The position numbers and the translations under genes were made by a program. Positions 1 to 64,000 of a stretch of 64,000 nucleotides of DNA are shown here, piece after piece. The notes under the pieces are model-generated. The model was not told the origin of the DNA, did no database searches, and saw nothing but the letters and a program-made list of their open reading frames with translations. How positions within the stretch are numbered: position 1 is the first letter of the stretch; every line of letters starts with the position of its first letter. The stretch is from a virus: IMG/VR virus record IMGVR_UViG_3300035193_000045. One strand, 5' to 3'.

Positions 1-1
1 T

Positions 2-448
2 ACCAATAGTTTCAATATCACCATCATCATTTATCGTAACGTTACTATTTTGTATTAGTTTACCAGTAGTAGAATCAAATCTAACTATTGCATTGTCTGT
101 AGAAGAACTTGGTCCATTTACATCTCCTCCTGCAATAACAACTTCACTAAGAATATGCCATGAAAAATCTCCTATTCCCCAAGTATATAATCGGTATTCC
201 TTAAATTCTACATTACCTCCTAATAAATCTAAAGTTACACTAATAAGTAATTCATTAAAAGGTACAATTTCTACCCAATTAATACCATTATCATAATACA
301 AATAATTAAGAGTAAATCCCCCCCCTGAAGTTGTGCATACAAAAATTCGATCAATTGTGCCAGGAGTAGGAGGATTGGTACCGTCTATTTGACCAGTTAT
401 AACTTTATAACGATTATCCTTTATTGCATAAAATTGAGCAATAGGCAT
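2..448 (-). CDS. tail-fibre-like structural protein, N-terminal part (ORF runs off the left edge)
   Basis: ATG at 448 with GGAGGA 5 nt upstream (454-459 rc); open frame down to position 2; absent from the ORF track because it has no stop. Translation ends ...NAIVRFDSTTGKLIQNSNVTINDDGDIETIG, a motif I associate with phage fibre proteins. Confidence 0.5.
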   Translation of the reverse strand, partial: MPIAQFYAIKDNRYKVITGQIDGTNPPTPGTIDRIFVCTTSGGGFTLNYLYYDNGINWVEIVPFNELLISVTLDLLGGNVEFKEYRLYTWGIGDFSWHILSEVVIAGGDVNGPSSSTDNAIVRFDSTTGKLIQNSNVTINDDGDIETIG

Positions 449-485
449 ATAATCCTCCAAGAATTAAAAATAAAAGAACTATGCA

Positions 486-776
486 TTAATTTAAACGTAT
501 AGAAGCCACTAATGCCACATCAGAATCGCCACCACTACCTTTTATCCAAATCTTATTAATTTCTAAAGGGGCTTCAAAAGGAGTTGCGGTAGCCACAGTA
601 ATAAAATTAGTTCCAGAAGTAAAATCTTCTTCACTAAAATAAAGCAAACAAGGATTCGTAGCAGCAGTAACCCTTAACCACTTAGAATACCCTCGAAAAT
701 CATGTATTCTACCAGTTGTAGTAATTGTATCATTAAATATATGAGGCTTACCACTTCTTGTATACAGTAAACTCAT
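486..776 (-). CDS. hypothetical protein (structural-module neighbour)
   Basis: 96 aa ORF abutting the upstream gene at 776; no motif recognised; lies between the fibre-like and capsid genes. Confidence 0.55.
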   Translation of the reverse strand: MSLLYTRSGKPHIFNDTITTTGRIHDFRGYSKWLRVTAATNPCLLYFSEEDFTSGTNFITVATATPFEAPLEINKIWIKGSGGDSDVALVASIRLN

Positions 777-1096
777 TAACTAACCTTTTGTCCTGCAATT
801 TGACCAATAATGACAATGTCCAATACATCATCTACATCAGGCCCAGTAATTACAAAACCAGTAGTAGTTTTAGTTCCCACAGTAGAAGGATCAGCTATAT
901 CAGTTTGATTCTGAACAAGAACTTGATAGTTAGCTGAAGCCATATTAGCCAATCCTTGAGAAGCAAATACAATTGCGCCACCACTAACCATAGTATAAGT
1001 TAATCCCTGTACACCTACACCAGGTTTACCAGCAGCGCAAACATTATCAATACCATGTTTTGCAAAAACTGGATCGTAATCTTTAAATTTTTCCAT
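776..1096 (-). CDS. hypothetical protein, possible head accessory/decoration protein
   Basis: 106 aa, Gly/Thr/Val-rich; position just downstream of the capsid gene cluster is the only functional hint. Confidence 0.5.
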   Translation of the reverse strand: MEKFKDYDPVFAKHGIDNVCAAGKPGVGVQGLTYTMVSGGAIVFASQGLANMASANYQVLVQNQTDIADPSTVGTKTTTGFVITGPDVDDVLDIVIIGQIAGQKVS

Positions 1097-1101
1097 AATA
1101 T

Positions 1102-1422
1102 TTATTCTCCTAATGGCAATTGTTGAACTAACTGTATTAGCTCAGCTTTTTTAGCTTTTGGATCAAATTCAATGTTTTTATAATTAAGCAAAGCTATTAT
1201 TTCATCTTTATGCATTTTAGAGTAATCAATTAATGATTGATCATCTATGACAATAGGTTTACGTTCAAAAACCTTTATCCATACATCATTTTGGAGTAAA
1301 TAAGATATGGCTATACTGTCATCTATCTCTATTTCTCCTTCATTGTTTAAACTGTACGTTTTACCATTTACGCCTACTTTTGCATTTCGCATATGTACTA
1401 ATCTATTTTTCAACTTAACCAT
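1102..1422 (-). CDS. hypothetical protein with C-terminal HeH/SAP-like motif
   Basis: AAGGAGGA 4 nt upstream of the ATG at 1422; C-terminal KMHKDEIIALLNYKNIEFDPKAKKAELIQLVQQL resembles a helix-extension-helix (Rho-N/SAP-like) motif. Confidence 0.55.
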   Translation of the reverse strand: MVKLKNRLVHMRNAKVGVNGKTYSLNNEGEIEIDDSIAISYLLQNDVWIKVFERKPIVIDDQSLIDYSKMHKDEIIALLNYKNIEFDPKAKKAELIQLVQQLPLGE

Positions 1423-1453
1423 ATTGTCCTCCTTATTACATATAAATAATAAT

Positions 1454-1472
1454 GGGAATCCCCCTAATTCCC
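1454..1472. terminator. hairpin terminator candidate after the capsid gene
   Basis: GGGAAT-N7-ATTCCC stem; T-rich tract at 1473-1488 on plus and AU-rich tract on minus; 30 nt downstream of the capsid stop (1504). Confidence 0.45.
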
Positions 1473-1503
1473 TTTATTATTTTTTTTCAATGATCAAAAT
1501 CTA

Positions 1504-2928
1504 TTAATAATTATTCTTACCTACATTTTTAAATAAGAAATTCTTATTAGGAGCATAAAGCACAGGAACTCCATAAAGCACTTGGCACCATCGAACCGCT
1601 GTAGCAATAGTTGCTAACGGAATTTTAACCATTGGAGCTAATTGCTTGAAAGAAAGGCTCTCTATATTCTGCTGTAATAACAACGCATTTGTAGTGTCCG
1701 GCAAACTAGTATTACTATCAGTAATTGTCTGCTGTCCAGTACCTTGCGAATTAGCAACCCTTAAGATAAGTTTTTGCGTTCCAGAAGCACCGTTCTTTTT
1801 CGTTCGGTAAACTTCATACCACTCCGTAGCGCCCGCCCCCCCCGTAGTACTAGGGGTAACAGGAATAGGTACATGCTGTGTGGCCGCTATAGAGACCGCA
1901 GTAGGTGATCCATACGCAACCGAAATAGACCGACCATATCTATTACACGCAACCACAGAATAATAATAATCCCCGGCATCATCTGCCGTAAATAACGGCG
2001 CATCTGTTCCAGTAGGAGTAATAGTAGCAATTGCAGGAGTACCAGGAATTTTTGTGGCGTCTCCAATAGCAGCAGCATTTGGTGTCGAGGTATTACCAGT
2101 AAGAAAAGTATTACTTACAAATTGAACGACGCCTGATTCGGAAGTAAACCCAGTAATGTTATTGCCGATAATACCACTATTATCGGTAAAAGTATTATGG
2201 CGCTCTTTTGGGAAAAATGTCTTAGTTAATTCTGACTTAGTCTTATGATTTAAATGGAGATGAGTAGGGAACCCATAAGAAGTCCTGACAGTAGACACTG
2301 CCTCAGATAAAATATCCTCAGTAAGAGGGGCACCTCTTAAATCTAATACGTGATCAGAATCTGCATTGTCCGTAATTAGCTTATTGAAACCATCAAATTG
2401 AACAGCAGATAAAGAAGAATCAGCGTAATAAAGAGACTTTTCCAAAATACGAAGTAAATGCATCGTTCCATGAACTGTTTCATTGGCAATAACATTACCA
2501 TGAGCAGGCCGAACAAGACTCATTACATGAGTCACTGATCGAGTAGTACCCAAAAACTTTACCACTGCGTACTTTCGCGCATAAGTAGAATCATCACTTT
2601 CAGGAAGAGCACCTTCTGAAATAAACCCAGAATCCTCATTGGATCCATAACTCGAAATCTGATTGTGCTCCTCAACGGTATTGTATGCAGGGATTTTAGG
2701 AATAGCTTTCCAAAAAACAATTTCCTTTGCTGTATAGGTAACCGTTTTTAGGGTATTCTCTAAAGACTCAACTCGTAAAGGAAAGCCTTCTCCAGCGGCA
2801 ACAGTAGGAGCCGCAATATCTTGTCCAGCAGTTAAAGCCTTATTTAATTCATCTACTTCTTGTTGCTGAACACTTCCATATCCGTCAATACCATCATAAT
2901 CCGAAAAACTAACCATGTTCTCTAACAT
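1504..2928 (-). CDS. major capsid protein (HK97-fold type)
   Basis: 474 aa; directly follows protease and scaffold genes in canonical order; AAGGAG upstream; overall sequence feel of HK97-like coat proteins. Assignment is by synteny plus resemblance, with no search run. Confidence 0.75.
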   Translation of the reverse strand: MLENMVSFSDYDGIDGYGSVQQQEVDELNKALTAGQDIAAPTVAAGEGFPLRVESLENTLKTVTYTAKEIVFWKAIPKIPAYNTVEEHNQISSYGSNEDSGFISEGALPESDDSTYARKYAVVKFLGTTRSVTHVMSLVRPAHGNVIANETVHGTMHLLRILEKSLYYADSSLSAVQFDGFNKLITDNADSDHVLDLRGAPLTEDILSEAVSTVRTSYGFPTHLHLNHKTKSELTKTFFPKERHNTFTDNSGIIGNNITGFTSESGVVQFVSNTFLTGNTSTPNAAAIGDATKIPGTPAIATITPTGTDAPLFTADDAGDYYYSVVACNRYGRSISVAYGSPTAVSIAATQHVPIPVTPSTTGGAGATEWYEVYRTKKNGASGTQKLILRVANSQGTGQQTITDSNTSLPDTTNALLLQQNIESLSFKQLAPMVKIPLATIATAVRWCQVLYGVPVLYAPNKNFLFKNVGKNNY

Positions 2929-2949
2929 TTTTAACTCCTTTTAAAGCCC

Positions 2950-2988
2950 AATGAGGGCACAATTATATATAAGCTTTCTGCCCTCATT
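2950..2988 (-). promoter_or_regulatory. 10-bp-stem hairpin between scaffold and capsid genes
   Basis: AATGAGGGCA (2950-2959) / TGCCCTCATT (2979-2988), 19-nt loop, in the 61-nt scaffold-capsid gap; no clear U-run, so an attenuator or RNA-stability element is more likely than a full terminator. Confidence 0.35.
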
Positions 2989-2989
2989 A

Positions 2990-3811
2990 TTAAGCAGTAG
3001 CTCCTTGCCTAGCCTTTAAAGCACTAACTACTTGATTAGGTAATTGATTGCTACTTTCCAGTAAAGCAACCGCATGATTTACGCTAACTCCCCCAATATT
3101 ATCAACTCCTTGCTCTGCAAGATTAAGTAATTGCCCCATCATCTCAGACTTCTTTAACGTTTGCCCTTCGTTCTTTTGTCCAATAAAAGCCTTATTTAAA
3201 GGTTGAACCGATGTAGGCTTTCTAATAGGGGCCTCGCTATAATTGTCCATAGATTTTTTTAACTCAGAAATAACGCTCATTGCATCTTTTAACCCAGTAG
3301 CAACAGAAACCATACTTTTCGCAAGGGTAATATTAAACGTATGCTGGCGCATAGCATTGCTATTTAATTCCCCTTCTAACGTACTAAGCGATTTGACCAA
3401 TCCACTATGTAATTCTGTTAAATAATCAGAAACATCTAATGATTTTTGAATAGTATCAGATTCTAAGGAATTAAGGACAGAATCTGAAAAATCATCAACT
3501 CCTTCCGTATTCGCATTCTCAGAACCACTTAAAGATTTAAATAATTCATTCATCTCTTCAGAAGAAAGATCATCCGTCATTGCTTTCTTAAGTAAAACAT
3601 CTTTTCGAGAATTTGGATCAGACGTATTAACATAATCAGTTAATACATTGATAGCTTTACTAAGATCATCCTCTGTTAAATCCTGTGATTTCTTAGTACC
3701 ACAAGCTTTCTCCTCATCTTCCATTTGAGAATCTTCATTCTCTCCCATTTCATCCATCTGATCCTTCTTGTTCTTCATCTCGTCATCATTTTGCATCGGC
3801 TGTCGTTTCAT
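2990..3811 (-). CDS. capsid scaffolding protein
   Basis: 273 aa, highly acidic and helical-looking, low complexity (MNDDEMKNKKDQMDEMGENEDSQMEDEE...); sits between prohead protease and capsid genes. Confidence 0.65.
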   Translation of the reverse strand: MKRQPMQNDDEMKNKKDQMDEMGENEDSQMEDEEKACGTKKSQDLTEDDLSKAINVLTDYVNTSDPNSRKDVLLKKAMTDDLSSEEMNELFKSLSGSENANTEGVDDFSDSVLNSLESDTIQKSLDVSDYLTELHSGLVKSLSTLEGELNSNAMRQHTFNITLAKSMVSVATGLKDAMSVISELKKSMDNYSEAPIRKPTSVQPLNKAFIGQKNEGQTLKKSEMMGQLLNLAEQGVDNIGGVSVNHAVALLESSNQLPNQVVSALKARQGATA

Positions 3812-3827
3812 AACTAACTCCTTTTAA

Positions 3828-4619
3828 TTAATGCAATTTATTTTGCAATTTTAAATCTCGAGCCAACGAGATTATTCTCCCTTTTAATTCAGGAGATATA
3901 TTAGGTAAATGATTAGATAGCCAATCAAATGCTTGACTATCCGTTAAACCCTTTTTTAAATTCTTTTTCTTTTTCTTTTCTAAAGATTCCTGAACAAGAA
4001 CCTGTCCGGCACTTTCCCCAGTTCTATCTCCGTCAACAGAATTACCTGGAATAGGGCTACCCATAGAAAGGGCTTTTGCTAATATATTCAATTGAGTATC
4101 TGTATTAACAGGGGCTTTTGTAATTGCTACTTCTCTAACAATTGCCTTTGTAACAGTAGACTTATTTAATGGATCTCTTCGTTGAATTTTCCCTTCAACC
4201 GAAAAACCCAATCTACGAGGGGTCTTATTTAAAGCGCATGCAAGGTTCCACAATTCATCAGCAGGTGGATAACCTTCAAGCAAATACCCCTCAGCCCAAT
4301 GACAATCTGCTTTTGCAATTTTTCCATCAGGCAATACATCGCCTTTTCGAAAACGCTCGGTTAACTCAGGGTACCCTACTAGATTACATGTATGACTCAC
4401 TTTAGGATTAGAATGATTATCATTAAACCATCCATATTTTACAAATTCAGAAAAGTCTAAACCATTTTGAATAAGAGTTTCTTCTTGTCTATCTGGAGTT
4501 TCTGTAGAAACAACTCCACCTATTCGGCGTTGTTGTCCTTCTGGAGCTGATGCTTTTGTAAAAAAAGAAGCTTCCCCAACAGAAAGTCTAAAATCATTTG
4601 TAGGAATTTCTTGAGGCAT
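3828..4619 (-). CDS. prohead maturation protease (HK97/S78-U35 type)
   Basis: RRIGGVVSTETPDRQEETL...GWFNDNH...GFSVEGK...EVAITKAPVN follows the order of His/Ser motifs in prohead serine proteases; located upstream of scaffold and capsid. Confidence 0.8.
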   Translation of the reverse strand: MPQEIPTNDFRLSVGEASFFTKASAPEGQQRRIGGVVSTETPDRQEETLIQNGLDFSEFVKYGWFNDNHSNPKVSHTCNLVGYPELTERFRKGDVLPDGKIAKADCHWAEGYLLEGYPPADELWNLACALNKTPRRLGFSVEGKIQRRDPLNKSTVTKAIVREVAITKAPVNTDTQLNILAKALSMGSPIPGNSVDGDRTGESAGQVLVQESLEKKKKKNLKKGLTDSQAFDWLSNHLPNISPELKGRIISLARDLKLQNKLH

Positions 4620-4692
4620 TTAGCACCTTTATATGCTATTTGCCCCAATCGTGCTTTTCGCACAGGTAGGCTTATCGCGCTATCTACGTAAG

Positions 4693-4720
4693 AATGTAAT
4701 TAAATTTGAAATTTTGTCAA
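4693..4720 (-). promoter_or_regulatory. sigma70-like promoter candidate for the protease-scaffold-capsid unit
   Basis: Minus strand reads TTGACA (4720-4715), 16 nt, TACATT (4698-4693), about 70 nt upstream of the protease ATG. Confidence 0.45.
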
Positions 4721-4740
4721 TAGAATTTATGTATTACGGA

Positions 4741-4770
4741 TAAGTTATACCTTAATTAAGGTATAACTTA
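4741..4770. promoter_or_regulatory. perfect 30-bp palindrome (ATACCTT/AAGGTAT motif family)
   Basis: TAAGTTATACCTTAATTAAGGTATAACTTA is its own reverse complement; lies just upstream of the -35 candidate of the protease promoter. Confidence 0.6.
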
Positions 4771-4817
4771 CTAATAATAAAAGAAAAACTAAAAAGAATA
4801 TTAGATATTTATAAGGT

Positions 4818-5270
4818 CTACTTATTCCAATGCATTCCGTTATCAATAGCATATGCGCAAAATTCTAAGTCCTCAGCAACTCCTTCCCAAACAGATGCCC
4901 CTTCTATTTCACCGTCTTTTCTCTCTATACGAGCATTTTTTCTATAATCTTTTGCTCGTTTTCGTAAATAATCCCCTATTTTATACCATTCAGAATGAAT
5001 TAAGCCAATAGAAGCATGTGAAATAGCTTCTGTTAAGGCTATTTTATTTTCAATAATTTTCTTAATCAAGAACACTAATTCTAACCAAATTTCTGAATTC
5101 ACTGAAGCATTTTCTAATGCTTTTTGCAAATTAGGTAATTGATCTAGCTTTGCATACTGCTGAATAGCAATTGCTTCAGCAATAAACCTCTTATCGTGTA
5201 TTTCTGGATTAACCGTATATTTACAATAGACACAGTCACAGCTATCTGTTTTTATCGCTACTCTTTTCAC
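4818..5270 (-). CDS. hypothetical protein (N-terminal KRVAIK tag)
   Basis: GTG start with AAGGAGAG 5 nt upstream; begins MKRVAIKTDSCDCVYCKY; no other motif recognised. Confidence 0.6.
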   Translation of the reverse strand: MKRVAIKTDSCDCVYCKYTVNPEIHDKRFIAEAIAIQQYAKLDQLPNLQKALENASVNSEIWLELVFLIKKIIENKIALTEAISHASIGLIHSEWYKIGDYLRKRAKDYRKNARIERKDGEIEGASVWEGVAEDLEFCAYAIDNGMHWNK

Positions 5271-5583
5271 GTAATCTCTCCTTTTTTGCTTTTATCAATT
5301 GATCCCACGTATACCACCACTCATTTAATCTTTTCATTTCTTTTCTATATAAATACTTAGCTAACCGGCATATTCTATCACATTTTTCTTTTCTATTTTG
5401 TATTTGTTTTAATCTCTTATAAACCGGTAAGTCATTAATAGACTCATAATCTTTTACTGTAATATAGGATTCTTCGTAAACCTTACCAGTATAATCGTAT
5501 AACTTATACGTTATATATTGGTAAATTACAAATGGCGTACAAGTAACAGCTATTAGAAATATATAAAATAATTTAGACATCAA
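5242..5583 (-). CDS. single-pass membrane protein downstream of the sigma factor
   Basis: N-terminal hydrophobic helix LFYIFLIAVTCTPFVIYQYI; overlaps the sigma gene stop by 11 nt, suggesting co-translation. Confidence 0.55.
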   Translation of the reverse strand: MMSKLFYIFLIAVTCTPFVIYQYITYKLYDYTGKVYEESYITVKDYESINDLPVYKRLKQIQNRKEKCDRICRLAKYLYRKEMKRLNEWWYTWDQLIKAKKERLREKSSDKNR

Positions 5584-6358
5584 ATTCCTCCATAAAGTGT
5601 TTCATTTTTCTTAATGCCAATTTTTCTTTTTGACGAATCCACTCTCGTGTATACGTTTTTCCAGTTATCTCACTCCATAAATTTCTGATATCCTCTAAGG
5701 TATATTCTTCTAAGTATCTTTTTTCAATTATAAAACGTTCGAAGTGCGGTAATTTATATAAACACTTATTTAATTCAACTGATCTTTTTTTCACTAATTT
5801 ATCTTCGGCTGATTCCTGTGGAACCATTATACTTTCTAATAGAATTTCATTACCATAATCCGAAAAACATTGATCTAATTCCCCTGTTTTATTAATCAAT
5901 GATTTTTTAAACATTAATATATTATTGTAAACAATAGTAATATCTTTAGAAGTTATGGGCATATTTGTGTTTAAATCTTCTAAAGCATTAATAATGTTGT
6001 CTAATTCCGGATTTTCTCCATGTAAATTGTAATATTTACTCCAAAATTGAATAATTTTATTTCGAAGAATATTTTTTTTATTTGGCCATTTTAAAAAAGT
6101 AAATTTGGCCTGAGAACGAGTGATACTCGCTTTTATCCAATAATACGCCCAAGTAGAAAAAGCTACGTTTTTACTAGGATCAAAAGTTTTAGCAGCCAAA
6201 AATAATCCTAGTTTACCATCTTGCAAAACGTCTTCTTTCTCCAATTCTTCTGAAAAATAAGAATGCTTTTTAACGTAATGATATACTAATTTGATATTTG
6301 CATCAAATAATTCTTGGTACGAAGGGTTTAAATGTTTATCATCTAATGATAATTCCAT
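5573..6358 (-). CDS. sigma-70 family RNA polymerase sigma factor
   Basis: Region 2-like DGKLGLFLAAKTFDPSKNVAFSTWAYYWIKASITRS and region 4 HTH-like YTLEDIRNLWSEITGKTYTREWIRQKEKLALRKMK; GGAGG 6 nt upstream. Confidence 0.8.
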   Translation of the reverse strand: MELSLDDKHLNPSYQELFDANIKLVYHYVKKHSYFSEELEKEDVLQDGKLGLFLAAKTFDPSKNVAFSTWAYYWIKASITRSQAKFTFLKWPNKKNILRNKIIQFWSKYYNLHGENPELDNIINALEDLNTNMPITSKDITIVYNNILMFKKSLINKTGELDQCFSDYGNEILLESIMVPQESAEDKLVKKRSVELNKCLYKLPHFERFIIEKRYLEEYTLEDIRNLWSEITGKTYTREWIRQKEKLALRKMKHFMEEFDV

Positions 6359-6734
6359 TTATAGCCTCCATTAATTTTGATATATCATCACTTTTATCAA
6401 TAACCGGACAATATATCCCCATTTCATGATATTTATTATCTAAAACTCGTTTTGCTAATAAGGCATCTCCTGTATATACAATAACTGAAATACCAAATCT
6501 AAATTGAGCACATTCAACAATGTTCATTCCGAAATCTTTTTCCGGACAATCCCAATCTGTTATTACCAAACTATATTTGTCATGATACCTTTCTAAATTT
6601 GAAATGCCCATGCGAGCATTCAAAACATAAGACACTTTTACATCGTTATCCTGAAAATAAAAATCTATACAACGTTTAAGCATTTTACAAATTAATGGAT
6701 CATCATCCACTATTAAGATCCTTTTCTCATCCAT
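6339..6734 (-). CDS. stand-alone response-regulator receiver (REC, CheY-like) protein
   Basis: ILIVDDD acidic pocket, LVITDWDCP phospho-acceptor Asp context, VIVYTG and IDKS motifs. Start refined to MDEKR (ATG 6734, GGAGG 6 nt upstream); the track ORF extends to 6782. The 3' end overlaps the sigma gene by 20 nt. Confidence 0.75.
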   Translation of the reverse strand: MDEKRILIVDDDPLICKMLKRCIDFYFQDNDVKVSYVLNARMGISNLERYHDKYSLVITDWDCPEKDFGMNIVECAQFRFGISVIVYTGDALLAKRVLDNKYHEMGIYCPVIDKSDDISKLMEAINGIIIR

Positions 6735-6747
6735 GAAAACCTCCTTC

Positions 6748-6960
6748 CTATTCCTTTTCCATTTTCGCGTAAATGATGTCAACTACCTTTACCAAATCCT
6801 TTATTTTACGCGGATAAAGAACTTGTATTCGCTCGTAAAGAAGTAGATCACCCGACGTCTCGTACATCAATTCCCACTTCGTTTGTTGCTCTTCTGGCAA
6901 TTGCGTAATTTGCCATTTTATATCAAAATAAGGATCTTTAATCGCCACTCGTTTCATCAC
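6748..6960 (-). CDS. hypothetical protein (N-terminal KRVAIK tag)
   Basis: Begins (M)MKRVAIKDPYFD; AAGGAGG upstream; no other motif. Confidence 0.55.
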   Translation of the reverse strand: MMKRVAIKDPYFDIKWQITQLPEEQQTKWELMYETSGDLLLYERIQVLYPRKIKDLVKVVDIIYAKMEKE

Positions 6961-6966
6961 TCCTCC

Positions 6967-7224
6967 TTACTCTTCATCGTCGTAAATTTCTGCATTTAAA
7001 TTTTGTGCTATTTCACATAATAGAAGCGCCTTTTTAATGGCTTTAATTTTATTTTCTTGATTATGTAACATTCCTTTCAATGTTTCGATCCATAAAGCGT
7101 CCCCGCTAATTGATATAGCAGGAGAACCATCAACTAAATATACTAACTTCAATCTATTTTCTTCTACAGTCAGTAACTCTATACAAATAGTTTCCATTAA
7201 TTCGTTATCAAATTTTACCGGCAT
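6967..7224 (-). CDS. hypothetical protein
   Basis: 85 aa, first gene after the 7225-7479 intergenic region; AAGGAGG 6 nt upstream of the ATG at 7224. Confidence 0.6.
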   Translation of the reverse strand: MPVKFDNELMETICIELLTVEENRLKLVYLVDGSPAISISGDALWIETLKGMLHNQENKIKAIKKALLLCEIAQNLNAEIYDDEE

Positions 7225-7283
7225 TTTGACCTCCTTATTATATGCCCTACCACAAAAATTTAGAAAAGCAAAGAAAAAAACAA

Positions 7284-7307
7284 AGGTATTAAGGTATTTA
7301 AATACCT
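7284..7307. promoter_or_regulatory. AGGTATTAAGGTATTTAAATACCT operator-like motif
   Basis: Contains the perfect 16-bp palindrome AGGTATTTAAATACCT (7292-7307). The first 13 nt are identical to 29805-29817. Confidence 0.55.
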
Positions 7308-7479
7308 ATATAGCGCATTACTTTTATATTCCCCCATAAAATCTATAATAGACACGTGACCAGAAGTCATAGCTCTAATTAAATTGTCATTTATTGTATG
7401 AATGGTACGGAATGTTTTCAATTTTTAGAATGTGCCTTCGTCTATTAAATATATACGAATATTTTCTTTATTTTATATC

Positions 7480-7659
7480 TTAACTTACATTATTCCTCCT
7501 ACATCTACCAGGTTTAGGGTTTTTATTTCCAGAAATTTGTATTTGTTTTTTGCAAAAAATGCAAATCCAATAATCTACGCAATAGGGCTTATTAAAATCT
7601 CCAAAATAATATCGTTCTCCGTGACCACACCACTTCCAAATATGGGGTAATGCTTTCAT
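7480..7659 (-). CDS. small Cys-rich protein (59 aa, not in the ORF track)
   Basis: Hand translation: MKALPHIWKWCGHGERYYFGDFNKPYCVDYWICIFCKKQIQISGNKNPKPGRCRRNNVS. ATG lies 2 nt after the upstream stop; no clear SD. Preferred over the antisense plus-strand ORF 7432-7650. Confidence 0.35.
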   Translation of the reverse strand: MKALPHIWKWCGHGERYYFGDFNKPYCVDYWICIFCKKQIQISGNKNPKPGRCRRNNVS

Positions 7660-7661
7660 AA

Positions 7662-7868
7662 TTATTTTTTATTTTTCCTTTCCAATTCTATAATCGCTAA
7701 ATGTTCCATTACTGCATCATCACAAGATTCCCCATATATCTTAAACCAATTTTTTAATTGTCGATCTGTAGCTAATCCAGGTTTCCCATACCACGCATTA
7801 ACCGCTCTACGATACCTATTAGATATAGTAACTGTATAACTAATGTTTATTTTAGTCTCAATGCCCAT
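7662..7868 (-). CDS. hypothetical protein
   Basis: 68 aa ORF tiling with co-oriented neighbours; no motif recognised. Confidence 0.55.
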   Translation of the reverse strand: MGIETKINISYTVTISNRYRRAVNAWYGKPGLATDRQLKNWFKIYGESCDDAVMEHLAIIELERKNKK

Positions 7869-7879
7869 TAATTAATCTC

Positions 7880-8224
7880 CTACTTGTAATTATCCATCAA
7901 TAATTTGCGAGCATCTTTCACCGTCTCACATTTTTCTATTTGGTCAGCCAATTTGGCCCTGTCAGTAATTATTTGAACAAAATGATGTGGCCTAGATGCA
8001 TACAAAGATTCAAGAGAAATTACTTCTTGCATCGTGTACAATCGAAGCACTTGGGCAATAGCAAAAGGATCATCTTGCGTAATAATTGTATAAGGAACTT
8101 GGACTTTGTATTGGTACATACTGGCTTTCGTTTTAGCGCGTTGAAACGCCAAAACCCGCGCACTATTATCAACTTTGCCCTGTATTTCTTTGATTTTTTC
8201 TTCCAATGTCATTCTTTTCTTCAC
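7880..8224 (-). CDS. hypothetical protein
   Basis: 114 aa ORF tiling with neighbours; no motif recognised. Confidence 0.55.
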   Translation of the reverse strand: MKKRMTLEEKIKEIQGKVDNSARVLAFQRAKTKASMYQYKVQVPYTIITQDDPFAIAQVLRLYTMQEVISLESLYASRPHHFVQIITDRAKLADQIEKCETVKDARKLLMDNYK

Positions 8225-8244
8225 CTGATTCCCCCTTCTTCTTA

Positions 8245-8568
8245 CTACACCTCACTCGTTAGCCAGGTGTCGAAATCTTTTTGATACATCGTTCTGTAAT
8301 CTATTGGCACATTGTACTTAACCCCAAACACGTGCCATTTAGCTTGAATCCAAAGTATAAAGCCACACATCTTACCGCCTGGCCATTTCATACTATCTTC
8401 TTCTAGTTGTCTGCCAGGGTTCCCCTCATTCCCATGAGCCTTACAATAGAGTAAATACCTACTACTATATTCATTACCTATTGCTATTCTTTGCATTATT
8501 ATTCTCTGCCTTTCGACTGTCATCACCCACCACGAAGTGACGGAAGAGTAGAGGTCAATGTCATTCAT
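8245..8568 (-). CDS. hypothetical protein (GC-rich island)
   Basis: 107 aa; 8-nt overlap with the upstream gene; composition visibly GC-richer than the phage background. Confidence 0.55.
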   Translation of the reverse strand: MNDIDLYSSVTSWWVMTVERQRIIMQRIAIGNEYSSRYLLYCKAHGNEGNPGRQLEEDSMKWPGGKMCGFILWIQAKWHVFGVKYNVPIDYRTMYQKDFDTWLTSEV

Positions 8569-9166
8569 GGATCATAGTCCGCGTATGCTTCTTCAGCTTA
8601 ATTGGACCAATATAGCTGGGAGGCCCAGGCCTATATGAAATCTGCGTCCAACCCGAATCGTAATCACTGCCAGGCCAATCAGTGACTACTAGATTGTGGT
8701 TACTTTCCATCTCTACCTCGTACACGTCATCGTGCTTTTTGCACGTTCCTCCCGACCGTAGAATCTCTTCCACGGCTTTAGGATCAACCTGCTCGGCCCC
8801 CCATCTCCGATGGCGCTTCCATCGCGCCACAGTTTCTTCGGGGGCTTCAAGCCATTTTCTGACCCAATCCGCCACTGTGTTGTTTTGGCGGACTGCCACA
8901 GATAACAGGTAGTCCCCCCACTCGTATAGTTCCCTCGGGTGTTTGGCGTATTCGCCTGCACCACAGACTATTCCATCCTCGTACAGAATAAGCCCTCCGA
9001 GGTTTTTACCTTCCGTCACTACATCTACCCATATGGACGCGATACCGCAACCTTCTATCCACATGGACGCATATCCATTGCAATTATGGTCTACGTCAAA
9101 AGTTAAAAATTTCCTTTTCCAATCCGGGATTCCTCCGAAGCCATATGGTTCCATATTCATCTTCAT
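8561..9166 (-). CDS. hypothetical protein (GC-rich island)
   Basis: 201 aa, Trp-rich. Hand count gives 36/60 G+C at 8761-8820 versus 10/60 at 35041-35100. Confidence 0.6.
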   Translation of the reverse strand: MKMNMEPYGFGGIPDWKRKFLTFDVDHNCNGYASMWIEGCGIASIWVDVVTEGKNLGGLILYEDGIVCGAGEYAKHPRELYEWGDYLLSVAVRQNNTVADWVRKWLEAPEETVARWKRHRRWGAEQVDPKAVEEILRSGGTCKKHDDVYEVEMESNHNLVVTDWPGSDYDSGWTQISYRPGPPSYIGPIKLKKHTRTMIHE

Positions 9167-9240
9167 CTCTCCTTTTTGTACGAGCTTTTGTACTCGATCC
9201 TACACACAAATAATTTTGTGTGTAGTACCGAAAACAAAAA

Positions 9241-9996
9241 TTACTTTGTACGCATTTCCGCTTCTGATTTCGCGAGATAATAAATATTTTTACGAATCCA
9301 GTTACGCCCAACTTCTACGCGTTCAGTTGAGCAATGATAAACTGTACGCCAGCCATATGCCCCTGGATGATTCACAATAGTTTTTCCAGAGGGAGTTGTG
9401 TGATAGCCTGAATTGCCAACTAATTTCGGTTTTTGATTTTCGCGCTTTTTCGATCCTTCTACAACGACAACATAGACATGATTTGGAGCGCCAATTCGAC
9501 GCTTAATTGCGCGGCTAACCCAGTCAATCAATTCGTCATTGGCATCTATCCCAGTAACGCTCTCCCACAACAATGCATGGATTTTTGTTTTTATACGCTC
9601 TTTTCGACGACAAGCAAGTTCTTTTTGACCGATACGTATTTCGCGTGAAAATTTTTCTTTTGCTTGAGCGTTACCAATTTTAATTCCAGCATAGTATTTT
9701 TCAGTTTTTTCTGTAATCAAGAGACCTATTTCTTTTTTTGCTTCGTGCAATTCCGCGCGCAATCGTGCAATTTCAGCGTTAAATTTCTCACCACCTTTTT
9801 GTAGTTCATCGATTGCGGCCGCAATACGCAACTCACCGTCGGCTTTTTGCTCAGACAATTGTTTTTCCATCAACTCGCAACGCTCTCTCCATTTATTAGC
9901 ACGTGCTCGCTGCCTCTCAGCCCTAATGGCCAAATCTTCTTTTGATTTCGCTTCGAAATCTCCACACATTTCAACTACTTTGTCGTAAGGTGTCAT
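9241..9996 (-). CDS. hypothetical coiled-coil protein
   Basis: 251 aa; N-terminal two thirds are heptad-like and charged (ERQRARANKWRERCELMEKQLSEQK...); the C-terminal domain is unknown. Confidence 0.6.
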   Translation of the reverse strand: MTPYDKVVEMCGDFEAKSKEDLAIRAERQRARANKWRERCELMEKQLSEQKADGELRIAAAIDELQKGGEKFNAEIARLRAELHEAKKEIGLLITEKTEKYYAGIKIGNAQAKEKFSREIRIGQKELACRRKERIKTKIHALLWESVTGIDANDELIDWVSRAIKRRIGAPNHVYVVVVEGSKKRENQKPKLVGNSGYHTTPSGKTIVNHPGAYGWRTVYHCSTERVEVGRNWIRKNIYYLAKSEAEMRTK

Positions 9997-10060
9997 TTTT
10001 CGTTCCTTTCTTTTCCTATTATTTGTTATTTGTTATTTTCCCAATAATATCGTACAAAAC

Positions 10061-10079
10061 TAATGATTTAAAGTACTTA
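10061..10079. promoter_or_regulatory. TAATGATTTAAAGTACTTA motif (copy 1)
   Basis: 18/19 identical to 47859-47877; contains the GTACTTA core seen in other intergenic gaps; lies upstream of the gene starting at 9996. Confidence 0.45.
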
Positions 10080-10093
10080 GAATCTATACACTG

Positions 10094-10363
10094 CTAAATA
10101 AAACAGCTAAGCAAAATGGGTTGATCTAACTTGTTCCAAACACCAGTATTGAGCCACATTTTCGATAAAGTGACCCATCGATCAATAGCAAACTGGGCGT
10201 GGATTATTTTATCAGTTGGCAACTGTTGCACCCTTTTAAAAGATTCCAAATGTCTTTTCCTAATATTTTTTGGAAAAAGATGGATAATAGGCAATACATC
10301 CGATAATATAGAGGCTTTCCATTCGTCCATTTCCTTCTCCTTTTGTCGTGTTTCAGCGTTCAT
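10094..10363 (-). CDS. hypothetical protein, first gene after sigma54-like promoter A
   Basis: Track start is 10363. An in-frame ATG at 10330 has AAGGAG 6 nt upstream and is the more likely start (MDEWKAS...). The first 11 codons belong to the leader that is conserved with 47765-47798. Confidence 0.6.
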   Translation of the reverse strand: MNAETRQKEKEMDEWKASILSDVLPIIHLFPKNIRKRHLESFKRVQQLPTDKIIHAQFAIDRWVTLSKMWLNTGVWNKLDQPILLSCFI

Positions 10364-10376
10364 GCCTTTAAGTTAG

Positions 10377-10393
10377 TGCAAACGGTGTGCCAA
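10377..10393 (-). promoter_or_regulatory. sigma54-type -24/-12 promoter element A
   Basis: Minus strand reads TTGGCAC-ACCGT-TTGCA, an exact fit to TGGCAC-N5-TTGCW; predicted start is near 10366. Confidence 0.55.
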
Positions 10394-10548
10394 ATATTGA
10401 AATTTAATAAATTCAAATACTTACAAAATATAGGAATTAAAGGCTTTATGAAAACTTTGCGTAGTTAAACCATATTCTTAAGGTTTTATCACTAAAAACT
10501 TAAGTAAAACAACCATTTAGTAAACTATGCATATTTTATAAATACCTA

Positions 10549-10591
10549 TACCTTTTTGCATATATTCGATACTAATCTATGCAAAAAGGTA
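10549..10591. promoter_or_regulatory. 14-bp perfect inverted repeat in the divergent control region
   Basis: TACCTTTTTGCATA (10549-10562) / TATGCAAAAAGGTA (10578-10591) with a 15-nt spacer; about 150-215 bp upstream of both sigma54-like elements. Confidence 0.5.
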
Positions 10592-10726
10592 ATACTCTAT
10601 AAAAAAATTGCAAATATATAAAATCATTATCTTTATATAAAATTTTTAATTCAATAAACTTTTATCTACGCAAATTTTACTTTAAACGAAAATCTTAAAA
10701 CCTAAGCATATCAATACTTTTAATTT

Positions 10727-10743
10727 TTGGCATACTATTCGCA
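10727..10743 (+). promoter_or_regulatory. sigma54-type -24/-12 promoter element C
   Basis: TTGGCAT-ACTAT-TCGCA with GG-N10-GC spacing. Followed by GGCTTAAG, as in element A (AACTTAAAG), and then TAAGGAGG. Confidence 0.4.
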
Positions 10744-10763
10744 TAGGCTTAAGTAAGGAGGCA

Positions 10764-10994
10764 ATGAAAATGAATACAAAAGTATATTTAGTTTACAAAA
10801 TAGTAAAAACAAAAAAAACAGATAACCGATTCCATAGAATAGCCTACTACTTCAACGTAGAAAACGCATACGCGCATGCCACGCAAAACCCGGAATATTT
10901 TGTAATGAGCATCTTTCCTACTATTTCCGAATTATCTTGCTTACATGATAAATCCCAACAGGAAATACAAGAACTAATCAAAAAAGAAAGATAG
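10764..10994 (+). CDS. hypothetical protein, first gene of the plus-strand block
   Basis: TAAGGAGG at 10754-10761. The ATG at 10770 has better spacing than the one at 10764. Confidence 0.6.
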   Translation: MKMNTKVYLVYKIVKTKKTDNRFHRIAYYFNVENAYAHATQNPEYFVMSIFPTISELSCLHDKSQQEIQELIKKER

Positions 10995-10998
10995 TAAA

Positions 10999-11256
10999 AT
11001 GTCTAGAAGATCAATGAAAGATGTTTTATACGACGTATTACTGGCACCAGATATAGAAAGATATAGGTATACAGTGGTCTATAAAGATCAAATGGTCTTA
11101 TATAGTAACCGTAAACCAAAAAAAGGATCGTATCCCCATATAATAATTGACAACCTAATTACCAACAGAAAATGGAGCAATGGTTGTTTTCATTCATGGG
11201 GACAATACAGAAAACAAATTCAACATCGAATCAAAACATTTTTCAAGGAGAAATAG
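10999..11256 (+). CDS. hypothetical protein
   Basis: 85 aa, basic; tiles 4 nt after the previous stop. Confidence 0.55.
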   Translation: MSRRSMKDVLYDVLLAPDIERYRYTVVYKDQMVLYSNRKPKKGSYPHIIIDNLITNRKWSNGCFHSWGQYRKQIQHRIKTFFKEK

Positions 11257-11260
11257 ACAA

Positions 11261-11479
11261 ATGTTAAGACAAAAAACATTCTACGTAAATAATCAAAAAA
11301 TCACAATAAAAAGCAGGCCAAAATCATATATGTGTAATCCAAATGGTTTTTACGTTTGGATTAATAATATAAAATACTGGTCACCTTATCTAGAGCGAGA
11401 AAAAGCAGAAGATCATTGTTACGTTCGATGGGTAAAACAAAATGTAGAACAAATAATCAAAGGAGAAATAGACAAATGA
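11261..11479 (+). CDS. hypothetical protein
   Basis: Start refined to MLRQKTFYV. The ATG at 11261 follows AAGGAGAAATAGACAA, a 19-mer repeated at 11460-11478. Confidence 0.55.
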   Translation: MLRQKTFYVNNQKITIKSRPKSYMCNPNGFYVWINNIKYWSPYLEREKAEDHCYVRWVKQNVEQIIKGEIDK

Positions 11480-11823
11480 CTAAACTAAACGATTTAGAAG
11501 AAACAATAAAAGGAGCCAGAATTCTTTTTTTGGCCGGGGAATATGTGGAATGCATTGATGAAATCATTCGTGCATATAGACTAAGTGATAGCTGCTTACA
11601 TGGACATTGGGGGACACCCCCTTGTCGAGACAAAAAAGACAAAGCAGGAAAACAACAATTCTACGACTTTACCTATATCTATTCATTATGCGACGAAATA
11701 TCAGACATTAAATTATGTCTAAAAAACACCCTAAAAAATGGGGAGCAAAGACCTTTTGTGGATTTTTATATGCAAGGCGAAGAAGACGAATACTATTTTC
11801 CAAATTATAAGGAGAAATTATGA
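11476..11823 (+). CDS. hypothetical protein
   Basis: Start refined to MTKLNDLEE; ATGA overlap with the previous stop; same AAGGAGAAATAGACAAATG initiation region. Confidence 0.55.
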   Translation: MTKLNDLEETIKGARILFLAGEYVECIDEIIRAYRLSDSCLHGHWGTPPCRDKKDKAGKQQFYDFTYIYSLCDEISDIKLCLKNTLKNGEQRPFVDFYMQGEEDEYYFPNYKEKL

Positions 11824-12059
11824 AAAAAATAAATAAATGCCAATTCTGCCAAAGTAATCCAGTATTACATTATCAAATAATCAATCCAGCATGCACAAAT
11901 ATATTCGTAATGTGCCCATCATGCCTAATGCGTGGACCAGCTATTACAATTAAAGAATATTTCCAATACACAAATTATTCAGAAATATTTATTAATCACA
12001 AAGAAGATGTAAATCGTACTATATTTTTTTGGAATAGTATGAGCTATGAAACTGAATAA
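11820..12059 (+). CDS. Lar-like (restriction alleviation family) zinc-ribbon protein
   Basis: CQFC...CPSCLMRGPA...FFWNS layout resembles the Lar family pattern (CPFCG...C..CG..GP....WN.R); ATGA overlap with the upstream gene. Confidence 0.4.
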   Translation: MKKINKCQFCQSNPVLHYQIINPACTNIFVMCPSCLMRGPAITIKEYFQYTNYSEIFINHKEDVNRTIFFWNSMSYETE

Positions 12060-12279
12060 CTGTAAAACCCACAACAAATCCCCATTTTCATACCTATGGG
12101 CAAATCACAAAGATTTAACATGCAAATGGGTAATTCGGTGCCCCGCATGTATGGGGTTAAACGAATTTGAATCAAATAGTACCATTTTCAAAGTTATCTA
12201 TTCAGAAGAAATAGATAAAATGAGAAAGGAAACCGAAGAAAAGTGGAATGCGAACAATCCAAAAGAAAGGATCGAATAA
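12046..12279 (+). CDS. degenerate Lar-like paralog
   Basis: CKTH...CPACMGLNEF...EKWNAN, the same layout with a decayed first CxxC. Confidence 0.3.
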   Translation: MKLNNCKTHNKSPFSYLWANHKDLTCKWVIRCPACMGLNEFESNSTIFKVIYSEEIDKMRKETEEKWNANNPKERIE

Positions 12280-12527
12280 TGGATTTCAATCAAATTAAAC
12301 CATTGGATGATGTTGATGCAGTAGAAATTGATGATGCTCAAAAGTGTTGTTATATCTTCATCAGAGACAATGTAGGATCATCTACTGTTGTGCTTTTAAA
12401 GGTTTCACATAATGGAAATATTAAAGCAGTCAATTCTTCACATTTACCAGTGGTAGACTGGATACCTTTTGCAAAAGGATATGAAAGGGCTTTGCAATAC
12501 GAAAAAATGGTTCGCTTTCTAAAGTAA
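12279..12527 (+). CDS. hypothetical protein
   Basis: Start refined to MDFNQIKP (TAATG overlap with the upstream stop at 12279). Confidence 0.5.
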   Translation: MDFNQIKPLDDVDAVEIDDAQKCCYIFIRDNVGSSTVVLLKVSHNGNIKAVNSSHLPVVDWIPFAKGYERALQYEKMVRFLK

Positions 12528-12564
12528 AGCAATAAAGACAACCCAAAAAGAAAGGAAAAATAAA

Positions 12565-12864
12565 ATGACAAAAATCGAAAAAGCACGAAAACTCATGAAA
12601 GATTTAGAAGAAGGAATCTATCTGTCAAATGAAGATTTACTATATCTATTTTGTCTCCATACATTATACTTAGGTATCGGATATAGACTCCCACATACAT
12701 TCATTTCTTCATTTTACCACGAAAATAGTTTAATGGAGATTAAAAGCCAAATTGACGATCAAAATAGCGTTAAAGAACTATATAACCAATTCAATACTGA
12801 AGCCGCTGTACTACAATTCATTTTGCTGTATGAGATAGGAAACACTACACATCTGATCAATTAA
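12565..12864 (+). CDS. hypothetical protein, last gene of the plus-strand block
   Basis: 99 aa; AAAGGAAAAATAAA upstream; converges on the minus-strand gene at 12861 with a 4-nt overlap. Confidence 0.55.
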   Translation: MTKIEKARKLMKDLEEGIYLSNEDLLYLFCLHTLYLGIGYRLPHTFISSFYHENSLMEIKSQIDDQNSVKELYNQFNTEAAVLQFILLYEIGNTTHLIN

Positions 12865-13061
12865 CGCTTAATGACATAACGCTCCTTCCCCCTTATAACT
12901 TTCGATAAATCAACAGGAAGTACTACTTTAATAGGCTCGCCACACCAATAACATTTAGAAGTGCATATATCCCCGTTCCAAATAATCCTACCCTTTACAT
13001 GTAATTTAAAACCGTCATCAGTTCTTTGAATTATTTGATTACGGCAATTAGGGCACTTCAT
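12861..13061 (-). CDS. zinc-ribbon protein
   Basis: MKCPNCRNQ...CYWCGEP: two CxxC pairs in 66 aa. Confidence 0.55.
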   Translation of the reverse strand: MKCPNCRNQIIQRTDDGFKLHVKGRIIWNGDICTSKCYWCGEPIKVVLPVDLSKVIRGKERYVIKR

Positions 13062-15432
13062 TTATATTGCCTTTAGTCCATTGTAATCTTCTAGTTACTA
13101 CAAATCTATTAATACCTTTATTCTTTTTTCGTGCTTCTTTCTTAGATTCTTTTACTGTATCAGGAATTACCAATTCTTTAACCGGTATAACGTTTTCACC
13201 AAATTGATAATCTTCTATGTCTCCATAGATACCTTTATTATCTTTTTGCTTCTTACGTTTTTTTAATTCTTCTTTGCCTATATTAAAGATTTCCTTATAC
13301 CGTATAGTTCCTCCACTACCAGGTTTCTTCACTTCTGTACCATAAAAATAATTCAATCCTAATCCTGGACCAGGGGATAAATCATAATTAGATTTATAGA
13401 TATTGCTTTTTAAATCATCCCATAATCTATATAATCTTTTATCAAATTTTTTCTTATTAGCTTCTGTTAAACTATTCAAAAAAGTTTTATCCCAAAAAGA
13501 TTTTACTTTACTATTAAAGTACTTAAAATCAGGAGAATTTCCTACTATTCTTTCAAATATATGATGTTGATTTGTATCTTTAAAATTACGAATAAATCTT
13601 TCCAATTCCCCAGCACCTTCATTCCAAAATGCATCAAATTCGGCAGATTGATTATAATATTCTTTACTATGCTCAGTTACTATGTTATGAACTTTACCAT
13701 ATCCAGCATTAAGATAATGAGATATTTCGTGAATAATAACTTTACTAGTTATTCTAGTGTCTAAATAAGTAGTATCATATGGATTCCTTAAATTAGTTAA
13801 CACTAATACATCTTTCCCATCATTAGTTTTACCAATACCATTGCCTCTAAAAACTCCTTTAGGAGTAATCAATATATGTAAATGTGATAAATTTTTATCA
13901 TTTGTAAATTGATTTGCCTGTATATAAACATTTCCATTTGAATCAAATTGCAAATTATCTTTATTATCCTTTACCCAACTAATTAATTCATCATAAAAAT
14001 TACTAGCTTTATTTCTCATTGATAAATTAGGATCTTTATAAGGTATAGTATGCTCAGCATTTGCCCATTTACCACCTTTAGGTCCTATGAATAAGGCTTT
14101 ATTTATTTCCTCTCTGTCTATGCCTACCCCACACCATCTTTTAAAAGCTTCGACATCCATAGAACTACAATCATAAATAAAATCATCCGGATTATCGTAA
14201 TTCATTCTATAGACATTTAATGCATGTTCTTCATTCCTAAAACCAAGCATACATTTTTGTTCATCATATAATTCATTATCAGGATTCTTTTGATCAATTA
14301 TATAAACTACAGGTGAATCTTTAAATGGTCCAACAAATACATCTAACTCTTCTTCATCCATAGAAGTGGTTCGTTTTACAAAACCATAAGATGCGCCGTA
14401 CATAATGGTTTCCCCTATTGAACCATCTCCATTAATCCATTTACGCTTATCCCCTTTTGGAGTTTCGATAGCAATAGGAATTCCTTGAAAAACTATATTA
14501 GCCTTAGCCTTTAAGGATTTATAAAAAAGATTTTCTTCAATTAAAGCCTTTTCTAATTCTTCAGGCTCTTGATAGATTTCCCCCAATTTACCTCCTGGTA
14601 CTAAATCACCTTCTTCATTAAATCCCCATCCCTTTGGAACACTAATCATGCTGCATACACAATTAGGATGAATTGGACCAACTACAACTTGCCAATCATT
14701 TTGTTTACGTCCTACATTACTCCCATGTTCTTCTAATGTAGATAATTTAAATATCCTAGGCTGCCCATCTGGACCAATATGTAAACGAATACAATGTTTA
14801 CATGCCCCTGGATTAGGTATACGCGCAACATAAACATCTTCTCCATACTTTTTTCTAAGGTAATCTGCTTGCCCTTGCTGTGTTGAATACATTATCTCAG
14901 TTACAGCAATTCGTTTCATATCCCTAGCCCAATCCCCAGTAGACCAACCTAAATCACTTCTAAGCTTTTCGATACTCTCTCTTCTTGCAGCATTTAAAGC
15001 AGTAAGATTTTTTATCTTATCCTCATACGCAATTCGAAATCTTTGATCTGCTTCTATCAAAGTTCTTCCCGTATCTTTTTCAATTACATTTCCTAATCCC
15101 ATACAATATTGTCCCGCATTTACTTGCGCCATACGAACAGCTCTTTGTTGCATTTGCGTTAACGGTTGTGGATTTTTTTGAATATAATCTTCAAATCTAT
15201 TATATGACATCTGTGAAGCTTGAGGACTATTTAATTTACCAAGCACTTGTCCGTATTCATATATTTTCTTAATAAGGTCCTTTGACTCTTTATTCAATAA
15301 CCCTTTATCTCGTAATTCATCAATCACTTCATCAGGTAACGCGTCATGACCAATTGTATTAGCTATAAATGCATTATGATGTAATTCAATTATATCTTGG
15401 ATTTCTAATATTTGATCAGGAGTTAACGGCAT
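13048..15432 (-). CDS. polyvalent head-morphogenesis protein (MuF/SPP1 gp7 domain + PPase-like region + HExxH zincin)
   Basis: CKHCIRLHIGPDGQPRIFKL...IHPNCVCSM is the MuF/gp7 signature. YGFVKRTTSMDEEELDVFVGP resembles inorganic pyrophosphatase. ALFIGPKGGKWANAEHTIPYKD is a shared module. VIIHEISHYLN is an HExxH motif. Confidence 0.75.
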   Translation of the reverse strand: MPLTPDQILEIQDIIELHHNAFIANTIGHDALPDEVIDELRDKGLLNKESKDLIKKIYEYGQVLGKLNSPQASQMSYNRFEDYIQKNPQPLTQMQQRAVRMAQVNAGQYCMGLGNVIEKDTGRTLIEADQRFRIAYEDKIKNLTALNAARRESIEKLRSDLGWSTGDWARDMKRIAVTEIMYSTQQGQADYLRKKYGEDVYVARIPNPGACKHCIRLHIGPDGQPRIFKLSTLEEHGSNVGRKQNDWQVVVGPIHPNCVCSMISVPKGWGFNEEGDLVPGGKLGEIYQEPEELEKALIEENLFYKSLKAKANIVFQGIPIAIETPKGDKRKWINGDGSIGETIMYGASYGFVKRTTSMDEEELDVFVGPFKDSPVVYIIDQKNPDNELYDEQKCMLGFRNEEHALNVYRMNYDNPDDFIYDCSSMDVEAFKRWCGVGIDREEINKALFIGPKGGKWANAEHTIPYKDPNLSMRNKASNFYDELISWVKDNKDNLQFDSNGNVYIQANQFTNDKNLSHLHILITPKGVFRGNGIGKTNDGKDVLVLTNLRNPYDTTYLDTRITSKVIIHEISHYLNAGYGKVHNIVTEHSKEYYNQSAEFDAFWNEGAGELERFIRNFKDTNQHHIFERIVGNSPDFKYFNSKVKSFWDKTFLNSLTEANKKKFDKRLYRLWDDLKSNIYKSNYDLSPGPGLGLNYFYGTEVKKPGSGGTIRYKEIFNIGKEELKKRKKQKDNKGIYGDIEDYQFGENVIPVKELVIPDTVKESKKEARKKNKGINRFVVTRRLQWTKGNINEVP

Positions 15433-15437
15433 AATAA

Positions 15438-15995
15438 TTATCCCTTTAAAATAACTTGTTTATCAAAATGTTTAAACCGATGGGTATCTGTCCACATTCG
15501 TAAAACGCCAAGTCTTAGAAATTTTATAATAGTATCTTGTTTAGGATCAGTAAATAACCCTTTCCGTAATTTCGGTCTAGGTTTTCTAATTATATGAGTT
15601 GAATACTTTTGCCTTGAATATTGCTGATTAAATGGATATTCATTGTAATAAGTATTTACTTGAACTAATCCAGCATAATCAGGAATTTCACTTAAAACCT
15701 TATCCGTATCTAAAATATCTGGAACGGCAAACCATAGGTGTTTAACAAATCTAGCATAATGATTATGCCATTTCTCTTTATCTATTTTCAAATCAGCCAT
15801 AGTTACCTTAATCTCTACTTCATGAAATATCCCAGTTTTAGATAGACATAATAAATCAGGTTCATGATTAAGCCCTAAGCCCCAACCGACATTTGGAACA
15901 ACTGAATACCTTCCAAAGTCAAAAAGATTACTTTTCCTAGTTAATGCATATTGCATTCGAGATTCCGTCCATCGTTGTATAGGAATTCTATTCAT
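15438..15995 (-). CDS. PD-(D/E)xK nuclease-like protein (MmcB-like)
   Basis: EPDLLCLSKTGIFHEVEIKVTMADLKIDKEKWH fits a D...ExK nuclease core; begins MNRIPIQ. Confidence 0.5.
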   Translation of the reverse strand: MNRIPIQRWTESRMQYALTRKSNLFDFGRYSVVPNVGWGLGLNHEPDLLCLSKTGIFHEVEIKVTMADLKIDKEKWHNHYARFVKHLWFAVPDILDTDKVLSEIPDYAGLVQVNTYYNEYPFNQQYSRQKYSTHIIRKPRPKLRKGLFTDPKQDTIIKFLRLGVLRMWTDTHRFKHFDKQVILKG

Positions 15996-16968
15996 TGGGA
16001 TCTATGTCAATAATCAAATTTCCATTAAAATCTTCAAATTCTAATCCACTGCAAAGGAATCCAGCGGCCTTTTTATGTCCTCCCCCACCAAAAGTTTTTG
16101 CTATCTGTGATACATCTATTTCTTTTTCAGTATATAAGGAAATTTTATAAGATTCTTTATGCCTTACAAAAACCATTATTAAATCAATAGATTTATTATA
16201 TAGTACGCTATCTTTAACAATGGATGAATTGCTAAAACCTTTATTTACGCATAGTACATTGTACAGTTCATCTTCAAATTCTAAAACAGCTATAAATCCA
16301 TATGTGTTTGTATATTTATAATTCAAATTACTTTGATATTTTTCAATTATTTCACCATTATGAATTACCTGTTTGATTATACTATCAGAAATCAATGAAT
16401 TATCTAACAAATCCTTCCATTCAAAATTACAAGGTCCTATATCATATAATTTCATCCCATATTGAAAAGGTACTACTTCCTTATCACTATGATCCCATAC
16501 ATCATATCGCCCTAATAATCTAATAGCTTTAGGTATATCTTCATCTGATAGTGGAACAGGTACTCCATCAATATAAGCAATTCCTGTATAAAAATACATA
16601 TAAGTTAATTCACATGCAGCGTAGTTAATGTCTCTAATACCTTGAATATCTTTATTATCGACAATCACACTTGCATGATGATCTATCCAAATTAAATCAA
16701 CTAAATTATTTAATCTTTTCATATCTTCTTTAGATAAAGAAAAATCAACCATTACTACTTTATCATAAGGAACACAATCTTCTTCAGTCATTTCATCTTT
16801 ATCTACAAATGACCAAGGAAAATCATCTCCATAATTCATTCCATATAAAATAACATTTTCATCAATAGAAGCATCTTCTGCATCATAAAAATAATTATAA
16901 ACTATAGCAGCTGAGCAAATACCGTCTAAATCGGCATTGTGATAAATACATAATACTTTTTCACACAT
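15988..16968 (-). CDS. DHH/DHHA1 family phosphoesterase (NrnA/RecJ-like)
   Basis: HNADLDGICSAAI (motif I/II), WIDHHAS (DHH) and FGGGGHKKAAGF (DHHA1 GGGH) in canonical order. Confidence 0.8.
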   Translation of the reverse strand: MCEKVLCIYHNADLDGICSAAIVYNYFYDAEDASIDENVILYGMNYGDDFPWSFVDKDEMTEEDCVPYDKVVMVDFSLSKEDMKRLNNLVDLIWIDHHASVIVDNKDIQGIRDINYAACELTYMYFYTGIAYIDGVPVPLSDEDIPKAIRLLGRYDVWDHSDKEVVPFQYGMKLYDIGPCNFEWKDLLDNSLISDSIIKQVIHNGEIIEKYQSNLNYKYTNTYGFIAVLEFEDELYNVLCVNKGFSNSSIVKDSVLYNKSIDLIMVFVRHKESYKISLYTEKEIDVSQIAKTFGGGGHKKAAGFLCSGLEFEDFNGNLIIDIDPNE

Positions 16969-16970
16969 AA

Positions 16971-17195
16971 CTACTCCCTTTCATCTTCTTCTATTACTAC
17001 ATCTTCTTCAAAAGACTCTATAAATACATCAACTGGTTTGTCATTTTCGCCCCATAAATAAACTTGACCACTTTGAGGCAAGAAATCGAGTAATGCCCCA
17101 ATAGCTGGATCATCAGTAATAGTTCCGGCATCTTCTTTACCATCCGGTAATACTACTGACCAATTAATCTCTAATGTACCACAAACCTTACGCAT
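16971..17195 (-). CDS. hypothetical acidic protein
   Basis: 74 aa ORF tiling with neighbours; no motif recognised. Confidence 0.55.
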   Translation of the reverse strand: MRKVCGTLEINWSVVLPDGKEDAGTITDDPAIGALLDFLPQSGQVYLWGENDKPVDVFIESFEEDVVIEEDERE

Positions 17196-17332
17196 TATTG
17201 TTTACCTTTTCCTTCTTCTAAAATGATTTCATTCCAGGCTTCTCGCAATCCTTCAGGTATAGGATACCATTCAACGTCTAATTCTCCATCTTCATCAATA
17301 TCTTCATTTATTTCTTTATTAAATTCTTCCAT
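17195..17332 (-). CDS. small acidic protein (45 aa, not in the ORF track)
   Basis: Hand translation: MEEFNKEINEDIDEDGELDVEWYPIPEGLREAWNEIILEEGKGKQ. TAATG overlaps at both ends fill the 136-nt gap. Confidence 0.4.
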   Translation of the reverse strand: MEEFNKEINEDIDEDGELDVEWYPIPEGLREAWNEIILEEGKGKQ

Positions 17333-17568
17333 TACCGCGCTCTCCATGTCCTAGGTTGTTCTCCAAGTAATTCAACAACTTCATCCATGTAAAATCCCCC
17401 TCTTTCAGCAATCCTTTCCGCAGACTGGGTATTATTCCATTTTTTATGATATGCTTCCCATACCTTTAAATGTTCTCCCCAAGAAATAAACCCATCAGGT
17501 ATACGTAGTAATTTACTGCCAATAACCCTTACTATTCGTTCTTCATCCATCAACCTACCTCTTTCCAA
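17332..17568 (-). CDS. hypothetical protein
   Basis: 78 aa; overlaps the stop of the giant gene by 19 nt. Confidence 0.55.
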   Translation of the reverse strand: MERGRLMDEERIVRVIGSKLLRIPDGFISWGEHLKVWEAYHKKWNNTQSAERIAERGGFYMDEVVELLGEQPRTWRAR

Positions 17569-20500
17569 AGTTTTTCAGAAGCACCTACATTCTTTGCCCA
17601 TTGCTCAAATACCATTGGATGGATATAACTAGCCTTTGCAATACTAGGAGTATTGTTCAATATTGTAGCTACTTTTTTACTTGTTTCCAACAACGCTTTA
17701 GCTAATAATCGTTTATCCTTTTTACTATCCCCGGTTAATGGAGGAGGAGTGTCAACTTCTTTTAATAATCTTTCAGCTGATTCCGTAGCCTTAATTGTTC
17801 TAAGGTCTTTTACTTTCATTCCTTTAGGAAGTATATTTTTTCCAATATCTAAAGCATTAGGATTAAATATATTACTATCTTCAGTAGCATTCCTTACATA
17901 ATACTCTAAGGCTTTTAATGTTACAGGATTCTGAACCACTGTAACATTCTTCTTACCTTCTTTACCAATAAAGTTTAAAACAGCCATTTTATTATTTAAA
18001 GCAATGTGATCCTTTTTTAAAGTACTTATACCGTAGTGACCATGCTTTTTAACACTTTCCATACTACCTGGACGTAATCCTGTTTCTGCAATAATAGCTA
18101 ATATAGTATGGCCTTGATGATCAATGCTACCAGGTTTTTCCTTAATTAATTTTTCATTCAATGTATTCACAATTTCTTTTTTCTTACTTCTAAATTTATT
18201 AATTCTATCCCATTTTTTCTTAGCATTTATTTCATGAAATTTTGGAGTATACCCACTTTGAACTTTCCCCTTAGTGTCTTTCCAAGTAATAATTGCTTTA
18301 CTATTTATATCACCAGAAAAATCTACTCTTACATCTGAAGCCGGAATAGTGGCTTGTGGTAACTTATCCACTTTTAATTCTTTTAATTTAGCTTGTACTT
18401 TACCAGGCAATTGAGAACCCGGAGGTTCCCTCTTAATAGGTTTATTTTCTACTTCATCTTTATAAGGTATAGTATGCTCAGCATTTGCCCATTTACCACC
18501 TTTAGGTCCTATGAATAAGGCTTTACGTAAATCAGATTCATTGATCGTAAAACCTTTTCTTATTTTAACTATTCCTGGATCTCCTTCTAGTATTGTAGCG
18601 TTGATACCTTGCTCACGTAAATTATTCATAGCTATTTTAGCATCATCTACGTCTATAGAAAAATTAGTTTGGTAGACATCATGGATATCGTCAGAAGCAA
18701 CTTTTTTAAGTTTTATATTCTTAGCGGAAACATAAGCTAAACTAGATTCCGCTTCTTTTACATTTTGCGGTTTTGATGGCCTTCCCCTACCTTGCTTAAC
18801 AGGTTCCTCTTTTATAGCTTCTCGTTTAAATGTAAGAGGTGGCTCTTTAATAGCCACTCGAGTCATTTTGTTCTTAGAACCAGGAGGTCTCCCTCGTTTC
18901 TTCTTTTCAGGCTCTTGAATAACCATTGAAGGAATAGCAACTCTTTTAATGTTTTTTGATCCAGGAGGTCTTCCACGTTTCTTTTTTTCAGGTTCTTGTT
19001 CAATTACTTCCTTAATTGGTTCCCTTATAACAAAAGCTAGTTTTTGTTCTTCTTGTTTAGGAACCTCTATGGGAATAACAGGAACATCGGGTTTATCTTC
19101 TTTAATAGGTAATTCCTTATTTTCTTCTATAGGCGTTTTACCTCCATGAATTTTATTCAATATATCACTGACGGTTAAGGGCTTATTCATCCATGCAATT
19201 TCTTCCTGCGTCAGCTTCTTTCCCTGATTTACTTTTTTAGATAATTCATATTTCCTTTTAATTATCTCCGTAACTGAAGAATCAAATAAATTATTAGAAG
19301 CGGTAACCCAATAAACATTTACGTTATTCTTTTGTCCAATTCTGTGTGCTCTATCCTCTGCTTGGCGCAAATCAGCAGCAGTCCAAGGTAAATCATTAAA
19401 AATAACTTTATCAGCAGCAGTTAAAGTAGCTCCTACAGCCATTGATTGGCGAGTAGTTATAAATACTCGTTTAGGAGAAACAAAATCACCGTTACCATCT
19501 GTTTTTTGAAACTCTTCCTTTACTGCTTCCCTTTTATCATCACTCATTTGTCCATGATGCAATAAGGAAATATTACCTAATTCTTCATGAATCTTTTTAG
19601 CTGCATCAACTGAATCAGTAAATACTATTATTTTTGAATCAGATGAATCTAATATCTCTTTAGCCAAATCAATAGTAGCAGGAACCTTTCCGATCGCTAC
19701 AGCAGCTTTAATTTTAGCAATTTCACCAATATCTTTATTTGCACCATAATCGGGTAAATTAGGTATGTCTTGTTGAATAATAGAAGTAACTTTTTCAGGT
19801 AAATCTTTTAAAACCTCTTCCTTACTCCTCGCAATATAGAAATCCTTCATATCACGCCAAAGTCCGCCAATAGTAGCAAATTTTATTTGATTTTTAGACG
19901 TAAATTTACCAGGTGCAACAACTTCCAACTGAGTAAATAATTCTTCTTTTTTATTTTTAACCGCCGTTCCAGACAATAGAATATGATGCTTTACTAATGC
20001 CGATACCTTTTGAATTGCTTTTGTCTGTTTAGCTTTAGGATTCTTCATCCTATGCGATTCATCAACCACTACTGTATCAAAACCAGCATCCTTTAAATAA
20101 GGATAAAACTTATTCAAAGATTCATAATTAACAGTTACAAGGTTCTTATCTTTAAGGTTTGGAACTCTATTATTTCTTATATCAGAAGATACTAATTCAG
20201 TTCCTTTAAACTGTCCTGGAAAAAACTTATCCGCTTCTTGTAGCCAAGTACGCCTTACTACTTTCGGAACAACTAAAATTGTTTTCTTATTTCCTTTAGC
20301 TAACCAAGCCAAAGTTTCAAGCGTCTTTCCAAGACCCATAGAATCCCCAATCAAAGCATTTCCATTTGTTTTATCTAAAAAATGAACTGCTTCATTTTGA
20401 TAAGGAAATAATGAATATTTACTGTCTAATAATTTCTGTACTTCAGGAATTGGCTTTTGTAATTCAGCTTGGTATCTCGCTTTTTCATTTTGTGCTTCTT

Positions 20501-22115
20501 TTAAGCCTTCTTCATCTATATATAACTTATAATTAGGCAATTGCTTCTTTATCTGTTGCAATGCTTCTTCTACTAAATTCAGTTCATGCGTTTCTCTAGC
20601 CCAATTATTGTCTTTATTTGCATAAAAAATACCAGACAATCCACCAGTTTTATTGGAAAATAAATCATTAAACTCTGAAGAATAGGTAGACCAAAAAGCA
20701 AATTTATCTTTACCTATTTTCTTAAGAACAATTGCATCTTTAATTCTTCTATCTTTAATGCTTTGCAAAGCTTCATCTACAGTAAGGTCCTTTTCATCTT
20801 TTTCAGATACTTTTTGTTTTCGTTCCCCCTTAATTGGATGAACTTTTATACCTATTTCCCCCATATCCTTCCTATAAGATTCAAAATCAAAATCATCTAA
20901 ATATTGTTCTTTAATAAAGTTCTCGCCGTTACTAAACCATACGTTGTATTTTTTATTAATGTCTCGAAACTTGCTAAAAGTTTCTCTATCAACCCTTCCA
21001 TCTACTGGAAGAGTGAGGCTCCCCCAAGTTTTATTGTAATAAGGTTTAATATCCGCTTTATAACCCTTACCTTCTCTTGTATCTGCTAATCCTAATTTAT
21101 GGTATTCTTCAATGCTATAGGCACCAACTATTTGACGTTTATATTTTTGAAGTAATTGCCGCTTTGCATTTACACCAGTTACAGATCTCCATCTGTCCAT
21201 ATCTACATAACTAAATCCAGTGTCGTCTTTTTCACGAGGATTAATTGCTTGATGACTATATAAAGCTTCACCTATTCTATCTAAAATTTGTTCAGCTTCT
21301 TCGTCACTATACCGTTCTTTAGTTTCTGAATAACTATGTACTTCGTCTTTCCAAGGTATAGTGTGTTCTGGATCAGCCCATTTACCTCCACGTGGACCGA
21401 TAAATGGGCCTTTTTGTGCTTTATTTAAAGCTTCATTGTAGTCTTCAATATAGGAATCTGTATCTATATCATAATGAAAATATGATATACCTTCATCTTC
21501 CCCTTTATTTAATCCATCTACTCTAATACCCGTATTGGGTTTAATTTGAATAGCTCGGTCATCCCAAAGTTCAGCCATATGCAGATCTTTTTCGTATACT
21601 ACCGGTAATTCTTCTCCAATATATTTTTTGCACCATTTCTTTATAGCGGTAATAGATGCTCTAAAATCACTAGAATTTGGATTTGCTCTAGCAGTCATAA
21701 TTTTTACATTTTTATTATTGGCAATCCATTCCTTAACTCTATCAACCATTTTAGGAATTGGCTTACCAATAGAAGCAGAGCCTTTATATTCATGGTATTC
21801 CGCTAATGTCCCATCTAAATCAACGCCAATCCAAGAAGGATTGGAACCAAGACTCTTATTTAATTTTCCCTTATCTAATACTTTACTTATATCCGCAAGC
21901 ATCATATTAGTTTGGTCTTTATAACCTATTTCCCATTGCTTTAATACTTCTAATAGAACTGGATCAGTAAACAATTTATCTTTATCATCTATAGCTTTAA
22001 TTAAACGATTCTTTAAATCAAAATCTACTTCCCCAATGTAATCAGCAATAGATTTTACTAAAGAAACTCTTTTAGAAAAAAGTTCTTCCTTATTTGCTTC
22101 TATTTGTATACGCAT
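17550..22115 (-). CDS. giant polyvalent protein: HAD phosphatase-like + SNF2 helicase + AT-hooks + type IB topoisomerase-like domain
   Basis: HAD: GVDLDGTL / MTAR / LWDDRA. SNF2: GDSMGLGKT, VVVDESHRMKN, LLSGTAVKN, QAEDRAHRIGQ. AT-hooks: two KKKRGRPPGSKN plus GRGRPSKP. Topo IB: LNFIGKEGKKNVTVV, VKDLRTIKAT, LNNTPSIAKASYIHP (Tyr codon 17625-17627). Also two FIGP[RK]GGKWA modules. Confidence 0.85.
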   Translation of the reverse strand: MRIQIEANKEELFSKRVSLVKSIADYIGEVDFDLKNRLIKAIDDKDKLFTDPVLLEVLKQWEIGYKDQTNMMLADISKVLDKGKLNKSLGSNPSWIGVDLDGTLAEYHEYKGSASIGKPIPKMVDRVKEWIANNKNVKIMTARANPNSSDFRASITAIKKWCKKYIGEELPVVYEKDLHMAELWDDRAIQIKPNTGIRVDGLNKGEDEGISYFHYDIDTDSYIEDYNEALNKAQKGPFIGPRGGKWADPEHTIPWKDEVHSYSETKERYSDEEAEQILDRIGEALYSHQAINPREKDDTGFSYVDMDRWRSVTGVNAKRQLLQKYKRQIVGAYSIEEYHKLGLADTREGKGYKADIKPYYNKTWGSLTLPVDGRVDRETFSKFRDINKKYNVWFSNGENFIKEQYLDDFDFESYRKDMGEIGIKVHPIKGERKQKVSEKDEKDLTVDEALQSIKDRRIKDAIVLKKIGKDKFAFWSTYSSEFNDLFSNKTGGLSGIFYANKDNNWARETHELNLVEEALQQIKKQLPNYKLYIDEEGLKEAQNEKARYQAELQKPIPEVQKLLDSKYSLFPYQNEAVHFLDKTNGNALIGDSMGLGKTLETLAWLAKGNKKTILVVPKVVRRTWLQEADKFFPGQFKGTELVSSDIRNNRVPNLKDKNLVTVNYESLNKFYPYLKDAGFDTVVVDESHRMKNPKAKQTKAIQKVSALVKHHILLSGTAVKNKKEELFTQLEVVAPGKFTSKNQIKFATIGGLWRDMKDFYIARSKEEVLKDLPEKVTSIIQQDIPNLPDYGANKDIGEIAKIKAAVAIGKVPATIDLAKEILDSSDSKIIVFTDSVDAAKKIHEELGNISLLHHGQMSDDKREAVKEEFQKTDGNGDFVSPKRVFITTRQSMAVGATLTAADKVIFNDLPWTAADLRQAEDRAHRIGQKNNVNVYWVTASNNLFDSSVTEIIKRKYELSKKVNQGKKLTQEEIAWMNKPLTVSDILNKIHGGKTPIEENKELPIKEDKPDVPVIPIEVPKQEEQKLAFVIREPIKEVIEQEPEKKKRGRPPGSKNIKRVAIPSMVIQEPEKKKRGRPPGSKNKMTRVAIKEPPLTFKREAIKEEPVKQGRGRPSKPQNVKEAESSLAYVSAKNIKLKKVASDDIHDVYQTNFSIDVDDAKIAMNNLREQGINATILEGDPGIVKIRKGFTINESDLRKALFIGPKGGKWANAEHTIPYKDEVENKPIKREPPGSQLPGKVQAKLKELKVDKLPQATIPASDVRVDFSGDINSKAIITWKDTKGKVQSGYTPKFHEINAKKKWDRINKFRSKKKEIVNTLNEKLIKEKPGSIDHQGHTILAIIAETGLRPGSMESVKKHGHYGISTLKKDHIALNNKMAVLNFIGKEGKKNVTVVQNPVTLKALEYYVRNATEDSNIFNPNALDIGKNILPKGMKVKDLRTIKATESAERLLKEVDTPPPLTGDSKKDKRLLAKALLETSKKVATILNNTPSIAKASYIHPMVFEQWAKNVGASEKLWKEVG

Positions 22116-22116
22116 T

Positions 22117-22587
22117 TTACTTATGAATTGTTACTGCTTTATCAGTAACTGAAAAAGGTTCATTATACTTGCTTATACCAAACCATGCGGCAAGGGATAG
22201 AATTAAAAGAATAAGTGCTTCAATTAATCTAATTTTAAGATTAGTAGATAATGTAAATTTCTTTTTATTTGGCGGTTTAGAATCAAATAAAGAACCCAAT
22301 TTATTTCCTACTGATTCTTTTTCTTTTCTATCCCAAGCTTTATACAATGGACAAGTATTTTGAGCTAAGCTAATACCCTGCTCTATCAATCCAGGAATCT
22401 CTTTAATCACTGGAAGTACTTCTTGGGCTACGGTTCGTTCTAGTCTTTCAAAATTAACTGATTGCTTTCCAATTTGAATAGATTGTTCAATCACAATTTC
22501 ATTGAACCTAGTAATTTGGATATCCATTTGTTGCGTATAAAGTTGTAATACTTTTTCTATACTCTCAATCTCATCTTTCCTAGCCAT
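22117..22587 (-). CDS. hypothetical protein with C-terminal transmembrane helix
   Basis: LIEALILLILSLAAWFGI lies near the C-terminus; the N-terminal part looks coiled-coil. Confidence 0.55.
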   Translation of the reverse strand: MARKDEIESIEKVLQLYTQQMDIQITRFNEIVIEQSIQIGKQSVNFERLERTVAQEVLPVIKEIPGLIEQGISLAQNTCPLYKAWDRKEKESVGNKLGSLFDSKPPNKKKFTLSTNLKIRLIEALILLILSLAAWFGISKYNEPFSVTDKAVTIHK

Positions 22588-22968
22588 TTATTCCCCCCAA
22601 GCACAATAAAAACCAGATAAAGCTACAGTTAATGCCTTAATACTAAAATTACTAATCAAAGCGTTCATAAAAAAACTAGCTTTTGGGTAAGTAGTGTCTG
22701 TATGGCGTATCAATAAAATAGGAACATTACTGCTATTTATAGTTAGTTCACAATCATTATTAACTACTAATAGAATACCTTTAATTGTAGCAATATCTCC
22801 AAAAGAAAGAACTTCTGTTCCTCCTATATCAATATTAATAGTACCGGAACAATATTTATCATATTCAGAAACAGTAATCTTAGCTAGGTCATTACTTAAA
22901 CCAAAATATAAATCACTTAAATCTGATTCTTTTATAATTCTAGCGTTTACTATATGTTCCAATTTCAT
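22588..22968 (-). CDS. hypothetical protein
   Basis: 126 aa, abuts the next gene with no gap; no motif recognised. Confidence 0.55.
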   Translation of the reverse strand: MKLEHIVNARIIKESDLSDLYFGLSNDLAKITVSEYDKYCSGTINIDIGGTEVLSFGDIATIKGILLVVNNDCELTINSSNVPILLIRHTDTTYPKASFFMNALISNFSIKALTVALSGFYCAWGE

Positions 22969-22970
22969 AA

Positions 22971-23156
22971 TTATTTATCCTTATCTAAAATTCGCAACGG
23001 CTGAAAACCGTTCAATACGTCACATTCATTCGATGGTTTAACAACTGACGGTAATATTCCATGCATAATCTTAATTCTACATTTATAAATAGTTTTAGGT
23101 CTAGCACTTCTTCGCATAAAGGTACAATTACGACAAATATGTTTTATCTCAGACAT
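22971..23156 (-). CDS. small Cys-rich protein
   Basis: Start refined to MSEIKHICRNCTF (GGAGGG 3 nt upstream); the track ORF extends to 23216. Confidence 0.45.
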   Translation of the reverse strand: MSEIKHICRNCTFMRRSARPKTIYKCRIKIMHGILPSVVKPSNECDVLNGFQPLRILDKDK

Positions 23157-23361
23157 TATCCCTCCTATTATGGTAACCTTCTTCCCAATTAAGACACCTA
23201 TTATAAAAAGAATCATTCGTAGTATGTTTAGATGCTTCGTAAATTAATTGATTAGCATCTTTTAACAAAGATTCGTAATAACTAATTACTTCACCAGAAA
23301 TATGTAACCTAGACAATACATCCGCATAACGATCAACAAATTTCTTATCAATAGTACTCAT
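23149..23361 (-). CDS. hypothetical protein
   Basis: 70 aa directly downstream of the portal gene. Confidence 0.5.
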   Translation of the reverse strand: MSTIDKKFVDRYADVLSRLHISGEVISYYESLLKDANQLIYEASKHTTNDSFYNRCLNWEEGYHNRRDNV

Positions 23362-23376
23362 CGCAATTTCCTTATT

Positions 23377-24984
23377 TTACAAAACTACATCCAATATTAA
23401 ACTTTTTTTCACTTCATCATCTTCTTCATTTTGATCAACTAAATCATCCTCAGAATATTTAGACAATAAAGATCTTATATCTTGTTCCCCATTACCCCCT
23501 TTCTCATTATCATCTTGTGTCATTCCATTTTCATTTTGGTCACCTTCTTCTTGTTGCTGCATTGCTTGTGCTTGTTGTTTATTCTGGATATAAACCTGAT
23601 TGAGTATAATGTCTCCTTGGTCATCCGGTAATGGGGGTCTATCTTCTTCAGCCCTTAATTCATTTACAGTAATATAGGTTTGAACACGTTTCTGATTTCT
23701 TGTAGCTACTGCATCTTTTGTTTCTGCATCAAGCCCCATAAACTCAAAAGTAAAATCAGAATTAATAGGCTCTACTAAATGAATAGCAATTAATTCACCT
23801 ATGTCATTCAATAATGGACGTAAACCGCGCTCTTTACTTTCAATAATCTTTTCAGCAGATGAACTTTCAACCAAAGCTCTCGATTGACCGGTATTGCCAT
23901 AATTGAAATTAATCTCTGCTGGATCAGTTGCATATACAGCAGAAGCTTCTTTAATAAGAAAATCCATCCATGCAGAAAACTCCATATCCCTATGTGTCTG
24001 CTGCATATTAATCCATTCAATTCCATCGGTATTAGTTATAGGAGTTTTCCATGCATTATTCACTGAAGAAAGTAAGTTATACCAATGCCTTTTAAATTCA
24101 GCAAATTGCTTAGCATTCGCTGTTCCTTTAAAATTCAAAATACCTTTGGCACTAGAACCTTGTGTAAAAAACTTCTGATTATATTGATGGCCGTACAATA
24201 ACGAAGTAATTGTAGACACCAATAATTCTAATTCACTTACACCATATCCTTGAAGCCTGATATTAGTATTTGGGTGTCTTACACCAAATACCATTTCATA
24301 TTGGGTATATTCATTGATCACTACTCCATCGTATACTTGTACATATCTAATCTCTTTAGTTTTGTCTTCATCATTGAATACGTTCCCATTATCTGCAATA
24401 CGAATAGTAGCTGCGTCTGTTGCGTACCATTCAGCAGGTAAACCTTTTCTATTGGGGACTATTTCAAAACACATTTGATCATATATAAGAGTGTCAAATA
24501 CTAATTTTTTTAGAAATGTTTTAAAACTATCCCTCCCTCTAGGATTATTAGTCACTCCTGTATTTAATAAAATATTATTCATTTGTGCAATGAATTTCTG
24601 TTCTTGTTTTGTGGTATTCTTATCCTTGTCCTTTAATACCACTCTAAACCCCAATGAGAATTTATCTTGTTGTGGAGTTGCAAAAGCCGCTACTTGATTC
24701 ATTCTAAGAAATACAATTGCTTGAACAATTGGAAGTTTACAAAAAATATTCCACAAAGTAATATATGTAATAGAGGAAGGCCGATCCTTATATCCAAATT
24801 GTTCTACTATTGAATAAGGATCAAAGAAAATAGACTTAGGATCATTATCTGCCTTTTGCACTGGATTAGATAATTGCTGTGCTTGAACATTGATTGCTTG
24901 CCGTGACTGCTCAAGTTTAGCTTTTATCAAATCCGTAGCAATAGGCATCATTTCTTGAAAAGTACTAATAATGCCCATAATCAA
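23377..24984 (-). CDS. portal protein
   Basis: 535 aa with an acidic C-terminal tail. The central ...RDMEFSAWMDFLIKEASAVYATDPAEINF... resembles the portal wing/stem region. Lies within the head-assembly neighbourhood. Confidence 0.7.
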   Translation of the reverse strand: MIMGIISTFQEMMPIATDLIKAKLEQSRQAINVQAQQLSNPVQKADNDPKSIFFDPYSIVEQFGYKDRPSSITYITLWNIFCKLPIVQAIVFLRMNQVAAFATPQQDKFSLGFRVVLKDKDKNTTKQEQKFIAQMNNILLNTGVTNNPRGRDSFKTFLKKLVFDTLIYDQMCFEIVPNRKGLPAEWYATDAATIRIADNGNVFNDEDKTKEIRYVQVYDGVVINEYTQYEMVFGVRHPNTNIRLQGYGVSELELLVSTITSLLYGHQYNQKFFTQGSSAKGILNFKGTANAKQFAEFKRHWYNLLSSVNNAWKTPITNTDGIEWINMQQTHRDMEFSAWMDFLIKEASAVYATDPAEINFNYGNTGQSRALVESSSAEKIIESKERGLRPLLNDIGELIAIHLVEPINSDFTFEFMGLDAETKDAVATRNQKRVQTYITVNELRAEEDRPPLPDDQGDIILNQVYIQNKQQAQAMQQQEEGDQNENGMTQDDNEKGGNGEQDIRSLLSKYSEDDLVDQNEEDDEVKKSLILDVVL

Positions 24985-24996
24985 AAATCCTTTATA

Positions 24997-27297
24997 TTAC
25001 ATACGGCCGCAATTAGGACAAACTGTTATTGCTTTACTAAAAGTATTACTGCAATGTCTACACTTATTAACAGTACTTAAAGGAATACCAGATAAAGGAC
25101 GATTCATTAAATGGGCTTTGTAAAAAGATTCGTCTTGCATAGAACGAACAGCCATTTCATCAGATGTCATTCGTACATTCTCAATTGACTTCTGCACAGG
25201 CTCATCTGGTTCAATGTAAACCATATCATTTTTCATTAATTGAGTTTTTCGTAAAGCAACTTCTCTAGCCATATAGTCATGCGCCTGAGTAGAAATGTTA
25301 AGGCTTTTTCTTGCAGTGTTCTCAATAGGCTTCTTATGATCTTTCATATTTTTCTCGTCTACTTCATCATCTTCAGATAACTTCTTTACAGACGGCTTTG
25401 CTACACCTCTATCAAGGGTAGCGCTACCATTACCAGGAATACCAGAAGATTTTCCTTTACCATCTAATGATTGATCTCCTTGTTCTTTACCTTTCCCAAT
25501 AACAGGTAAAGACTCATCCTCAATTGTTGATTTCAAGAAAGTCTCTAAGATTTCAGTTTCCCTCATTCCTTTATTTAAACTTTTAACAAAATCACTCCAT
25601 GAATCTGAAATAGGTTTATGGGTAACAGCGTCATGCTTTACGTCTCTTAATAAATCCCCTTCTTTAAATGACCAATATTCTAAAGTAACATTTTTATCTC
25701 TACCTGGACTACTATGCTTAAATACTCCGCCAAGTTTATGTAAATCATCCATAGAATTTAATTTATTACGATTTAGTTTATGTAATAAATTTCTAATGGG
25801 TTTATAAGCATCTTCATAAATATATCGATAACCCCCTCCCGGTTTAGGTATTCGTTGTTTGTATTTACCACCTATAGGATTACCTTTTTCTAAATCAATT
25901 TCTTCATTTCCTAGTGATTTATTATACGTAGACGAATATTTCTGTTTTAAATATGTTAAAGCCGTCTGCTTATTTTCCGAATTCAAATCTTTACCAGAAT
26001 TTTTAACAGCCATTCCAGCAAGTTTGTTAAAAGCTTTATTCCTATCGTACGTCCCTAATTTTCGTAATTGCACAAGCCATTTCTTTCCGTCAGCTGACCC
26101 TAATGCCCTGTCAATATAACTAGTAATACCTTTTCTATCTTTCTTCCCACCAATTTCATATTTACCATTTTCATAAAAATAAACATAACCTCCTCCCTTT
26201 TTAGGAACTTTTCTAATATACTTTCCGCCTCGGTCTGCTTTAATTAATTCATCATCCGTAATACCTATACAAAACATTGCTTTTTCCATTTCCTTACCTC
26301 CTAAATATTTTCTAGCCCTATTCTGTAAGGCTACTTTTTGTTGTTCCGATAAACCACACTTAGACTGAGGAATGCGGGCAATTGCATTCCGTGTATGTGC
26401 TAAATCAATTTTACCGTCCATTCCTCTATAAGGAAAATGACGCAATGAACGAGGTATTGTCTTACCACTTTCATCTTTCTTTCCCCCTGATTCAATGTAA
26501 AGAAAAGCACTATCCGGTAAATCATTCATATGCGCATTTGACCAAACTGCCTTTTGTAAATTATTATGAAACATATATTTACCAATTGCTTTATTAAAAT
26601 TTTTAGGAGAAATCACCATAGTTATTTTAGACCCATTTTTATTTAATCCATATAATCCATTACTAATTAAATTATTCCAAGAAATATTATCATATTCCAG
26701 TTTATAATTAGAGATTAAAGAATTTGCCACATTAATAAAATCTTTATTACCAGAACTTTGTATAGAATCATAAGACATTCCTGTAATTTTTTTCCATATA
26801 GATAACGATACTTTAGAATTTAGTTCCCTATATCCTTTATCATCAAAATATTTCAACAAAGTGTCCGTTTGCGAACCACTTAAATCTTTAAGAGATTTTT
26901 TAACCCAAACCTCTTTTATAGAACCAAGATGACTTTGTTTGGGAACCTTTTGATTAAATCCTAAATAACTATCACTAATTGCATTAATGGGGTTACCTCT
27001 GTCATCTAATACAAACCTAATATTATATTTCTGGGCAATGTCGATAGGGTCAAAATATTTATTATCTCTGGCATAGTACCTATCATCATCAGTAGTTTCA
27101 ACATAAGCGTATTTTCCATCCCATTTAGATAAACTAAATCCCTTTTTATCCTTAATGGTTGTATCATTAGGCAATTTGTCTAATATAATTTTAGTAGAAA
27201 TACTTTCATTACCTTCTTTCCAAGGTATAGTGTGTTCTGGATCAGCCCATTTACCTCCACGTGGACCGATAAATGGGCCTTTTTGTGCTTTATTCAT
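24997..27297 (-). CDS. large polyvalent/virion-associated protein
   Basis: 766 aa. N-terminal QKGPFIGPRGGKWADPEHTIPWK module, two GGKYxxRxPKxGGGYxYxYE modules, LRHFPY...HTRNAIARIPQ motif and a C-terminal CRHC...CPNC zinc ribbon. Immediately upstream of the portal gene. Confidence 0.6.
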   Translation of the reverse strand: MNKAQKGPFIGPRGGKWADPEHTIPWKEGNESISTKIILDKLPNDTTIKDKKGFSLSKWDGKYAYVETTDDDRYYARDNKYFDPIDIAQKYNIRFVLDDRGNPINAISDSYLGFNQKVPKQSHLGSIKEVWVKKSLKDLSGSQTDTLLKYFDDKGYRELNSKVSLSIWKKITGMSYDSIQSSGNKDFINVANSLISNYKLEYDNISWNNLISNGLYGLNKNGSKITMVISPKNFNKAIGKYMFHNNLQKAVWSNAHMNDLPDSAFLYIESGGKKDESGKTIPRSLRHFPYRGMDGKIDLAHTRNAIARIPQSKCGLSEQQKVALQNRARKYLGGKEMEKAMFCIGITDDELIKADRGGKYIRKVPKKGGGYVYFYENGKYEIGGKKDRKGITSYIDRALGSADGKKWLVQLRKLGTYDRNKAFNKLAGMAVKNSGKDLNSENKQTALTYLKQKYSSTYNKSLGNEEIDLEKGNPIGGKYKQRIPKPGGGYRYIYEDAYKPIRNLLHKLNRNKLNSMDDLHKLGGVFKHSSPGRDKNVTLEYWSFKEGDLLRDVKHDAVTHKPISDSWSDFVKSLNKGMRETEILETFLKSTIEDESLPVIGKGKEQGDQSLDGKGKSSGIPGNGSATLDRGVAKPSVKKLSEDDEVDEKNMKDHKKPIENTARKSLNISTQAHDYMAREVALRKTQLMKNDMVYIEPDEPVQKSIENVRMTSDEMAVRSMQDESFYKAHLMNRPLSGIPLSTVNKCRHCSNTFSKAITVCPNCGRM

Positions 27298-27302
27298 TTA
27301 AG

Positions 27303-27500
27303 TTACTCCTTATTTGAAGAATACTCTTCTATGCCTTTTTCTAAGGCTTCATAATCCTTAATAGTCTTACCTAATTGACTAAAAAGCTCTTTAGCTTCTT
27401 GTATAGTAATATCTATAGACAATTCTTTATCTATAAATAAAATTGATATTCGATTACAATCCCAACGACAATGAGTAAATACTCTCGGGGATTCAGCCAT
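27303..27500 (-). CDS. hypothetical protein
   Basis: 65 aa ORF tiling with neighbours. Confidence 0.5.
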   Translation of the reverse strand: MAESPRVFTHCRWDCNRISILFIDKELSIDITIQEAKELFSQLGKTIKDYEALEKGIEEYSSNKE

Positions 27501-27706
27501 TAATTGGCCTTTTTATATTCTTGAAGATTCGGACGAATCCAAGAAGGCAAAGAGGCATTGTCCTTTAGATAATGCAATGATGCTCGTTCACAATGCCGAT
27601 TTGTACACGAATACACATTGCGCTCTAAATGACCAATTCGAAGGTATTCCCCCTTCACAGGAAATCCACATACTTTACAAAAAAGTTCCATTTCATTATC
27701 CCTCAC
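27500..27706 (-). CDS. zinc-ribbon protein
   Basis: CKVCGF...CTNRHC Cys pairs in 68 aa. Confidence 0.5.
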   Translation of the reverse strand: MRDNEMELFCKVCGFPVKGEYLRIGHLERNVYSCTNRHCERASLHYLKDNASLPSWIRPNLQEYKKAN

Positions 27707-28388
27707 TTTCTATCCAGTAAAATTTACCTTTACTGATTTTCAAATTTCCTTTCTTTTGTAACTCCTTCATCACACTTTCTATCTTATCCAAACCATGTTT
27801 TTTTACAAGGTTTTTAAATACTTCAGGATTTTGCACACCATTACTCAAAATATTTTTTATTTTATTTCCTAAATATCCTGAAACCGTATCTGGACCACCT
27901 AAATGTGCCCCTTTACTTCGCTCATATGTTTCTTGATTATAATAATAATTATAACCATTTCCACTTTTCTTGGGTACCCTTCTATAGTAAGAACCTCCTC
28001 GAGGAATTGCTTTTCGTAACGTAAAAATAGGTATACTTTTTTTCATAGTTCGAAAATATTTGATAGCACGTACACCAATTATGTTGCGTAAAAAAGGATC
28101 TAAATTATCAGAAATAGCCTTTAGAACTACTGATTTTCTAAATTCTAACTCATTTTTCTGGCCAGTAATCTGGGACTGAAGGAACGTTATCCACTCCTTT
28201 TCTTGAGAAATAGGAAACCCAAGCCCCTCTACTACCTCTTTGGCAGTAGACACAGGAGACTGTGTCCATTGATTAAATTTTTCAAAATCCGCTAATCTTT
28301 GCGGACCATAGCAAATAGGGTCTAATCTTTTCGGAACTTGCCCCGGCCAAGTTTGTTGCCTAGAAAAAATATGCGTTACAGGAAGCAT
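27696..28388 (-). CDS. hypothetical protein carrying the GGxYYRRVPKKSGNGYNYYY module
   Basis: 230 aa; AAGGAGGG upstream; shares a roughly 20-aa module with the 24997-27297 protein. Confidence 0.6.
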   Translation of the reverse strand: MLPVTHIFSRQQTWPGQVPKRLDPICYGPQRLADFEKFNQWTQSPVSTAKEVVEGLGFPISQEKEWITFLQSQITGQKNELEFRKSVVLKAISDNLDPFLRNIIGVRAIKYFRTMKKSIPIFTLRKAIPRGGSYYRRVPKKSGNGYNYYYNQETYERSKGAHLGGPDTVSGYLGNKIKNILSNGVQNPEVFKNLVKKHGLDKIESVMKELQKKGNLKISKGKFYWIESEG

Positions 28389-28622
28389 TTTTCCCTCCTT
28401 ACATCTACGTATATGAAGTATTTTTGAAAAAATTACAAGGTATAAGACATCAACGAGATAACGATATACTTTTAGTTATCAAAGATTCTCCAAAAAATTT
28501 AATTGATAAAGTAACTATATATGTATAAGAAAAAGTATCTACCTTAAAATCTATTTTCATATACTCCTTTAACACATCTCTTAACTCAATAATATCTATT
28601 CTTGACATAGGCATAATGATTC

Positions 28623-28895
28623 CTATAAACCCTTAATACTTTTTAATAAGGCAAGTTCCTCTTGCAATATTTCTTTTCTATTTTTATACCATATTTTGTC
28701 TACCTCTACGTAAACCTTATCAAGGTAACCAGATTCTTCTAAGTCGTAGGAATCCATCCATCCCCCAGCTTGTTTATTCAATACATCTTTGGTCAATCCA
28801 CAAAGTTCTACCTTATCTCCCTTTTTAAAGGCTTTATCCTTCGTACCTTTGGTAACTATGTAATGTATACCTGCCTTCATATCGCGCATCTTCAT
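28623..28895 (-). CDS. hypothetical protein
   Basis: Start refined to MKMRDMKAG (ATG 28895, AAAGGAGAA 5 nt upstream); the track ORF extends to 28958. Confidence 0.55.
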   Translation of the reverse strand: MKMRDMKAGIHYIVTKGTKDKAFKKGDKVELCGLTKDVLNKQAGGWMDSYDLEESGYLDKVYVEVDKIWYKNRKEILQEELALLKSIKGL

Positions 28896-28948
28896 GATGT
28901 TTCTCCTTTTACTCCTGAGTAACCAATTGCACATTAGACATAGTTTAT

Positions 28949-29149
28949 TTAAATACATTTAATTATACTATGATCTTTACACCACTGCACTCCAACACCA
29001 TTTTGCATTTTTATACTATGATCTTTACACCACCGCACACCGACCCCATTTTGCGTTTTTATACTTGTAAACGCATCTTTGTTGTCCAATGTGATCGTTA
29101 TGCGATCACATTCACGATCAATCAAAAAAGTGACATTTTTAATCAACAT
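28949..29149 (-). CDS. hypothetical protein with internal 16-aa tandem repeat
   Basis: Begins MLIKNVT, identical to the XRE gene start. Contains NGVGVRWCKDHSIKMQ / NGVGVQWCKDHSIIKC. Confidence 0.5.
   Translation of the reverse strand: MLIKNVTFLIDRECDRITITLDNKDAFTSIKTQNGVGVRWCKDHSIKMQNGVGVQWCKDHSIIKCI
28965..29060. repeat. 48-bp tandem direct repeat, 2 copies (43/48 identical)
   Basis: 28965-29012 and 29013-29060, followed by a 5-nt start of a third unit. Confidence 0.9.
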
Positions 29150-29220
29150 TTTATATTTCCTTTCATTTAGGTATTAAAGTACTTAATTATACCTTAATAC
29201 TATTCCTCTAAATATTTTAC
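29129..29220 (-). repeat. 92-bp promoter/5' cassette, copy A
   Basis: 89/92 identical to 29765-29856. Spans the first 7 codons, the RBS and the AGGTATTAAAGTACTTAATTATACCT motif (29169-29194). Confidence 0.9.
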
Positions 29221-29224
29221 ATAT

Positions 29225-29785
29225 CTAGTCTACCCACCCACAAGTACAAATAATAGAAATAGGAACATCTATAATGATAGGAGAGGATGTGTCCAATTTA
29301 CAATTAACCCATTTACCATTATTAGGATCATTCTTATTTGACCAATAATCTGCATTCTCACATATATAATCAGCTATTATTAAAACCTCTTGAATATCGT
29401 CTTCTTCATCTATATTTACGTAATGCCTATGTGCTTTCTCTAAAAGCTCAATATCTTTTTTTGTAGGATTTTTTATAAGACACAAAGTAGGTGAATTTTC
29501 AGAAGTAACCCAAACAAGTAAAACATTATAATCTGCTAAGGTAAACGCTCCTAGGCTTTCTGCTGCACGTATATTTAATTCCTCAACAGGAATTTGAAGA
29601 AATCTCGCAATGCTTTCATTTTGAGTATCACTAAATGGAAATTGTTTAGCTCGCTCAATATCTGATACAGATGTAACTGACACTTTCAATGTTCTTGCAA
29701 GATCTCCAAGAGTTTTACCTTTTTTCTTTCTTTCCTCACGAAGGTATTCTCCATACAATCTTTTAGTGACATTTTTAATCAACAT
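29225..29785 (-). CDS. XRE-family HTH transcriptional regulator with unknown C-terminal domain
   Basis: KKGKTLGDLARTLKVSVTSVSDIERAKQFP is a typical Cro/CI-type HTH; 186 aa. Confidence 0.75.
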   Translation of the reverse strand: MLIKNVTKRLYGEYLREERKKKGKTLGDLARTLKVSVTSVSDIERAKQFPFSDTQNESIARFLQIPVEELNIRAAESLGAFTLADYNVLLVWVTSENSPTLCLIKNPTKKDIELLEKAHRHYVNIDEEDDIQEVLIIADYICENADYWSNKNDPNNGKWVNCKLDTSSPIIIDVPISIICTCGWVD

Positions 29786-29856
29786 TTTCTATTTCCTTTC
29801 TTTTAGGTATTAAGGTACTTAATTATACCTTAATACTATTCCTCTAAATATTTTAC
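29765..29856 (-). repeat. 92-bp promoter/5' cassette, copy B
   Basis: See copy A. Contains TATAAT on the minus strand within AAGGTATAATTAAGTACCTT. Confidence 0.9.
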
Positions 29857-29879
29857 GGCAAAATGGAGGTATTGTCTAT

Positions 29880-29926
29880 AAAAAAGTGCCCTTGGTAGGA
29901 GGAAAGGAGACTCACTACCAAGGGCA
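29880..29926 (-). terminator. intrinsic terminator (12-bp stem + U6)
   Basis: TGCCCTTGGTAG / CTACCAAGGGCA (29887-29898 / 29915-29926). The minus strand continues CTTTTTTATAG. Confidence 0.6.
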
Positions 29927-29963
29927 ACCCCAACAAGGTATACAGGAGGTCCACGAAGTGGCT
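29880..29963 (-). ncRNA. candidate ~85-nt sRNA with CCUCC (anti-SD-like) motifs
   Basis: Minus-strand TTGTTA (29997-29992), 16 nt, TATATT (29975-29970), then CCAC-UUC-GUGG, ACCUCCU, and a terminator hairpin whose loop reads UCUCCUUUCC. No ORF of 60 aa or more. Confidence 0.3.
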
Positions 29964-30127
29964 ATCTATAATATAGCCCTTTTTTAAAAATTAACAACAC
30001 TGAGGAAGCAATTGTGCAATAGCAATAATTGCATCTACCTGAGTAGCAAGGTCAGTATGATTGTTAAAGTGGATTTAACCCATACACCACATCAACAATA
30101 ATTTCAATACAAATCTTTATTAAAGAT

Positions 30128-30182
30128 GAAAAATAGATAAACCACTCCCTAAATCAACCATGCCGATATAATTTAGGGAGTG
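30128..30182 (-). terminator. hairpin terminator candidate after gene 30275-30502
   Basis: CACTCCCTAAAT / ATTTAGGGAGTG (30143-30154 / 30171-30182), 16-nt loop. The minus strand continues GTTTATCTATTTTTC. Confidence 0.45.
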
Positions 30183-30274
30183 TAACCCAAGGAGAAGAAA
30201 AGGACATATGACATTAATTAATGTAACACCTATTGATAAATAAACAACTTAACTAATCATCTATTTACAATCCA

Positions 30275-30502
30275 TCACTTAGAAACATCACATGAAATCT
30301 TATCAAAATTGTTCATCATTTTCTTTTCATCATCAAATACGAAAATCTCAGCTCGTTTACCAGTAAAAATGAAATCTAAAAGCATTTTTGATGGAGAACT
30401 CTTAAGACATCCATCTTTTCTAAAAAGATCAGAAACATTCTCATATTCAACGATCGTAACAATCTCGTCATCCTTATCGTATTTCAAAAACTGAACTGTC
30501 AT
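30275..30502 (-). CDS. hypothetical protein
   Basis: 75 aa, last gene before the non-coding hairpin locus. Confidence 0.55.
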   Translation of the reverse strand: MTVQFLKYDKDDEIVTIVEYENVSDLFRKDGCLKSSPSKMLLDFIFTGKRAEIFVFDDEKKMMNNFDKISCDVSK

Positions 30503-30530
30503 TTTAATCCCTCATCTATTTATCACCCTT

Positions 30531-30884
30531 TTATTTATCCAAAAACCGATCTACCTTCCGTAAATTCAATCCAGTTATATCACTACGCCCAGTCCCCCAG
30601 CATTTATCGCAAACATCTTCGGTAATACTCTGTCCCCCTATTCCTCTTTTCCAAGTTGCAGTAGAAGAATACGCTTTCGTGCCTTCCCCTCCACAAGACG
30701 AACAAATAACTCCCGCCATTGCAAATACCTGAGACCGCATTCTATGTAATTCTTGTAATGCACTCATTACTCGTAATTCAGGATCAGTTCCAATTAAACA
30801 ATTTTTTGCCCTCTCACAAGCTTGCTTCCACTCCTCTAAAAGAAATGGTTTTCCGTAATCATTACTTTCATCCCAAACAGTCAT
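30531..30884 (-). CDS. DnaJ-type zinc-finger (CxxCxGxG x2) protein
   Basis: CSSCGGEG and CDKCWGTG motifs in 117 aa. Confidence 0.55.
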   Translation of the reverse strand: MTVWDESNDYGKPFLLEEWKQACERAKNCLIGTDPELRVMSALQELHRMRSQVFAMAGVICSSCGGEGTKAYSSTATWKRGIGGQSITEDVCDKCWGTGRSDITGLNLRKVDRFLDK

Positions 30885-31138
30885 CTAGGTATCCTTTGCC
30901 TTTCTAAAGAAATTACTGTCCTGTTAGTATAGTCAATCTCAATAGGAATATTTCTATATCTATTTTCTCCATTACTATCTTCATAAATTACCTGCATCCA
31001 ATTAGGTATACTATCCCGTAATACCGAAAAATAAATATCCCCTATTACGAAATACCATTTATTAGGACACTTTAAAATAGAATAGGTATTACGTAATTCA
31101 ATTAATTTATCCATTATTTCAAAAATATTAAACATCAT
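30881..31138 (-). CDS. hypothetical protein
   Basis: 85 aa, 4-nt overlap with the downstream gene. Confidence 0.5.
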   Translation of the reverse strand: MMFNIFEIMDKLIELRNTYSILKCPNKWYFVIGDIYFSVLRDSIPNWMQVIYEDSNGENRYRNIPIEIDYTNRTVISLERQRIPR

Positions 31139-31526
31139 CCCTTGTATCTAAATGACAAAAATCACCACATTCATTCATATATCGACGTTCCCCTATAGCC
31201 AATAATCGTTCATCTAAAAATTCATCCCGATTACACTCAATAAACTTATGACATAAAGATAACCCTATCCTAATTTTATCCGGGGGTGAATACTGTGTTG
31301 TAATCTCTCCAAAACATGCACAATCATGAGTACAGTATCTCCTTTCAGCACTACTATTTCCAGAATAAATGCATTTAACCTTAATCAATTTTCCTGCTCT
31401 ATTAATGTACAATAATCCACGCCAATCTATTTTTACCTTCGGCATTTTCCCATTTTCAAAATTCTTTAATACATCTGCTTTTACGTAGTTTGCTTGCTTA
31501 GACATTTTAATTCTCCTATTTTCCAA
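31128..31526 (-). CDS. Cys-rich hypothetical protein
   Basis: 132 aa with scattered Cys/His (CTHDCACFG...CHKFIEC...CGDFCH). Confidence 0.5.
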   Translation of the reverse strand: MENRRIKMSKQANYVKADVLKNFENGKMPKVKIDWRGLLYINRAGKLIKVKCIYSGNSSAERRYCTHDCACFGEITTQYSPPDKIRIGLSLCHKFIECNRDEFLDERLLAIGERRYMNECGDFCHLDTRDDV

Positions 31527-31773
31527 AACATAATTCTTTTACACCTTTATGCTTTAAACAAAGATATTCCTTATTAAATTTTACTACCTTATCCTCAGCT
31601 ATTGATAAATCAATGCTCATTGATTTTATAACAGAATCAATACATCTATATAATTTTTCATCAACTAAATCTTCTTTATAAATAACCCGTTTACAAATTT
31701 TACATAAACCTATAGCATGGTAAACATGATTAGAAGCCGTAGGCCCCCTACTCCATATCGTAGACTTGCGCAT
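31516..31773 (-). CDS. Cys-rich hypothetical protein
   Basis: CKICKR...CLKHKG in 85 aa. Confidence 0.5.
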   Translation of the reverse strand: MRKSTIWSRGPTASNHVYHAIGLCKICKRVIYKEDLVDEKLYRCIDSVIKSMSIDLSIAEDKVVKFNKEYLCLKHKGVKELCFGK

Positions 31774-31774
31774 A

Positions 31775-32152
31775 TTATTCTCCCTTCTTAAATTTCATTA
31801 AACGAAATCCTTTTTTAAAAAATAATAAGGATTTGTCTTTTACTAAAGCTAAATGCGAATATTTCCTTGACTCATTTATTAATTCTTTTAATCTGACAAA
31901 TTGCTTATCTAACCTTAGCAATTCATCCATACATTTATTTCTAAAAAATACAATAGAAGCATCTAAAGCCTCTTCCCTAGTTTCACAAATTGCCCAATGT
32001 GGGCAACTTCCTCTATGCCCATTAACATATTGAACCATAGTATACATATAATCTCTATAGAGCAATTCAACTTCTATTGGACCATTATTTGTTACTTCCC
32101 AAACCTTTTGTCCATTCCTAATCCATTTATCTATATCTCTTTTTTTAGACAT
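31775..32152 (-). CDS. hypothetical protein, distant member of the xEEEAL-helix paralog family
   Basis: ...WAICETREEALDASIVFF followed by a coiled-coil tail, as in the 34.3-39.6 kb array. Confidence 0.5.
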   Translation of the reverse strand: MSKKRDIDKWIRNGQKVWEVTNNGPIEVELLYRDYMYTMVQYVNGHRGSCPHWAICETREEALDASIVFFRNKCMDELLRLDKQFVRLKELINESRKYSHLALVKDKSLLFFKKGFRLMKFKKGE

Positions 32153-32184
32153 TTTGTCTCCTAACCTTATTTAAAAAAGCCTGT

Positions 32185-32304
32185 TCATATCCACTTATAA
32201 TATAATATAATATAATATATAATAAAATAACATATCCAAAAGATAAGCAACCCTAATAAAAAAATTGCTTTTAATATATCCATAATATGTTCCCATCTAC
32301 CCAT
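32185..32304 (-). CDS. small hydrophobic peptide (39 aa, not in the ORF track)
   Basis: AGGAGA 4 nt upstream of the ATG at 32304. Hand translation: MGRWEHIMDILKAIFLLGLLIFWICYFIIYYIILYYKWI. Contains the (TATAA)4 repeat. Confidence 0.35.
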   Translation of the reverse strand: MGRWEHIMDILKAIFLLGLLIFWICYFIIYYIILYYKWI

Positions 32305-32389
32305 TTTATCTCCTAACTTTGTCAACTACTTTACTTACGTGTTAAATCCTCTAACTTAGCTAACTCATCCCATTATATCTATTTTATTT

Positions 32390-32671
32390 TCAATGGACAT
32401 CATCAATACCTTTCATTTTTGATAAACCTATTCGACAAAATGTATCTATTGAAGATTCAATCTGAGTATATTGAAAACATGGGGTTTCTTTATACCATTC
32501 CTCATTATGGATAGCACACCTATATTTCCCTGGATAATTTCCTATCAAATGTTTACAGGGACCATTACCTACATGATGTATCAAATTTCCTTCTTGAATA
32601 CCTAATTTAGGATTATCTACGATAATAACAGACAAATGAGTACAACAATAGCCACAATGTAAACAAATCAT
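32390..32671 (-). CDS. YkgJ-like CxxCxxCC zinc/iron-chelating domain protein
   Basis: CLHCGYCC...CKHL...CAIHNEEWYKETPCFQY matches the layout of the CxxCxxCC family. Confidence 0.6.
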   Translation of the reverse strand: MICLHCGYCCTHLSVIIVDNPKLGIQEGNLIHHVGNGPCKHLIGNYPGKYRCAIHNEEWYKETPCFQYTQIESSIDTFCRIGLSKMKGIDDVH

Positions 32672-32785
32672 TTTATTTTATTTTTCAGAAATAAAACCTA
32701 AAGCCATTACATAACCAAGTTCTACTGCTAATGATCTATATTTTACTGAAACTAATTTACTCATTTTGATTCTCTGACCAATCTT

Positions 32786-32977
32786 TCAAAACCCTACATA
32801 GGGAATTGCCCAAAATTCCTGATATAATACCTTTGTTAGTTTAGCTCGACAATCACAACAAATAAATTTACCATTTATTTTTACTGTACTTAATATAAGA
32901 TTACAATAAGCACACATTCCTTCTTCCATATGAATAAAAGGAAGATCTTTTATATCTATTTTCTTTTTTTCAGACAT
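32786..32977 (-). CDS. zinc-ribbon protein (paralog of 32970-33269)
   Basis: CAYCN...ICCDCRAKL parallels CDFCN...ICATCRYDM in the neighbour. Confidence 0.5.
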   Translation of the reverse strand: MSEKKKIDIKDLPFIHMEEGMCAYCNLILSTVKINGKFICCDCRAKLTKVLYQEFWAIPYVGF

Positions 32978-33269
32978 AATAGATTATAACTAAACATATA
33001 CCAATAATAATTAAAGAAAATAAGAAAAGCACATTTAATCTATGCGCACAATGTATTCGCGCCAAATTACGTTCACATCCATCAATATTTTTATCTATAA
33101 TAACCTGAACGGCCTTATACAGCATATCATAACGACAAGTAGCGCAAATATAACTATCAACTTTAGCTTTTGCAACTTCCATATTACAAAAATCGCAATA
33201 CTTAAATAAATTAGGATCTATTTTTTCAATGTTAAACATATCTATGCATCCTTTTGATTTTCTGGCCAA
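32970..33269 (-). CDS. zinc-ribbon protein with C-terminal membrane anchor
   Basis: CDFCN...CATC plus C-terminal LFLFSLIIIGICLVIIYYV. Confidence 0.5.
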   Translation of the reverse strand: MARKSKGCIDMFNIEKIDPNLFKYCDFCNMEVAKAKVDSYICATCRYDMLYKAVQVIIDKNIDGCERNLARIHCAHRLNVLFLFSLIIIGICLVIIYYV

Positions 33270-33454
33270 GCTTTTATATTATTGCATTTGTCCACAGCGT
33301 CTTCCCATTTACATAAGAGGAAATCTAAATTCTTTTTACAAACCCTACATTTACACTTTTCATAATAATAACAATCAAATTTATTTACACCACTATTACC
33401 TTTATATCCACAAAAATGTTCTTCATCACAAGCCGTTACTATCTTTTCAGACAT
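33242..33454 (-). CDS. Cys-rich hypothetical protein
   Basis: 70 aa with 9 Cys. Confidence 0.45.
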   Translation of the reverse strand: MSEKIVTACDEEHFCGYKGNSGVNKFDCYYYEKCKCRVCKKNLDFLLCKWEDAVDKCNNIKAWPENQKDA

Positions 33455-34077
33455 AACCTATATGCCTCCTCCACTTGTTTAGAATTTTTAAATCCTTTAT
33501 ACCGTTCGCCTACTGGATAAGTTTCACACCATTCTTTTACAGTTCTATATTTAGCACCATAAACCCTATGATCCAAGGATTTACTAGGTAATAAAGTCTT
33601 TACTACTCCTTTGTTTACTTCATATTCTACTATAGGTTTTCGACCTACGTCATTGACATCTCTATCAAATAATTGACACCGCAGACTAAGGAATGGAAAA
33701 TAATAAGCAATTATTTTCCATTCATATTCTATCCATTCAACCGTTGCATTAGGCCCTATATTACCATAATGACAACCAATATTTCCTTCCCAATCACACC
33801 AGCCATGAGGACCTTTACTATATTCCGAAGTAATCCATTCATTGCATAAAAAAATCAAAGGTAAATATGTAATACCGCCTTGCCTAAAACCATGTTTATT
33901 TTCCCATATATTAAGGCTATCTGTTCTAATAATTATCTCAGAAGCTTGCTCTTTAGTAATTAATTTACCCAATACTACCATAGCTGAATATTCTGGTAAT
34001 TGAATAGCTTTTAAATCGAATCTAAATGGGATTCGTTGAAATATATTAGTTAAATGCTGAATTGATCTTCTTTCCAT
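33439..34077 (-). CDS. hypothetical protein
   Basis: 212 aa, Trp/Tyr-rich; no motif recognised. Confidence 0.6.
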   Translation of the reverse strand: MERRSIQHLTNIFQRIPFRFDLKAIQLPEYSAMVVLGKLITKEQASEIIIRTDSLNIWENKHGFRQGGITYLPLIFLCNEWITSEYSKGPHGWCDWEGNIGCHYGNIGPNATVEWIEYEWKIIAYYFPFLSLRCQLFDRDVNDVGRKPIVEYEVNKGVVKTLLPSKSLDHRVYGAKYRTVKEWCETYPVGERYKGFKNSKQVEEAYRLCLKR

Positions 34078-34325
34078 ATTACTAACCTTTTACTATGTTT
34101 ATATTGATGCCTTCTTACCTTTTTCCAAGTAGTTTTATTAGATATAACAGGATACCACATTACCTGCCACATACGATCTCCTGTCCATCCCTTTTTATTT
34201 CTATTTTCTAATCGATGATATCTACAATATGAACAAGCAATAAGATTTTGATTTTCTAAATACCTTTTTCTTAATCGTTTATAAAGTTGATTATTATTAG
34301 TGGTTTTATATTCACTTAATCGCAT
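34050..34325 (-). CDS. basic hypothetical protein
   Basis: 91 aa, Lys/Arg-rich, contains CSYCRYH. Confidence 0.5.
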   Translation of the reverse strand: MRLSEYKTTNNNQLYKRLRKRYLENQNLIACSYCRYHRLENRNKKGWTGDRMWQVMWYPVISNKTTWKKVRRHQYKHSKRLVIWKEDQFSI

Positions 34326-34326
34326 T

Positions 34327-34944
34327 TTATCCCTTCCACATTAAACTAATATAGTGTAAAGCATCTTCTTTTGTATAGAATAAACTTTCTCGTTCTCTTA
34401 TCGCATAAATGTATTCATCTAATTCACTACAAAATAAATAAGTAGTACGACAATTACATTCATCGTAGCTACCTTCTTGCAAAATACGTCCTTTTTGAAT
34501 TCGAATAGATGCGCTCTTAATAAATACATAATAAACAGGTAATTCTTTATCAATACATTCATGAAAATCTGAATTAGACCTAGGACCTATTTTTCTAACC
34601 AATTTTGCATCAGGTGAAAAAAGATATTCATAAAATTCTTCCTGCTTTTTATTTATAAATTCTATAGCTCTAGTTCTATCAGGTTCATTATCTATTAACA
34701 GAATAGTATATGTTTTAATACTTCCGTCAAACTTATGTATTGTATATTGACACCTTTTATATCTAACCAATCGAACCTTATTCATTCCAATAGAAGAACA
34801 ATCTTTATCAGTAAAAATTAAAGGTGTTTTATTATATAAAGGAATACTTATTACGTCATAGCCATTATCTACATCTACCCGCCTAACTTGATTATGCAGT
34901 GGCCCACCTATATAACGAATATTTTCATACACCATTATTTCCAA
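34327..34944 (-). CDS. paralog-array member (family unit in C-terminal half)
   Basis: IGPRSNSDFHECIDKELPVYYVFIK...LFYTKEDALHYISLMW. Confidence 0.6.
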   Translation of the reverse strand: MEIMVYENIRYIGGPLHNQVRRVDVDNGYDVISIPLYNKTPLIFTDKDCSSIGMNKVRLVRYKRCQYTIHKFDGSIKTYTILLIDNEPDRTRAIEFINKKQEEFYEYLFSPDAKLVRKIGPRSNSDFHECIDKELPVYYVFIKSASIRIQKGRILQEGSYDECNCRTTYLFCSELDEYIYAIRERESLFYTKEDALHYISLMWKG

Positions 34945-35471
34945 ATCCTTTCTATTTCGGATAACACTAATTTATTAGTATAAAAAATACTATCAATAGG
35001 TAAACTCCATCTTTGAGGAGGTACATCCATTGCTTCTTCTATTAATAAAAAATCATGACTCTTAATTAAAGGATCTATTTGATTAATTATACCTTTTATT
35101 ATTAATATCGTAGACAATGTTTTAACAAAACTATAAACAATAGTTTTATCTTTAATACACTTTTCTATTTCTTCCTTTGTTCTTGGACCAATGCTTATTT
35201 TATTAGAATTATTTTGTTTAATATCCCATAAATAATAAGCATGTGATTTACAGACCCCTACTGATTCACTATCAATAGGTTCTTCTACCACATCATCTCT
35301 ATCTAAATCCGTATATACGTAACACTTATTAATACTATCCCCCTTATCTATCATTATTCCATCTATTTTAAAATTAATATATTGACCATTGCTTCCATTA
35401 TACACAAAGCAAACTGTACCATTGTTCATTAGATCTATTAACTCATTTATCTTAAAAGGCTTCCACTCCAT
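34935..35471 (-). CDS. paralog-array member (two family units)
   Basis: INELIDLMNNGTVCFVYNG...CKSHAYYLW, then IGPRTKEEIEKCIKDKTIVYSFVK...IFYTNKLVLSEIERIW. Confidence 0.6.
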   Translation of the reverse strand: MEWKPFKINELIDLMNNGTVCFVYNGSNGQYINFKIDGIMIDKGDSINKCYVYTDLDRDDVVEEPIDSESVGVCKSHAYYLWDIKQNNSNKISIGPRTKEEIEKCIKDKTIVYSFVKTLSTILIIKGIINQIDPLIKSHDFLLIEEAMDVPPQRWSLPIDSIFYTNKLVLSEIERIWK

Positions 35472-35821
35472 TATACTCTATCCTCCTCTATATCTGCTTG
35501 TTTCCAATACTTATTTAAAGCCAATATAGCACTTTCTCTGTCATAAAATAAATAATTCATAGGTCTACTATATCCGCTAATATGCCAATGCGTTTCAACT
35601 ACTGGATAAACTAAACATAGAATCTTATTAGATTTTGGAAGCCATTTATCTACACAAATAGATTTACCGCTAAGCCGACTATAAGAATTCACAATAACCC
35701 TAAATACAAAACCTTCTTGTACATCTTCTCGTATATTAATAGTCCAAAGTTCAGTTTTATTTTTAATACATTCTCTTACTTCCTTTACCGTAGTTAAGAA
35801 ACTGGTCATATTATTCACCAT
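35471..35821 (-). CDS. paralog-array member
   Basis: VKEVRECIKNKTELWTINI...LFYDRESAILALNKYW. Confidence 0.6.
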   Translation of the reverse strand: MVNNMTSFLTTVKEVRECIKNKTELWTINIREDVQEGFVFRVIVNSYSRLSGKSICVDKWLPKSNKILCLVYPVVETHWHISGYSRPMNYLFYDRESAILALNKYWKQADIEEDRV

Positions 35822-36137
35822 TTATCTTTTTCACGAATTGTACTAATTTTTCCATTAGTTCCTTTTCCAATTCTTTTGCATCTTTAATAGTTTTCTGAAC
35901 CTTATCTAATTCACTAGAATATTGTAAAGCCCATGCATGATCTTCTGATAAGCCAATGCTAAATGGACTTACTTCTCCATGAAAATTTAATCCAGTACAA
36001 ACTACTTTACATCGAGCAGCAGTAAAAACTATCTTACGTATGATTACCTCATAAGGTATGTTCCTATCAATAACATAACAATGGGTTTCATTATCTAAGC
36101 AATCAATTAACTGATTAATAGTTAATGCATCATACAT
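35811..36137 (-). CDS. paralog-array member
   Basis: INQLIDCLDNETHCYVIDR...LSEDHAWALQY plus a coiled-coil tail. Confidence 0.6.
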   Translation of the reverse strand: MYDALTINQLIDCLDNETHCYVIDRNIPYEVIIRKIVFTAARCKVVCTGLNFHGEVSPFSIGLSEDHAWALQYSSELDKVQKTIKDAKELEKELMEKLVQFVKKINGE

Positions 36138-36501
36138 TTTCTTTTTTCTCCTGTTCTGCTTCTACACTCTCTAAATAATCTACCCACATATTTCTTTCCA
36201 ATTGTAAATCATATATTGAGGAAATAAGCTCAGATATTTTTTGAACAGCATACAATACTTTAGCATGCTCCCTACTTAATCCCACTAATGCTATAGATAT
36301 TTCTTTACATATGACAACACCACGTTCATTCTCCATAGAGACATATTCTTTTTCTTCATCACAAACAAACTGACAAATTTTACCAATAAAATAAGAATCA
36401 GTAATACTATCATAAACATAACACAAGGAATTCTTATCCTTTATCAAATCCCTAATTTTATCTAAAGTCAATACGTCATTCATATCCGTAACTCCTTTCA
36501 A
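36130..36501 (-). CDS. paralog-array member
   Basis: LDKIRDLIKDKNSLCYVYD...LSREHAKVLYAV plus a coiled-coil tail. Confidence 0.6.
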   Translation of the reverse strand: MKGVTDMNDVLTLDKIRDLIKDKNSLCYVYDSITDSYFIGKICQFVCDEEKEYVSMENERGVVICKEISIALVGLSREHAKVLYAVQKISELISSIYDLQLERNMWVDYLESVEAEQEKKENV

Positions 36502-36794
36502 TGCCTCACTGAATCATCAGTCATACTCATTAAAGCTATATTAGCCATTAATTCTTTTGCTTCATTTCCCAATTCTTCTATAATAACCTTTCTATCTACA
36601 TCTAATACCATTTTAAACTTATCAGGTAGTTCTAATTTTGGTCTATTGGTATTATATATCAAATTAAATGCTTGCAAAAGCCCATCTGCTATACCAAGCA
36701 TATAACTCGACGTATACGCATTATCAGGATTATTTGCTTCATTGGTAATAATCGCTAATTCTTCCATTCGCTCTTTAATTGATTTTGATTTCAT
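36498..36794 (-). CDS. hypothetical protein
   Basis: 98 aa, helical-looking; no family motif. Confidence 0.5.
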   Translation of the reverse strand: MKSKSIKERMEELAIITNEANNPDNAYTSSYMLGIADGLLQAFNLIYNTNRPKLELPDKFKMVLDVDRKVIIEELGNEAKELMANIALMSMTDDSVRH

Positions 36795-37005
36795 TTATAA
36801 TCCTTTTTTCTTCTTCCATAAGACCTTTCCAACCATCTACTTCAAAAATAGACTGTAACCGTTTTGAAAGAAGTGCTACTTCTCTTACATCAAAAAATAA
36901 TCCTTGTATAGTAAAGAAAAAGAAACCCGCTAATCTAAATGCACTAAAATCTTCTTTAGAAATTTCTATAATATCCCTGTACGTCGATACAATTGATTTT
37001 TCCAC
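36775..37005 (-). CDS. hypothetical protein
   Basis: 76 aa with a central hydrophobic stretch FRLAGFFFFTIQGLFF. Confidence 0.5.
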   Translation of the reverse strand: MEKSIVSTYRDIIEISKEDFSAFRLAGFFFFTIQGLFFDVREVALLSKRLQSIFEVDGWKGLMEEEKRIINEIKIN

Positions 37006-37190
37006 TATGTACCTCCAAAATACTTTATAAAGCCTTCTATTAAAGAATACAAGGCAATACCTATACCAAAAAATACCGTAAAGTAAAACAATACTTGTTG
37101 TAGTTTATTAGGTAATCGGACTGTAACTATTAAAAATACTAAGAAAAAAGTCCATACTATATACAATATTTTCACTTTAAAAAATATCAT
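37005..37190 (-). CDS. small two-helix membrane protein
   Basis: ILYIVWTFFLVFLIVTV and VLFYFTVFFGIGIALYSLI hydrophobic segments. Confidence 0.5.
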   Translation of the reverse strand: MIFFKVKILYIVWTFFLVFLIVTVRLPNKLQQVLFYFTVFFGIGIALYSLIEGFIKYFGGT

Positions 37191-37209
37191 TTATACTTTA
37201 CCCATATTT

Positions 37210-37398
37210 CTATCCCCTAATATTGAATATATAAAAACCATTAAATATTAATAAAGATATTTTGACTATAAAAGCAGAATGAGTACATATAGTAACTAAT
37301 CTTTTTCTCTTTATAACCAAAGCCATACTCAATAAAGTGTCGCTGACTAAAAGAAATAATATATTTAGATATATAATACCTATAAATGAATGATCCAT
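37210..37398 (-). CDS. small membrane protein
   Basis: 62 aa, mostly hydrophobic with a central KRKR loop. Confidence 0.45.
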   Translation of the reverse strand: MDHSFIGIIYLNILFLLVSDTLLSMALVIKRKRLVTICTHSAFIVKISLLIFNGFYIFNIRG

Positions 37399-37409
37399 TT
37401 TACTTCTCC

Positions 37410-37607
37410 TTATTTCCTTTTTAAAAGTTTCATTTGTTTATCCCACATAATACATGCTTCTTTACTAGAATCACAAGCAGAAGTCCTTAAGCAGCATTCA
37501 TCACATACTACGGCAAAATAAGGTAAACTAAATCTCAATTTACTACTTCCACAAATACACTTTTCCTCAATTAAAAAATCTTCTCCATTCTCGGATATCT
37601 TAAACAT
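37410..37607 (-). CDS. zinc-ribbon protein
   Basis: CICGS...CDECC Cys pairs in 65 aa. Confidence 0.5.
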   Translation of the reverse strand: MFKISENGEDFLIEEKCICGSSKLRFSLPYFAVVCDECCLRTSACDSSKEACIMWDKQMKLLKRK

Positions 37608-37610
37608 CTC

Positions 37611-38060
37611 TTAACCCACCTTTCTATTCTCTATAGGGTTTATCTTTTTACACTTCTTTAAACCAATTGCATTCATTCCACGAATAGCTTTATTTATAGA
37701 AGCTATTTGTTTATTCACTGAATAAAGACCTACAGTGAATATAAATTCAATTGCTTCTTCTTCGGCCTTAAACATAAAGATATGTTTATTATGACTCGAT
37801 ACCTTATATAATCCTGGAAGTATCTCAGCCACCCCATTATCTACAAAACAATAACTATAGAAAAACAAATCCTCTTTATAACCTCCTGAATAATTTGTAT
37901 GTGGCGCCATATCTTCTACAGAAACTATTAATACTTTATCATATTTAAGACTATTTAAATCGTCACTAGCAACTACCCTATATACTGGCTCTTTATTAAT
38001 AACAACCATTTCTAAATCAGTTCTGTTCATTGAGTGTTTTGGTTTATTGCCTCTATGCAT
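37611..38060 (-). CDS. paralog-array member
   Basis: Start refined to MHRGNKP (GAGGTG 4 nt upstream; ATG 2 nt after the upstream stop). ...IFMFKAEEEAIEFIF plus tail. Confidence 0.55.
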   Translation of the reverse strand: MHRGNKPKHSMNRTDLEMVVINKEPVYRVVASDDLNSLKYDKVLIVSVEDMAPHTNYSGGYKEDLFFYSYCFVDNGVAEILPGLYKVSSHNKHIFMFKAEEEAIEFIFTVGLYSVNKQIASINKAIRGMNAIGLKKCKKINPIENRKVG

Positions 38061-38061
38061 T

Positions 38062-38466
38062 TTACACCTCATAAATAGTACACGAAGTAGTTCTAGGCAT
38101 ATGTATTGTAGACAATAATATACCAAATTCTTCTCCGTACTTATTAAATTCACAAGCCATTTTATTAATATATTTTATCTTTTCTTCTATATCTAATGAT
38201 ATTCCAGCCATTAAAGCTTTAACTGCTAACTTTTTAGTTCTGCACAATGTAAAGGCATGATCCAATGAATCAATTATTCTATACTGCACACCCTTTTTTT
38301 CTGTAATGCAGTATTCATAGTAAAAACGAACAGACGTCTCTCCTATATATTCACTAGGTACTATCCTTTTAACTACGCCTAATGAAATACTCCTTGAATT
38401 TAAATCTACTAAATACACAATGACATTATCCTCTATTAATTTTACTACTGCATCCTTCGACAACAT
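38062..38466 (-). CDS. paralog-array member
   Basis: VVKLIEDNVIVYLVDLN...FTLCRTKKLAVKALM plus a coiled-coil tail. Confidence 0.6.
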   Translation of the reverse strand: MLSKDAVVKLIEDNVIVYLVDLNSRSISLGVVKRIVPSEYIGETSVRFYYEYCITEKKGVQYRIIDSLDHAFTLCRTKKLAVKALMAGISLDIEEKIKYINKMACEFNKYGEEFGILLSTIHMPRTTSCTIYEV

Positions 38467-38467
38467 C

Positions 38468-38830
38468 TCATTTACCTTCCTTTCTTAAAATTGATATATA
38501 CATCAATTTATCAGATAATTCACATATCTTTCTATCGACGTTAATCATAATACTTTTCAAACTACTTATCATATATTGTAAAGCTTCTTCCTCTGATTCA
38601 CATAAAGCAATGTATTTAGAATCATATGAATGCATAGTATAGAAATATTTATTTTCTATATAAGACATCCACCAAATATTATTATCATGTTCATTTACCG
38701 TAAAAGATTTAATAAGTATTACTTTGTATTCAACATCTATTCCTTTTTGTATTACTAAATACAAAGGTACCTTTTCTTTAATGTAGTACTTAATGCTTTG
38801 CCTATCACTATTTGTTTCTAATAAATTCAT
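38468..38830 (-). CDS. paralog-array member
   Basis: IKYYIKEKVPLYLVIQK...ALCESEEEALQYMI plus tail; GGAGG upstream. Confidence 0.6.
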   Translation of the reverse strand: MNLLETNSDRQSIKYYIKEKVPLYLVIQKGIDVEYKVILIKSFTVNEHDNNIWWMSYIENKYFYTMHSYDSKYIALCESEEEALQYMISSLKSIMINVDRKICELSDKLMYISILRKEGK

Positions 38831-38890
38831 TTATTACCTCCATATTATTTAAAATAAATTTATTAAGGACAGTCATTTATTATATAGCTA

Positions 38891-38921
38891 ATACCTAAAT
38901 GTATTTAGGTATTTAAGTACC
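38891..38921. promoter_or_regulatory. ATACCTAAAT-GT-ATTTAGGTAT palindrome plus AGGTATTTAAGTACC
   Basis: 10-bp arms with a 2-nt spacer (38891-38912), overlapping a GTAC-type half-site (38907-38921), in the 114-nt intergenic gap. Confidence 0.55.
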
Positions 38922-38944
38922 AAATTTATACGTTTTTTCTGGAA

Positions 38945-39220
38945 TTATATTTTTTCTATAGAAGTAATCTCTATTTTTACTTTATAAAGTCTTGGATTAT
39001 GCTTTAATTCATCACTTACTTCTTCAAAATTATACTCTATTAATGGAACTGGATCCATATCAGTAATAAATGAATCAAAAGAACAAAGACTACCTAACTT
39101 GTTATGCCACCCTTTTACCATTCTTGGTTTTTGTCTATATAAATAAATGCCAAAAGAATCTACACCTATCCATCGAAAATTTTGTAATACTAATTTTTTA
39201 AATTTATTCTCCACTTTCAT
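38945..39220 (-). CDS. hypothetical protein (paralog of 39645-39866)
   Basis: FRWIGVDSFGIYLYRQKPRMVKGW parallels CYAIDESGDVYYYEKKP...GMW. Confidence 0.5.
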   Translation of the reverse strand: MKVENKFKKLVLQNFRWIGVDSFGIYLYRQKPRMVKGWHNKLGSLCSFDSFITDMDPVPLIEYNFEEVSDELKHNPRLYKVKIEITSIEKI

Positions 39221-39593
39221 TTCCTACATTACGAGTAATTAAAGATAACTGCTTACCTGATTTAACAATTTTCTTATTAAAATCACTAATCGCTGAATTT
39301 AAATAAAATACTTTACTATCTATGTATTGTTTCATTTCTTTATACATATAGCTAAGAGCTTCTTTTTCTGTTTCAAACAAAAATTCATCTTTTGACCATG
39401 GATAACTTTCTCCTGTTTTAGAAAAATGCATATATTCAAAATTAACACGCATTTCATCATGGGAACCTTCAACTGAAGTAATAAGAATAGGCGTACAATA
39501 CATGCCACATTTATTAGAAGTATTTACTAAATACAAAGACACCTTTTCTTTCATCGCAGTCAATACTTTTTCTTTCTTCATACAAAATTTCAT
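39204..39593 (-). CDS. paralog-array member
   Basis: Start refined to MKFCMKKEK (GGAGGA 4 nt upstream). VLTAMKEKVSLYLVNT...FLFETEKEALSYMY plus tail. Confidence 0.55.
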   Translation of the reverse strand: MKFCMKKEKVLTAMKEKVSLYLVNTSNKCGMYCTPILITSVEGSHDEMRVNFEYMHFSKTGESYPWSKDEFLFETEKEALSYMYKEMKQYIDSKVFYLNSAISDFNKKIVKSGKQLSLITRNVGNESGE

Positions 39594-39644
39594 TTTGTCC
39601 TCCATAAAAATACCGGTCATTAAACCCAATTTTCATTAATAAAC

Positions 39645-39866
39645 CTATAAAATTTCGTGCAAAGTTTGGCGCCAATCACCAAATAAATGCTGGTAAAGTG
39701 TTATACCTGAGAATTCCATTCTACCCTTTGAGATCCACATTCCGCCGTCTTCTTCATCCTCTGCAACTGGTTTCTTTTCATAATAATATACGTCACCACT
39801 CTCATCAATTGCGTAACATGTTGCCCAATTAGGCACTTTAACTTTGATTAAAAATTCTCTTTTCAT
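39645..39866 (-). CDS. hypothetical protein
   Basis: 73 aa; see 38945-39220. Confidence 0.5.
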   Translation of the reverse strand: MKREFLIKVKVPNWATCYAIDESGDVYYYEKKPVAEDEEDGGMWISKGRMEFSGITLYQHLFGDWRQTLHEIL

Positions 39867-39910
39867 TTTTCACCTTTCTGTAGCTCCTATAAATCCAACG
39901 ATTCATTTAT

Positions 39911-40171
39911 TTAATCATTATCGTTTAACGTTTTAAAAATTGATACACAACTTTCTATAAACGATAACTCTACCTGCATTGCTTCTTTAAAAGCATTACT
40001 CACCATCTCTTGGTAACGAATTGCACTTTGACTTTGAACATAAGCTTTATCTAAATTATCTAAGTCACTATATTTACTTTCCCTAGATGCCTTAAAATCT
40101 TCAGCTATTTGTAATAATTGCCTATACAGATAATTAGCTTGAACAGATTTAAATTTAAAACTATTATCCAT
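39911..40171 (-). CDS. hypothetical protein
   Basis: 86 aa, helical-looking. Confidence 0.5.
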   Translation of the reverse strand: MDNSFKFKSVQANYLYRQLLQIAEDFKASRESKYSDLDNLDKAYVQSQSAIRYQEMVSNAFKEAMQVELSFIESCVSIFKTLNDND

Positions 40172-40175
40172 AAAA

Positions 40176-40475
40176 TTACTCCTTTAAAAACGTAATAACG
40201 GATGGAAGTAGGCTATCTCTCCACATAGAAATTGCTCCACCCCATTGATCTTTATCCGTTAATAATAAATTTCGATAATCAGAATCCCCCCAAACTTTAT
40301 ACATTAGAATATCTATCACTACAAAAGTTGGAAAATAAACTTTTTTATTACTTCTAAATCTAAACCAATACCACCCAGTTTTATTTGGCATTTCTTTTTC
40401 TATTTTTTCATCTAATTGTTCTATTGGTGCCCTAAACAAATTAATAATTTTATTATACATTTCTATTCTCCACAC
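40176..40475 (-). CDS. hypothetical protein
   Basis: 99 aa, Trp-rich. Confidence 0.5.
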   Translation of the reverse strand: MWRIEMYNKIINLFRAPIEQLDEKIEKEMPNKTGWYWFRFRSNKKVYFPTFVVIDILMYKVWGDSDYRNLLLTDKDQWGGAISMWRDSLLPSVITFLKE

Positions 40476-40966
40476 AATAATTGGTGCAATGAAGCAGTTT
40501 TTATATTTTTAGCCATAGCCAATATTTCATCTATCTCTTCATCAGTAAGTACCTCTTTCACTTCTTTATTCTTTTTATCAGAATAAAGATTATTGGCCTG
40601 AATAAACGCTGAATGAAAACTTTTTACTTGGCTACGCCATAGAGGTATCATTGTTTCTGCAGCACTTACAATTTTTTGAGCAGTACTTCTAGGTGTAATA
40701 AATCCTATTCGTCTAGTACCATATTGCCTATAGCGCACAGTAGACGTATTATTTATACAAGCATATATTTGACAAAGAATATCTCGTTCAAAAGTATTCT
40801 TGTACTTCAATTGAACAATAATTTCTTCATCTATATCATCTCTTAAAATATCTTCTACCGTTTTACCAACCTTATCTAAAATTCGTTGAGCACTTTCTCT
40901 TTCACCCCGAGTAGCGCCCCACATCGCTAATCGAGCAACCTTTCGCAATGTATTAGTATTCAACAT
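40463..40966 (-). CDS. hypothetical protein (N-terminus reminiscent of DUF2786)
   Basis: LRKVARLAMWGATRGERESAQRILDKV resembles the A..A......E.E.A motif of DUF2786; weak. Confidence 0.35.
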   Translation of the reverse strand: MLNTNTLRKVARLAMWGATRGERESAQRILDKVGKTVEDILRDDIDEEIIVQLKYKNTFERDILCQIYACINNTSTVRYRQYGTRRIGFITPRSTAQKIVSAAETMIPLWRSQVKSFHSAFIQANNLYSDKKNKEVKEVLTDEEIDEILAMAKNIKTASLHQLLCGE

Positions 40967-41004
40967 AATAAATTCCTTTCACAAAATAACCCCCCCCATA
41001 AAAA

Positions 41005-41481
41005 TCAAATATCGGGATAACCCGTACAAGACCCATTATCACTAAGCAAATATCCAGATGGTAATGGTATTAATTTATACCCAGTACTCGCAATAAGCAT
41101 CCTAGGAACAAAATAATCTGCACATAAACGTGGATTGCTAATAATGAATACCCCATCCCGTACGTATCGAAGCCTATCAAAACGTAAATCTTGTAAATCA
41201 TAATTATTTACAACGACTAATCGTCCATAAATCTTTACAAGACTAGGCATCCGTACAGAATACGCAGAAGCGTTAACAACCGTCAAATCACCCTGAATAC
41301 AATAAGTGGGTTTTTCCTCCCAATAATCGGCATCGTCTTGATTATCGATATCAATGGCATTCCTACATTTATGCCGAGTAACTACGGTAAGTCCTGCTTG
41401 ATCTTCTATAGTATCAATTTCAAAATCTTGGTTTTCACAAGCAAAAGAACAAAACAAAATCAATAATAGAAGGTACTTCAT
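41005..41481 (-). CDS. secreted/lipoprotein-like protein with receptor L-domain-like repeat
   Basis: MKYLLLLILFCSFAC signal/lipobox-like N-terminus. IYGRLVVVNNYDLQDLRFDRLRYVRDGVFIISNPRLC resembles receptor L-domain LRR-like turns. Confidence 0.4.
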   Translation of the reverse strand: MKYLLLLILFCSFACENQDFEIDTIEDQAGLTVVTRHKCRNAIDIDNQDDADYWEEKPTYCIQGDLTVVNASAYSVRMPSLVKIYGRLVVVNNYDLQDLRFDRLRYVRDGVFIISNPRLCADYFVPRMLIASTGYKLIPLPSGYLLSDNGSCTGYPDI

Positions 41482-41927
41482 TTAGTGTCTCCTTTTCGTA
41501 AATAGTTCAACAACTTTTCTCGATAATACCGTTCACCTTTTTCAAAAAAATCATAACCTATCCATAACAATTTTTCATCTGCTTCCTCCTTTCTTTCAAA
41601 CACCCAACTAATTGGTATATAGATAATATGGCCCCTATAATGTAGTATTACTTCCTGTTCCCCTGTACTCTTTAAAAAACTATCTGAAATTTCAAAACTA
41701 TTAGATCTAATAATTTTAAGAAATTTATAAGGATCAAATTCACCACCCATAAGTGCTATATTAACAATGTATTGGTAATCATCTAAAGCTTCTTCATTAT
41801 CATTATTATCACTAAAATCTAAATAAGGTACTACAAAATACAAATGAACCCCTCTATACAAATGAACCCCTCTAGCCTTAAGTTCATCATTAAATTTAAC
41901 TAATTCTTCTAATCGTTCTATTTTCAT
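41478..41927 (-). CDS. hypothetical protein (MKIERLEELVK start)
   Basis: Shares its first 11 codons with the upstream gene. Confidence 0.55.
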   Translation of the reverse strand: MKIERLEELVKFNDELKARGVHLYRGVHLYFVVPYLDFSDNNDNEEALDDYQYIVNIALMGGEFDPYKFLKIIRSNSFEISDSFLKSTGEQEVILHYRGHIIYIPISWVFERKEEADEKLLWIGYDFFEKGERYYREKLLNYLRKGDTK

Positions 41928-41928
41928 T

Positions 41929-42372
41929 TTATCTTCCTTTTAAAGTAAATCCAAAACCACTAAGTAACGTGATTAAGACAAAATCCCAATCTACCCCATG
42001 TTTAATATTAAAAGCCTTTATAGCGGATCTAATGCTCTCAAGTAAAGCTATAGATCCTTCAGCACTAGCCCAAATTGCGGCACTAGAAGCATAATAAAAT
42101 AAATCATCTCTATAAAACATAATATTAAAGTCATAAGATATTTGCCAAGATAATTCCTTAATACAATTATCTCCAGTCATTAAATATTGATACACCGTAT
42201 CATGACAATCCCATAAATCTGAAACTAATAAAGCAAATAATCGAGATATCCGCATTGCAGTATAAGGAGAAATAGTCCATAAAAGCTCTGACAGTATCCA
42301 CAACTTGTCATCCATAGGCATTCTACTCTTAATAATAGATTTAACTAATTCTTCAAGTCGTTCTATTTTCAT
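41929..42372 (-). CDS. hypothetical protein (MKIERLEELVK start)
   Basis: Same 5' end as 41478-41927; the rest is unrelated. Confidence 0.55.
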   Translation of the reverse strand: MKIERLEELVKSIIKSRMPMDDKLWILSELLWTISPYTAMRISRLFALLVSDLWDCHDTVYQYLMTGDNCIKELSWQISYDFNIMFYRDDLFYYASSAAIWASAEGSIALLESIRSAIKAFNIKHGVDWDFVLITLLSGFGFTLKGR

Positions 42373-42377
42373 TTTTC

Positions 42378-42608
42378 TTACCTTGTATCAACACTATTCA
42401 TATCTAATAATGTATTCATTGTTATTGGCATAATGCCAATATAACCAACTACAATTTCCCCGTTACGAACCTTTCTAAAATTTCCTTCAGTCAAAACCGA
42501 ACCGTTAGCAAAGTTTAGGTGGACATAGTATTTTTTAGAGGTCTTCTTGATGTAAATAGTTTCACCTACACTATTTGTATATGTCGCAACCAATATTTTC
42601 TTTTCCAT
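42378..42608 (-). CDS. hypothetical protein
   Basis: 76 aa, first gene after the 42609-42694 gap. Confidence 0.55.
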   Translation of the reverse strand: MEKKILVATYTNSVGETIYIKKTSKKYYVHLNFANGSVLTEGNFRKVRNGEIVVGYIGIMPITMNTLLDMNSVDTR

Positions 42609-42623
42609 AATATTTCCTTTCTT

Positions 42624-42649
42624 TATTTAGGTATTTAAATACCTAAATA
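42624..42649. promoter_or_regulatory. perfect 26-bp palindrome TATTTAGGTATTTAAATACCTAAATA
   Basis: Self-complementary; 16 nt upstream of the ATG at 42608; abutted on the minus strand by TATAAT (42654-42649). Confidence 0.6.
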
Positions 42650-42694
42650 TTATAAACCACCTCATTTACAGTATACGGCATTTTGCCGGTATAT

Positions 42695-42976
42695 TCAAGC
42701 ACTACTAAGAATTAAGGCTTCACAATGCTTAGCCACTCTATACGTAAAATCCGGATTGCCTCTAGCTCTTTGCATAATACTAATAATTTTATAAATAGAA
42801 ATACTAGATGTTCTGCCTAATTTTTTGTGTTCTAATTTTACAGCTTCGTAAACACGAATAGTTTCTAACAATTTCCATTCATCGGAAATTCTATTTTTCC
42901 GATACCTCATTTCGTCTGTTAAAACTAATTGAATACGTCTTGCAATACCCTCCTCAGTAATTTGAAATGATTGCAT
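42695..42976 (-). CDS. hypothetical protein
   Basis: 93 aa; no motif recognised. Confidence 0.5.
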   Translation of the reverse strand: MQSFQITEEGIARRIQLVLTDEMRYRKNRISDEWKLLETIRVYEAVKLEHKKLGRTSSISIYKIISIMQRARGNPDFTYRVAKHCEALILSSA

Positions 42977-42986
42977 GAAAACCTCA

Positions 42987-43307
42987 CTAGGTTATAGTAA
43001 GTTTCCGTAAATATTTAATTTCTCGCATATATTCCTTATTTTTATAATTAAATACAACACATTTAAATTGCCCGCGTACCCAAAAAGCTTTAGCCGTTAT
43101 TATTGTACCAATTGGTATAATAGTATCTTCATAGATAACAAATTTTTCTCCCCCCACCATGTCCCGTACACTAATATATTCTAATTCAATATGTTGTCTA
43201 ATATAAGAGATAATTCCCCATTCTAAGTCAGTACACCAAAAAGATTTTCTCTTTTTCCCTTCTTTTTTTCTATTTTGAATAAATCTTTGTTGTCTATCAT
43301 TCATCAT
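42987..43307 (-). CDS. hypothetical protein
   Basis: 106 aa with a basic N-terminus. Confidence 0.5.
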   Translation of the reverse strand: MMNDRQQRFIQNRKKEGKKRKSFWCTDLEWGIISYIRQHIELEYISVRDMVGGEKFVIYEDTIIPIGTIITAKAFWVRGQFKCVVFNYKNKEYMREIKYLRKLTIT

Positions 43308-43310
43308 TTC

Positions 43311-44135
43311 TTACCTATTTCCTTTCATAACCCCCCTTCTCAAAACTGGATTCCACAAATTCAATTTAACCTCCCCTAATCCTTTGCAATTATAACACGT
43401 ACTATAGTACGGTTTATCATCAGACCTAATTTCCACTTGGCCAGATCCTTGACAATTTTTGCATACTACCCCTATTTTGTTCTTTCCAGGGATTATACGC
43501 ATCCTATACAATTTTTTAATACGTAATTTATTATGAGATAAAAGCTCTGTAAAGGACATCCATTTCGTTTTATCTCTGCTCATTATATAAGATTCAATAT
43601 CTTGCATAGTGACATTTTCTTTAAAATTAATATCACAAAATTTATTAATAGGATAAAACCTCCCTGACCCATTGCAAACTTTACATTCAATTTCAGTATG
43701 ATGCTCTGATTTACGATATTTTCCCGTGCCGTTACAATACCGACAAGCATAGGAAAATAACCCTACACCATTACAAGTAGGACATTCTCCAGTACCCAAT
43801 ACTTGCCCTCTATCATGATATATATGATATCCTTTTCCTGAACAGACATCACAAGACCCGACATCTATCTCTGTAGTGGGGAAACCTTTCCCTAATGACA
43901 CAACTAAATCCCCCTCAATAGTCCTATCCGAGATAGATGTATTAATTCCCAATTCTTTTATTTTCTCAAACAAAAATTCATATGCCGATGTTAGCTCAAT
44001 AAAAGCTGTTTCACTCCCCCCACAATCCGGATGCCTTTGCATAGACAATTTGCGAAATACAGATTTCAATTCCGCATTATCCTGAAAAAAACCTTCTTTC
44101 TTTTCAAAAACCCTTAACGCGTGTGTTAGATCCAT
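43311..44135 (-). CDS. DnaJ-like co-chaperone (J domain + six CxxCxGxG zinc-finger motifs)
   Basis: J-domain with HPD (FRKLSMQRHPDCGG). CDVCSGKG, CPTCNGVG, CRYCNGTG, CKVCNGSG, CKNCQGSG, CYNCKGLG. Confidence 0.8.
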   Translation of the reverse strand: MDLTHALRVFEKKEGFFQDNAELKSVFRKLSMQRHPDCGGSETAFIELTSAYEFLFEKIKELGINTSISDRTIEGDLVVSLGKGFPTTEIDVGSCDVCSGKGYHIYHDRGQVLGTGECPTCNGVGLFSYACRYCNGTGKYRKSEHHTEIECKVCNGSGRFYPINKFCDINFKENVTMQDIESYIMSRDKTKWMSFTELLSHNKLRIKKLYRMRIIPGKNKIGVVCKNCQGSGQVEIRSDDKPYYSTCYNCKGLGEVKLNLWNPVLRRGVMKGNR

Positions 44136-44149
44136 AATTAGTCTCCTTT

Positions 44150-44446
44150 CTATTTTCTTTCCGCTCTATACCTCGGAACAACATGTCGACCAATCTCTGC
44201 TATAGCGCGCTCTTTACGACGTTGAATGGTATGCCTTCTTTGCCTTGATATTTTACGAACAACTACATAACCTATTGCTTTTTTATCTTTCTTTTTTCGC
44301 TGCTCCTCCTGAAAGGCAAAATACTTTTTTGCAACTCTAGCAGTATTCGCCTTTCTATTAATCATAATTCCACAGTTCTCCAATTCTCGAATCATCTCCA
44401 TCCTAGTCATTTTCTTTTCTTCTTGTTTTCGTTGATACCTATCCAT
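44150..44446 (-). CDS. highly basic hypothetical protein
   Basis: 98 aa, Arg/Lys-rich. Confidence 0.5.
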   Translation of the reverse strand: MDRYQRKQEEKKMTRMEMIRELENCGIMINRKANTARVAKKYFAFQEEQRKKKDKKAIGYVVVRKISRQRRHTIQRRKERAIAEIGRHVVPRYRAERK

Positions 44447-44639
44447 TGATGTTGTTCCTTTCCATATGTTCTTTGATTATGTAAATCGCATCAGAGATAC
44501 CACTAGCTACTCCCTGTGCATGAGCTTTATGCGGCACCGCCCAACTATAAATACCCTCCTCGCGCTCCAACCATTCTTTTTTACAGTGTTCTAATTCTGT
44601 AATAATTTCCATAATAATTTGTTGTGTCTTTTTACTCAT
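44439..44639 (-). CDS. hypothetical protein
   Basis: 66 aa, 8-nt overlaps at both ends. Confidence 0.5.
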   Translation of the reverse strand: MSKKTQQIIMEIITELEHCKKEWLEREEGIYSWAVPHKAHAQGVASGISDAIYIIKEHMERNNING

Positions 44640-45384
44640 TCATAATTCCTCTACTTTCTTTTAATGAATAATCACTAGCACCCGAAGGATGGTAGTAACT
44701 ATTTTCAATGGTAGCTAGGGCACTAGCATATTCGCTTTCACTATGCCATTGGCCTGATAAACCTAGACGTTTCTGTTGTCTTTTGGTTAATTTACGAAAA
44801 CCACGCACCTTGGCATGGTTATATAAAATCCGAGACGCGGCACGATTAATACTAGCCAATGTGCACTTATTTTCAGAGATGTACTCCTCCAATTGATACG
44901 TAGCACTTTTTATATCGTCATTATCTAAAAAACGATAGTAGCGATCAAAATGCCAACGTACAATTCCCTCAATATGATCAGGATTTTTTAACTCAAAATC
45001 TTTAAAACGAAAATAAGCGTACGACGTATTACCGATATGTACTATAGTTGTCTCCCCCTCAATTGTAAAGTACACATACGCACACTGAGTAGGTGCTTGA
45101 TCTGGGGGTACAAATCGAATGCATAGGTGGTCTCTTTTTTGATGATCGTATTTCCCTATTTTTTTAGATACTTCGACAACCATCAAATGATTATTTGGAA
45201 TTGTTGCGTTGTATAACCTATCCACAATATACAAATCAATTGCGCTAGTAGGCACTCCTTTCAATGCCCATCGCTGTGCTTTTTGCGTCTTTGAAATCCA
45301 ATGCCACTCCTCTAGTGGCTCTAGATTTTCTGTATCTAAATCTAAACAACGAAATATTTGTTTAACTTCAATGGGCTTTTTCAT
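44632..45384 (-). CDS. hypothetical protein
   Basis: 250 aa; no motif recognised. Confidence 0.6.
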   Translation of the reverse strand: MKKPIEVKQIFRCLDLDTENLEPLEEWHWISKTQKAQRWALKGVPTSAIDLYIVDRLYNATIPNNHLMVVEVSKKIGKYDHQKRDHLCIRFVPPDQAPTQCAYVYFTIEGETTIVHIGNTSYAYFRFKDFELKNPDHIEGIVRWHFDRYYRFLDNDDIKSATYQLEEYISENKCTLASINRAASRILYNHAKVRGFRKLTKRQQKRLGLSGQWHSESEYASALATIENSYYHPSGASDYSLKESRGIMNE

Positions 45385-45385
45385 C

Positions 45386-45706
45386 TTATTTTTTTCCTTT
45401 TCTACTCTCCCCTAATCTTCGACCTCGTTCCTTCAACGAGGCTATTTGCTCCTCAGTCATCTCTCGCTTACAATCCTCCCACGTAACTTTGCCTTTATGT
45501 TTAGGATTAAATTGACGCCACCAAAAATTAGGCTCCAATTTTCGGTAAGGCTGATACTGATAAAACGGACATTTTCTTGACCCACAATCTACCTTTCCGT
45601 CCGTCCAATGTCCCATACATTCCCAACACAAGGCTTCTCCGCATTCTTTCCTCGAAGGAGGTGTTTCGTAAATTACCTCTACTGATTTAATTGGTGTCCG
45701 TTTCAT
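45386..45706 (-). CDS. Cys-rich hypothetical protein (N-terminal KRTPIK tag)
   Basis: MKRTPIKSV...CWECMGHWTDGKVDCGSRKCPFYQY. Confidence 0.55.
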   Translation of the reverse strand: MKRTPIKSVEVIYETPPSRKECGEALCWECMGHWTDGKVDCGSRKCPFYQYQPYRKLEPNFWWRQFNPKHKGKVTWEDCKREMTEEQIASLKERGRRLGESRKGKK

Positions 45707-45720
45707 ACTGTTTATCCTTT

Positions 45721-45987
45721 CTATTTTATAGGAATTCTTCTAATAGATTTCCTAATCATTTCTATTGGCCTACTAAAATTCCATCTATAACAAAGCCATT
45801 CATCAAACAAATTATTCTGATCAACGGTCCATCGACCATTTTGTACTTGTCCAGTTTGAGCGCACCATACAATGCGCTCATCCTTTATCCACCGATTATA
45901 AGACTCATTATATAACTGTAAAATTAATTCAGGCGCTAAATTAACCAATTTTGCATATAAGACTAATCGAATATGGTATTCAGTCAT
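45721..45987 (-). CDS. hypothetical protein (C-terminal RRIPIK)
   Basis: 88 aa ending ...RKSIRRIPIK. Confidence 0.5.
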   Translation of the reverse strand: MTEYHIRLVLYAKLVNLAPELILQLYNESYNRWIKDERIVWCAQTGQVQNGRWTVDQNNLFDEWLCYRWNFSRPIEMIRKSIRRIPIK

Positions 45988-46492
45988 GACAACTCACATC
46001 CGAACAAAATTCTATTTTGTCCGCTTCAGTAAAAGTATTTCCGGTATTAATTGCATCCATAACCGCTCCAGGAGATACTATGTCATCCATACCAATATAA
46101 TGGCCTAATTCATGCAATACCGTAAGTGTAAATAATTCATCCGATAATAAATATCTAAATAGCCATACATCCCCATTTTGGTATGCGTGACCTAATAAAC
46201 CCGCCCATTCATCCATATGTGGATCGTCGTAAAAACATACAACAAAATCCCTTCCCCATTCTGGATCAGACCCAACAGTAAGCGCTTTTTTATGATCTAC
46301 TTTATCAGTACCCTCTATACTGATAAAGACTTTTCCGCTTAATTTTTTTGTCCATGAGTTCAAGTAATTAATAGATTGCTTAATAACTATTTGATCTGCA
46401 TCAGAGCATGTATCATCGATCCACAATTCATAAGGCGTTGCTTCGCAACCTACGCAATAACACTCTAATAGTATAAGAATCCCAATTTTCAT
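45980..46492 (-). CDS. secreted metzincin-like zinc metalloprotease
   Basis: HELGHYIGMDD (HExxHxxGxxD). Start refined to MKIGILILLECYCVGC (hydrophobic signal-like N-terminus), which avoids overlap with the upstream gene; the track ORF extends to 46537. Confidence 0.6.
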   Translation of the reverse strand: MKIGILILLECYCVGCEATPYELWIDDTCSDADQIVIKQSINYLNSWTKKLSGKVFISIEGTDKVDHKKALTVGSDPEWGRDFVVCFYDDPHMDEWAGLLGHAYQNGDVWLFRYLLSDELFTLTVLHELGHYIGMDDIVSPGAVMDAINTGNTFTEADKIEFCSDVSCHD

Positions 46493-46503
46493 TTTAGTAT
46501 CCC

Positions 46504-47031
46504 TTATAATGCGCTTTGCGGACAAGATGCCCCACAAGGCTTTCCATCTATGTGTACGCCTCCTCCTCGGGTATAGTATCTTCCACGCGGAAAGGATTCT
46601 AGCGCATCATGATCTGACTCGTTCACTCTTTCTGTGTCAGTCATTCTTAGATGTGTAATAGCATCATTAATGATTTCTATTGGTATATTCATCACGGACG
46701 CAATATTTCGAATCTCTATTACATCTAGTGCGGAAATATTCCAATTTCCGTCACTTAATACGTAATGAGATCCAGAACTAGAACGTGCTTGAGGCCCCAC
46801 GTAATCTTTTACGAGATCACATGCTACGTAGAACATGCGATCGTCGTCTATATTTAAATATACAAACCATCCCCCCTGTTCACGAGTTACAGAGTGACCA
46901 AATTGGTCAATCCATTTTTCGTCAATTTTTTCAGGAAGAATATCTCCCCATGTCGAATCTATTATGCAATCTTCGATGAAGATTGGCAGGGGACCAATTT
47001 TAATTTCGTGGGAGTTAACTTCTTTACACAT
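46504..47031 (-). CDS. hypothetical protein (GC-richer island)
   Basis: 175 aa; GAGGAG 5 nt upstream of the ATG at 47031. Confidence 0.55.
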   Translation of the reverse strand: MCKEVNSHEIKIGPLPIFIEDCIIDSTWGDILPEKIDEKWIDQFGHSVTREQGGWFVYLNIDDDRMFYVACDLVKDYVGPQARSSSGSHYVLSDGNWNISALDVIEIRNIASVMNIPIEIINDAITHLRMTDTERVNESDHDALESFPRGRYYTRGGGVHIDGKPCGASCPQSAL

Positions 47032-47474
47032 GACATCTCCTCTTTGAGTTGTTTATTCTCGTATGCTATGTTTGATAGCAAACATTCCCGCTCATATGAG
47101 AGGCGTACCGAATTACGAGCTAGTTGTTCTTCTTTATACGCAGCATGCCAATATGAACGAGCTTGGCTTAATTCTTTTTCAGCACGATCTTTACAGACCA
47201 TATACTCTCGTCTTACCCGAGAGTTTTCCTTTTTAAGTAATCTAATTTCATCTTCATTTTGTTGCTTGTTGTGAGATAATCGCGACAACGTCTCAGATAG
47301 TTTTTCTACATTCTCCTGAGAGGTCAAGAGATTGTCGTTAATGCTTTTAATGTCAATCACAAGATCATCTACGATTGACATTGCATCCTCAAGATGTTTT
47401 GATGCTTTATTTGTGGCGCCCAACTCAAGAAATTCTATTGCTAGAGCAAGAGAATTATGTAATTTGTTAATCAT
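46962..47474 (-). CDS. coiled-coil hypothetical protein
   Basis: 170 aa, heptad-rich; 70-nt overlap with the downstream gene. Confidence 0.55.
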   Translation of the reverse strand: MINKLHNSLALAIEFLELGATNKASKHLEDAMSIVDDLVIDIKSINDNLLTSQENVEKLSETLSRLSHNKQQNEDEIRLLKKENSRVRREYMVCKDRAEKELSQARSYWHAAYKEEQLARNSVRLSYERECLLSNIAYENKQLKEEMSCVKKLTPTKLKLVPCQSSSKIA

Positions 47475-47543
47475 CTCTATTTCCTTTACCTTCCGGCACC
47501 CTTCACCGCCCGCCTCAAGGGAGACAAGCGGGATGTGGGTCAG

Positions 47544-47798
47544 CTAGTCCGCCCACCCATCAAGCTCTCGCTGGATAGCCCCCTCGGACATCCCACCCAT
47601 GGTGAGAGCTAGTTCAGTTGCGTACCGCGCGGTGCAGGCATCATTGGTCATCCCGTCAACCGCTTCGAGACTGCCGACGTACCATGTGCCCTCGCAATAA
47701 TTCATCGCGCCGCCAAGTATCCGAAAATCTTCCAGTGCCTTGTCAAAGTCTTTGTACGCTTTCATTTTCCTTCTCCTTTGTTGTGTTTCAGTGTTCAT
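47544..47798 (-). CDS. hypothetical protein in a GC-rich island, behind sigma54-like promoter B
   Basis: The likely start is ATG 47765 (MKAYKDF; AAGGAG upstream). Hand count gives 37/60 G+C at 47521-47580. Confidence 0.55.
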   Translation of the reverse strand: MNTETQQRRRKMKAYKDFDKALEDFRILGGAMNYCEGTWYVGSLEAVDGMTNDACTARYATELALTMGGMSEGAIQRELDGWAD

Positions 47799-47811
47799 AC
47801 CCTTATGTTAG

Positions 47812-47828
47812 TGCAAACGGGATACCAA
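47812..47828 (-). promoter_or_regulatory. sigma54-type -24/-12 promoter element B
   Basis: Minus strand reads TTGGTAT-CCCGT-TTGCA. The downstream leader of about 50 nt is roughly 85% identical to that of element A. Confidence 0.5.
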
Positions 47829-47858
47829 AACAAGTAAATAAGGTTAAAAAATAAAAAC

Positions 47859-47911
47859 TAATGATTTAAGGTACTTAAAAATAGTATTTAGGTAAGTATA
47901 TACCTAAATAC
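47859..47911. promoter_or_regulatory. TAATGATTTAAGGTACTTA motif (copy 2) plus 11-bp-arm inverted repeat
   Basis: 47859-47877 matches 10061-10079. GTATTTAGGTA (47884-47894) / TACCTAAATAC (47901-47911) with a 6-nt spacer. Confidence 0.5.
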
Positions 47912-48025
47912 ACTACTTTTTACATAGTTAAGGTATGCAAAAAATACACAACTTATAAAAAAGTAATGATTTAGATATTTTACTAAATAGGTAAAAAGGT
48001 AATAGGTTATGAAAAATTTGCGTAC

Positions 48026-48472
48026 CTACCAAATATAGCCAACCCCTTTATAAATATAATCCTCTAATCTAAGATCTTCTTCGGAATCATCCCCTTGTCG
48101 CAGACATTTTCCACAATAATATTGAGACTTATATAGGTATAACGTAGTTTTTACATTACAATTATAGCAATAATCTATTTTATTCTTAGGTTTATATACT
48201 GGAGTCATTATTCCATTATTAATAAACTGACAACCTTTTTGCGTCAGAACATAATGATGACTTTTATTTGATTTTTCTGATTTTTTTAAACGGTCTAGCA
48301 ATCCTTCATTTACGAGTATACGTAGCCAATTACCCATTTGTTTTTTAGGTATACCTAATATGACAGATGCTTTATGATATAAAAAAGGAGTAGGTATAGG
48401 TTTATCTCTTACTTCTCTATAGATATATTTAAGGATATATAATTTTACACTTTTTTCTTTTACATTATTCAT
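48026..48472 (-). CDS. winged-helix-like DNA-binding protein with C-terminal zinc ribbon
   Basis: IPKKQMGNWLRILVNEGLLDRLKK (wHTH-like) and CYNC...CGKC. Directly downstream of the terminase; a role in packaging or regulation is a guess. Confidence 0.4.
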   Translation of the reverse strand: MNNVKEKSVKLYILKYIYREVRDKPIPTPFLYHKASVILGIPKKQMGNWLRILVNEGLLDRLKKSEKSNKSHHYVLTQKGCQFINNGIMTPVYKPKNKIDYCYNCNVKTTLYLYKSQYYCGKCLRQGDDSEEDLRLEDYIYKGVGYIW

Positions 48473-48642
48473 TTATTCCGCCGTTTTCTAAAAATGAATA
48501 ATTGACGATCTTCTTCAATACAATTAATAACCTTTCTCCTATTATGGTCACAACACAACACTTCCTTATCATCCTTTATAAACTTATACCTACATAAACC
48601 ATCTAATTCCCGTTTTTTACAATCGCATTTCTCATCAAACAT
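48469..48642 (-). CDS. small Cys-rich protein (57 aa, not in the ORF track)
   Basis: Hand translation: MFDEKCDCKKRELDGLCRYKFIKDDKEVLCCDHNRRKVINCIEEDRQLFIFRKRRNK. TAATG overlap with the terminase stop and ATGA overlap with the next start; GGAGG at 48649-48653 (rc). Confidence 0.5.
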   Translation of the reverse strand: MFDEKCDCKKRELDGLCRYKFIKDDKEVLCCDHNRRKVINCIEEDRQLFIFRKRRNK

Positions 48643-50570
48643 TAAAAACCTCCTATTCCAAAATTATATTGATCATCCAATCGCTTCATTTCTTGTAAAG
48701 CAATAATGCTATGTATCTCAGAACATCCATCAATACCTTCTCCAGCTATTTCTTGTAAAATATCTCTGTATATAGGATAATCGTATTCATTGCAAATAAT
48801 ACCATTTCCTTTCTTAATATTATTAATAACATATTTTTTCTTTTCTTCTAAGTCTGTATTAGATATCTTAGAATCAGTTACTATGGTATCATCAACTAAA
48901 TTATGTCTACGAGGTTCAATCTCAACATCATCTCCAAAACTAAAGCCAAAAGCACCTCGTTTAATTGCTTGATTACACAACCAAGTGGACATTACGGTGT
49001 CATCATGCTGACCTACTGATTGAACTTTACCGTCTAAAAAAGTCATTGATCTAAATTCATCAATCAATATATCCGTTAATTCAATACTATGGGCATCTCC
49101 TCTAGGAATTCTAAATTTACCATTTTCAAACAATACACGTAATTCAGGAACACCAAATTCTAATGAATTTTTATTCTGTGCAGTAGTTACAAATTTATAA
49201 ATAGGTAAATCAGTTTCTCTTATTAATTCATCTCCAAAAATTCGTTGCATTTGATTTGCTTCTAAAGTCATTAATCCGGGATCATATATACGTCCCATTC
49301 TATTAATTTCAGATTGCTGTTCTCTATAAGGTAATCCTTTCTTTCGAAACATATCAATCAACCACCTATTCCCAAAGTTATCTAAACCTAAAATAATAAT
49401 AACTGTATAATCTGCCTGAACAGTAGACGAAATGGCAAAGTCAACCCCGGCATAGGGAACAATCCCTTTATCTAACCAAAATTGTAAAGGCATACCTAAT
49501 TTTAAATTAAATTGTTCAACTGGACTACCTTTAAATAGACTAATTGGGAATAAACTCATTTCGTCGCTAATCGGTGAAACTAAAAATTCCCTACCATATC
49601 TAATAAGTCCTATTTCGTCCTTTTTAGTAAGTAAACGCTCCAATGGATATCTATCTGACCAAAGAACATTATTAATAATTTCTCCTGGATTAGATTCAGC
49701 TGGATAATGTTTAAATATATATTGTTTATTTTTTCGTAATTCTCCATACAAATCATTTATATGAAATGGAGTACCTACTACAATTATTTGCCCTGAAGGA
49801 GTGACCATGTTTGAAATAGCATTGAAGAAATAATCATTTTGTTTATTTCTAACTGTCTCACTCCAAGCAGTTTCGTCATTAAGCCCGTCATCTACTACAA
49901 TCCATCTAGGATGAGCACCTCGAACACGAACACCAAAACCCCTAGCATATATTCTATGTCCATTTGCTAATGTAATTTTTTTAGAACCCCATGAAGATTT
50001 CTTTTTAGGAACTAAGTATTGTAATTGAGGATTAGTCTCAATCTCAATCTTAATCATTTCTAAAAATTCAGATGCCTGAGATTGTGTAGCTGAAAAAATA
50101 AACCCGCATTCCCCAGGATATTTAATTGCTTGTCTAATTGGGTAAGCAAAATCAAAAAAATAAGATTTGCCATGATCTCGCGCGCTCAATATACAAATTC
50201 GATTATTATACGCTATTAACTCATCCCATTCAAGGTGATGGTCTCCAATTAAAAATTTACCGTTATAAGGAGGTTCAATAGGTCCAGTTAAAATAGAATC
50301 TGCAAAATAAGCAACAGATTCAAGGATCATTTGTTTATCTAATTCATTTAATCTTATCTCACATTCAGGATTAATATCTTCTAAATCAAAATTAGATTCT
50401 TCCTCAGTTAAATCTTCTTCAACTATTTCATAATCAAAATTAGATTCAAGTGAGGCTAATAGTAATTCATATGAATTAGCAATAGTGGTATTTCTATCTA
50501 TAAAGGGAATAGCTGTCCGTTTAAAAGGACTAATTAAAGGAGTAGAATTTATTATAGGAATACGCTGCAT
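48642..50570 (-). CDS. terL: terminase large subunit
   Basis: Walker A-like ILSARDHGKSYF, Walker B HPRWIVVDDGLND, and a C-terminal RNase H-like nuclease region GVDFAISSTVQADYTVIIILG. 642 aa. Confidence 0.85.
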   Translation of the reverse strand: MQRIPIINSTPLISPFKRTAIPFIDRNTTIANSYELLLASLESNFDYEIVEEDLTEEESNFDLEDINPECEIRLNELDKQMILESVAYFADSILTGPIEPPYNGKFLIGDHHLEWDELIAYNNRICILSARDHGKSYFFDFAYPIRQAIKYPGECGFIFSATQSQASEFLEMIKIEIETNPQLQYLVPKKKSSWGSKKITLANGHRIYARGFGVRVRGAHPRWIVVDDGLNDETAWSETVRNKQNDYFFNAISNMVTPSGQIIVVGTPFHINDLYGELRKNKQYIFKHYPAESNPGEIINNVLWSDRYPLERLLTKKDEIGLIRYGREFLVSPISDEMSLFPISLFKGSPVEQFNLKLGMPLQFWLDKGIVPYAGVDFAISSTVQADYTVIIILGLDNFGNRWLIDMFRKKGLPYREQQSEINRMGRIYDPGLMTLEANQMQRIFGDELIRETDLPIYKFVTTAQNKNSLEFGVPELRVLFENGKFRIPRGDAHSIELTDILIDEFRSMTFLDGKVQSVGQHDDTVMSTWLCNQAIKRGAFGFSFGDDVEIEPRRHNLVDDTIVTDSKISNTDLEEKKKYVINNIKKGNGIICNEYDYPIYRDILQEIAGEGIDGCSEIHSIIALQEMKRLDDQYNFGIGGF

Positions 50571-50746
50571 TATTTTTCATGAAAAGTAACCTTTTCATAA
50601 TTATTGATAATCTTAGTAATATAAATAGGTTTATCCGATAAATCTATTCCTACAAATACACTAGTTACCAACCTATTTCTAAAGGCTACCGAATCATCTA
50701 CAAAATGAAAATAGTCAGTATACAATATACCAGTAGAAATTTTCAT
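50570..50746 (-). CDS. small hypothetical protein (58 aa, not in the ORF track)
   Basis: Hand translation: MKISTGILYTDYFHFVDDSVAFRNRLVTSVFVGIDLSDKPIYITKIINNYEKVTFHEK. TAATG overlap with the terL start; no SD. Confidence 0.35.
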   Translation of the reverse strand: MKISTGILYTDYFHFVDDSVAFRNRLVTSVFVGIDLSDKPIYITKIINNYEKVTFHEK

Positions 50747-50749
50747 AAT

Positions 50750-51034
50750 TTATTTTAATTGTACGTTTCTGTTATTGATAGCATCATTAATATGCTCAAA
50801 AACATAATCCGTTGCATCAGTACACTGAATCATACAATTAGAAAAACGCACCCCTGCTTCCGTCAATAACTTTCTATCCATTACCTCATTTAGCGCATCA
50901 ATGTTTTTTAGATAAGATAGAGTACAATCTTCGGCACACTGATTCACTTTTTCACGGTCAATACCTTGAAAAAATGCACAAGCATTCACTACACAAAGTA
51001 CAATTACTAAGCAAATAATGACATTTCGTTTCAT
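50750..51034 (-). CDS. secreted/lipoprotein-like small protein
   Basis: MKRNVIICLVIVLCVVNAC signal/lipobox-like N-terminus; 4 further Cys. Confidence 0.5.
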   Translation of the reverse strand: MKRNVIICLVIVLCVVNACAFFQGIDREKVNQCAEDCTLSYLKNIDALNEVMDRKLLTEAGVRFSNCMIQCTDATDYVFEHINDAINNRNVQLK

Positions 51035-51046
51035 TGGCTTACCTCC

Positions 51047-51247
51047 TTATAGTTTTGAAAGCCATGATTCTTTTATTTTTAACTCACCTTCAAATCCTAA
51101 CATACATTTTTCATGTAAATCAGAATCATCATGAATAACCTGATTTGGAACCCATTTATAACCAAAATCAGGAGTATCTACATAAACCGCTTTACCTGAT
51201 TTTTTAAGCAAAGTACAGTTACCCATTGAAACAGCTGATTCTTTCAT
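51047..51247 (-). CDS. hypothetical protein
   Basis: 66 aa ORF tiling with neighbours. Confidence 0.5.
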   Translation of the reverse strand: MKESAVSMGNCTLLKKSGKAVYVDTPDFGYKWVPNQVIHDDSDLHEKCMLGFEGELKIKESWLSKL

Positions 51248-51415
51248 CTATTTGCCTAAACCCTTTCCAAATAAAAAAACTGAAAAATCCTCTTTTATTG
51301 GAACCCTATTTGTCTTTTTTCCGCAATTGCATTTCCATGCATGTATTTCATATACATGAATTACTATACCACGTTTTTCGTCAAAATAACAATCCTTTTT
51401 AGGTTTCTTGTCCAT
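51248..51415 (-). CDS. small protein (55 aa, not in the ORF track) with internal NRVPIKED
   Basis: Hand translation: MDKKPKKDCYFDEKRGIVIHVYEIHAWKCNCGKKTNRVPIKEDFSVFLFGKGLGK. TAATG overlap with the dnaN stop. Confidence 0.4.
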   Translation of the reverse strand: MDKKPKKDCYFDEKRGIVIHVYEIHAWKCNCGKKTNRVPIKEDFSVFLFGKGLGK

Positions 51416-52431
51416 TATTCATTAATTAATGGCCAAATATACATAGTAACATTATCACCTTTAATTACTAAAGGAGATGGATATTTATTATATACTAAGT
51501 CAACTACATCAGATTTAATATGCGATAGACATTGGTATATCATTACCCCATTAATTCCTACATTAAATGGAACATCAGTAGATCCATCAATAATACCTAC
51601 ATTACCAATATAAGAATCTGAAATAGTATCAATTCCCAAAGCTTTTATTTCTATTTTTCTATCAATAATATTAAAAGAAATCCCATTTATATCTGAAACA
51701 TTAGAAGCTTGCTTAACTACATCTAATAATTGCTTTCTATTTATAATAGTATGGTAATCATATTTATATTTTATAGCTATATCTGTATTAGGATATTTCC
51801 TGTCACCTAAAGCAACTATACGAATAATACTATCTAACATAAAATATAAAAAGTAATCATCTTTGTATACTGCGCTACATTTCACTTTTTTAGGCCATTT
51901 ATTAAACAATTCAATAGGAATAACTATGTCTCCATAAGGAAAATTCATTTCCTCTAACCTAACTAATCTGTTGCCATCAGTTGCTTCAATATAGTCTTTA
52001 GTAAAATGCAAATAAGGAAACCCATTTGCTTTAGAAGATTTAGAAGCACTAAAAATAACACTATTCAACTTACATATATCCATACTAATAAATTGATAAT
52101 CACTTTTAGGATAAATAGGCAATGGGTATACATCTGACAAGCAATCTAAATAGTAATAATTGGCTTTACCTATAAGGCATACACGATTAGTTCCATCAAA
52201 TGTTGTATTAAATTCTAAAGCCCCTTTATCCTTTACTGCTTCAGACACTATTGAAGCATCTACTAAACAATCTAATAAAGGAGAATCTACGTAAGCAAAA
52301 GAAGAACATATTCCATCAGTAACAAATACCCCAGATGGATTTGATACAAACCTAATTTTATTAAAGACAGATTTATTACTATCCTTCGTTAAAAGCGATA
52401 GCATGCCTTTCAAAGCAGGCTTTAATTCCAT
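51415..52431 (-). CDS. dnaN: DNA polymerase III beta sliding clamp homolog
   Basis: 338 aa. SVFNKIRFVSNPSGVFVTDG and YIEATDGNRLVRLE match the repeated (v)ATDGhRLa-type clamp motifs; three-domain length. Confidence 0.75.
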   Translation of the reverse strand: MELKPALKGMLSLLTKDSNKSVFNKIRFVSNPSGVFVTDGICSSFAYVDSPLLDCLVDASIVSEAVKDKGALEFNTTFDGTNRVCLIGKANYYYLDCLSDVYPLPIYPKSDYQFISMDICKLNSVIFSASKSSKANGFPYLHFTKDYIEATDGNRLVRLEEMNFPYGDIVIPIELFNKWPKKVKCSAVYKDDYFLYFMLDSIIRIVALGDRKYPNTDIAIKYKYDYHTIINRKQLLDVVKQASNVSDINGISFNIIDRKIEIKALGIDTISDSYIGNVGIIDGSTDVPFNVGINGVMIYQCLSHIKSDVVDLVYNKYPSPLVIKGDNVTMYIWPLINE

Positions 52432-53044
52432 GACATTCCCTCAATTGTTTTAGCCCAATACACTTCAATAATAATTCTTTCGGTATCGCCCTACCTTTAT
52501 CTAGAAATCCAGTAACAATATCTATATCTTGTAAAGGAAAATATAAAGAAACCATACAATATCTAAGGTGTTCAAAATTATATTTACGTAACCCTAACAT
52601 ATATAATAATCTATGATATTCATTATAACAATCCATACACAAACCCAAACCATAATGATTATTTTTTTGTGTATTACACCACATACATCTATATAATTTA
52701 TGGCGTTTACTCCAAAAATCTTTACCAAGCCAAGTACATAATTCATCCATTTGATCTTCAGTAATTACAAAACTTCCTTTAGTAGAAGTCCTACGCCATT
52801 TTTGAAGAAGAGCTTTAGCGGCTCGCCTTAACTGCGATTCACTATATCCAGTTAATTCCATCAATTGCCTTAGAGTATAAGAACCCCTAGTAAATCCCCC
52901 ATTATACCCAATTCTAGATAATTTACGATATAAAGAAGAAATACTCCTATTACCGCTTTTTCTACAAAGCCATTTAATACTGTTTGCTCCAATACCTTGA
53001 AGCAAATTCAATTCTTCTTTTTTAGTCCAAGGTCTCTTTTTCAT
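52379..53044 (-). CDS. hypothetical protein (Myb/SANT-like N-terminus, CxxC...CxxC)
   Basis: RPWTKKEELNLLQGIG... and CMWCN...CMDC; weak. Confidence 0.35.
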   Translation of the reverse strand: MKKRPWTKKEELNLLQGIGANSIKWLCRKSGNRSISSLYRKLSRIGYNGGFTRGSYTLRQLMELTGYSESQLRRAAKALLQKWRRTSTKGSFVITEDQMDELCTWLGKDFWSKRHKLYRCMWCNTQKNNHYGLGLCMDCYNEYHRLLYMLGLRKYNFEHLRYCMVSLYFPLQDIDIVTGFLDKGRAIPKELLLKCIGLKQLRECHGIKACFERHAIAFNEG

Positions 53045-53696
53045 TTTTCTTTTTATTTAATTCCCTATTCGCTTTTATAATAGCAAAAGCCGCTTGCCTT
53101 AGAGCTTCCTTAGAATGAGTTATTTTAGGAACAGAAACCCCCTGCCTACTGTCAACTTTTTCAGATTCTTTATCAGTTAATACTCCTCTAGTTATATCAG
53201 CAATTTCTTTCCTAGCATCAAATCTAAATTTCTCTAATCGCATTAAAGCATTTAATAAACCTTCATAAGAATTAACAGTAGCTATGCTCATGTCTTCGAG
53301 CATTAAAAACACTTTTTCTGATATAGCGTCAGCGTTTTTTAATTGCTTAGTAATGGCTTGAACATGGGCCTGCCCAAGCTTCTCTAATACTTTTGTTTCT
53401 AATGCAATCCTATAATTTTCACGTTCTTCTACCCAATTATCCACCTTACTCCATTTAGTCAATGTAGAAAACGCTACTTTATCAAATGGATAAACTTTAG
53501 ATAAATCATTCAAAGAGATACCAGTTTGAGAAGTTACATATTTTATTTTTGCAAGACTTCTCAAACTTTTATTGTTTAATTCTTCTATTGGAGATCCAAA
53601 TTCAATAGAAGAAACTTTAGAACCAGGTAAAACCTTTATATTTACACCTGGATCATCAAAAGAAATCCTTGAATCTTTAATTGGCACCCTTTTCAA
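53022..53696 (-). CDS. hypothetical DNA-binding protein, possible small terminase (N-terminal KRVPIK tag)
   Basis: TTG start. SLNDLSKVYPFDKVAFSTLTKWSKVDNWVEERENY resembles HTH plus small-terminase N-termini; low confidence. Confidence 0.3.
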   Translation of the reverse strand: MKRVPIKDSRISFDDPGVNIKVLPGSKVSSIEFGSPIEELNNKSLRSLAKIKYVTSQTGISLNDLSKVYPFDKVAFSTLTKWSKVDNWVEERENYRIALETKVLEKLGQAHVQAITKQLKNADAISEKVFLMLEDMSIATVNSYEGLLNALMRLEKFRFDARKEIADITRGVLTDKESEKVDSRQGVSVPKITHSKEALRQAAFAIIKANRELNKKKNEKETLD

Positions 53697-53955
53697 AACT
53701 ACCCAACCTGTCTTTAATAACTACTAAAGTTTGACTCCATGCATCCTTCACAATCATTTCTAAATCATCCAATTTAGACAAAGGAACTTTCTGCTTATCT
53801 ATAGTAAAATTAGGAACTAGTTCTCCGTCATCAATCTTAAAATCCCCTTCTACAATATTTTCAGATAAACCCAACCGTTTAGAAATTCGTAATTTAGCTA
53901 ATTGTAATCCTTCCATTACAATTCGCTCTCTATTATAAAGAAATATAGTAATCAT
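53677..53955 (-). CDS. hypothetical protein
   Basis: 92 aa ORF tiling with neighbours. Confidence 0.5.
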   Translation of the reverse strand: MITIFLYNRERIVMEGLQLAKLRISKRLGLSENIVEGDFKIDDGELVPNFTIDKQKVPLSKLDDLEMIVKDAWSQTLVVIKDRLGSFEKGAN

Positions 53956-54278
53956 AAATTCAAATCCTCAATAGCTTGTTTAAATCTACAATTAGGTAAT
54001 ACTGCGTACATTCCATCCACTATAGATTTAAATGTATTAGATGCAAGATCTTCTAATACACCGATTATACGCATATTTTCAATCTCTATCGGAACCACAA
54101 ATCGTGAATGATGTATAATATCATCCTCCGCAATACATACCTCAATAGAAAAAGCATCCCAATCCCCGCAATATTTAAAAAAGATAGCATTTAGACAACA
54201 TATTTTATCATTATTACTATAATTAAAAACCGTTAATAATTTACTAAATAATAATTCTTGAAATTTAATTAAATTCAT
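53952..54278 (-). CDS. hypothetical protein
   Basis: 108 aa ORF tiling with neighbours. Confidence 0.5.
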   Translation of the reverse strand: MNLIKFQELLFSKLLTVFNYSNNDKICCLNAIFFKYCGDWDAFSIEVCIAEDDIIHHSRFVVPIEIENMRIIGVLEDLASNTFKSIVDGMYAVLPNCRFKQAIEDLNL

Positions 54279-54280
54279 AG

Positions 54281-54901
54281 CTATTCAACTCCTATATGAC
54301 ATTGATTCGCTAATTTTTTCACTTGTTTGATACGATGCTTTGCTAATCTGCGACCTTTAGGTGTTCCCCGGCAGCTACCTCCTTTAGAAGTATATGCTCG
54401 GATAGCTCCCTCTAATCCACCACATTTTTTAGATAAATAATTTATCCAATAAGAAAAACAAACTATTTGATCATATCGTTCATTTAAATTAAGTTGTAAT
54501 TGCCTACGACAAACCATTCTAATGGTACTATGAAACTGCATTATACCATGAGCCTTTGCTTTACCATTAGAAATATCCCCTCTAGCAAATTCATTAAAAG
54601 AAGATTCTTTATAGGCAAAAAATACAGCTAAAAAAGGCATAAAAGGTCTTTTATCATATATTGTAGATCCATTTATAAGATCTTGTACTAATTGCTTACG
54701 AATAATTGAATTCTTTCTAAACTTACTATTAGGGGTATCCTCTGTTTTATGTAAAATCCAATCATTTAAAACAATAAAAACACAAGCATTATTTAATTCT
54801 TCAGATCTAACAATTCTAATAAAACAAAGCAGCAAAATCAATGCTATAAAAAAACCACCTATTATAATTAAGAAATCTCTATAGTTATTATGTAGTCTCA
54901 T
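54281..54901 (-). CDS. membrane-anchored lytic transglycosylase (SLT domain)
   Basis: N-terminal helix FLIIIGGFFIALILLLCFI. AYKESSFNEF...AHGIMQF carries the SLT catalytic Glu-Ser and GxMQ motifs. Start refined to ATG 54901 (GGAGGA 4 nt upstream). Confidence 0.7.
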   Translation of the reverse strand: MRLHNNYRDFLIIIGGFFIALILLLCFIRIVRSEELNNACVFIVLNDWILHKTEDTPNSKFRKNSIIRKQLVQDLINGSTIYDKRPFMPFLAVFFAYKESSFNEFARGDISNGKAKAHGIMQFHSTIRMVCRRQLQLNLNERYDQIVCFSYWINYLSKKCGGLEGAIRAYTSKGGSCRGTPKGRRLAKHRIKQVKKLANQCHIGVE

Positions 54902-55535
54902 TGATTCCTCCAATAAATACTCTATTTTTTTGTATTTCCTCTATTAATAAAACTGCATGTGCAGTAGCATCTGATACATGCTCACGTTTTGTTTTAGAAT
55001 ACTTATGAATTTCTTCATAAAAATTTGATACCTCACTCTCAACCGCTAATTGAATACCTTCTTTACTTTTATCTTTTTTACCAAATCGTTTTTTAATGTC
55101 ATTTGGAAAAAAAGGAGCAACATATAATTGGCGAGAAAGTGCCCAAAACAAAACACCACCATAAACTACAGCAGATTTCCAAGCATTATTCCCAATAATA
55201 ATTTCACTTTTTTGATTTTTATAACGCATAACAGTATAAGATTCTATAGCAACCGCTGAAATAATCTGGCCTAATCTAGCATTATGAGAAAGGTATAAAT
55301 GTTCTAATTCTTCATACACCTCTCTATACCTTCTAAAATCATCTATATTAGTTCTTAATTGATTAATAGATTTTTTATCTTGCTTTTTAGTTTCAATATA
55401 TTGACTACCTAAACAACAATATTGACCAGCATTATCTAAACCCACTATAGATAATCCAGTAGTTCTAATTCCTGGATCTACACCAAGCACTACTAAAGAA
55501 TAATTCCTACCATATTTAATAGGTGTCCTAATCAT
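54888..55535 (-). CDS. ruvC: RuvC-like Holliday junction resolvase (N-terminal IRTPIK tag)
   Basis: VVLGVDPGIRTTGLSIVG is the RuvC N-terminal DPG motif; later ...VSDATAHAVLL. Confidence 0.7.
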   Translation of the reverse strand: MIRTPIKYGRNYSLVVLGVDPGIRTTGLSIVGLDNAGQYCCLGSQYIETKKQDKKSINQLRTNIDDFRRYREVYEELEHLYLSHNARLGQIISAVAIESYTVMRYKNQKSEIIIGNNAWKSAVVYGGVLFWALSRQLYVAPFFPNDIKKRFGKKDKSKEGIQLAVESEVSNFYEEIHKYSKTKREHVSDATAHAVLLIEEIQKNRVFIGGINETT

Positions 55536-55836
55536 TTTTATACAACTTTACATAGTCTTTTGTACGAATTCTTTTACATCTAAAAAACTTTATATTATCA
55601 GTTATAATCATAACCGGCCTATCTTTCCATTCTATGGGAAATTTTGATATTAATTCTTGTACACTATTGTGTGTCATACTAGAAGAAACACTAACAACAA
55701 TAACATTGTCTAATTCTTGTTTAACTATTTGATGCTTTATATTTGTATCAAATGGTATTTCTAATTGCCCTTCGCTTGAAATAGGCTCTACTTGATATAA
55801 GACTGTTTGTTTCTTCTGTATATCTTTTGTCTTCAT
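55528..55836 (-). CDS. hypothetical protein
   Basis: Start refined to MKTKDIQKK (GGAGGA 8 nt upstream); overlaps the sbcC 3' end by 89 nt in another frame. Confidence 0.45.
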   Translation of the reverse strand: MKTKDIQKKQTVLYQVEPISSEGQLEIPFDTNIKHQIVKQELDNVIVVSVSSSMTHNSVQELISKFPIEWKDRPVMIITDNIKFFRCKRIRTKDYVKLYKND

Positions 55837-57754
55837 TGAAAGTATCCTCCACAAGATTACTTTGTCCATTTTCTTTTATAACAGTAATTCTATTCTCAAA
55901 CAAGGATTGAAAATCTGGATCATGATCTATTACGAATACAGAATCCTTATCCTTAGCCAATAACTGAAGCATATCCATTACTGCATGCTTGCCATCGCTG
56001 TCTAAGTGTCTAAATATTTCATCTAAAATAAGTAAGTTATACTGCTTAGTAGAACGTCTAGAGATTATAGACGAAAGTCCTAAGTCAATGGCTATTGAAA
56101 TACGTTGTTTTTCTCCGCCACTCCAACTTCTATAATTTCTAGAAATTATGGAACCATCAGGTGCCCATCTACAAATATTAACCTCGGGACTATTTATTAT
56201 TTTTTTACCTCTACCTTTTTTATAAGAACCCAATTCTACCCAAATAGTGCCGTCTGTAAGAAGTTTTACCCAATAATTAATTGATGCATTAAGCTCACTC
56301 AATTTTGTATCAAGTATATAAGATTTTAGTCCTTTCGGTCCTAGTGCTTTAATCCAAAAAACATAGCACTCTTTTAAAGTCGTAATACTATCCAATTGTT
56401 GGTTTATCTGTAATAAATCATTATTGCATCTAGTTAATTTAAGGTTATCTTCTTGCTGTATAGATATCCACGGATTTATCTTATCGGATTCTTCTTTAAT
56501 ACGATTTTGAATAAAAATAATATCATCCTGAATAGAATTTTTTAGCTTATTATTTTTGTCTATATCCGATATAGCATTTAATTGTTCTTGTATTTCTGCC
56601 TTTAACTTAACAGAATTATCTAAAAACAAAGCTTTTTCTCTCTCTATTTTACTTAACTCTGTTCGAATAGATCCATCGATTGTATCCAACCTATTTTTTA
56701 TATTATGAAATTCTAACGTTTTTACAGAAAATAAATCCTCTAATTTACTATATTCCTTTTGTAAATGCTCTATAGTAACTAACTGTCCACAACTATCACA
56801 ATGATAATTACCATTATTCATAGTATAGTTCAAATACTGTTGTTTATTAATAATATCAGACAATTCTTTATCTACAACAGCTAACTGTTTATTAATATCT
56901 AACTGCTGCGCTAAATAAGATTTATATATAGATTCATCTGGTTTACTTAAATTGGATACTTGAGTCTGTAATTCTTGTATCCTGATTTCGCATCCAACCT
57001 TATCTAATAGTTGAATTGCATCATTTTTAATTTGTAATTCATTTTCCTTAATACGCAAAGATTCAATAGACCTACTCTTACTATTTTCCCAATCTTGTAT
57101 ATTAACAATATAATTTTTACCTTTTAAACTTGTTATAATTTGATCAATGGTTTGTTTATTTCCTAATATACGTTGCTCTGATAACAATAATTCATTTTGT
57201 TTGCACTTAACTTTCTCTAAAAGATTATCTATGAATTCAAGTTGAGATAATTTAGTTAATATTTCCATGCGCTTAGCATCAGTACTATCCGCATAATGCA
57301 CTAAATTTGTTTGAGCAAATAAAATAGTAGAATGAAAAATTTCTCCATCAATACCTAATAAATCATAAATGACTTTCTGTGTTTCTTTTATATCTAATTT
57401 AGTTAATTGATTATCGTCATTTATTAATAATTGTAAAACAGTGTTTCCTTTTCTAGACCTCTCCCTTCGAATCAAAATCATATCACCAGTATCTGACTCT
57501 ACCTGCACCTCTACATAACAATTTGTACAATTATCATTGATAATACTGTCTATATGATCTCCTCGAGGTATTTTTCCATTAATACACCAGTCTAAACTAT
57601 CAGGAATACAAGATTTACCTGCTCCATTAGAATCCATTTTAGGTTCATCTTTATTTATTCCTTGAATTAATACTAATCCTCTATCAATTAATGAAATAAA
57701 ATGTTCACCTACATAAGAACCATAATTACACAATTTGATATTGAGTATCTTCAT
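55748..57754 (-). CDS. sbcC: SbcC/Rad50-like ATPase (T4 gp46 analog)
   Basis: Walker A NGAGKSCIPDSL, long coiled coil with central CDSC zinc hook, signature SGGEKQRISIAIDLGL, Walker B LLILDEIF. Confidence 0.85.
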   Translation of the reverse strand: MKILNIKLCNYGSYVGEHFISLIDRGLVLIQGINKDEPKMDSNGAGKSCIPDSLDWCINGKIPRGDHIDSIINDNCTNCYVEVQVESDTGDMILIRRERSRKGNTVLQLLINDDNQLTKLDIKETQKVIYDLLGIDGEIFHSTILFAQTNLVHYADSTDAKRMEILTKLSQLEFIDNLLEKVKCKQNELLLSEQRILGNKQTIDQIITSLKGKNYIVNIQDWENSKSRSIESLRIKENELQIKNDAIQLLDKVGCEIRIQELQTQVSNLSKPDESIYKSYLAQQLDINKQLAVVDKELSDIINKQQYLNYTMNNGNYHCDSCGQLVTIEHLQKEYSKLEDLFSVKTLEFHNIKNRLDTIDGSIRTELSKIEREKALFLDNSVKLKAEIQEQLNAISDIDKNNKLKNSIQDDIIFIQNRIKEESDKINPWISIQQEDNLKLTRCNNDLLQINQQLDSITTLKECYVFWIKALGPKGLKSYILDTKLSELNASINYWVKLLTDGTIWVELGSYKKGRGKKIINSPEVNICRWAPDGSIISRNYRSWSGGEKQRISIAIDLGLSSIISRRSTKQYNLLILDEIFRHLDSDGKHAVMDMLQLLAKDKDSVFVIDHDPDFQSLFENRITVIKENGQSNLVEDTFNEDKRYTEETNSLISSRAYFKRRAIRNTI

Positions 57755-58722
57755 AGTTCATTCACTAATTGATTAAATACTTGTAATAATAATTCTTTAT
57801 CAATTTCACCTGCAAAATTATCAATATAAGATTTTACGTAGTCCATTGAATCGTTACTACATACATTCAATCTATTATTTAACGAACTGTCATTTGAGGA
57901 TTCTACAATACATCTGACTCCTTCAGGAACAACAATGCTTTTCCTAAATTTTTCTAAATCCACTCCTTGAGGAGCTTTCAATTTAACGATATCTCCTTTT
58001 TCAACACCATTAATACAAGTACCTTGTGGTACTACATCAAATATGTAATGTTTAGTTCCCCAATTCATGGTCTCGTAAATAGGAACAAAATGTTCTTGAA
58101 TATTTTTAGTAAAAACCATATAACCTTTTTCTTGATTTGCTTCACTTACATCAATTTGATAAGGAGACCCTACATAAAATATATTACGTATATTCTGCCT
58201 TTTATGGTAATGCCCAGAAATGATAATAAAATATCTAGATAATTCATTAGTAGACATACCATCATTGTCTAATACATTGTTAGAAATCTCAAAACCCTGA
58301 ACACCTTGATGCATAAAAACAATTCCAGAAGGAATTTTGCTTAAATAATCCAATAATATTTGTTTATTTTTTCTATAAGGTAACCAAATAAAATTTTTAT
58401 AAATACAAGGCTGTTCAATCACTTCTACATTATTTAATTCCGAAAAAGGTTTTAACGCATTATCTCCTTTTTCATTTATTTGATCATGATTGCCCACTAA
58501 TAAAATAACTTCAATTCCGCAATCATTTAGATCATGAAAATAATCAAGCACCTTATTCTGTATCTCTACATCTACTTTATACCTTAAATGATAAAAATCG
58601 CCTAAACAAACAAGTAATTTATCCGCTTGCTGAAGTACTGCGTTTTTTAAACCAGGAAGTACTTCATTGAATACTATTTCCGAAGTACGTTCATGTAGAT
58701 GTAAATCAGAAAAAATAATCAT
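57751..58722 (-). CDS. sbcD: SbcD/Mre11-like nuclease (T4 gp47 analog)
   Basis: FSDLHLH, CLGDFYH, GNHD and GHYH metallophosphoesterase motifs. Start refined to MIIFSD (GGAGGA 9 nt upstream; TAATG overlap). Confidence 0.85.
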   Translation of the reverse strand: MIIFSDLHLHERTSEIVFNEVLPGLKNAVLQQADKLLVCLGDFYHLRYKVDVEIQNKVLDYFHDLNDCGIEVILLVGNHDQINEKGDNALKPFSELNNVEVIEQPCIYKNFIWLPYRKNKQILLDYLSKIPSGIVFMHQGVQGFEISNNVLDNDGMSTNELSRYFIIISGHYHKRQNIRNIFYVGSPYQIDVSEANQEKGYMVFTKNIQEHFVPIYETMNWGTKHYIFDVVPQGTCINGVEKGDIVKLKAPQGVDLEKFRKSIVVPEGVRCIVESSNDSSLNNRLNVCSNDSMDYVKSYIDNFAGEIDKELLLQVFNQLVNEL

Positions 58723-59339
58723 TACGAACGTTCCTCCATACAATTAACAGAATTCCAAGTAATAGAACATAGAATGTTATCCTCAATAATTATTTCTTTG
58801 GGCTTTTCACAAATAATAACTGGAGTATGCGGGCATACCCATACTGAAAAACAGGATTGTATGAGTTTATCGTACAACGATATTATTTCTTTAGATCTAT
58901 TTCCGCAAGGAACATCTAGTACTTCAATTAAATACATATACAAAGCTACAAATTTATAATCTAAAAAAGAATCAAAAAGAGTCTCCTCTGTATACTTACA
59001 AATACTAGGGGGATAATTCAAATTAAGAAAATGAGTATCAAGATATCTTTTAACATCCTCACTTAAATAAGCATTAAACACGTAATTAAATAAAAAATCT
59101 TTAAGGACATAACTAACCGACGCAAAAGAAAAATAAAACATACGTTGTAAATATCCTTCGCGCAAAGTATTTACCCAATTAAAACCTTTAATAGTCACTC
59201 CATTTAATTGAGATATTTTACTAATAGATTTTTCTGCCTGTAATTTATCTGTACAATTTACATCCGTTGCATATTCTAAATATTTAGTTTTATATTTATC
59301 TATCATCATCCTTTGATCACTATTTAATATATTTATCAT
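58722..59339 (-). CDS. hypothetical protein
   Basis: 205 aa; no motif recognised. Confidence 0.55.
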   Translation of the reverse strand: MINILNSDQRMMIDKYKTKYLEYATDVNCTDKLQAEKSISKISQLNGVTIKGFNWVNTLREGYLQRMFYFSFASVSYVLKDFLFNYVFNAYLSEDVKRYLDTHFLNLNYPPSICKYTEETLFDSFLDYKFVALYMYLIEVLDVPCGNRSKEIISLYDKLIQSCFSVWVCPHTPVIICEKPKEIIIEDNILCSITWNSVNCMEERS

Positions 59340-59551
59340 TTTTCAAATTTTCCTTTTATAATAGCCCCATCATCTGCAACTAAACAAGTTTGATGCTTAG
59401 GCTTTCCTAAAAAGGGGGAACTATACATACGAATTAATTGCCCACCACATTCACAAATAGAACCATCAAAATTATAAGCTTCTTCAAAAGTATCTAGTAA
59501 TTGCTCAGTGATATTATCACATTTGTTACATTTAAATTCGTAAATAGGCAT
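59336..59551 (-). CDS. FmdB-type zinc-ribbon protein
   Basis: MPIYEFKCNKCDN...CECGG matches the MPxYEYxCxxC family start. Confidence 0.6.
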   Translation of the reverse strand: MPIYEFKCNKCDNITEQLLDTFEEAYNFDGSICECGGQLIRMYSSPFLGKPKHQTCLVADDGAIIKGKFEK

Positions 59552-59556
59552 ATTTT

Positions 59557-59793
59557 TTACTCTTTTCTAAATTTACACGGAAATATTATCCAACTATCCT
59601 TATCCACTACATGCTTTTTACCAGGGAAACAATGCGCCATTGTACATCTATCACACCAACATCCTAAATTATCTAAGTCACAACAACAATCCATTTCACA
59701 AGGTTCTACTACATTACTTAACCCATCTAAATTATTTTCTTTTAAAAACAATAAAACCAATTCATATAAATTTTTATGATATAGATCATCCAT
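59557..59793 (-). CDS. Cys-rich hypothetical protein
   Basis: 78 aa with 9 Cys (CEMDCCCDLDNLGCWCDRC). Confidence 0.5.
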   Translation of the reverse strand: MDDLYHKNLYELVLLFLKENNLDGLSNVVEPCEMDCCCDLDNLGCWCDRCTMAHCFPGKKHVVDKDSWIIFPCKFRKE

Positions 59794-59804
59794 AAAAATA
59801 CTCC

Positions 59805-60890
59805 TTATTTATTGTTAGACATTACTGTATAATAAACCGATAGCAACTTATTAAACAATAAAGGATTTTCTCTACATTTATCTGCCAAACCATTCCAACC
59901 TTGAAATTTTATCACTTCACCATCGATATTAATCGCGCCCCAACTACCATCCACTACAATAATTTTTGCATTTTTTAATGTTTCATAAATAGACCAAGTA
60001 TTATCTATACCAATTCCAGAAATAAGTGCAAAATCAGTTTTTTTATAAGGATTTCCTAATCTATTTTTATCCAAAAATGCACCAACTTGTCTACCAATGT
60101 GTTCCCCTTTATAATTAATATATCCAAGATTAAATAAATTAATTCTAATAGTGGCTAAATGCCTAACTGCTGAACCTCCATACGTTTCTTTTTTTGTCAC
60201 GTTCCCAAAGCCACCTTTGTTCTTACCAAACGCCTCATATTGGTGATTTGCAATTACAATAGCTACATTAGTTCTTCCTAATTTAGAAGGTAGTAAACGA
60301 CAAGCTTCCTTTAATACCTTCGCCGCTCCCGCAGGTTTACCTTCAGCTTCTAATCGCTTTTTTACTTCATCCCTAGTTGCAGTCCCGCCTAACGCATCCC
60401 ATCCAATTACTACAGGAACATCTGGAGCATTAATTGCCCACCATTCTACAGTATTATACATTTGAATCATTACATTTTCTATATGTAATTCATCTCTTTT
60501 AAATTCTACACATTGCAGTTTATTAATATCCACCCCTATCTTACTCGTGTATCTAAAATCCCTTGCGGATTCCGAATCAAATAAAATAGGTACTCCACCT
60601 ATAGATTGAACAGAAGCAAATAGATGATCTATAATGGTAGATTTTCCGATATGTTGTGGCCCGTAAATTTCCGTCACTCTACCTGTTGGAATACCTACAC
60701 CATTTAATAAAGAATCTAAAGCAATACTTTGTGTAGATATGTATTGCTTAACATTAGCTAAGCAATCATCATTAGAAAAATCTAATACCTCAACAATCCC
60801 ATTACCTTTTTTCTTTATATAAGTCTGGTATTCAGCAATTGGATCTTTTTTAATAGGTTTAGGTTTCTTTCCAATCGAAATCCGCTTCAT
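59805..60890 (-). CDS. RecA-family recombinase (UvsX/RecA-like)
   Basis: GIPTGRVTEIYGPQHIGKSTIIDHL (Walker A in RecA context); 361 aa; begins MKRISIGKKPKPIKK. Confidence 0.75.
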   Translation of the reverse strand: MKRISIGKKPKPIKKDPIAEYQTYIKKKGNGIVEVLDFSNDDCLANVKQYISTQSIALDSLLNGVGIPTGRVTEIYGPQHIGKSTIIDHLFASVQSIGGVPILFDSESARDFRYTSKIGVDINKLQCVEFKRDELHIENVMIQMYNTVEWWAINAPDVPVVIGWDALGGTATRDEVKKRLEAEGKPAGAAKVLKEACRLLPSKLGRTNVAIVIANHQYEAFGKNKGGFGNVTKKETYGGSAVRHLATIRINLFNLGYINYKGEHIGRQVGAFLDKNRLGNPYKKTDFALISGIGIDNTWSIYETLKNAKIIVVDGSWGAINIDGEVIKFQGWNGLADKCRENPLLFNKLLSVYYTVMSNNK

Positions 60891-62281
60891 TACTGATTAC
60901 CATTATTTCCTCGAATAGAATCCTGAAGTTGCTGTAAAGTCACAGGTTGTTGTTGTACTAAAGGTGCCCGCGTATTCATTTGGTTCGCATTTTGAGCTTC
61001 ATTTTTAATAGGACTACGATTAAATGGTACGTTAGGAGTAATAGGTTGCTGTGGTAAAGTATTCTGCTGAGAAGGCTGTGGGTAGTACGGAGGTCCATTA
61101 TAATTTCCACTTGAGACAGGAGGAGGATTAATATTCTGTTGGGGTTGTGTTACTAAATTAGGAGTATTAGGTTGAGGAATAGGATTAGGCATCATTGGAG
61201 GAATTGTATTTTGCATTGAATAAGGCTGCTGTACTCCAGCATTAGGATATTGCATCGATGAAGATCCACCAATATTTCCAAGTCCCATATCTATAATTGC
61301 ATTTTGCATTTCTTCTTCACTTGGATGCTTAAATACAGATTCAAGGTCTATCAAATTAGACAATAATCCCCAAAATTGTTGCGGTAAAGGCTGTGGATCT
61401 TCATCAATGCAGCTATACTCTACATCAAACTTCCCTGGGCCAGTTTTTGTTTTCTTTATTCTAATAGGTCTACCTAATTGTGGATCACAAATATTAACAG
61501 ATCTTTCCTCTAATAAATTACCAATTGCTTTATGCAATGTAGCACCTGCTCGTAAAACAGCCGGTTGGGCTTGCCCATTATTAAGATGAATTTGTGGTGT
61601 ATCTAATAACGCTACTTGATATAGAAAATTAGTATTAACGCTCCCCCAATCTTTCGCCCTTTTCTGTGTACTAGGGTCAGAGCTTTCAATAGCTAATCTA
61701 GCTACTTGGCATATTTTACAACTATCAGCTCCCGGACAGCCTAATGACGCACCTTGAGGTTTACTGACTGATTTCCAAAAATGGCTTAAAGCAATCGCAA
61801 ATATATATTTACCAGGCGCCCATGGAGGTAAAATAAAAACCCTAATAACTGATTGATGTCCGATAGGGACAGATGCACTTTCCCATTTAGACTCATTATT
61901 TGGGCCTAAAAATTTAACAAAAGTATATTGAGATCCACCACGCCCCATAGACATTTTATGCTCTTGATATGCGCTCATCATCTGATGGGCATCAGGCATA
62001 TTATAAACAGGCATTTGTCCAGTAAATTGCTGTGGCATATTTTGTGAGGGCATTTGTCCTTGCATAGGATACGGCGATTGGATGGGATATCCTTGCTGTG
62101 GAAATCCTTGTGGCTGCTGATACACATTATTAGGGTACTGAGGAGCATTATTAGGGTACTGGGGCTGATTATAACTTTGTTGATTATTAGGTTGGGCCTG
62201 TAAAGGATAATATTGAGGGGGCATATTTACGTTTGATGAATTACTCATTTTTTTCTCCTTAGATGGATAAAGGGGCACCAT
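60890..62281 (-). CDS. gp32-like ssDNA-binding protein flanked by Q/P/N-rich low-complexity tails
   Basis: The core SVIRVFILPP...FAIALSHFW...LGCPGADSCKICQ parallels T4 gp32 AVIRFLPS...FAILVNHGF...CSSTHGDYDSCPVCQ (His/Cys3 zinc site). The N- and C-terminal regions of about 90-120 aa are PQ-rich. Confidence 0.6.
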   Translation of the reverse strand: MVPLYPSKEKKMSNSSNVNMPPQYYPLQAQPNNQQSYNQPQYPNNAPQYPNNVYQQPQGFPQQGYPIQSPYPMQGQMPSQNMPQQFTGQMPVYNMPDAHQMMSAYQEHKMSMGRGGSQYTFVKFLGPNNESKWESASVPIGHQSVIRVFILPPWAPGKYIFAIALSHFWKSVSKPQGASLGCPGADSCKICQVARLAIESSDPSTQKRAKDWGSVNTNFLYQVALLDTPQIHLNNGQAQPAVLRAGATLHKAIGNLLEERSVNICDPQLGRPIRIKKTKTGPGKFDVEYSCIDEDPQPLPQQFWGLLSNLIDLESVFKHPSEEEMQNAIIDMGLGNIGGSSSMQYPNAGVQQPYSMQNTIPPMMPNPIPQPNTPNLVTQPQQNINPPPVSSGNYNGPPYYPQPSQQNTLPQQPITPNVPFNRSPIKNEAQNANQMNTRAPLVQQQPVTLQQLQDSIRGNNGNQ

Positions 62282-62750
62282 CTTCTGTATTGCGCCTATA
62301 AACCATAGACTTAATTATTTCTTTTTTAGATAACAATGCCTGTACAATGTACATTACGGTATTGTATGCTTCTTCAGCTCTTTCTACCTCTAGATAATAA
62401 TTAGAATAAAAAGGATCTACTCTAATAAGTGAATCTATTTCTTTTTCAGTATGCTTTTCCCCAGTATTTCTATACTTTAAATATTGTTGTGCTTTCCATA
62501 TACGGTATTCTCTCGCCTTTATATCCCATACTCTTTTACATTGTGCACAGTACCTCCCCCAATGTCCAATTTTTGCCGATATTGTCTGGACTTCTTCTTG
62601 TAAGTTGCTTTCATCTATAAAAACTTCTTTAATGATATGCGCACCAGTTACTTCCCACCATGGGGAAGTAGTTCCATCCGGATTGATAGTATATATATTA
62701 AAATTAGATATATTTTGTAAACGTTGAACAAGGGCATTGTACATAGACAT
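62259..62750 (-). CDS. hypothetical protein
   Basis: 163 aa between the polymerase and SSB genes; no motif recognised. Confidence 0.55.
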   Translation of the reverse strand: MSMYNALVQRLQNISNFNIYTINPDGTTSPWWEVTGAHIIKEVFIDESNLQEEVQTISAKIGHWGRYCAQCKRVWDIKAREYRIWKAQQYLKYRNTGEKHTEKEIDSLIRVDPFYSNYYLEVERAEEAYNTVMYIVQALLSKKEIIKSMVYRRNTEDGAPLSI

Positions 62751-62762
62751 TGTTTATTCCTT

Positions 62763-64000
62763 TCATGCAGCTAATCGCAATCCACGTTTTTCAGACCAAT
62801 TGGTTAATGTATATTCCGAGTCTACTATTATAGGAATAGGTTTAAATTCTTCATAGTCTTCCATTACTGTTTTAACTATTTTACAAAATTTAGGCAACAC
62901 ATCTATACAACAATCGTATTGTACTTCATCATGAATCGTACAAACTGGAAAAACTAAACCTTGTAATCCTTCAGCTATAATTGCTTTATGAATCCGAACA
63001 AGAGATTCTTTTGTTAGTTCTCCCGCACTACCTTGTATAATTGTAGCAATAGATTGCCGTTCAGCCCTACTTCGATCTTTTATATTATAACTATTAATAT
63101 TAGGAATTCTTCTTGGTCGCCCAAATACATTAGTAAAATAACCGCTATTATTTCGAATGTATTCCCAAAGATTCTCTCTAAATAATTTGACACCATGATA
63201 TCTTTCAAAAAATTTATTAAGAAATTCCCTGGCTTCCTCAACTGTTATATTTGCTGCTGAAGCGAAATGAAATTCGGTCATTCCATAAGATAAACCAAAG
63301 TTAATTACTTTGGCTAATCTGCGAAAAGCCTTATCCTTATTTCCAAATACTTCTAAAGAAGTCCTGGAATGAATATCCTCACCATTTAAATAAGCTTGCA
63401 CCATTACTGGGTCTTGTGAATAGTACGCTAATATACGCAATTCTATTTGCGAATAATCCCAATATATACGTGGCCAAGACTTATCTCTTACTATATAAGA
63501 CCTTCTAATAGACCAAGGATCTATTCCATTATGCTCTAAGTCAACACCACTGTGCTCAATTGCTCTGTCATCGTCATCAGTAGGTTGATTTTGTAAATTA
63601 GGATTTCTGCAACTCAATCTAGACGCAATTGTTCCTATTTGCTGAAAATCACAATGCACTAGATTTTTAGAATCCATACAATGAACAATAGAATCAGTAT
63701 ATGTATTGGATAATTTATCAGCTTCTTTCCATTTAGATATAAGGGGTAAAGCAGGATGGTAACTTGAAAATGTTTTTAAAACGTCATTATCCACCGATAA
63801 TTGAAATTTTTTTGTTTGTTTAGTTAAAGGTAAAGCTAAATCATTTAATAAAAAATTACGTAATTCATCATCAGAAGCTATATTAAAATTACGTATTCGC
63901 ATATTATGGAATAAATTTTCTTCTATTTGCGACTTAACTATTTGTAGTTTACTCTTTAAATCAAAAAGATAATCCGTATCAATAGGCATGCCATTTTCTT
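62763..64000 (-). CDS. polA: family A DNA polymerase, polymerase domain (probably continues beyond the right edge)
   Basis: Motif A DYSQIELRILAYYSQD, motif B RRLAKVINFGLSYGM, motif C VCTIHDEVQYD. The frame stays open upstream of the ATG at 63989 to the window end. Confidence 0.85.
   Translation of the reverse strand, partial: ENGMPIDTDYLFDLKSKLQIVKSQIEENLFHNMRIRNFNIASDDELRNFLLNDLALPLTKQTKKFQLSVDNDVLKTFSSYHPALPLISKWKEADKLSNTYTDSIVHCMDSKNLVHCDFQQIGTIASRLSCRNPNLQNQPTDDDDRAIEHSGVDLEHNGIDPWSIRRSYIVRDKSWPRIYWDYSQIELRILAYYSQDPVMVQAYLNGEDIHSRTSLEVFGNKDKAFRRLAKVINFGLSYGMTEFHFASAANITVEEAREFLNKFFERYHGVKLFRENLWEYIRNNSGYFTNVFGRPRRIPNINSYNIKDRSRAERQSIATIIQGSAGELTKESLVRIHKAIIAEGLQGLVFPVCTIHDEVQYDCCIDVLPKFCKIVKTVMEDYEEFKPIPIIVDSEYTLTNWSEKRGLRLAA

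Follow-up and report, generated by a model that had tools for sequence, protein, structure and literature searches.

Recurrent palindromes ahead of the main gene blocks of an uncultured SPO1-like phage: possible operators for a phage-encoded dimeric protein

The genome of an uncultured, SPO1-like phage, of which a window of 64,000 nucleotides (the whole stretch of DNA analysed) is considered here, repeats a palindromic word, ATTTAGGTA, six bases and TACCTAAAT, in the regulatory regions that precede its principal blocks of genes, raising the question of whether this word is read by a protein on the DNA or folds in a transcript. The answer that we tentatively favour, from sequence comparison, is that the palindromes serve as operators, bound by a single dimeric, sequence-specific (helix-turn-helix) protein that the phage encodes, a genuine but unremarkable form of gene control in phages.

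The first-pass annotation had described AGGTAT/ATACCT half-sites in nine groups of sites marking nearly every sizeable intergenic gap. All of its strings were recovered where it had placed them or at most 1 nt away (ATACCTATACCT, assigned to 10543-10554, lies at 10542-10553), and its statement about the gaps holds roughly, since, of about 10 true non-coding gaps that reach roughly 75 nt, about 7 contain the motif. The idea that the sites form one family is partly confirmed; indeed, the motif is real but narrower than first described, and the genuine family consists of seven loci (sites A to G in Table 1), two of which, A and B, represent one recent 92-nt duplication (97% identity). Two of the nine groups fall outside it: TAATGATTTAA[A/G]GTACTTA, at 10061 and 47859, represents a distinct 23-nt segment, common to both places, that lacks a second good half-site and whose 10061 copy is missing from the closest relative, while ATACCTATACCT sits in a stretch deleted in the same relative.

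Taken alone, the hexamers are weak markers, though enriched between genes: of the 39 copies of AGGTAT and the 57 of ATACCT most lie in coding DNA, 11 and 9, respectively, falling in the intergenic 3.6% of the window. The specific half-site is the 9-mer ATT(T/A)AGGTA, present in 14 exact copies against 3.65 ± 1.8 expected from dinucleotide shuffles; 13 of them lie in seven intergenic loci, and 13 are outside same-strand ORFs of at least 60 aa, to which only 9.5% of the sequence is external. An unbiased comparison of k-mers between intergenic and coding DNA placed TACCTTAA (8/11), TACCTAAA (7/12) and ATTTAGGTA (6/7) at the top. The commonest layout is AGGTA-N6-TACCT, which in its strict form occurs 3 times versus about 0.05 expected, N6 being the only enriched spacing among the inverted ones tested; the looser RGTA-N6-TACCT, a pattern defined after the sites had been seen, gives 11 matches versus 0.89 expected. 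The geometry is nevertheless mixed, with inverted half-sites at N6 in C, E, G and D and at N8 or N16 in A/B, and everted ones at N6 in F and N10 in D. In the left half, the variant AAGTA is seen repeatedly opposite TACCT, at A and B, at E in the close relative and at G in the related phage L001, and the six-base spacers differ among sites and relatives (TTTAAA, CTTAAA, TATACT, TTTATT) while their length and the arms stay constant.

Table 1. Palindromic sites, promoters and genes in the window
Feature	Coordinates	Strand	Description
Head-gene promoter	4693..4720	-	sigma-70-type TTGACA-16-TACATT; conserved in L001, L002 and L003
Site F	4741..4770	-	perfect 30-bp palindrome; everted half-sites TACCT-TAATTA-AGGTA
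Phage sigma factor gene	5573..6358	-	Sigma70_r2 4e-13, Sigma70_r4 6e-5; within the operon headed by site G
Site G	7284..7307	-	AGGTATTTAAATACCT plus TAATACCT
Site A	29165..29198	-	duplicate of B, one arm degenerate (TACTTTAAT)
XRE-family protein	29225..29785	-	186 aa; N-terminal helix-turn-helix and uncharacterised C-terminal domain of about 100 aa
Site B	29801..29834	-	ATTAAGGTA-TAATTAAG-TACCTTAAT plus TACCTAAAA
Promoter upstream of site B	29850..29878	-	sigma-70-type TAGACA-17-TAAAAT; conserved in the relative
Site D	38891..38921	-	three half-sites: TGGTAC-TTAA-ATACCT (inverted, N6) overlapping everted AATACCTAAAT-AC-ATTTAGGTATT
Site C	42624..42649	-	perfect 26-bp palindrome TATTTAGGTAT-TTAA-ATACCTAAATA
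Promoter P1, C cassette	42670..42698	-	sigma-70-type TTGAAT-17-TATACT; spacer with small CGGCA/TGCCG hairpin
Site E	47884..47911	-	GTATTTAGGTA-TATACT-TACCTAAATAC; stem extendable to about 18 bp, then TATTTTT

The constraint on the arms is clearest at site C, which is separated by 3 nt from the downstream ribosome-binding site for the gene starting at 42608 and is identical in the close relative. The cassette of about 90 nt to which it belongs is also present, between unrelated flanking genes, in three more distant relatives (L206, L223 and L253), where the arms show 0/20 changes and the 4-nt centre 3/4, the spacer reading TTAGTA in L206 and L253 and TTAGCA in L223. Across all five sequences P1 shows 0/29 changes and the 21 nt that follow it 7. 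In the distant relatives the ribosome-binding site of the cassette shows 0/13, and the arms differ from the centre and 21-nt linker taken together (0/20 versus 10/25 changes, p=0.001). A similar comparison of half-sites over the window and the close relative alone gives no separation, with a conservation of 0.90 versus 0.86 for other intergenic DNA (p=0.25). Site E, at the head of the operon starting at 47765/47798, reads ATTTAAGTA-TATACT-TACCTAAAT in the close relative, has identical arms in L234 and recurs as ATTTAGGTA-TTTATT-TACCTAAAT in a different genomic context in L001. Site D lies 22 nt upstream of a TATAAT, so that the centre of its N6 dyad falls at about -42; its counterpart in the close relative consists of a perfect GGTAT-TTAA-ATACC and a perfect everted palindrome, and homology with that relative stops on both sides of the D cassette.

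The remaining sites stand ahead of regulatory and structural genes. Site B, directly upstream of the XRE gene, overlaps a TATAAT, and the promoter above it is preceded by a strong GC-rich intrinsic terminator; site A is upstream of a 66-aa ORF (28949-29149). The relative carries a single copy of the A/B element, in the A version; the duplication swapped the gene order, fused 7 codons onto XRE and adjoins a deleted 303-aa gene. Site G lies in the 255-nt gap ahead of the operon running from 7224 to 4818, whose products include a CheY-like receiver protein and the phage sigma factor; site G is degenerate in the relative (AGGTATTTAAATACTA), and L001 has TATAAT-C-AAGTACCTTAATACGT at this position. 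A distance of 20 nt separates site F from the downstream -35 element of the promoter serving the prohead protease, scaffold and major capsid operon; one arm has a mismatch in the relative (TACGT), and L001 and L003 carry different palindromes at this position, still with ATTTAGGTA or AAGTA.

In the operator reading, each subunit would read the half-site ATT(T/A)AGGTA, and the preferred site ATTTAGGTA-N6-TACCTAAAT would separate the AGGTA cores by 11 bp, close to one turn of the helix. The sites lie within compact cassettes of promoter, leader and ribosome-binding site at the start of the main leftward operons of the region: E, C and D head three blocks of small orphan genes, A/B the XRE operon, which continues into the portal and head genes, G the operon of the sigma factor and F that of the head genes. 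On circumstantial grounds of position and of the absence of other candidates in the window, the protein most likely to bind them is XRE: its helix-turn-helix matches HTH_31 (2e-8) and HTH_3 (6e-7), the protein matches PHROGs transcriptional repressor families, and its relatives in the PDB are DdrO, ClgR and SinR, which are dimers bound to palindromic operators. A motif site precedes its own operon in both window and relative, and among about 100 ORFs scanned, all within the window (about 38% of the genome lies outside it), most of them lacking a recognisable fold, no other recognisable sequence-specific DNA binder was detected. The comparison drew on only two XRE homologues, with a single homologue cluster besides XRE itself; the family of its C-terminal domain consists of standalone proteins of about 100 aa, and its structure prediction (pLDDT 37) is unusable. 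Bound at or just downstream of promoters, at about +20 to +30 in C and A/B, XRE might shut down these operons, including its own, as a temporal switch; a role in assisting RNA polymerase is conceivable instead at D (about -42) and F (about -70). A regulon for a dimeric protein, as initially suggested, is still the best fit to the dyad symmetry, the constrained arms around a free centre and the adjacent promoters, even if the tie to XRE is circumstantial and the half-sites are heterogeneous. Indeed, a single rigid dimer would not read all the layouts equally, and the position of the sites relative to the predicted promoters ranges from about -70 to about +30.

Phage operators of the XRE/Cro/CI type (lambda/434/P22, PBSX Xre, SinR-type) offer the closest resemblance in dyad sites of 16-24 bp, in half-sites separated by roughly one turn of the helix, in a location at promoters or immediately beyond them, and in a regulator gene with an HTH_3/HTH_31 domain, here the candidate, behind its own site. 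Unlike those sets, the sites described here lie at the heads of six operons across 43 kb or more instead of in one immunity region, their half-site layouts are heterogeneous, the C-terminal domain of the candidate comes from an uncharacterised family, and the phage has a lytic, SPO1-like appearance; among the window ORFs, a scan not dedicated to integrases showed none. Dispersed activator or repressor sites marking one temporal class of lytic or late transcription are known for P2 Ogr/P4 Delta (TGT-N12-ACA), Mu C, the T4 MotA boxes and phi29 p4, each kind at a set distance from its promoters (about -55, -35 or -30); the likeness is in one phage protein, here putative, with one short motif per gene-class promoter, the difference in the variable position noted above.

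That the motif might be a promoter read by the phage sigma factor, the other early suggestion, is very improbable and was rejected. This factor is encoded within the window, and the motif lies in promoter regions where several sites abut -10-like hexamers; however, the elements are symmetric, the perfect palindromes having no orientation, the halves are 6, 8, 14 or 16 nt apart instead of a fixed 16-18 nt or so, and neither -10-like hexamers nor start codons lie at a constant distance. Moreover, site G heads the sigma operon itself and would need to be read before that sigma exists, and the head-gene promoter beside F is an ordinary sigma-70-type one. A more serious, though still rather unlikely, alternative is that the palindromes act as RNA, as stem-loops in 5' leaders or intercistronic regions of operon transcripts that would serve host RNase III processing, stabilise 5' or 3' ends or present targets for translational regulators beside the ribosome-binding site. 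At C and A/B the palindromes would be transcribed, since they follow the one conserved sigma-70-type promoter and precede the ribosome-binding site by 3-8 nt, and the predicted hairpins are stabler than shuffled sequence at C (-10.4 kcal/mol, z -3.0), E (-16, z -4.4), F (-18.6, z -7.9) and A (-11.4, z -3.3), while that at G is weak (-6.2, z -1.4). The free loop and constrained stem of the C cassette suit an RNA stem-loop as well as an operator, inverted and everted layouts both still yield hairpins, and the T-to-C difference between A and B replaces G.U by G-C pairing on the sense strand. No stem, however, shows compensatory double changes; AAGTA opposite TACCT would leave an A.C mismatch in RNA, and sense-strand mismatches are found at E in the relative and at G in L001. 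The one plausible -10 hexamer at site D is downstream of the palindrome, and the palindromes have no match in Rfam. A purely structural role would also leave unexplained the 9-10-nt arm sequence shared by unrelated loci; since the same arms occur between unrelated flanks, we infer a sequence-specific reader and not merely a foldable structure. A precedent exists in the same broad phage group, in that the early mRNA of SPO1-like SP82 is processed by RNase III, according to the passages of PMC4838370 that cite Panganiban & Whiteley 1983 and Mitra & Bechhofer 1994. As described in those passages, the Bacillus subtilis RNase III sites of SP82 likewise are recurrent, sequence-similar hairpins between early-operon cistrons; the predicted hairpins described here differ in their stems, mostly of 11-12 bp (as at C, D and A) and short for RNase III, and in the sense-strand mismatches in relatives.

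The elements are, with little probability, chiefly mobile regulatory cassettes of the kind known as PeSLs (promoter-early stem-loop) in the T4-type phages RB49 and phi1 (Arbiol et al. 2010, PMC2839356), i.e. units of promoter, stem-loop and Shine-Dalgarno that insulate transcription and whose repeats serve as homologous recombination joints shuffling orphan genes, in which case the palindrome need not be an operator. The compact intergenic layout with a sigma-70-type promoter ahead of orphan-gene blocks, the variable position of the stem-loop relative to the promoter and the occurrence at rearrangement junctions and in new contexts are shared with PeSLs, as exemplified by the C cassette in its three distant relatives, by E in L001, by the rearranged A/B duplication and by the break of homology around D. 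A genome carries about 50 PeSLs, however, with GC-rich stems that act as terminators (PMC2839356), whereas only seven palindromes, AT-rich and sharing a specific 9-nt arm, occur in 64 kb; a U-tract follows E only, and the GC-rich terminators, such as that upstream of B, are separate elements. Proximity to synteny breaks is not significant when A and B are merged (4/7 sites within 100 nt versus 20% of random positions), and indels are common throughout these orphan-gene regions. Mobility of the cassettes is, in any case, compatible with operator function.

The window has a G+C content of 32% and carries nearly all of its genes on the minus strand; these include a DNA polymerase, a UvsX-like recombinase and SbcCD, together with the head and packaging genes for the large terminase, the portal, the prohead protease and the major capsid protein. 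Given that the capsid protein shares only about 38% identity with the SPO1-group Herelleviridae, and that no nucleotide match to the window was found among 50,697 phage records, the source is an uncultured, distant SPO1-like phage; the terminase shares 35% identity with Bacteroides phages and the phage sigma factor about 30% with various phages. The closest relative, the IMG/VR contig 3300031369_000001 (102.6 kb, pieced together from four overlapping loci), is 85-92% identical at the nucleotide level, while shorter and more distant relatives were contributed by IMG/VR (L001 and L003) and by a metagenome scan (L206, L223, L232, L234, L243 and L253). As to the other gene products, a DnaJ-like protein combines a J-domain match with CXXCXGXG zinc-finger repeats (DnaJ_CXXCXGXG, 1e-10), and an 80-nt repeat, two copies of which are 100% identical, occupies four positions in three very large ORFs (794, 1521 and 766 aa); the conserved peptide encoded by this repeat, (K/P)FIGP(K/R)GGKWA(N/D)xEHTIP(Y/W)KD, may be a targeting or processing signal shared by virion-associated proteins.

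An unbiased k-mer screen of intergenic against coding DNA returned, as its top words, TACCTTAA (8 of 11 copies intergenic), TACCTAAA (7 of 12), and ATTTAGGTA and ATTAAGGTA (6 of 7 each). The half-site ATT(T/A)AGGTA is present in 14 copies, against 3.65 +/- 1.8 in shuffled sequences, and all but one of these lie outside same-strand ORFs of at least 60 aa; when inverted, everted and direct pairings of AGGTA/TACCT were compared at spacings of 0-20 nt, the sole enriched inverted spacing was N6 (3 observed, about 0.05 expected). The motif is real and has firm statistical backing; the shuffles and the intergenic/coding contrast rule out chance or AT-richness as its source. The first-pass annotation had described AGGTAT/ATACCT palindromes marking about nine intergenic gaps, and indeed all the strings it quoted are found in place or within 1 nt. 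The hexamers themselves are poor markers, being mostly genic (39 AGGTAT and 57 ATACCT) but enriched in non-coding DNA, since the clearly non-coding 3.6% of the window holds 11 of the former and 9 of the latter; the concern that the motif might be equally common in coding DNA is contradicted by the half-site, with 13 of 14 copies outside ORFs. The statement that nearly every sizeable gap is marked is roughly correct, the motif occurring in about 7 of the roughly 10 true non-coding gaps of at least about 75 nt. Some of the quoted strings leave the family altogether: those at 10061 and 47859 form a distinct segment, shared over about 23 nt and containing one decent half-site only, the copy at 10061 being missing from the close relative, and the string at 10543 lies within a 31-nt stretch deleted there. 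The shared segment, which is no dyad site and is placed upstream of a leader in one copy and downstream of a gene in the other, may be a recombination joint.

Outside the window, a collection-wide scan with a 14-base version of the palindrome gave single chance matches only, and an 18-base version gave 50 single matches in the GTDB genomes and never more than one site per genome, so that nothing points to a host regulon. A metagenome scan for the palindrome returned mostly chance matches but also five useful relatives; a scan for the A-type cassette pattern recovered the two known relatives only, and the motif is absent from the distant capsid relatives L004-L017.

Seven palindromic loci, lettered A-G in the order of their analysis, share the half-site. 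Their site-by-site anatomy identifies a 9-nt arm as the shared unit; the inverted N6 arrangement is the commonest (sites C, E, G and D, and in the relatives), but the layout is not uniform, sites A and B being inverted with N8 or N16, and site F and the second palindrome of D being everted.

Palindromic sites (sequences in gene direction) and other features of the window, in order of position
Feature	Coordinates	Sequence or remark
Prohead protease leader	4620-4692	equivalents in L001, L002, L003
Site F	4741-4770	everted TACCT-TAATTA-AGGTA within perfect 30-mer
Sigma factor	5573-6358	Sigma70_r2 4e-13
CheY-like receiver protein	6339-6782	Response_reg 1e-5, below Pfam cut-off
Site G	7284-7307	AGGTATTTAAATACCT then TAATACCT
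Imperfect inverted repeat	9186-9239	25-nt arms, 84% complementary, 4-nt loop
Shared segment	10061-10079, 47859-47877	TAAGTAC(C/T)TTAAATCATTAGTTTT
Paralogous leaders	10364-10394, 47799-47829	TTTGG.A..CCGTTTGCACTAAC.TAA.GG
Second palindrome type	10560-10600, 47925-47960	TTTTTGCATA...TATG(C/T)AAAAA
80-nt repeat	14033-14112, 18457-18536, 21346-21425, 27215-27294	
Small ORF and XRE, order swapped	28949-29785, 29786-30274	L023 7501-9442
48-nt tandem repeat	28963-29058	in the small ORF
Site A	29165-29198	ATTAAGGTA-TAATTAAG-TAC(C/T)TTAAT then TACCTAAA
XRE	29225-29785 (-)	186 aa; HTH_31 2e-8, HTH_3 6e-7
XRE C-terminal domain	29228-29545	residues 81-186
Site B	29801-29834	as site A: ATTAAGGTA-TAATTAAG-TAC(C/T)TTAAT then TACCTAAA
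Site D	38891-38921	TGGTAC-TTAA-ATACCT overlapping everted ATACCTAAAT-AC-ATTTAGGTAT
Site C	42624-42649	ATTTAGGTAT-TTAA-ATACCTAAAT
DnaJ-like protein	43311-44135	
Site E	47884-47911	ATTTAGGTA-TATACT-TACCTAAAT

Sites A and B belong to a 92-nt duplication with 97% identity, which takes in the promoter, the palindrome, the ribosome-binding site and seven codons; since the relative has a single copy, with a small ORF and next the gene for XRE (a helix-turn-helix protein) behind it, A and B count as one independent site. The same locus has been rearranged between the window and the close relative: the small ORF and XRE have changed places, XRE in the window is fused to the first 7 codons of the small ORF (which also carries a tandem repeat), and a 303-aa gene present in the relative has been lost from the window phage, its last 20 or so codons remaining.

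Conserved sigma-70-type promoters, TTGAAT-17-TATACT at C and TAGACA-17-TAAAAT at A/B, lie 17-25 nt upstream of the palindromes and are the sole conserved ones in those gaps; the palindromes themselves are 3-8 nt 5' of the ribosome-binding site which would place them near +20 to +30 relative to the probable start. Site F is found 20 nt upstream of the -35 element of TTGACA-16-TACATT, a promoter conserved in three relatives and heading the protease, scaffold and capsid genes, and the N6 dyad of site D would be centred at about -42 from a TATAAT without a -35 element; at sites E, G and D, the sigma-70 scans gave no convincing promoter. Because these scans of the window showed no enrichment over shuffles, we infer the placement of sites relative to promoters, single matches having been accepted only where conserved. 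Two kinds of leader were also encountered. The one of about 70 nt, conserved in four phages, extends from the TTGACA-16-TACATT promoter to the start of the prohead protease and, given the apparent paired substitutions around CCTGTGCGAAAAGCACGATTGG, may be a structured RNA leader; the two paralogous ones share 75% identity across 83 nt and stand before small genes that are unrelated to each other. The same block occurs in L001, and the MNxETxQ N-termini assigned by the ORF finder are probably untranslated leader.

On the constraint acting on the sites, the close relative is too similar to inform (half-site identity 0.90 against 0.86 in other intergenic DNA, p=0.25). In L206, L223 and L253, a C cassette of about 90 nt, made up of promoter, linker, palindrome and ribosome-binding site, lies between unrelated upstream and downstream genes; no change is seen in the promoter TTGAAT-17-TATACT (0/29), in the two 10-nt arms (0/20) or in the ribosome-binding-site stretch (0/13), while the linker of 21 nt after the promoter has changed at 7/21 positions and the 4-nt centre at 3/4 (arms versus centre plus linker, p=0.001). 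At site E, the close relative has AAGTA in one arm; both arms are kept in L234 and also in L001, where the spacer is different and the genomic context is another one. The spacers differ both from site to site and between relatives. Arm sequence and spacer length are constrained, and the sequence of the spacer is free.

A family search over about 100 ORFs of the window found only two transcription proteins, XRE, whose relatives in the PDB are DdrO, ClgR and SinR, and the sigma factor. With regard to a regulator having a site at its own promoter, a helix-turn-helix protein is indeed encoded and its operon carries a site in both phages: XRE is directly behind site B in the window and is the second gene of the operon behind the single site in the relative. 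Among 5.8 billion proteins, XRE has a single homologue cluster, the family counting only the window protein and one relative; a search for contigs encoding XRE homologues found none, as did a search of related loci with XRE, and the AF2 model of the protein (pLDDT 37) is unusable. For the C-terminal domain of XRE (106 residues), whose family is uncharacterised, 28 remote homologues were found (E<1e-3), almost all of them standalone proteins of 94-111 aa assigned to no Pfam family, and the domain is also present as repeats in a 1404-aa protein. The gene for a CheY-like receiver protein lies directly upstream of the sigma-factor gene and overlaps it, both being in the operon headed by site G.

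The regulon postulated by the first-pass annotation was assigned either to a dimeric DNA-binding protein or to the phage sigma factor. The latter is ruled out on symmetry and variable spacing, the elements being palindromic, with arms 6 to 16 nt apart and not about 16-18 nt, and variable in placement. Symmetry, a spacing of one helical turn, constrained arms, free spacers and the presence of the same arms in unrelated flanks argue for a sequence-specific dimeric reader, and we tentatively regard the palindromes as its operators, a reading with a serious though not a commanding probability, whose weak points are the heterogeneous geometry and the variable position relative to promoters. XRE is the only candidate in view for the role of binder, and this assignment is somewhat more tentative. 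A free centre and constrained arms would equally fit hairpins in leader RNA, an unlikely explanation in our judgement, despite the probable transcription of the C and A/B palindromes, predicted folds more stable than those of shuffled sequences, a difference between A and B that amounts to a G.U-to-G-C change, and the precedent of the SPO1-like phage SP82, whose early mRNA carries RNase III sites repeatedly (cited in PMC4838370). Against it, no compensatory change is seen, the recurring AAGTA opposite TACCT would produce an A.C mismatch, site D lies upstream of its -10 hexamer, and the stems are short. By comparison with RNase III hairpins of the SP82 type, whose stem measures about 20 bp, the stems of E and F can be extended to about 18-20 bp and those of C, D and A to 10-12 bp; the single pairing change between A and B is accompanied by sense-strand mismatches in the relatives. 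Intrinsic terminators were rejected for every site but E, the only one to qualify in the scan, the stems being AT-rich and a T-run being present only at E and lacking at C, D, A, G and F; no known RNA families or tRNAs were found.

A further explanation, compatible with an operator role, takes the units as mobile cassettes like the PeSLs (promoter-early stem-loops) of T4-type phages, which provide the comparison system (PMC2839356). Mobility is evident from C in L206, L223 and L253, from E in L001 and from the A/B duplication, and at C and A/B a sigma-70-type promoter, a stem-loop and a Shine-Dalgarno sequence are joined in one short unit before orphan genes; this unit is, however, less clear at D, E and G, the stems are AT-rich and few, not GC-rich terminators or attenuators (separate GC-rich terminators are present), and the enrichment of sites near synteny breaks is non-significant. 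Taken by itself, this explanation is quite improbable. Returning to the operators, the most fitting description of the motif is a small regulon whose dyad sites lie close to promoters and are carried on portable promoter cassettes. A broader proposal, which we consider a long shot, is that of a Herelleviridae-like lineage with portable promoter/operator/ribosome-binding-site cassettes analogous to the PeSLs, in which the palindrome would serve both as the operator of a single XRE-type master regulator and as a homology patch for swaps of orphan genes.

If this broader proposal were true, a gene block arriving with a cassette, or landing behind one, would be wired at once into the temporal programme, the blocks so wired including the operon of the phage sigma factor. 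Should the operator reading hold, a single small protein would control the majority of leftward operons in a phage of about 103 kb, among them those for the phage's own sigma factor and head genes, and a compact, testable regulatory map would be available for a lineage without a cultured member. The shuffling of regulatory cassettes was reportedly first described in T4-type phages, and the cassettes of about 90 nt, which in related phages stand between genes with no relation to each other, supply a second case from another phage group. That a phage regulator acts through repeated palindromic sites is a well-known principle, so that the finding is a useful annotation of modest interest and no surprise.

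Other palindromic elements were observed beside the A-G family. A second palindrome type, retained in the relative, is found in each of the two paralogous regulatory regions, namely the E gap and the divergent gap at 10364-10763; a long imperfect inverted repeat, unrelated to the motif, sits in the 74-nt gap between the genes at 9241-9996 and 8561-9166. Finally, L022 (IMGVR_UViG_3300031364_000069), an unrelated phage contig of higher G+C from the same sample series and with no protein similarity to the window, carries at 6662-6694 the non-coding sequence ATACC-TATTTAGGTA-TAGCAG-TACCTAAATA, a triple half-site layout like that of site D.

Follow-up and report, generated by a model that had tools for sequence, protein, structure and literature searches.

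The window analysed here is a 64,000-nucleotide stretch of DNA from an uncultured phage of about 100 kb. An intergenic region of 433 nt (10331–10763) separates a minus-strand gene from the only plus-strand block in the window, and carries two outward-facing elements of the sigma54 (-24/-12) type, hereafter labelled P1 and P2. A weakened third copy, P3, stands before another minus-strand gene. All three elements are intergenic and each faces a gene. The features around P1 and P2, including the genes further downstream in the P1 direction, are as follows, with ranks taken from a sigma54 PWM scan described below.

5573–6358, minus strand: gene for a sigma70-family sigma factor, downstream in the P1 direction and followed by head genes
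6339–6782, minus strand: response-regulator receiver-like gene, downstream in the P1 direction
10094–10330, minus strand: gene at the head of the P1 cassette (78 aa), matching no family; almost every relative has another gene in its place
10331–10376, minus strand: start region and leader of P1, with AT-rich CTAACTTAAAGG, an ATG at 10363, 14–15 nt past the C of the -12 element, an A/C-rich leader, the Shine–Dalgarno (SD) sequence AAGGAGAAGG and the gene ATG at 10330
10377–10393, minus strand: P1, the -24/-12 element TTGGCACACCGTTTGCA, an exact TGGCAC-N5-TTGCA and the top PWM match in the window
10727–10743, plus strand: P2, the -24/-12 element TTGGCATACTATTCGCA, TGGCAT-N5-TCGCA with GG and GC kept, the second-best PWM match
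10744–10763, plus strand: start region of P2, TAGGCTTAAGTAAGGAGGCA, with an SD directly after the predicted start and the gene ATG at 10764
10764–12864, plus strand: P2 cassette of about 8 small genes, the first of which differs between relatives
11820–12059, plus strand: gene for a Lar-like restriction-alleviation protein, within the P2 cassette

P3 and P1 have about 70 nt of promoter plus leader in common. The third unit consists of the following.

47544–47765, minus strand: gene at the head of the P3 cassette (73 aa), with a homolog in the P1 cassette of the relative L135
47766–47811, minus strand: leader of P3, almost the same as the P1 leader, with an ATG at 47798 and an SD-led ATG at 47765
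47812–47828, minus strand: P3, TTGGTATCCCGTTTGCA, TGGTAT-N5-TTGCA, PWM score 12.7 bits, fifth in the window
47884–48024, minus strand: upstream region of P3, with a box, an inverted pair and a hairpin; blocks of it are kept in the distant relative L165
47884–47911: 11-bp terminator-like hairpin upstream of P3
47914–47946: inverted pair, TATGCAAAAAATA at 47934–47946 on the plus strand and TATGTAAAAAGTA at 47926–47914 on the minus strand
48024–48009, minus strand: upstream box TACGCAAATTTTTCAT

The phage has no close cultured relative; its terminase is 35% identical to those of the Bacteroides phages DAC and SJC, and a nucleotide search with the intergenic region and 4 kb around it found no match in 50,697 phage records. 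Most genes in the window have strong AGGAGG-type SD sites. The cargo after P1 and after P3 has an elevated G+C content, 43% and 38–39% respectively as opposed to about 31%. No tRNA genes were found in the window, and no Rfam family matches anywhere in it. A 766-aa open reading frame (ORF) at 24997–27297 has no match to a known family or PDB entry.

Scores of the -24/-12 elements

A preliminary description of this DNA, made from the letters alone, had read P1 as an exact fit to the sigma54 consensus on the minus strand (10393–10377) and P2 as a plus-strand site (10727–10743) with the same GG-N10-GC spacing; both sequences and both sets of coordinates hold on re-reading. Scoring with a sigma54 PWM, which it had proposed, was carried out with a matrix built from 78 experimentally validated promoters (S2 Table of PMC12316311, parts 1 and 7). 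The validated sites themselves score between 10.9 and 25.7 bits, with a lower quartile of 16.7 and a median of 20.4. P1 scores 19.7 bits, close to that median, and P2 scores 14.0 bits, so that the two rank first and second in the window. P1, P2 and P3 are all inside the validated range, with P2 and P3 in its lowest quarter, and each has the GG and GC 10 nt apart by which sigma54 promoters are recognized.

The same TGGCAC-N5-TTGCA and GG-N10-GC spacing are found in bacterial sigma54 (RpoN/SigL) promoters such as glnK and glnAp2 of E. coli and levD, rocD and acoA of B. subtilis. P1 is one base different from E. coli glnK (TGGCACACCGCTTGCA, PMC12316311 table), and the TTCGCA of P2 resembles the TTTCGCT of glnA.

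Could AT-rich intergenic DNA have produced these matches by chance? Judged on the PWM only, P2 and P3 are unremarkable in 64 kb, where 1.15 matches of at least 13.4 bits are expected, and both fall within the random range. P1 does not: 0.035 matches this good are expected in a random 64 kb. For the 433-nt intergenic region on its own, a best score at least as high as that of P1 has a chance of 0.0005 and one at least as high as that of P2 a chance of 0.0045, while the corresponding chance for P3 in its own intergenic region is 0.002. The pattern TGGCAY-N5-TYGCW occurs three times in the window against 0.09 expected. Given also per-region odds of 0.0005 to 0.007 in eight intergenic regions of several phages, and cores that are near-invariant in relatives, coincidence is an explanation to which we attach almost no probability.

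Promoters of other types fit the region poorly. No sigma70-type site (TTGACA/TATAAT, 16–18 nt apart) scoring above 9/12 is present in 10331–10763; the plus strand has none, and the count is below that of shuffled sequences. The plus-strand block needs a promoter, so the lack of a sigma70-type candidate on this strand counts in favour of P2. Primary-sigma promoters of the Bacteroidota type (-7 TAnnTTTG) could be suspected from the likeness of the terminase to those of Bacteroides phages and from the TTTGG in P1 and P2, which would then be part of a -7 box. None of P1, P2 and P3, however, contains an exact TAnnTTTG or a -33 TTTG at the right distance, and the motif is absent in the L038 locus and in high-GC copies of the element. 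Bacteroidota largely lack the AGGAGG-type SD sites that are strong before most genes here. Strong SD use and a G+C content of 32% argue against a Bacteroidota host, and we reject this reading as very improbable.

Conservation, start regions and leaders

In 6 close relatives, 17 of the 19 columns of the P1 core are invariant, and likewise 17 of 19 for P2, as opposed to 196 of 331 columns in the rest of the intergenic region, where 41% vary. Beyond this family, our first DNA pattern, TTGGYAYNCCGTTTGCA, was too loose, nearly all of the 119 stretches being chance or coding matches. Later DNA scans fixed the CCGT spacer and CATGA, so that likeness between clades at those positions is no evidence, and protein-based retrieval was used instead. 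In this motif-independent test, homologs of two cargo proteins were collected by protein search and their contigs were then scanned with the PWM. The top matches lie in the cassette-head intergenic regions of L165 (18.0 bits, next best 10.3), L172 (13.6 bits) and L170 (14.2 bits), and divergent pairs of sites are found in L173 (15.2 and 14.7 bits) and L174 (14.3 and 13.8 bits). The per-region chance for these sites ranges from 0.0000 to 0.007.

Across the protein-retrieved sites, TGG.A. and TTGCA are kept and GG and GC usually so, while the N5 spacer is free (ACCGT, CCCGT, TGCGT, ATCGT, TTGTT, ACTAT, GATTG and AGTTA across sites). A variable N5 between a kept TGG.A. and TTGCA is the pattern expected of sigma54 recognition. 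GG and GC are kept for P1 and P2 in the 6 close relatives, and also in L165, L172, L173 and L174. The P3 ortholog in L165 is a full TGGCAC-N5-TTGCA (18.0 bits). A critical dinucleotide is lost in three copies: the P3 orthologs of L166–L169, which read TAGTAC (GG to AG, 5.8 bits), the P1-like site of L170 (GC to AC) and L170_x (GG to GT). In copies without GG or GC the downstream sequence is kept, which is a caveat for the sigma54 reading. Cassettes of small genes in viral contigs with a G+C content of 45% and 57–62% are likewise preceded by similar sites, although in the parts fetched these contigs have only a distant terminase in common with the window, a pattern that points to a universal host factor.

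The start regions carry a second conserved feature. In 18 of 20 sites, an ATG lies 14–15 nt 3′ of the C of the -12 element. This coupled ATG is the gene's own start codon in 3 sites of the set; its frame runs into the SD-led start in 7, and in 7 its ORF ends between -3 and +7 nt from that start. At P1, as corrected here, the gene itself starts behind its SD with the ATG at 10330, while the one at 10363 is the first codon of a short leader ORF. A constant ATG distance, together with the frame coupling, points indirectly to a 5′ end where a sigma54 polymerase would begin, and we infer a transcription start about 12 nt after the -12 C, 2–3 nt before the conserved ATG. The leaders do not appear to be structured RNAs: five ATG-type leaders fold no better than shuffles (z from +0.3 to +1.9, with +0.99 for the P1 leader), nor does the P2 leader (z of -0.6). 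The predicted transcripts are reminiscent of leaderless mRNAs such as lambda cI from PRM, in that a start codon without a usable SD before it lies at or within a few nucleotides of their 5′ end. As opposed to these, the predicted 5′ UTR here is 2–3 nt rather than 0, and the putative ORF is in most cases short and coupled, as a leader, to a gene that has an SD.

The length of the conserved block, about -27 to +12, exceeds that of a sigma54 site, and raises the alternative that these are phage-specific promoters read by a phage factor, either the sigma70-family sigma with its receiver-like partner or an unrecognised phage RNA polymerase, in which case the likeness to sigma54 sites would be coincidental. 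The sigma factor and the receiver-like protein are indeed encoded at 5573–6782, and the copies in L166–L169 and L170 that have lost the -24 GG or the -12 GC nevertheless keep CACTAAC.TAA. For a polymerase, the 766-aa ORF without a family match could be a candidate, and GCACACTATAG in L059 matches the core of K11/SP6-type single-subunit polymerase promoters. Sigma70-family factors, however, read -35/-10 elements and not GG-N10-GC, and the sites are poor as -35/-10 promoters. The motif is also found in phages without a detectable common protein (in the parts fetched) and in a different phage type (L173 and L174), and between clades just the sigma54-critical positions are kept while the spacer and positions -10 to -1 change. 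The stretch from -11 to +2, AT-rich and then GG, resembles that of the six B. subtilis SigL promoters in the PMC12316311 table. Among the ORFs of the window, none was recognised as a polymerase. We consider a phage factor unlikely.

The reading as single-subunit polymerase promoters, suggested by L059, is itself weakened by the differences at GCACACTATAG in other clades and by the AT-rich-then-GG stretch of SigL promoters. T7-like promoters (K11, SP6) are comparable in this one sequence and in having a long conserved block up to the start. They differ in that the match is limited to one clade, with -10 to -1 varying in the others, and in that no gene for such a polymerase was found.

The variability of the cassettes suggests another alternative, in which the units are mainly cassette-boundary or translation elements, that is, recombination anchors with a leader and upstream ORF by which exchanged genes are translated, with transcription coming from elsewhere and the -24/-12 sequence a relic. 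The first gene after P1 and after P2 is different in nearly every relative, the cargo gene of P3 is found in the P1 cassette of L135, the cargo after P1 and P3 has the higher G+C content given above, and some copies have a decayed GG or GC with the leader intact. Such elements alone would leave the block at 10764–12864, which diverges from the minus-strand genes, without any other promoter candidate. A terminator-like hairpin precedes P3, the -24/-12 cores are more conserved than the DNA around them, and they recur with other leaders and spacers in distant phages. A boundary role is compatible with promoter function, and both can hold; as a replacement for promoter function it seems quite improbable.

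Upstream repeats and candidate activator sites

Between P1 and P2, the stretch 10368–10752 is an imperfect palindrome of about 385 bp, in which one promoter unit is present twice in inverted orientation. Several repeated elements lie within it.

10446–10463, minus strand: P1-side box TACGCAAAGTTTTCATAA, with the TGG of P1 71 nt downstream; 17 of 18 columns invariant in close relatives
10549–10562, plus strand: left arm of an inverted repeat, TACCTTTTTGCATA, perfect in the window; 0 of 14 columns invariant in relatives
10577–10595, plus strand: conserved upstream block CTATGCAAAAAGGTAATAC (right arm plus GTAATA), the best candidate activator site
10578–10591: right arm of the inverted repeat, TATGCAAAAAGGTA; 12 of 14 columns invariant, the distant relative L170 included
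10667–10684, plus strand: P2-side box TACGCAAATTTTACTTTA, with the TGG of P2 61 nt downstream; 11 of 18 columns invariant

The 14-bp inverted repeat had been proposed as the upstream activating site of an enhancer-binding protein. It is perfect in the window, and when the region is dinucleotide-shuffled 300 times, an arm of at least 14 bp arises in just 3 cases. As a dyad, however, it is not conserved: the right arm is kept, but the left arm has no invariant column and is deleted in L001 and L142, while in L134, L135 and L140 one matching C-to-T/G-to-A change keeps the symmetry partly. The repeat is the centre of the inverted duplication. Further copies of the right-arm motif TATGCAAAAAGGTAATA stand upstream of P3 and in L165, L170 and L173, and its block is the most conserved upstream element; we infer that the block at 10577–10595 is a candidate activator binding site.

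The TACGCAAA boxes noticed earlier on either side are present at 10463–10456 (minus strand) and 10667–10674 (plus strand), but the P2-side box is replaced in L001 and L142. YGCAAANTTTTCAT has just two exact matches in the window, the P1-side box and one upstream of P3. The shorter TAYGCAAA is clustered, with 6 of its 13 window matches in two stretches of about 310 bp together (10456–10674 and 47934–48024), which fall inside the two promoter regions. The TAYGCAAA sites and the TATGCAAAAAGGTAATA block lie at -60 to -200. Activator sites of sigma54 promoters are usually 60–200 bp upstream, and repeated upstream sites at this distance would, as candidate activator sites, be a further likeness between the phage units and bacterial sigma54 promoters. 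The binding site of RocR may resemble TGCAAAA, a likeness to which we give no weight.

Divergent sigma54 pairs with shared central activator sites are known in bacteria, for example at the zra and hyc/hyp loci. Both members of the zraP/zraSR pair and of the hycA/hypA pair of E. coli are in a table of sigma54 promoters (PMC12316311), and a divergent sigma54 pair is also reported for the B. thuringiensis sox locus (PMC4941409). The phage region is similar in having two outward -24/-12 promoter candidates a few hundred base pairs apart with candidate activator sites between them. It differs in that its two halves are inverted copies of a single unit, the dyad at its centre varies among relatives and no regulator is encoded next to the pair.

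The activator and a proposed mode of use

The sigma54 polymerase cannot start without an ATP-driven activator. The preliminary description had seen no AAA+ activator (GAFTGA) in the window, and motif, Pfam and PHROG scans agree: neither the window nor the family loci that were checked contain a GAFTGA motif, and Pfam and PHROG scans of window ORFs of at least 150 aa (minus four named from a relative's annotation) gave no activator. Its proposal to look beyond the window for an enhancer-binding protein yielded none in a related 102.6-kb contig (about 60 kb) or the family loci. In a tblastn search of 437 kb of family DNA, the NtrC AAA+ domain had no match; this DNA includes the approximately 60 kb read directly from the related contig (a walk to position 91,073), about 91 kb of which is covered once the window stands in for the rest. 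Against the 50,697 phage records, the same domain returned only apparent bacterial contigs filed as phage, and phage-encoded activators of the NtrC kind seem to be essentially absent from these records.

PWM score, position, orientation and conservation all fit P1 and P2 as outward-facing sigma54-type sites, so that of the original sigma54 reading the promoter-like fit is retained, and the 14-bp repeat as a conserved dyad is not. We think it probable that P1 and P2, and more weakly P3, are host sigma54-dependent promoters. Host sigma54 holoenzyme would bind the GG at -24 and the GC at -12 and wait as a closed complex, to be opened by an AAA+ enhancer-binding protein. Because no activator was found in the phage DNA examined, this protein would most likely come from the host; it would probably bind the repeated TAYGCAAAA(A)GT sites 60–200 bp upstream. 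Transcription would begin about 12 nt after the -12 C and 2–3 nt ahead of the conserved ATG, and a near-leaderless short ORF would then run through the unstructured A/C-rich leader, fused in frame to the first cassette gene or ending at its SD-led start. Each of the three units heads a cassette of small genes with a first gene that differs among phages; one cassette includes the Lar-like anti-restriction gene, and the P1 unit also has the phage sigma factor gene and the head genes downstream of it. Dependence on a host activator is awkward for cassette genes that look early.

A broader proposal, which we regard as possible and put forward tentatively, is that several unrelated saline-sediment phage lineages have recruited the host sigma54 polymerase for hypervariable cassettes, possibly with anti-defence roles, by means of a portable -24/-12 promoter with a near-leaderless coupled ORF and an unstructured leader. 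They would do so without a conventional enhancer-binding protein, either through a hijacked host activator, switched by infection or stress, at TATGCAAAAAGT sites or through a new kind of activator, and in the clade of the window sigma54 would gate a late-gene switch above the phage sigma factor. If P1, P2 and P3 are indeed promoters of this type, cassette expression would be tied to a host signalling protein and have a built-in sensor of host state, and the question raised is which activator fires P1, P2 and P3 during infection. The -24/-12 element with an ATG 14–15 nt later could then serve as a signature for accessory-gene islands in uncultured phages, and the unit as a compact, tightly off, portable promoter-leader part.

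Sigma54-type sites before fast-changing cassettes would, if confirmed, be an unusual phage gene switch. The known routes of phage transcription rely on the sigma70 of the host, or on sigma factors or polymerases that the phage itself encodes. Phage use of sigma54 had been called very unusual in the preliminary description, in keeping with which we found no report of such phage promoters in the literature searched. Unlike bacterial sigma54 promoters, the sites described here are in phage genomes of several lineages, with no cognate activator gene nearby or elsewhere in the phage DNA examined; they have an ATG at about +3/+4 with a coupled short ORF, and they occur in duplicated units that head hypervariable cassettes.

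The overall arrangement resembles that of phage morons and accessory hotspots, such as lambdoid morons and anti-CRISPR loci, in which a conserved promoter and leader likewise precede small, fast-changing genes of foreign base composition. Known moron promoters are of the sigma70 type, often with a repressor such as Aca, whereas the promoter here is of the -24/-12 type. The terminator-like hairpin upstream of P3 and the Lar-like anti-restriction gene are further points in common with morons.

Two outward-facing −24/−12 elements and a third copy

The window belongs to an uncultured tailed phage with 32% G+C in which the minus strand carries nearly all genes. Its only divergent intergenic region, 10331-10763, separates minus-strand genes from the sole plus-strand block and contains P1 and P2, two outward-facing sigma54-type elements. 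Direct reading of the sequence bears out every element of the preliminary description, including the two TACGCAAA boxes, which lie upstream of the elements, and a 14-bp inverted repeat (10549-10562 / 10578-10591) that is perfect in the window; an arm that long arose in only 3 of 300 shuffles. A terminator-like hairpin precedes a third copy, P3, which is located downstream of the terminase gene at a distance of 0.8 kb and has about 70 nt in common with P1, leader (the stretch up to the SD-led ATG) included.

Putative promoter units and associated genes
10393-10377, minus strand: P1, reads TTGGCACACCGTTTGCA
10727-10743, plus strand: P2, reads TTGGCATACTATTCGCA
47828-47812, minus strand: P3, third copy of the unit, reads TTGGTATCCCGTTTGCA
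10764-12864, plus strand: block behind P2 (the P2 cassette), about eight small genes
9241-9996, minus strand: conserved protein encoded behind P1, 251 aa, 66-68% identical in L173 and L174

The relaxed pattern TGGCAY-N5-TYGCW occurs 3 times in the window, against 0.09 expected. Scoring with a sigma54 PWM, as had been proposed, used a matrix built from 78 experimentally validated promoters (S2 Table of PMC12316311) and places P1 as the top match of the window on both strands, at 19.7 bits versus a validated-site median of 20.4, with 0.035 matches that good expected in random 64 kb; P2 is second-best at 14.0 bits. When only the 433-nt intergenic region is considered, scores this high have a chance of 0.0005 for P1 and 0.0045 for P2. 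P1 is one base apart from the E. coli glnK promoter of the PMC12316311 table. Judged by sequence, the sites pass these tests for sigma54 promoters, and the probability that they are chance matches is negligible.

A sigma70-type promoter scan of 10331-10763 gave nothing above 9/12 and nothing on the plus strand, which leaves P2 as the sole promoter candidate for the plus-strand block. All of 10368-10752 forms an imperfect palindrome, with P1 mirroring P2, box mirroring box and the 14-bp repeat at the centre, so the pair stems from inverted duplication of a single promoter unit. The divergent layout is like that of zraP/zraSR and hycA/hypA, which are among the known divergent sigma54 promoter pairs of bacteria. 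Unlike bacterial sigma54 sites, these are found in phages, as duplicated conserved −24/−12 units that stand ahead of hypervariable cassettes; they come with an apparently near-leaderless, coupled ORF, and no activator gene was found for them. A 22-nt repeat, CTAAGTACYTTAAATCATTAGTTTT, occurs twice on the minus strand, at ~10075-10054, just after the first P1 gene, and at ~47875-47850, just upstream of P3.

Conservation of the units and exchange of their cargo

P1 and P2 are both kept in six distinct relatives. In each 19-nt core 17 of 19 columns are invariant, with C/T at −22 among the changing ones, compared with only 196 of the 331 remaining intergenic columns in the same close relatives. 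The first scans for the DNA pattern had fixed parts of the motif in advance, so more distant relatives were fetched by protein similarity to two cargo (cassette-encoded) proteins, and the contigs were then PWM-scanned. In L165, whose cargo protein is 64% identical, the top match of 18 kb is TTTGGCACTGCGTTTGCAC (18.0 bits; next, 10.3), directly upstream of the homologous cargo gene. L173 and L174 represent a different phage type that has the 251-aa cargo protein in common with the window, and at both loci the cassette-head intergenic region holds the two best matches as a divergent pair (L173, 15.2 and 14.7 bits; L174, 14.3 and 13.8 bits). Further sites are TTTGGCATATCGTTTGCAC in L172 (13.6 bits) and a P2-like TGGCAC-N5-TTGTA in L170 (14.2 bits); the chance per region for such scores ranges from 0.0000 to 0.007. 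Across sites the N5 spacer is free (ACCGT, CCCGT, TGCGT, ATCGT, TTGTT, ACTAT, GATTG, AGTTA) and TGG.A. and TTGCA stay, a pattern that we read as the sigma54 mode of DNA recognition.

Similar sites at the head of small-gene cassettes, their likeness partly imposed by the search patterns, occur in viral contigs of 45% and 57-62% G+C (L038, L059, L121, L154), the fetched parts of which have no protein in common with the window except a distant terminase. In the high-GC clade (L059 5860-5890, L121 835-865) the −24 element lies inside a palindrome, CGGTGTGC-TTTG-GCACACCG and GGTGTGC-GTTG-GCACACC. The window's clade lacks this palindrome, which might be an operator that overlaps the promoter.

Nearly every relative has a different first gene after P1 and after P2, and the window's first P3 gene has a homolog inside the P1 cassette of L135; the units accordingly stand at hypervariable slots, with cargo exchanged among the copies. 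G+C is 43% downstream of P1 (8001-10000) and 38-39% downstream of P3 (44001-48000), versus ~31%, which suggests that these islands are imported, horizontally acquired cargo. Of the cassette genes scanned, one in the P2 cassette (11820-12059) has its match among Lar-like restriction alleviation proteins, and the remaining nine gave no family match. The 251-aa protein has no Pfam match at threshold, and one source names its homolog P0019 a Txe/YoeB-family toxin.

Predicted start, upstream sites and the missing activator

An ATG follows the −12 C at 14-15 nt in 18 of 20 sites, which puts it 2-3 nt past the expected sigma54 start; the statistics are soft, since the sites are not all independent. 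In 7 sites the ORF from this ATG shares the frame of the SD-led start and reads into it; in another 7 it stops within −3 to +7 nt of the SD-led start, often with an ATGA overlap; in 3 sites the ATG is the gene's own start, and the ORF ends early in only one. No usable ribosome binding site precedes the near-start ATG. Such an arrangement points to a short, near-leaderless ORF that is coupled to the cassette gene, and it independently suggests a 5′ end where the −24/−12 reading predicts one. P2 is a variant without a near-start ATG, in which the SD comes directly after the predicted start. The five ATG-type leaders are no more stably folded than shuffles (z +0.3 to +1.9). The −11 to +2 sequence, AT-rich and then GG, matches that of the six SigL promoters of B. 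subtilis among the validated sites, which removes most of the force of a resemblance to single-subunit polymerase promoters seen in L059.

We consider it probable that P1 and P2, and weakly P3, are read by host sigma54 holoenzyme with an upstream-bound activator; that the units are mainly recombinational or translational elements seems rather improbable. The holoenzyme would bind P1 and P2, and P3 weakly; an activator at TAYGCAAAA(A)GT sites would open the complex; transcripts would start 2-3 nt ahead of the conserved ATG; and the short ORF and open leader would hand ribosomes to the first cassette gene. Because the gene for the phage's sigma factor and those of the head lie downstream of P1 in the same direction, P1 could gate the late programme.

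The 14-bp repeat, earlier noted to lie at the classical position of a UAS, is not conserved as a dyad. Its left arm has 0 of 14 columns invariant and is deleted with the spacer in L001 and L142; L134, L135 and L140 carry one matching C>T / G>A change that partly keeps the symmetry. Best conserved of the upstream blocks is the right arm together with GTAATA (10577-10595, CTATGCAAAAAGGTAATAC), with 12 of the arm's 14 columns invariant, L170 included. Its motif recurs as an inverted pair ~100-130 nt upstream of P3 (kept in L165), in L170, and in L173, where copies in tandem lie between the divergent pair. Of the 13 TAYGCAAA sites in the window, 6 fall in two stretches totalling ~310 bp within the two promoter regions. 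Of the two boxes, that on the P1 side is conserved and recurs exactly upstream of P3, and two relatives have lost the one on the P2 side. These upstream sites are good candidates for activator binding, a repressor being equally possible.

The main argument at sequence level against sigma54 is the loss of GG or GC in some copies. In the close relatives L166-L169 the P3 site is TTTAGTAC... (GG>AG, 5.8 bits), with the GGG at the predicted start altered too, and L170 has a P1-like TGGTAT-N5-TTTACA (GC>AC) and a second copy, TTGTAC-N5-TTGCA (GG>GT). The window's P3 (TGGTAT) looks like a step on the decay path from TGGCAC. Such copies are either expendable and in decay, or a sign that the element withstands changes which sigma54 would not be expected to accept; they leave room for a different reader of the motif, and a phage-specific factor is a conceivable but unlikely one. 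The two P1-like copies in the distant relative L170 (3760-3800, 4130-4170) have lost the ATG near the start and carry instead a leader hairpin, GCCGC-N6-GCGGC, with differing loops.

As the preliminary description held, no AAA+ activator is seen in the window, which has neither a GAFTGA motif nor a sigma54-interaction domain. The regulators found there are limited to three: a sigma factor of the sigma70 family (5573-6358), a receiver-like protein (6339-6782) and an HTH protein of XRE type (29225-29785). The 261-aa sigma factor (Sigma70_r2 and r4, PHROG 351) is directly behind the 147-aa response-regulator receiver-like gene; the pair (5573-6782, minus) is just upstream of the head genes and conserved in L170-L172. 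A related 102.6-kb contig, followed to position 91,073, showed no activator and only apparent tail genes, judged by ORF sizes. With the NtrC AAA+ domain, tblastn gave nothing in 437 kb of family DNA and, in 50,697 phage records, only apparent bacterial contigs filed as phage, so phage-encoded activators of the NtrC-type class seem very rare. Since none was found, the promoters, if sigma54-dependent, must be fired by an activator of the host or by a phage factor of an unconventional kind. The −24/−12 units are real and well conserved, and they raise a sharp question: which activator fires them? The promoter type is already known from bacteria; the novelty lies in the setting, conserved duplicated units in phages, of which we found no report in the one literature collection searched, where absence is no proof.

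The phage and its other genes

Among the recognised genes are those for the major head protein, portal, large terminase, UvsX-like recombinase, SbcCD and DNA polymerase, and related metagenome contigs are 97-104 kb. Nucleotide searches of phage records gave no match. The nearest cultured relatives, all remote, include SPO1-like Bacillus phages (head protein ~38% identical); the terminase is 35% identical to that of Bacteroides phages DAC and SJC. Ribosome binding sites of a strong AGGAGG type, present on most genes, argue against a Bacteroidota host, and a Bacteroidota-type promoter is a highly improbable reading of the units.

A DnaJ-like protein (43311-44135, minus), kept in relatives, has a J domain below the Pfam threshold, CXXCXGXG zinc-finger repeats and an anti-TRAP-like match. 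Adjoining the portal gene is a 766-aa ORF (24997-27297, minus) that has no sequence match in PHROG or PDB and whose Pfam matches all fall below threshold. A 1521-aa helicase-containing protein (17550-22115, minus) might be a virion protein, as might a 794-aa protein (13048-15432, minus) with a central domain of ~130 residues that is also seen in minor head proteins of phages and in DarB-like antirestriction proteins. The intergenic regions 28959-29224 and 29786-30274, the latter unusually long at 489 nt, each end in a near-identical ~75-nt block, ..TTAGAG-17 nt-TATAAT..AAGTACYTTAATACCTAAA..GAAAGGAAATA, that looks like a duplicated sigma70-type promoter plus SD; one stands before the XRE-type HTH gene. 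Recurrent intergenic hairpins, ATTTAGGTA...TACCTAAAT (38831-38944, 42609-42694, 47884-47911), are likely phage terminators, and an intergenic short tandem run of ATATT repeats, 'atattatattatattatatta', occupies 32153-32389.

Follow-up and report, generated by a model that had tools for sequence, protein, structure and literature searches.

In bacteriophage T4, internal proteins carry a capsid targeting sequence (CTS), a weakly conserved peptide of approximately 10 residues that is strictly N-terminal and is removed by gp21; the Dar proteins of phage P1 likewise carry N-terminal packaging signals. The cargo-loading peptides of encapsulins, which are usually C-terminal and single-copy, dock enzymes inside an HK97-fold shell. 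The ‘ribosome-skipping’ activity of viral 2A peptides is, to our knowledge, known on eukaryotic ribosomes only. At the DNA level, lambdoid phages have ‘boundary sequences’ at mosaic junctions, and concerted evolution renders paralogues within a genome more alike than orthologues between genomes.

In the study by Iyer, Burroughs, Anand, de Souza and Aravind (2017, J Bacteriol; PMC5512222), polyvalent proteins of the phage type are regarded as packaged proteins that are delivered together with the DNA and require processing, which those authors ascribe to an MPTase domain. Text searches of that paper returned no conserved inter-domain peptide.

We examined a 64-kb stretch of viral DNA (IMG/VR record IMGVR_UViG_3300035193_000045; ‘the window’), for which a sequence-only reading had reported perfect 80-bp and 70-bp repeats that are flanked by unrelated sequence and encode a shared peptide in three giant proteins. 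Direct comparison bore out the repeats (80/80 identical nucleotides for the D-type pair and 70/70 for the N-type pair; Table 1), neither of which can be extended by even one base on either side, and the translations of all four copies agree with the peptide described. As had also been stated, both subtypes are present in the SNF2 protein (B), with one each in proteins A and C; the label ‘giant’ is apt for B alone, because the lengths of C, B and A are 766, 1521 and 794 amino acids. Together the four copies make up a single repeat family (D1), within which the D-type and N-type are 66–68% identical in nucleotide sequence, and all lie on the minus strand in the same codon phase. They are the only copies in the window according to both a six-frame regular-expression scan and a later profile-HMM scan, and the window contains no further 100% repeat of comparable length. 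This peptide module is the sole similarity found among A, B and C.

Table 1. Positions of the module copies and of the genes discussed in the text.
Feature	Position	Strand	Description
Major capsid protein, SU10-like	1504..2928	-	Pfam SU10_MCP, 2.6e-09
Prohead (head maturation) protease	3828..4619	-	phrog_1028, 1.9e-30; weak Peptidase_S78 match
Protein A, 794 aa	13048..15432	-	MuF-like N-terminal 300 aa, InPase, module, HExxH-motif cassette
N-type copy in A	14032..14101	-	aa 444-467; right after InPase domain, before HEISH-motif cassette
Protein B, 1521 aa, polyvalent	17550..22115	-	two modules
N-type copy in B	18456..18525	-	aa 1197-1220, KALFIGPKGGKWANAEHTIPYKD; between AT-hook linker and topoisomerase IB domain
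D-type copy in B	21346..21425	-	aa 231-257; between HAD/PNKP-like N-terminal region and SNF2 cassette
Portal protein	23377..24984	-	Pfam Phage_portal, 1.2e-24
Protein C, 766 aa	24997..27297	-	variable N-terminal cassettes; adjoins portal gene, immediately upstream
D-type copy in C	27215..27294	-	N-terminus, aa 2-28, NKAQKGPFIGPRGGKWADPEHTIPWK; module HMM E = 1e-18
SbcC/Rad50-like, SbcD/Mre11-like and RecA-like genes	55748..60890	-	Pfam AAA_23/SMC_N/SbcC_Walker_B, Metallophos, RecA 1.6e-28

The genes for A, B and C flank the portal gene, with the protease and capsid genes downstream. Protein C matched no Pfam or PHROG family; its conserved C-terminal domain (∼190 residues, with a zinc ribbon) recurs as the C-terminus of many module proteins. 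Protein B comprises a conserved N-terminal stretch of 90 residues, a HAD/PNKP-like region (a weak match), a module, an SNF2 cassette (with Helicase_C also matched), three AT-hooks, a second module and a topoisomerase IB domain (Topoisom_I; residues 1293–1515). The InPase domain of A spans residues 310–434 (Pfam, 2.3e-30), and a HEISH motif lies in the cassette that follows its module. The earlier assignment of A to the MuF family stood in part: homology to minor head proteins was recovered, but the Phage_Mu_F model gave no match in residues 1–300 of A, even at E ≤ 1. The N-terminus of A is 28–32% identical, over 88–93% of the query, to stand-alone proteins that adjoin the portal gene in Bacillus phage SP-10, and is similarly (28–32%) identical to a protein annotated as ‘minor capsid protein’ in phage Nachito. 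The C-terminal HPNCxC motif, which we take to be typical of MuF proteins, is present as HPNCVC at residue 255. On the basis of this homology, placement of A in the MuF / SPP1 gp7 family appears reasonable.

The module has the consensus L-x-K-[A/G]-G-P-[Y/F]-I-G-P-[R/K]-G-G-K-W-A-D-[P/A]-x-H-T-I-P-W-[K]-E, with a core of 20–25 residues and approximately 12 positions that are more than 90% identical in the family profile. A profile search matched 719 cluster representatives at E ≤ 1e-3; those module-bearing representatives that were checked are all metagenomic, and no cultured phage with the module was found. The top 150 representatives contain 349 copies (2–5 per protein in 149 of the 150), of which 47 lie within 30 residues of the N-terminus versus 2 within 30 residues of the C-terminus; 45 of these proteins (30%) begin with the module. 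In MuF-type carriers the module follows the end of the InPase or MuF-like domain by ∼10–80 residues, and in A and B the modules sit between Pfam domains. In all three head-cluster proteins of the window, enzyme cassettes have the module at their N-terminal border.

Pfam domains in a census of 49 module proteins included InPase (9), DUF5661 (4), Zeta_toxin, LPD1 and Topoisom_I (2 each) and ddrB-ParB, DarA_C and SNF2 (1 each). Homologues of head genes or carrier domains of the window (portal, MuF-like domain, terminase, a 126-residue protein and the conserved end domains of B and C) were found in 49 of 62 module loci, and homologues of the portal itself in 34 of the 62, with E-values down to 1e-197 after exclusion of the two close relatives of this phage. 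The module thus occurs widely across a large uncultured phage group whose portal, MuF-like, protease and capsid proteins are homologous to those of the window.

The module itself gave no Pfam match at E ≤ 10 (five multi-module proteins matched no Pfam family at all) and no significant match to PDB sequences (best E = 2.3) or, using Foldseek, to PDB folds (best E = 8.4). A search of 8 million full texts did not turn up its motif strings, and the peptide is so far unnamed. An AF2 model (pLDDT 81–89 over the core) predicts a small beta-hairpin around the P-R-G-G turn, flanked by disordered sequence and followed by a linker rich in K, G and P. Two candidate identities were rejected. The module is not an AT-hook, as the Pfam AT_hook model (R-G-R-P core) matches KKKRGRPPGSKN of B and gives no match in the module; nor is it preceded family-wide by a beta-clamp-binding QL[SD]LF motif, which was found in one high-GC subgroup only (the family profile at positions −9 to −5 reads L/L/K/K/G, at low frequency).

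A separately assembled relative (IMGVR_UViG_3300031369_000001) is collinear with the window at 88–92% nucleotide identity. In B, both this relative and a third (L007) have the module where the window has it; the closer relative also has it at the corresponding position in A, while its orthologue of C lacks both the module and the first 246 residues. Cassette indels were found between the C proteins of the window and this relative, between their A proteins, in the A protein of L007, and in an orthologue from another metagenome (P0016) that has no SNF2 cassette. All three indels that could be mapped lie at or beside module borders; the one resolved to nucleotides used a 7-nucleotide microhomology just outside the module, and not the repeats. 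Two further phages, L070 and L072, have portals 51% and 38% identical to that of the window and are free of the module across the 10 kb on either side of that gene (the region in L070 also codes for a 987-residue MuF protein and a 1220-residue protein). Because neither has a module there despite their related heads, this head type does not need it.

We favor, with modest confidence, a single joint explanation that combines a conserved peptide module, short-tract gene conversion and a common address or processing tag for the head. We infer, as the leading idea and the weakest step of that explanation, that the tag is read by a conserved head component. Candidates for this component are the prohead protease, which could read or cut the module, the scaffold or capsid interior, and the portal; each tagged cassette would then enter the procapsid and/or be released from its carrier by cleavage, either before ejection or afterwards. 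The earlier proposal of a common docking or encapsidation signal is plausible, and the context (a head gene cluster, a MuF-like carrier and a prohead protease) fits it. In favor of the joint explanation as a whole are the presence of one short peptide in the otherwise unrelated proteins A, B and C of a single virus, its conservation in genomes with GC contents from 0.32 to 0.67, its placement at junctions and N-termini, and the surrounding head genes. Against it, MuF-type carriers bear modules although an extra encapsidation tag should be superfluous for them, the related-head phages L070 and L072 have none near the portal gene, and twenty near-invariant residues far exceed the needs of known prohead-protease sites. 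The profile-HMM scan of the window also detected no module in its capsid and scaffold genes, no genome-specific co-variation of the module was found, and a simple docking tag does not predict the near-absence of C-terminal copies.

We consider it unlikely that the module is instead purely a separation element, splitting polyvalent ORFs into enzymes and having no targeting role, either because the prohead protease or an HExxH peptidase carried on a cassette cuts there or because it is an autonomous 2A-like or self-cleaving peptide. Iyer et al. (2017; PMC5512222) argue that polyvalent proteins need processing. The module lies at domain junctions, always ahead of a cassette and almost never C-terminally, a prohead protease is encoded in the window, and a conserved HE[IL][ST]H cassette follows the module in A and in two other proteins (P0038 and P0057). 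However, cutting would free nothing useful from the 30% of the top 150 proteins that begin with the module, few module proteins possess the putative HExxH cassette, and neither capsid nor scaffold genes contain the module. There is also no NPGP-type motif in the module, and we know of no 2A activity in bacteria.

It is quite unlikely that the module acts after ejection, by binding a host macromolecule that is conserved universally (DNA, ribosome, chaperone or protease), thereby localizing or activating each effector cassette in the infected cell. The same sequence is demanded in phages that differ as widely in GC content as noted above, with no genome-specific co-variation, the P-R-G-G-K segment loosely resembles an AT-hook core, and the cassettes are DNA or nucleotide enzymes. 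The module is nevertheless confined to one group of phages with a shared head, and is not spread over phages of the same hosts; Pfam AT_hook recognizes the true AT-hooks of B rather than the module, and the clamp-like QLSLF preamble belongs to a single high-GC subgroup.

The modeled autonomous hairpin with disordered flanks, the lack of packing on the next domain (low pLDDT over residues 1–30) and the cassette indels at module borders would also suit a passive structural joint, in which a hairpin and linker tolerate any neighbor and spread because they make domain fusions viable, with DNA homology of the module incidentally promoting cassette exchange. We regard this as very unlikely, since a spacer would not hold ∼12 positions at more than 90% identity across hundreds of lineages, nor would 45 proteins carry it at their very N-terminus.

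Selection at the DNA or RNA level, which the sequence-only reading had also raised, was not upheld. Paralogous modules share 49% of synonymous codons within a genome versus 45% between genomes (58 contigs, with recently converted pairs left out), and most of 29 multi-copy genomes (GC 32–67%) preserve the peptide with synonymous sites as scrambled as in comparisons between genomes; the module is therefore conserved at the protein level. That the repeats are a DNA or RNA element (a regulatory site, an RNA structure or a small mobile palindromic element), with the peptide as a by-product, is hardly credible. Perfect nucleotide identity and sharp borders would fit such an element, as would the hairpin predicted for the D-type mRNA (z = −2.6), which stems from reverse complementarity between the GPF and KWA codons, but the N-type is unstructured (z = 0.0) and synonymous sites in most genomes vary freely. 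This explanation is largely refuted.

Ongoing gene conversion, in contrast, found support in the close relative. Its second B copy and its A copy are identical to each other over 73 nucleotides and differ from the N-type pair of the window at three codons within the tract (GAG/GAA, ACT/ACC and AAA/CAA), each difference being common to both paralogues; the codon just upstream is TAT in both copies of the relative and differs between the two copies in the window. The D-type copies of the relative share TTC ATT where those of the window have TTT ATC. Because paralogues in the relative share fixed differences from the pair in the window, the pattern is that of concerted evolution. Given identical peptides, the chance of a full codon match under the codon usage of the window is ∼10^-7.6 for the 80-nucleotide pair and ∼10^-6.5 for the 70-nucleotide pair. 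An unrelated phage (L038) has its own perfect pair of 69 nucleotides, and partial conversion tracts were seen in L007 and L057. The tracts of identity (80 and 70 nucleotides in the window, 73 in the relative and 69 in L038) are limited to the homologous patch, with non-homologous flanks. Conversion is sporadic, being seen in three lineages and absent from most: the copies within most multi-copy genomes have 40–60% synonymous codon identity.

Short-tract conversion homogenizes copies of the same subtype in the lineage of this phage, yielding the perfect 80- and 70-nucleotide identities with sharp edges. Its probable agent is the RecA and SbcCD-type recombination system that the phage itself encodes, acting during replication. 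Identical runs between the D-type and N-type, judged by eye from a codon table, do not exceed ∼10 nucleotides and are probably too short for homologous recombination, so that the two subtypes stay distinct. An assembly artefact (collapsed or chimeric reads), for which perfect identity and nothing more speaks, has a negligible probability, as the independently assembled relative has modules at the same B and A sites with lineage-specific substitutions, both reading frames are intact, and orthologues (P0063, P0024 and P0016) occur in other metagenomes.

Among the described systems, A, B and C resemble polyvalent proteins in being large multi-domain proteins coded beside head genes. A and B each combine at least two unrelated effector or enzymatic domains in one polypeptide, and all three genes lie with those for virion or late functions; the typical repertoire of domains (InPase, SNF2, Zeta toxin, GNAT, ddrB-ParB, DarA, LPD1, MuF-type) is present, and the census of module proteins fits it. 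Unlike in the described polyvalent proteins, a near-invariant module of 20–25 residues stands ahead of the cassettes here, and Pfam, which holds the families of Iyer et al., does not recognize it.

As with the T4 CTS and the P1 Dar signals, a short and often N-terminal peptide is carried by unrelated cargo in a phage that encodes a prohead protease. As judged from sequence, the module is nevertheless twice as long as the CTS, is near-invariant across very different phages, and is repeated internally, with up to five copies per protein. Like encapsulin peptides, it is a short, Gly-rich, conserved peptide on diverse enzymes, and this phage has an SU10-like capsid protein, but the two share no sequence similarity. 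The likeness to viral 2A peptides (a conserved peptide of ∼20 residues between polyprotein units, always with something downstream) is purely positional, since the module lacks the D(V/I)ExNPGP motif. Finally, as in concerted repeats and lambdoid boundaries, the identity tract corresponds to the homologous patch and the repeats stand at module junctions; the difference is that conversion is sporadic here and that strong selection acts on the homologous patch itself, as a coding motif.

Both repeat pairs reported in the sequence-only reading are present as described: 27215–27294 matches 21346–21425 perfectly over 80 nt, 14032–14101 matches 18456–18525 perfectly over 70 nt, the flanks are unrelated, and neither pair extends by even a single base on either side. 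The four copies form a single repeat family with two subtypes that are 66–68% identical to each other, which we term D-type (…GGKWADPEH…) and N-type (…GGKWANAEH…). The copies sit within three minus-strand ORFs (A, B and C in the table), share a codon phase and encode a conserved peptide of 20–25 residues (the ‘module’). Given identical peptides and the codon usage of the window, the chance that all codons would also agree is ~10^-7.6 for the 80-nt pair and 10^-6.5 for the 70-nt pair. A six-frame regular-expression scan and a profile-HMM scan of the window found no fifth copy.

Module-carrying proteins and other genes of the window
Feature	Position	Strand	Description
C	24997–27297	minus	766 aa; module at aa 2–28
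B	17550–22115	minus	1521 aa; modules at aa 231–257 and aa 1197–1220
A	13048–15432	minus	794 aa; module at aa 444–467
Portal gene	23377–24984	minus	Pfam Phage_portal, 1e-24
Head maturation protease	3828–4619		downstream of A; phrog_1028, 2e-30
273-aa ORF	2990–3811		putative scaffold; downstream of A, among protease and capsid genes
Major capsid protein			downstream of A; SU10-like
Large terminase	48642–50570		
Sigma factor	5573–6358		
Clamp-like protein	51415–52431		
Replication/recombination block	55748–63989		SbcC/Rad50-like, SbcD/Mre11-like, RecA-like, SSB-like 463-aa protein, DNA polymerase A

The modules lie in a minus-strand cluster of head-morphogenesis genes, in which C is followed by the portal gene, two small ORFs, B, a DHH phosphoesterase, an MmcB-like nuclease, and A; the genome is ~100 kb in length, with a GC content of 0.32 and almost every gene on one strand. 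Protein B comprises a HAD/PNKP-like N-terminal region, a first module, a SNF2 helicase, three AT-hooks, a second module and a topoisomerase IB. The AT-hooks (KKKRGRPPGSKN twice, and GRGRPSKP; window 18777–18977, residues 1047–1113) occupy the stretch between the helicase and module 2, which is in part a tandem duplication; a collinear contig of 88–92% nucleotide identity, found by a pattern search of IMG/VR (IMGVR_UViG_3300031369_000001, hereafter ‘the relative’), has an additional 80 residues there. The N-terminal 300 residues of A share ~30% identity with stand-alone proteins of Bacillus phage SP-10 that adjoin its portal gene, and with a phage Nachito protein annotated as ‘minor capsid protein’; the MuF-like domain of A contains an HPNCxC motif, and the Pfam MuF model gave no match to A. 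Behind this domain follow an InPase domain, the module, and a cassette (our term for the variable enzyme or effector domain behind a module) with a conserved HEISH motif (13717–13731). This last cassette (residues 470–794; 13048–14025) has an HE[IL][ST]H...SEF[DN]A...EG pattern in common with metagenomic proteins P0038 and P0057. It matches the WLM (zincin) family weakly (E = 0.02), and a mediocre AF2 model (pLDDT 69) built from a three-sequence alignment returned nothing from Foldseek at E ≤ 0.001; a metallopeptidase is possible. As a universal partner of the module the HExxH cassette was rejected, being present in too few module proteins. Protein C matched no known family.

To account for the perfect nucleotide identity, the sequence-only reading had offered either gene conversion or selection on DNA or RNA, and comparison with other phages supports the former. 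The N-type copies of the relative (in B and A) are identical to one another over 73 nt and differ from the window's pair at three places within the tract (GAG/GAA, ACT/ACC and AAA/CAA); the codon just upstream is TAT in both relative copies, and CGT and AAT in the window's two. For the D-type copies, both relative copies read TTC ATT where both window copies read TTT ATC, within an identical run of 33 nt. The 300 nt flanking each orthologous pair are 81–96% identical between window and relative, and the paralogous copies are therefore older than the split of the two phages and have changed together since. The paralogues of a third relative, L007, have a 32-nt run in common, and separate pairs occur in two unrelated phages: a 69-nt perfect pair with unrelated flanks in contig L038 (GC 0.40), and a pair in contig L057 that matches at 56 of 60 nt. 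An origin of the repeats as an artefact of assembly is effectively excluded. Conversion by the phage's own RecA and SbcCD genes is mechanistically plausible, and the two subtypes have probably not been homogenised with each other because the longest identical run between them appears to be no more than ~10 nt (judged by eye from the codon table). At the DNA level, these results describe a clean, small case of gene conversion in a lytic-type phage, acting on a tract of ~70 nt within genes that are otherwise unrelated.

Other repeats are present in the window. A 92-nt direct repeat (29129–29220 and 29765–29856; 97% identical) flanks an HTH-repressor-like ORF (29225–29785), and each copy holds a palindrome of the AGGTATTAA.GTACTTAATTATACCT type; a 48-nt tandem duplication (28963–29058) adjoins it, and related palindromes (AGGTATTTAAATACCT-like) lie at 7274, 38889 and 42611. 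These elements resemble operators, promoters or terminators present in several copies. Two further sets of direct repeats, 72–75% identical and ~37.4 kb apart (10312–10394 with 47747–47829, and 10578–10624 with 47988–48034), lie in apparently intergenic sequence (…TTAGTGCAAACGG…) and may be repeated regulatory regions.

A profile built from the four window copies and one metagenomic sequence, searched against 1.84 billion representative proteins, matched 719 proteins at E ≤ 1e-3, of which 223 reach E ≤ 1e-10. The best 150 of the 719, with lengths of up to 3135 residues, hold 349 copies (two in 110 proteins, three in 29, four in 9 and five in 1). Approximately 12 core positions are kept in at least 80% of copies, with G, P, G, G, D and H conserved at 96–100%, W at 93%, and A, K, I and a second W at 82–88%. 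Placement in the protein shows a strong bias: among the same 349 copies, 47 lie within 30 residues of the N-terminus and only 2 within 30 residues of the C-terminus. The module forms the protein start in 45 of those 150 proteins, and a disordered K/G/P-rich linker lies behind it. In carriers of the MuF type, the first module lies ~10–80 residues beyond the MuF-like or InPase domain. The Pfam domains found in module proteins (InPase, DUF5661, Zeta toxin, TopoIB, LPD1, DSP phosphatases, GGDEF, SNF2, ddrB-ParB and DarA_C) belong to the domain set of phage-type polyvalent proteins (PMC5512222). DUF5661 (…IPGGLADKK…VEMEHT…) often accompanies the module, in 4 of 49 module proteins; in contig L001 (1270–1593) it is encoded separately, by a gene overlapping the stop codon of a 65-residue protein that begins with the module.

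Ten clusters that we checked come from metagenomes only (ENA, JGI and Logan) and bear uninformative names. Against 50,697 phage records, neither megablast of 13000–27400 nor tblastn of the 29-residue module gave a match, and tblastn of B against cultured phages returned generic helicases only. Seven matches, all in MAGs, were found in 185,579 species genomes searched for prophage distribution. A word-index protein search with the module returned a single 65-residue protein, and under-samples the motif relative to the 719 proteins of the full HMM scan; Pfam, PDB sequence and Foldseek searches with the module found nothing. AF2 modelling from a 53-sequence alignment of 44-residue instances predicted a small beta-hairpin around a P-R-G-G turn (core pLDDT 81–89) with low-confidence flanks, and in a second model the module was not packed on the following cassette. 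The ideas that it is a beta-clamp motif or an AT-hook were rejected.

Selection at the DNA or RNA level, the other explanation on offer, did not hold up in a survey of 108 module copies from 58 contigs (29 of them with multiple copies in one version of the survey). In most multi-copy contigs only 40–60% of synonymous codons are common to the copies of one genome; synonymous identity is 0.49 within genomes, leaving out pairs identical at ≥56 of 60 nt, versus 0.45 between genomes of similar GC. The peptide is kept while synonymous sites differ, and selection on the protein therefore maintains the module, with perfect nucleotide identity a sporadic, lineage-specific overlay. The D-type mRNA forms a hairpin (−22 kcal/mol, z = −2.6) because, in the module core (27236–27271 and 21367–21402), its G-P-F codons (GGC CCA TTT) are the exact reverse complement of its K-W-A codons (AAA TGG GCC-like), and the central palindromic CCACGTGG contributes to this fold. 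The N-type mRNA has no structure (z = 0.0), and the D-type hairpin is also absent from most other genomes. RNA structure, which folds in the D-type only, was thus rejected as the module's basis, and a DNA or RNA element is effectively excluded. Internal translation starts were likewise rejected, Met not being clearly enriched upstream of internal modules. Nor do module variants co-evolve in a genome-specific manner: amino-acid identity within genomes (0.74) is not above that between genomes (0.77), and the impression of co-evolution given by proteins P0002, P0012 and P0015 is therefore anecdotal.

Module proteins recurrently carry one of three conserved end domains, or anchors: the N-terminal MuF-like domain of A, the initial ~90 residues of B (always N-terminal) and the final ~190 residues of C (which include a zinc ribbon and are always C-terminal). 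The cassettes that lie between anchors and modules differ even among close relatives. The relative's C is without the window's module and 220-residue N-terminal cassette, and has a module variant, YYGPKGGKYRDPQHKIPW, further in; the A of L007 is without the module and HExxH cassette; and the SNF2 cassette is missing from the B-type protein P0016, whose junction falls directly after module 1. The relative's A (1184 aa) has, at rel.fa 21798–22952 (L006 and L004), an additional module and ART-like domain that are absent from the window. This extra C-terminal domain displays an R...STS...ExE pattern typical of ADP-ribosyltransferases, and behind the relative's A is a 70-residue ORF, also absent from the window. 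Window A stops five codons before the would-be start of the relative's extra module. The repeats had been proposed as possible mediators of deletion; here the junction is a 7-nt microhomology (TGTAAAT) five codons ahead of the module, not the module itself, and a repeat-mediated deletion at the end of A was rejected.

Protein C contains two copies of a second recurrent short motif, GGKYIRKVPKKGGGYVYFY (26173–26229, residues 357–375) and GGKYKQRIPKPGGGYRYIY (25816–25872, residues 476–494). This motif is present once in an upstream 230-residue ORF (27696–28388) as PRGGSYYRRVPKKSGNGYNYYY, and also in metagenomic proteins P0049 and P0126. The site of its first copy in C is that of YYGPKGGKYRDPQHKIPW in the relative's C, and the two motifs may therefore be homologous or interchangeable.

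Using the window's portal, MuF-like domain, terminase, a 126-residue protein and the conserved end domains of B and C as markers, we found at least one homologue in 49 of 62 module-bearing loci. Individual counts across the 62 loci were 34 for the portal, 35 for the MuF-like domain, 29 for InPase, 10 for terminase, 11 for protease and 6 for the capsid protein, with portal E-values down to 1e-197 on contigs of GC 0.40–0.67. A search started from the portal recovered a new contig with four modules (L069) and two more distant, module-free relatives (L070 and L072, with portals 51% and 38% identical). The latter encode relatives of the portal, MuF-like protein and protease, yet no module, and an obligate role of the module in this head type was rejected; the module is therefore an innovation within one phage group and not a requirement of the head type.

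The module is thus a mini-motif, conserved at the protein level and subject to sporadic gene conversion, at the N-terminal borders of cassettes in polyvalent proteins of a head gene cluster. We infer that a conserved component of the head machinery would recognise it as a shared address tag and/or a tag for processing. Consistent with this reading are the confinement of the module to one head lineage, the same sequence requirement across phages of very different GC, its N-terminal position in many proteins without a recognisable anchor domain, the prohead protease encoded in the window, and the processing that polyvalent proteins are expected to need (PMC5512222). However, MuF carriers should need no tag, related heads function without the module, its conservation exceeds that of known protease sites, and copies are almost absent from C-termini, which points towards a role linked to the sequence downstream. 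Three other explanations are less probable: a pure separation site, a motif that binds a host component after ejection, and a passive structural joint.

The earliest weapons that a phage delivers are thought to be its polyvalent virion proteins, and the module bears on how the many domains of these proteins enter the head and are later separated. One near-invariant peptide of 20–25 residues in front of hundreds of different cassettes is a concrete handle that can be fused, deleted or used as bait, so that loading and processing become directly testable. Because it defines cassette borders, it also helps to annotate thousands of unannotated giant proteins from metagenomes and, if it is a loading tag, could serve to package foreign proteins into phage capsids.

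Neither polyvalent virion proteins nor gene conversion is new. No record of a dedicated, near-invariant peptide ahead of cassettes was found in Pfam, in PDB, in the founding polyvalent-protein paper (PMC5512222) or by full-text motif-string searches. We consider it very improbable that the module is an autonomous ‘separator-address’ peptide, which would both tag each downstream cassette for the procapsid and split the polyvalent ORF, making a cassette-specific protease site unnecessary. If true, such a role would explain why something always lies downstream of the module, why it stays near-invariant next to any neighbour, and why N-termini and domain junctions suit it equally; the module would then be a bacterial-virus counterpart of 2A-like or self-cleaving elements.
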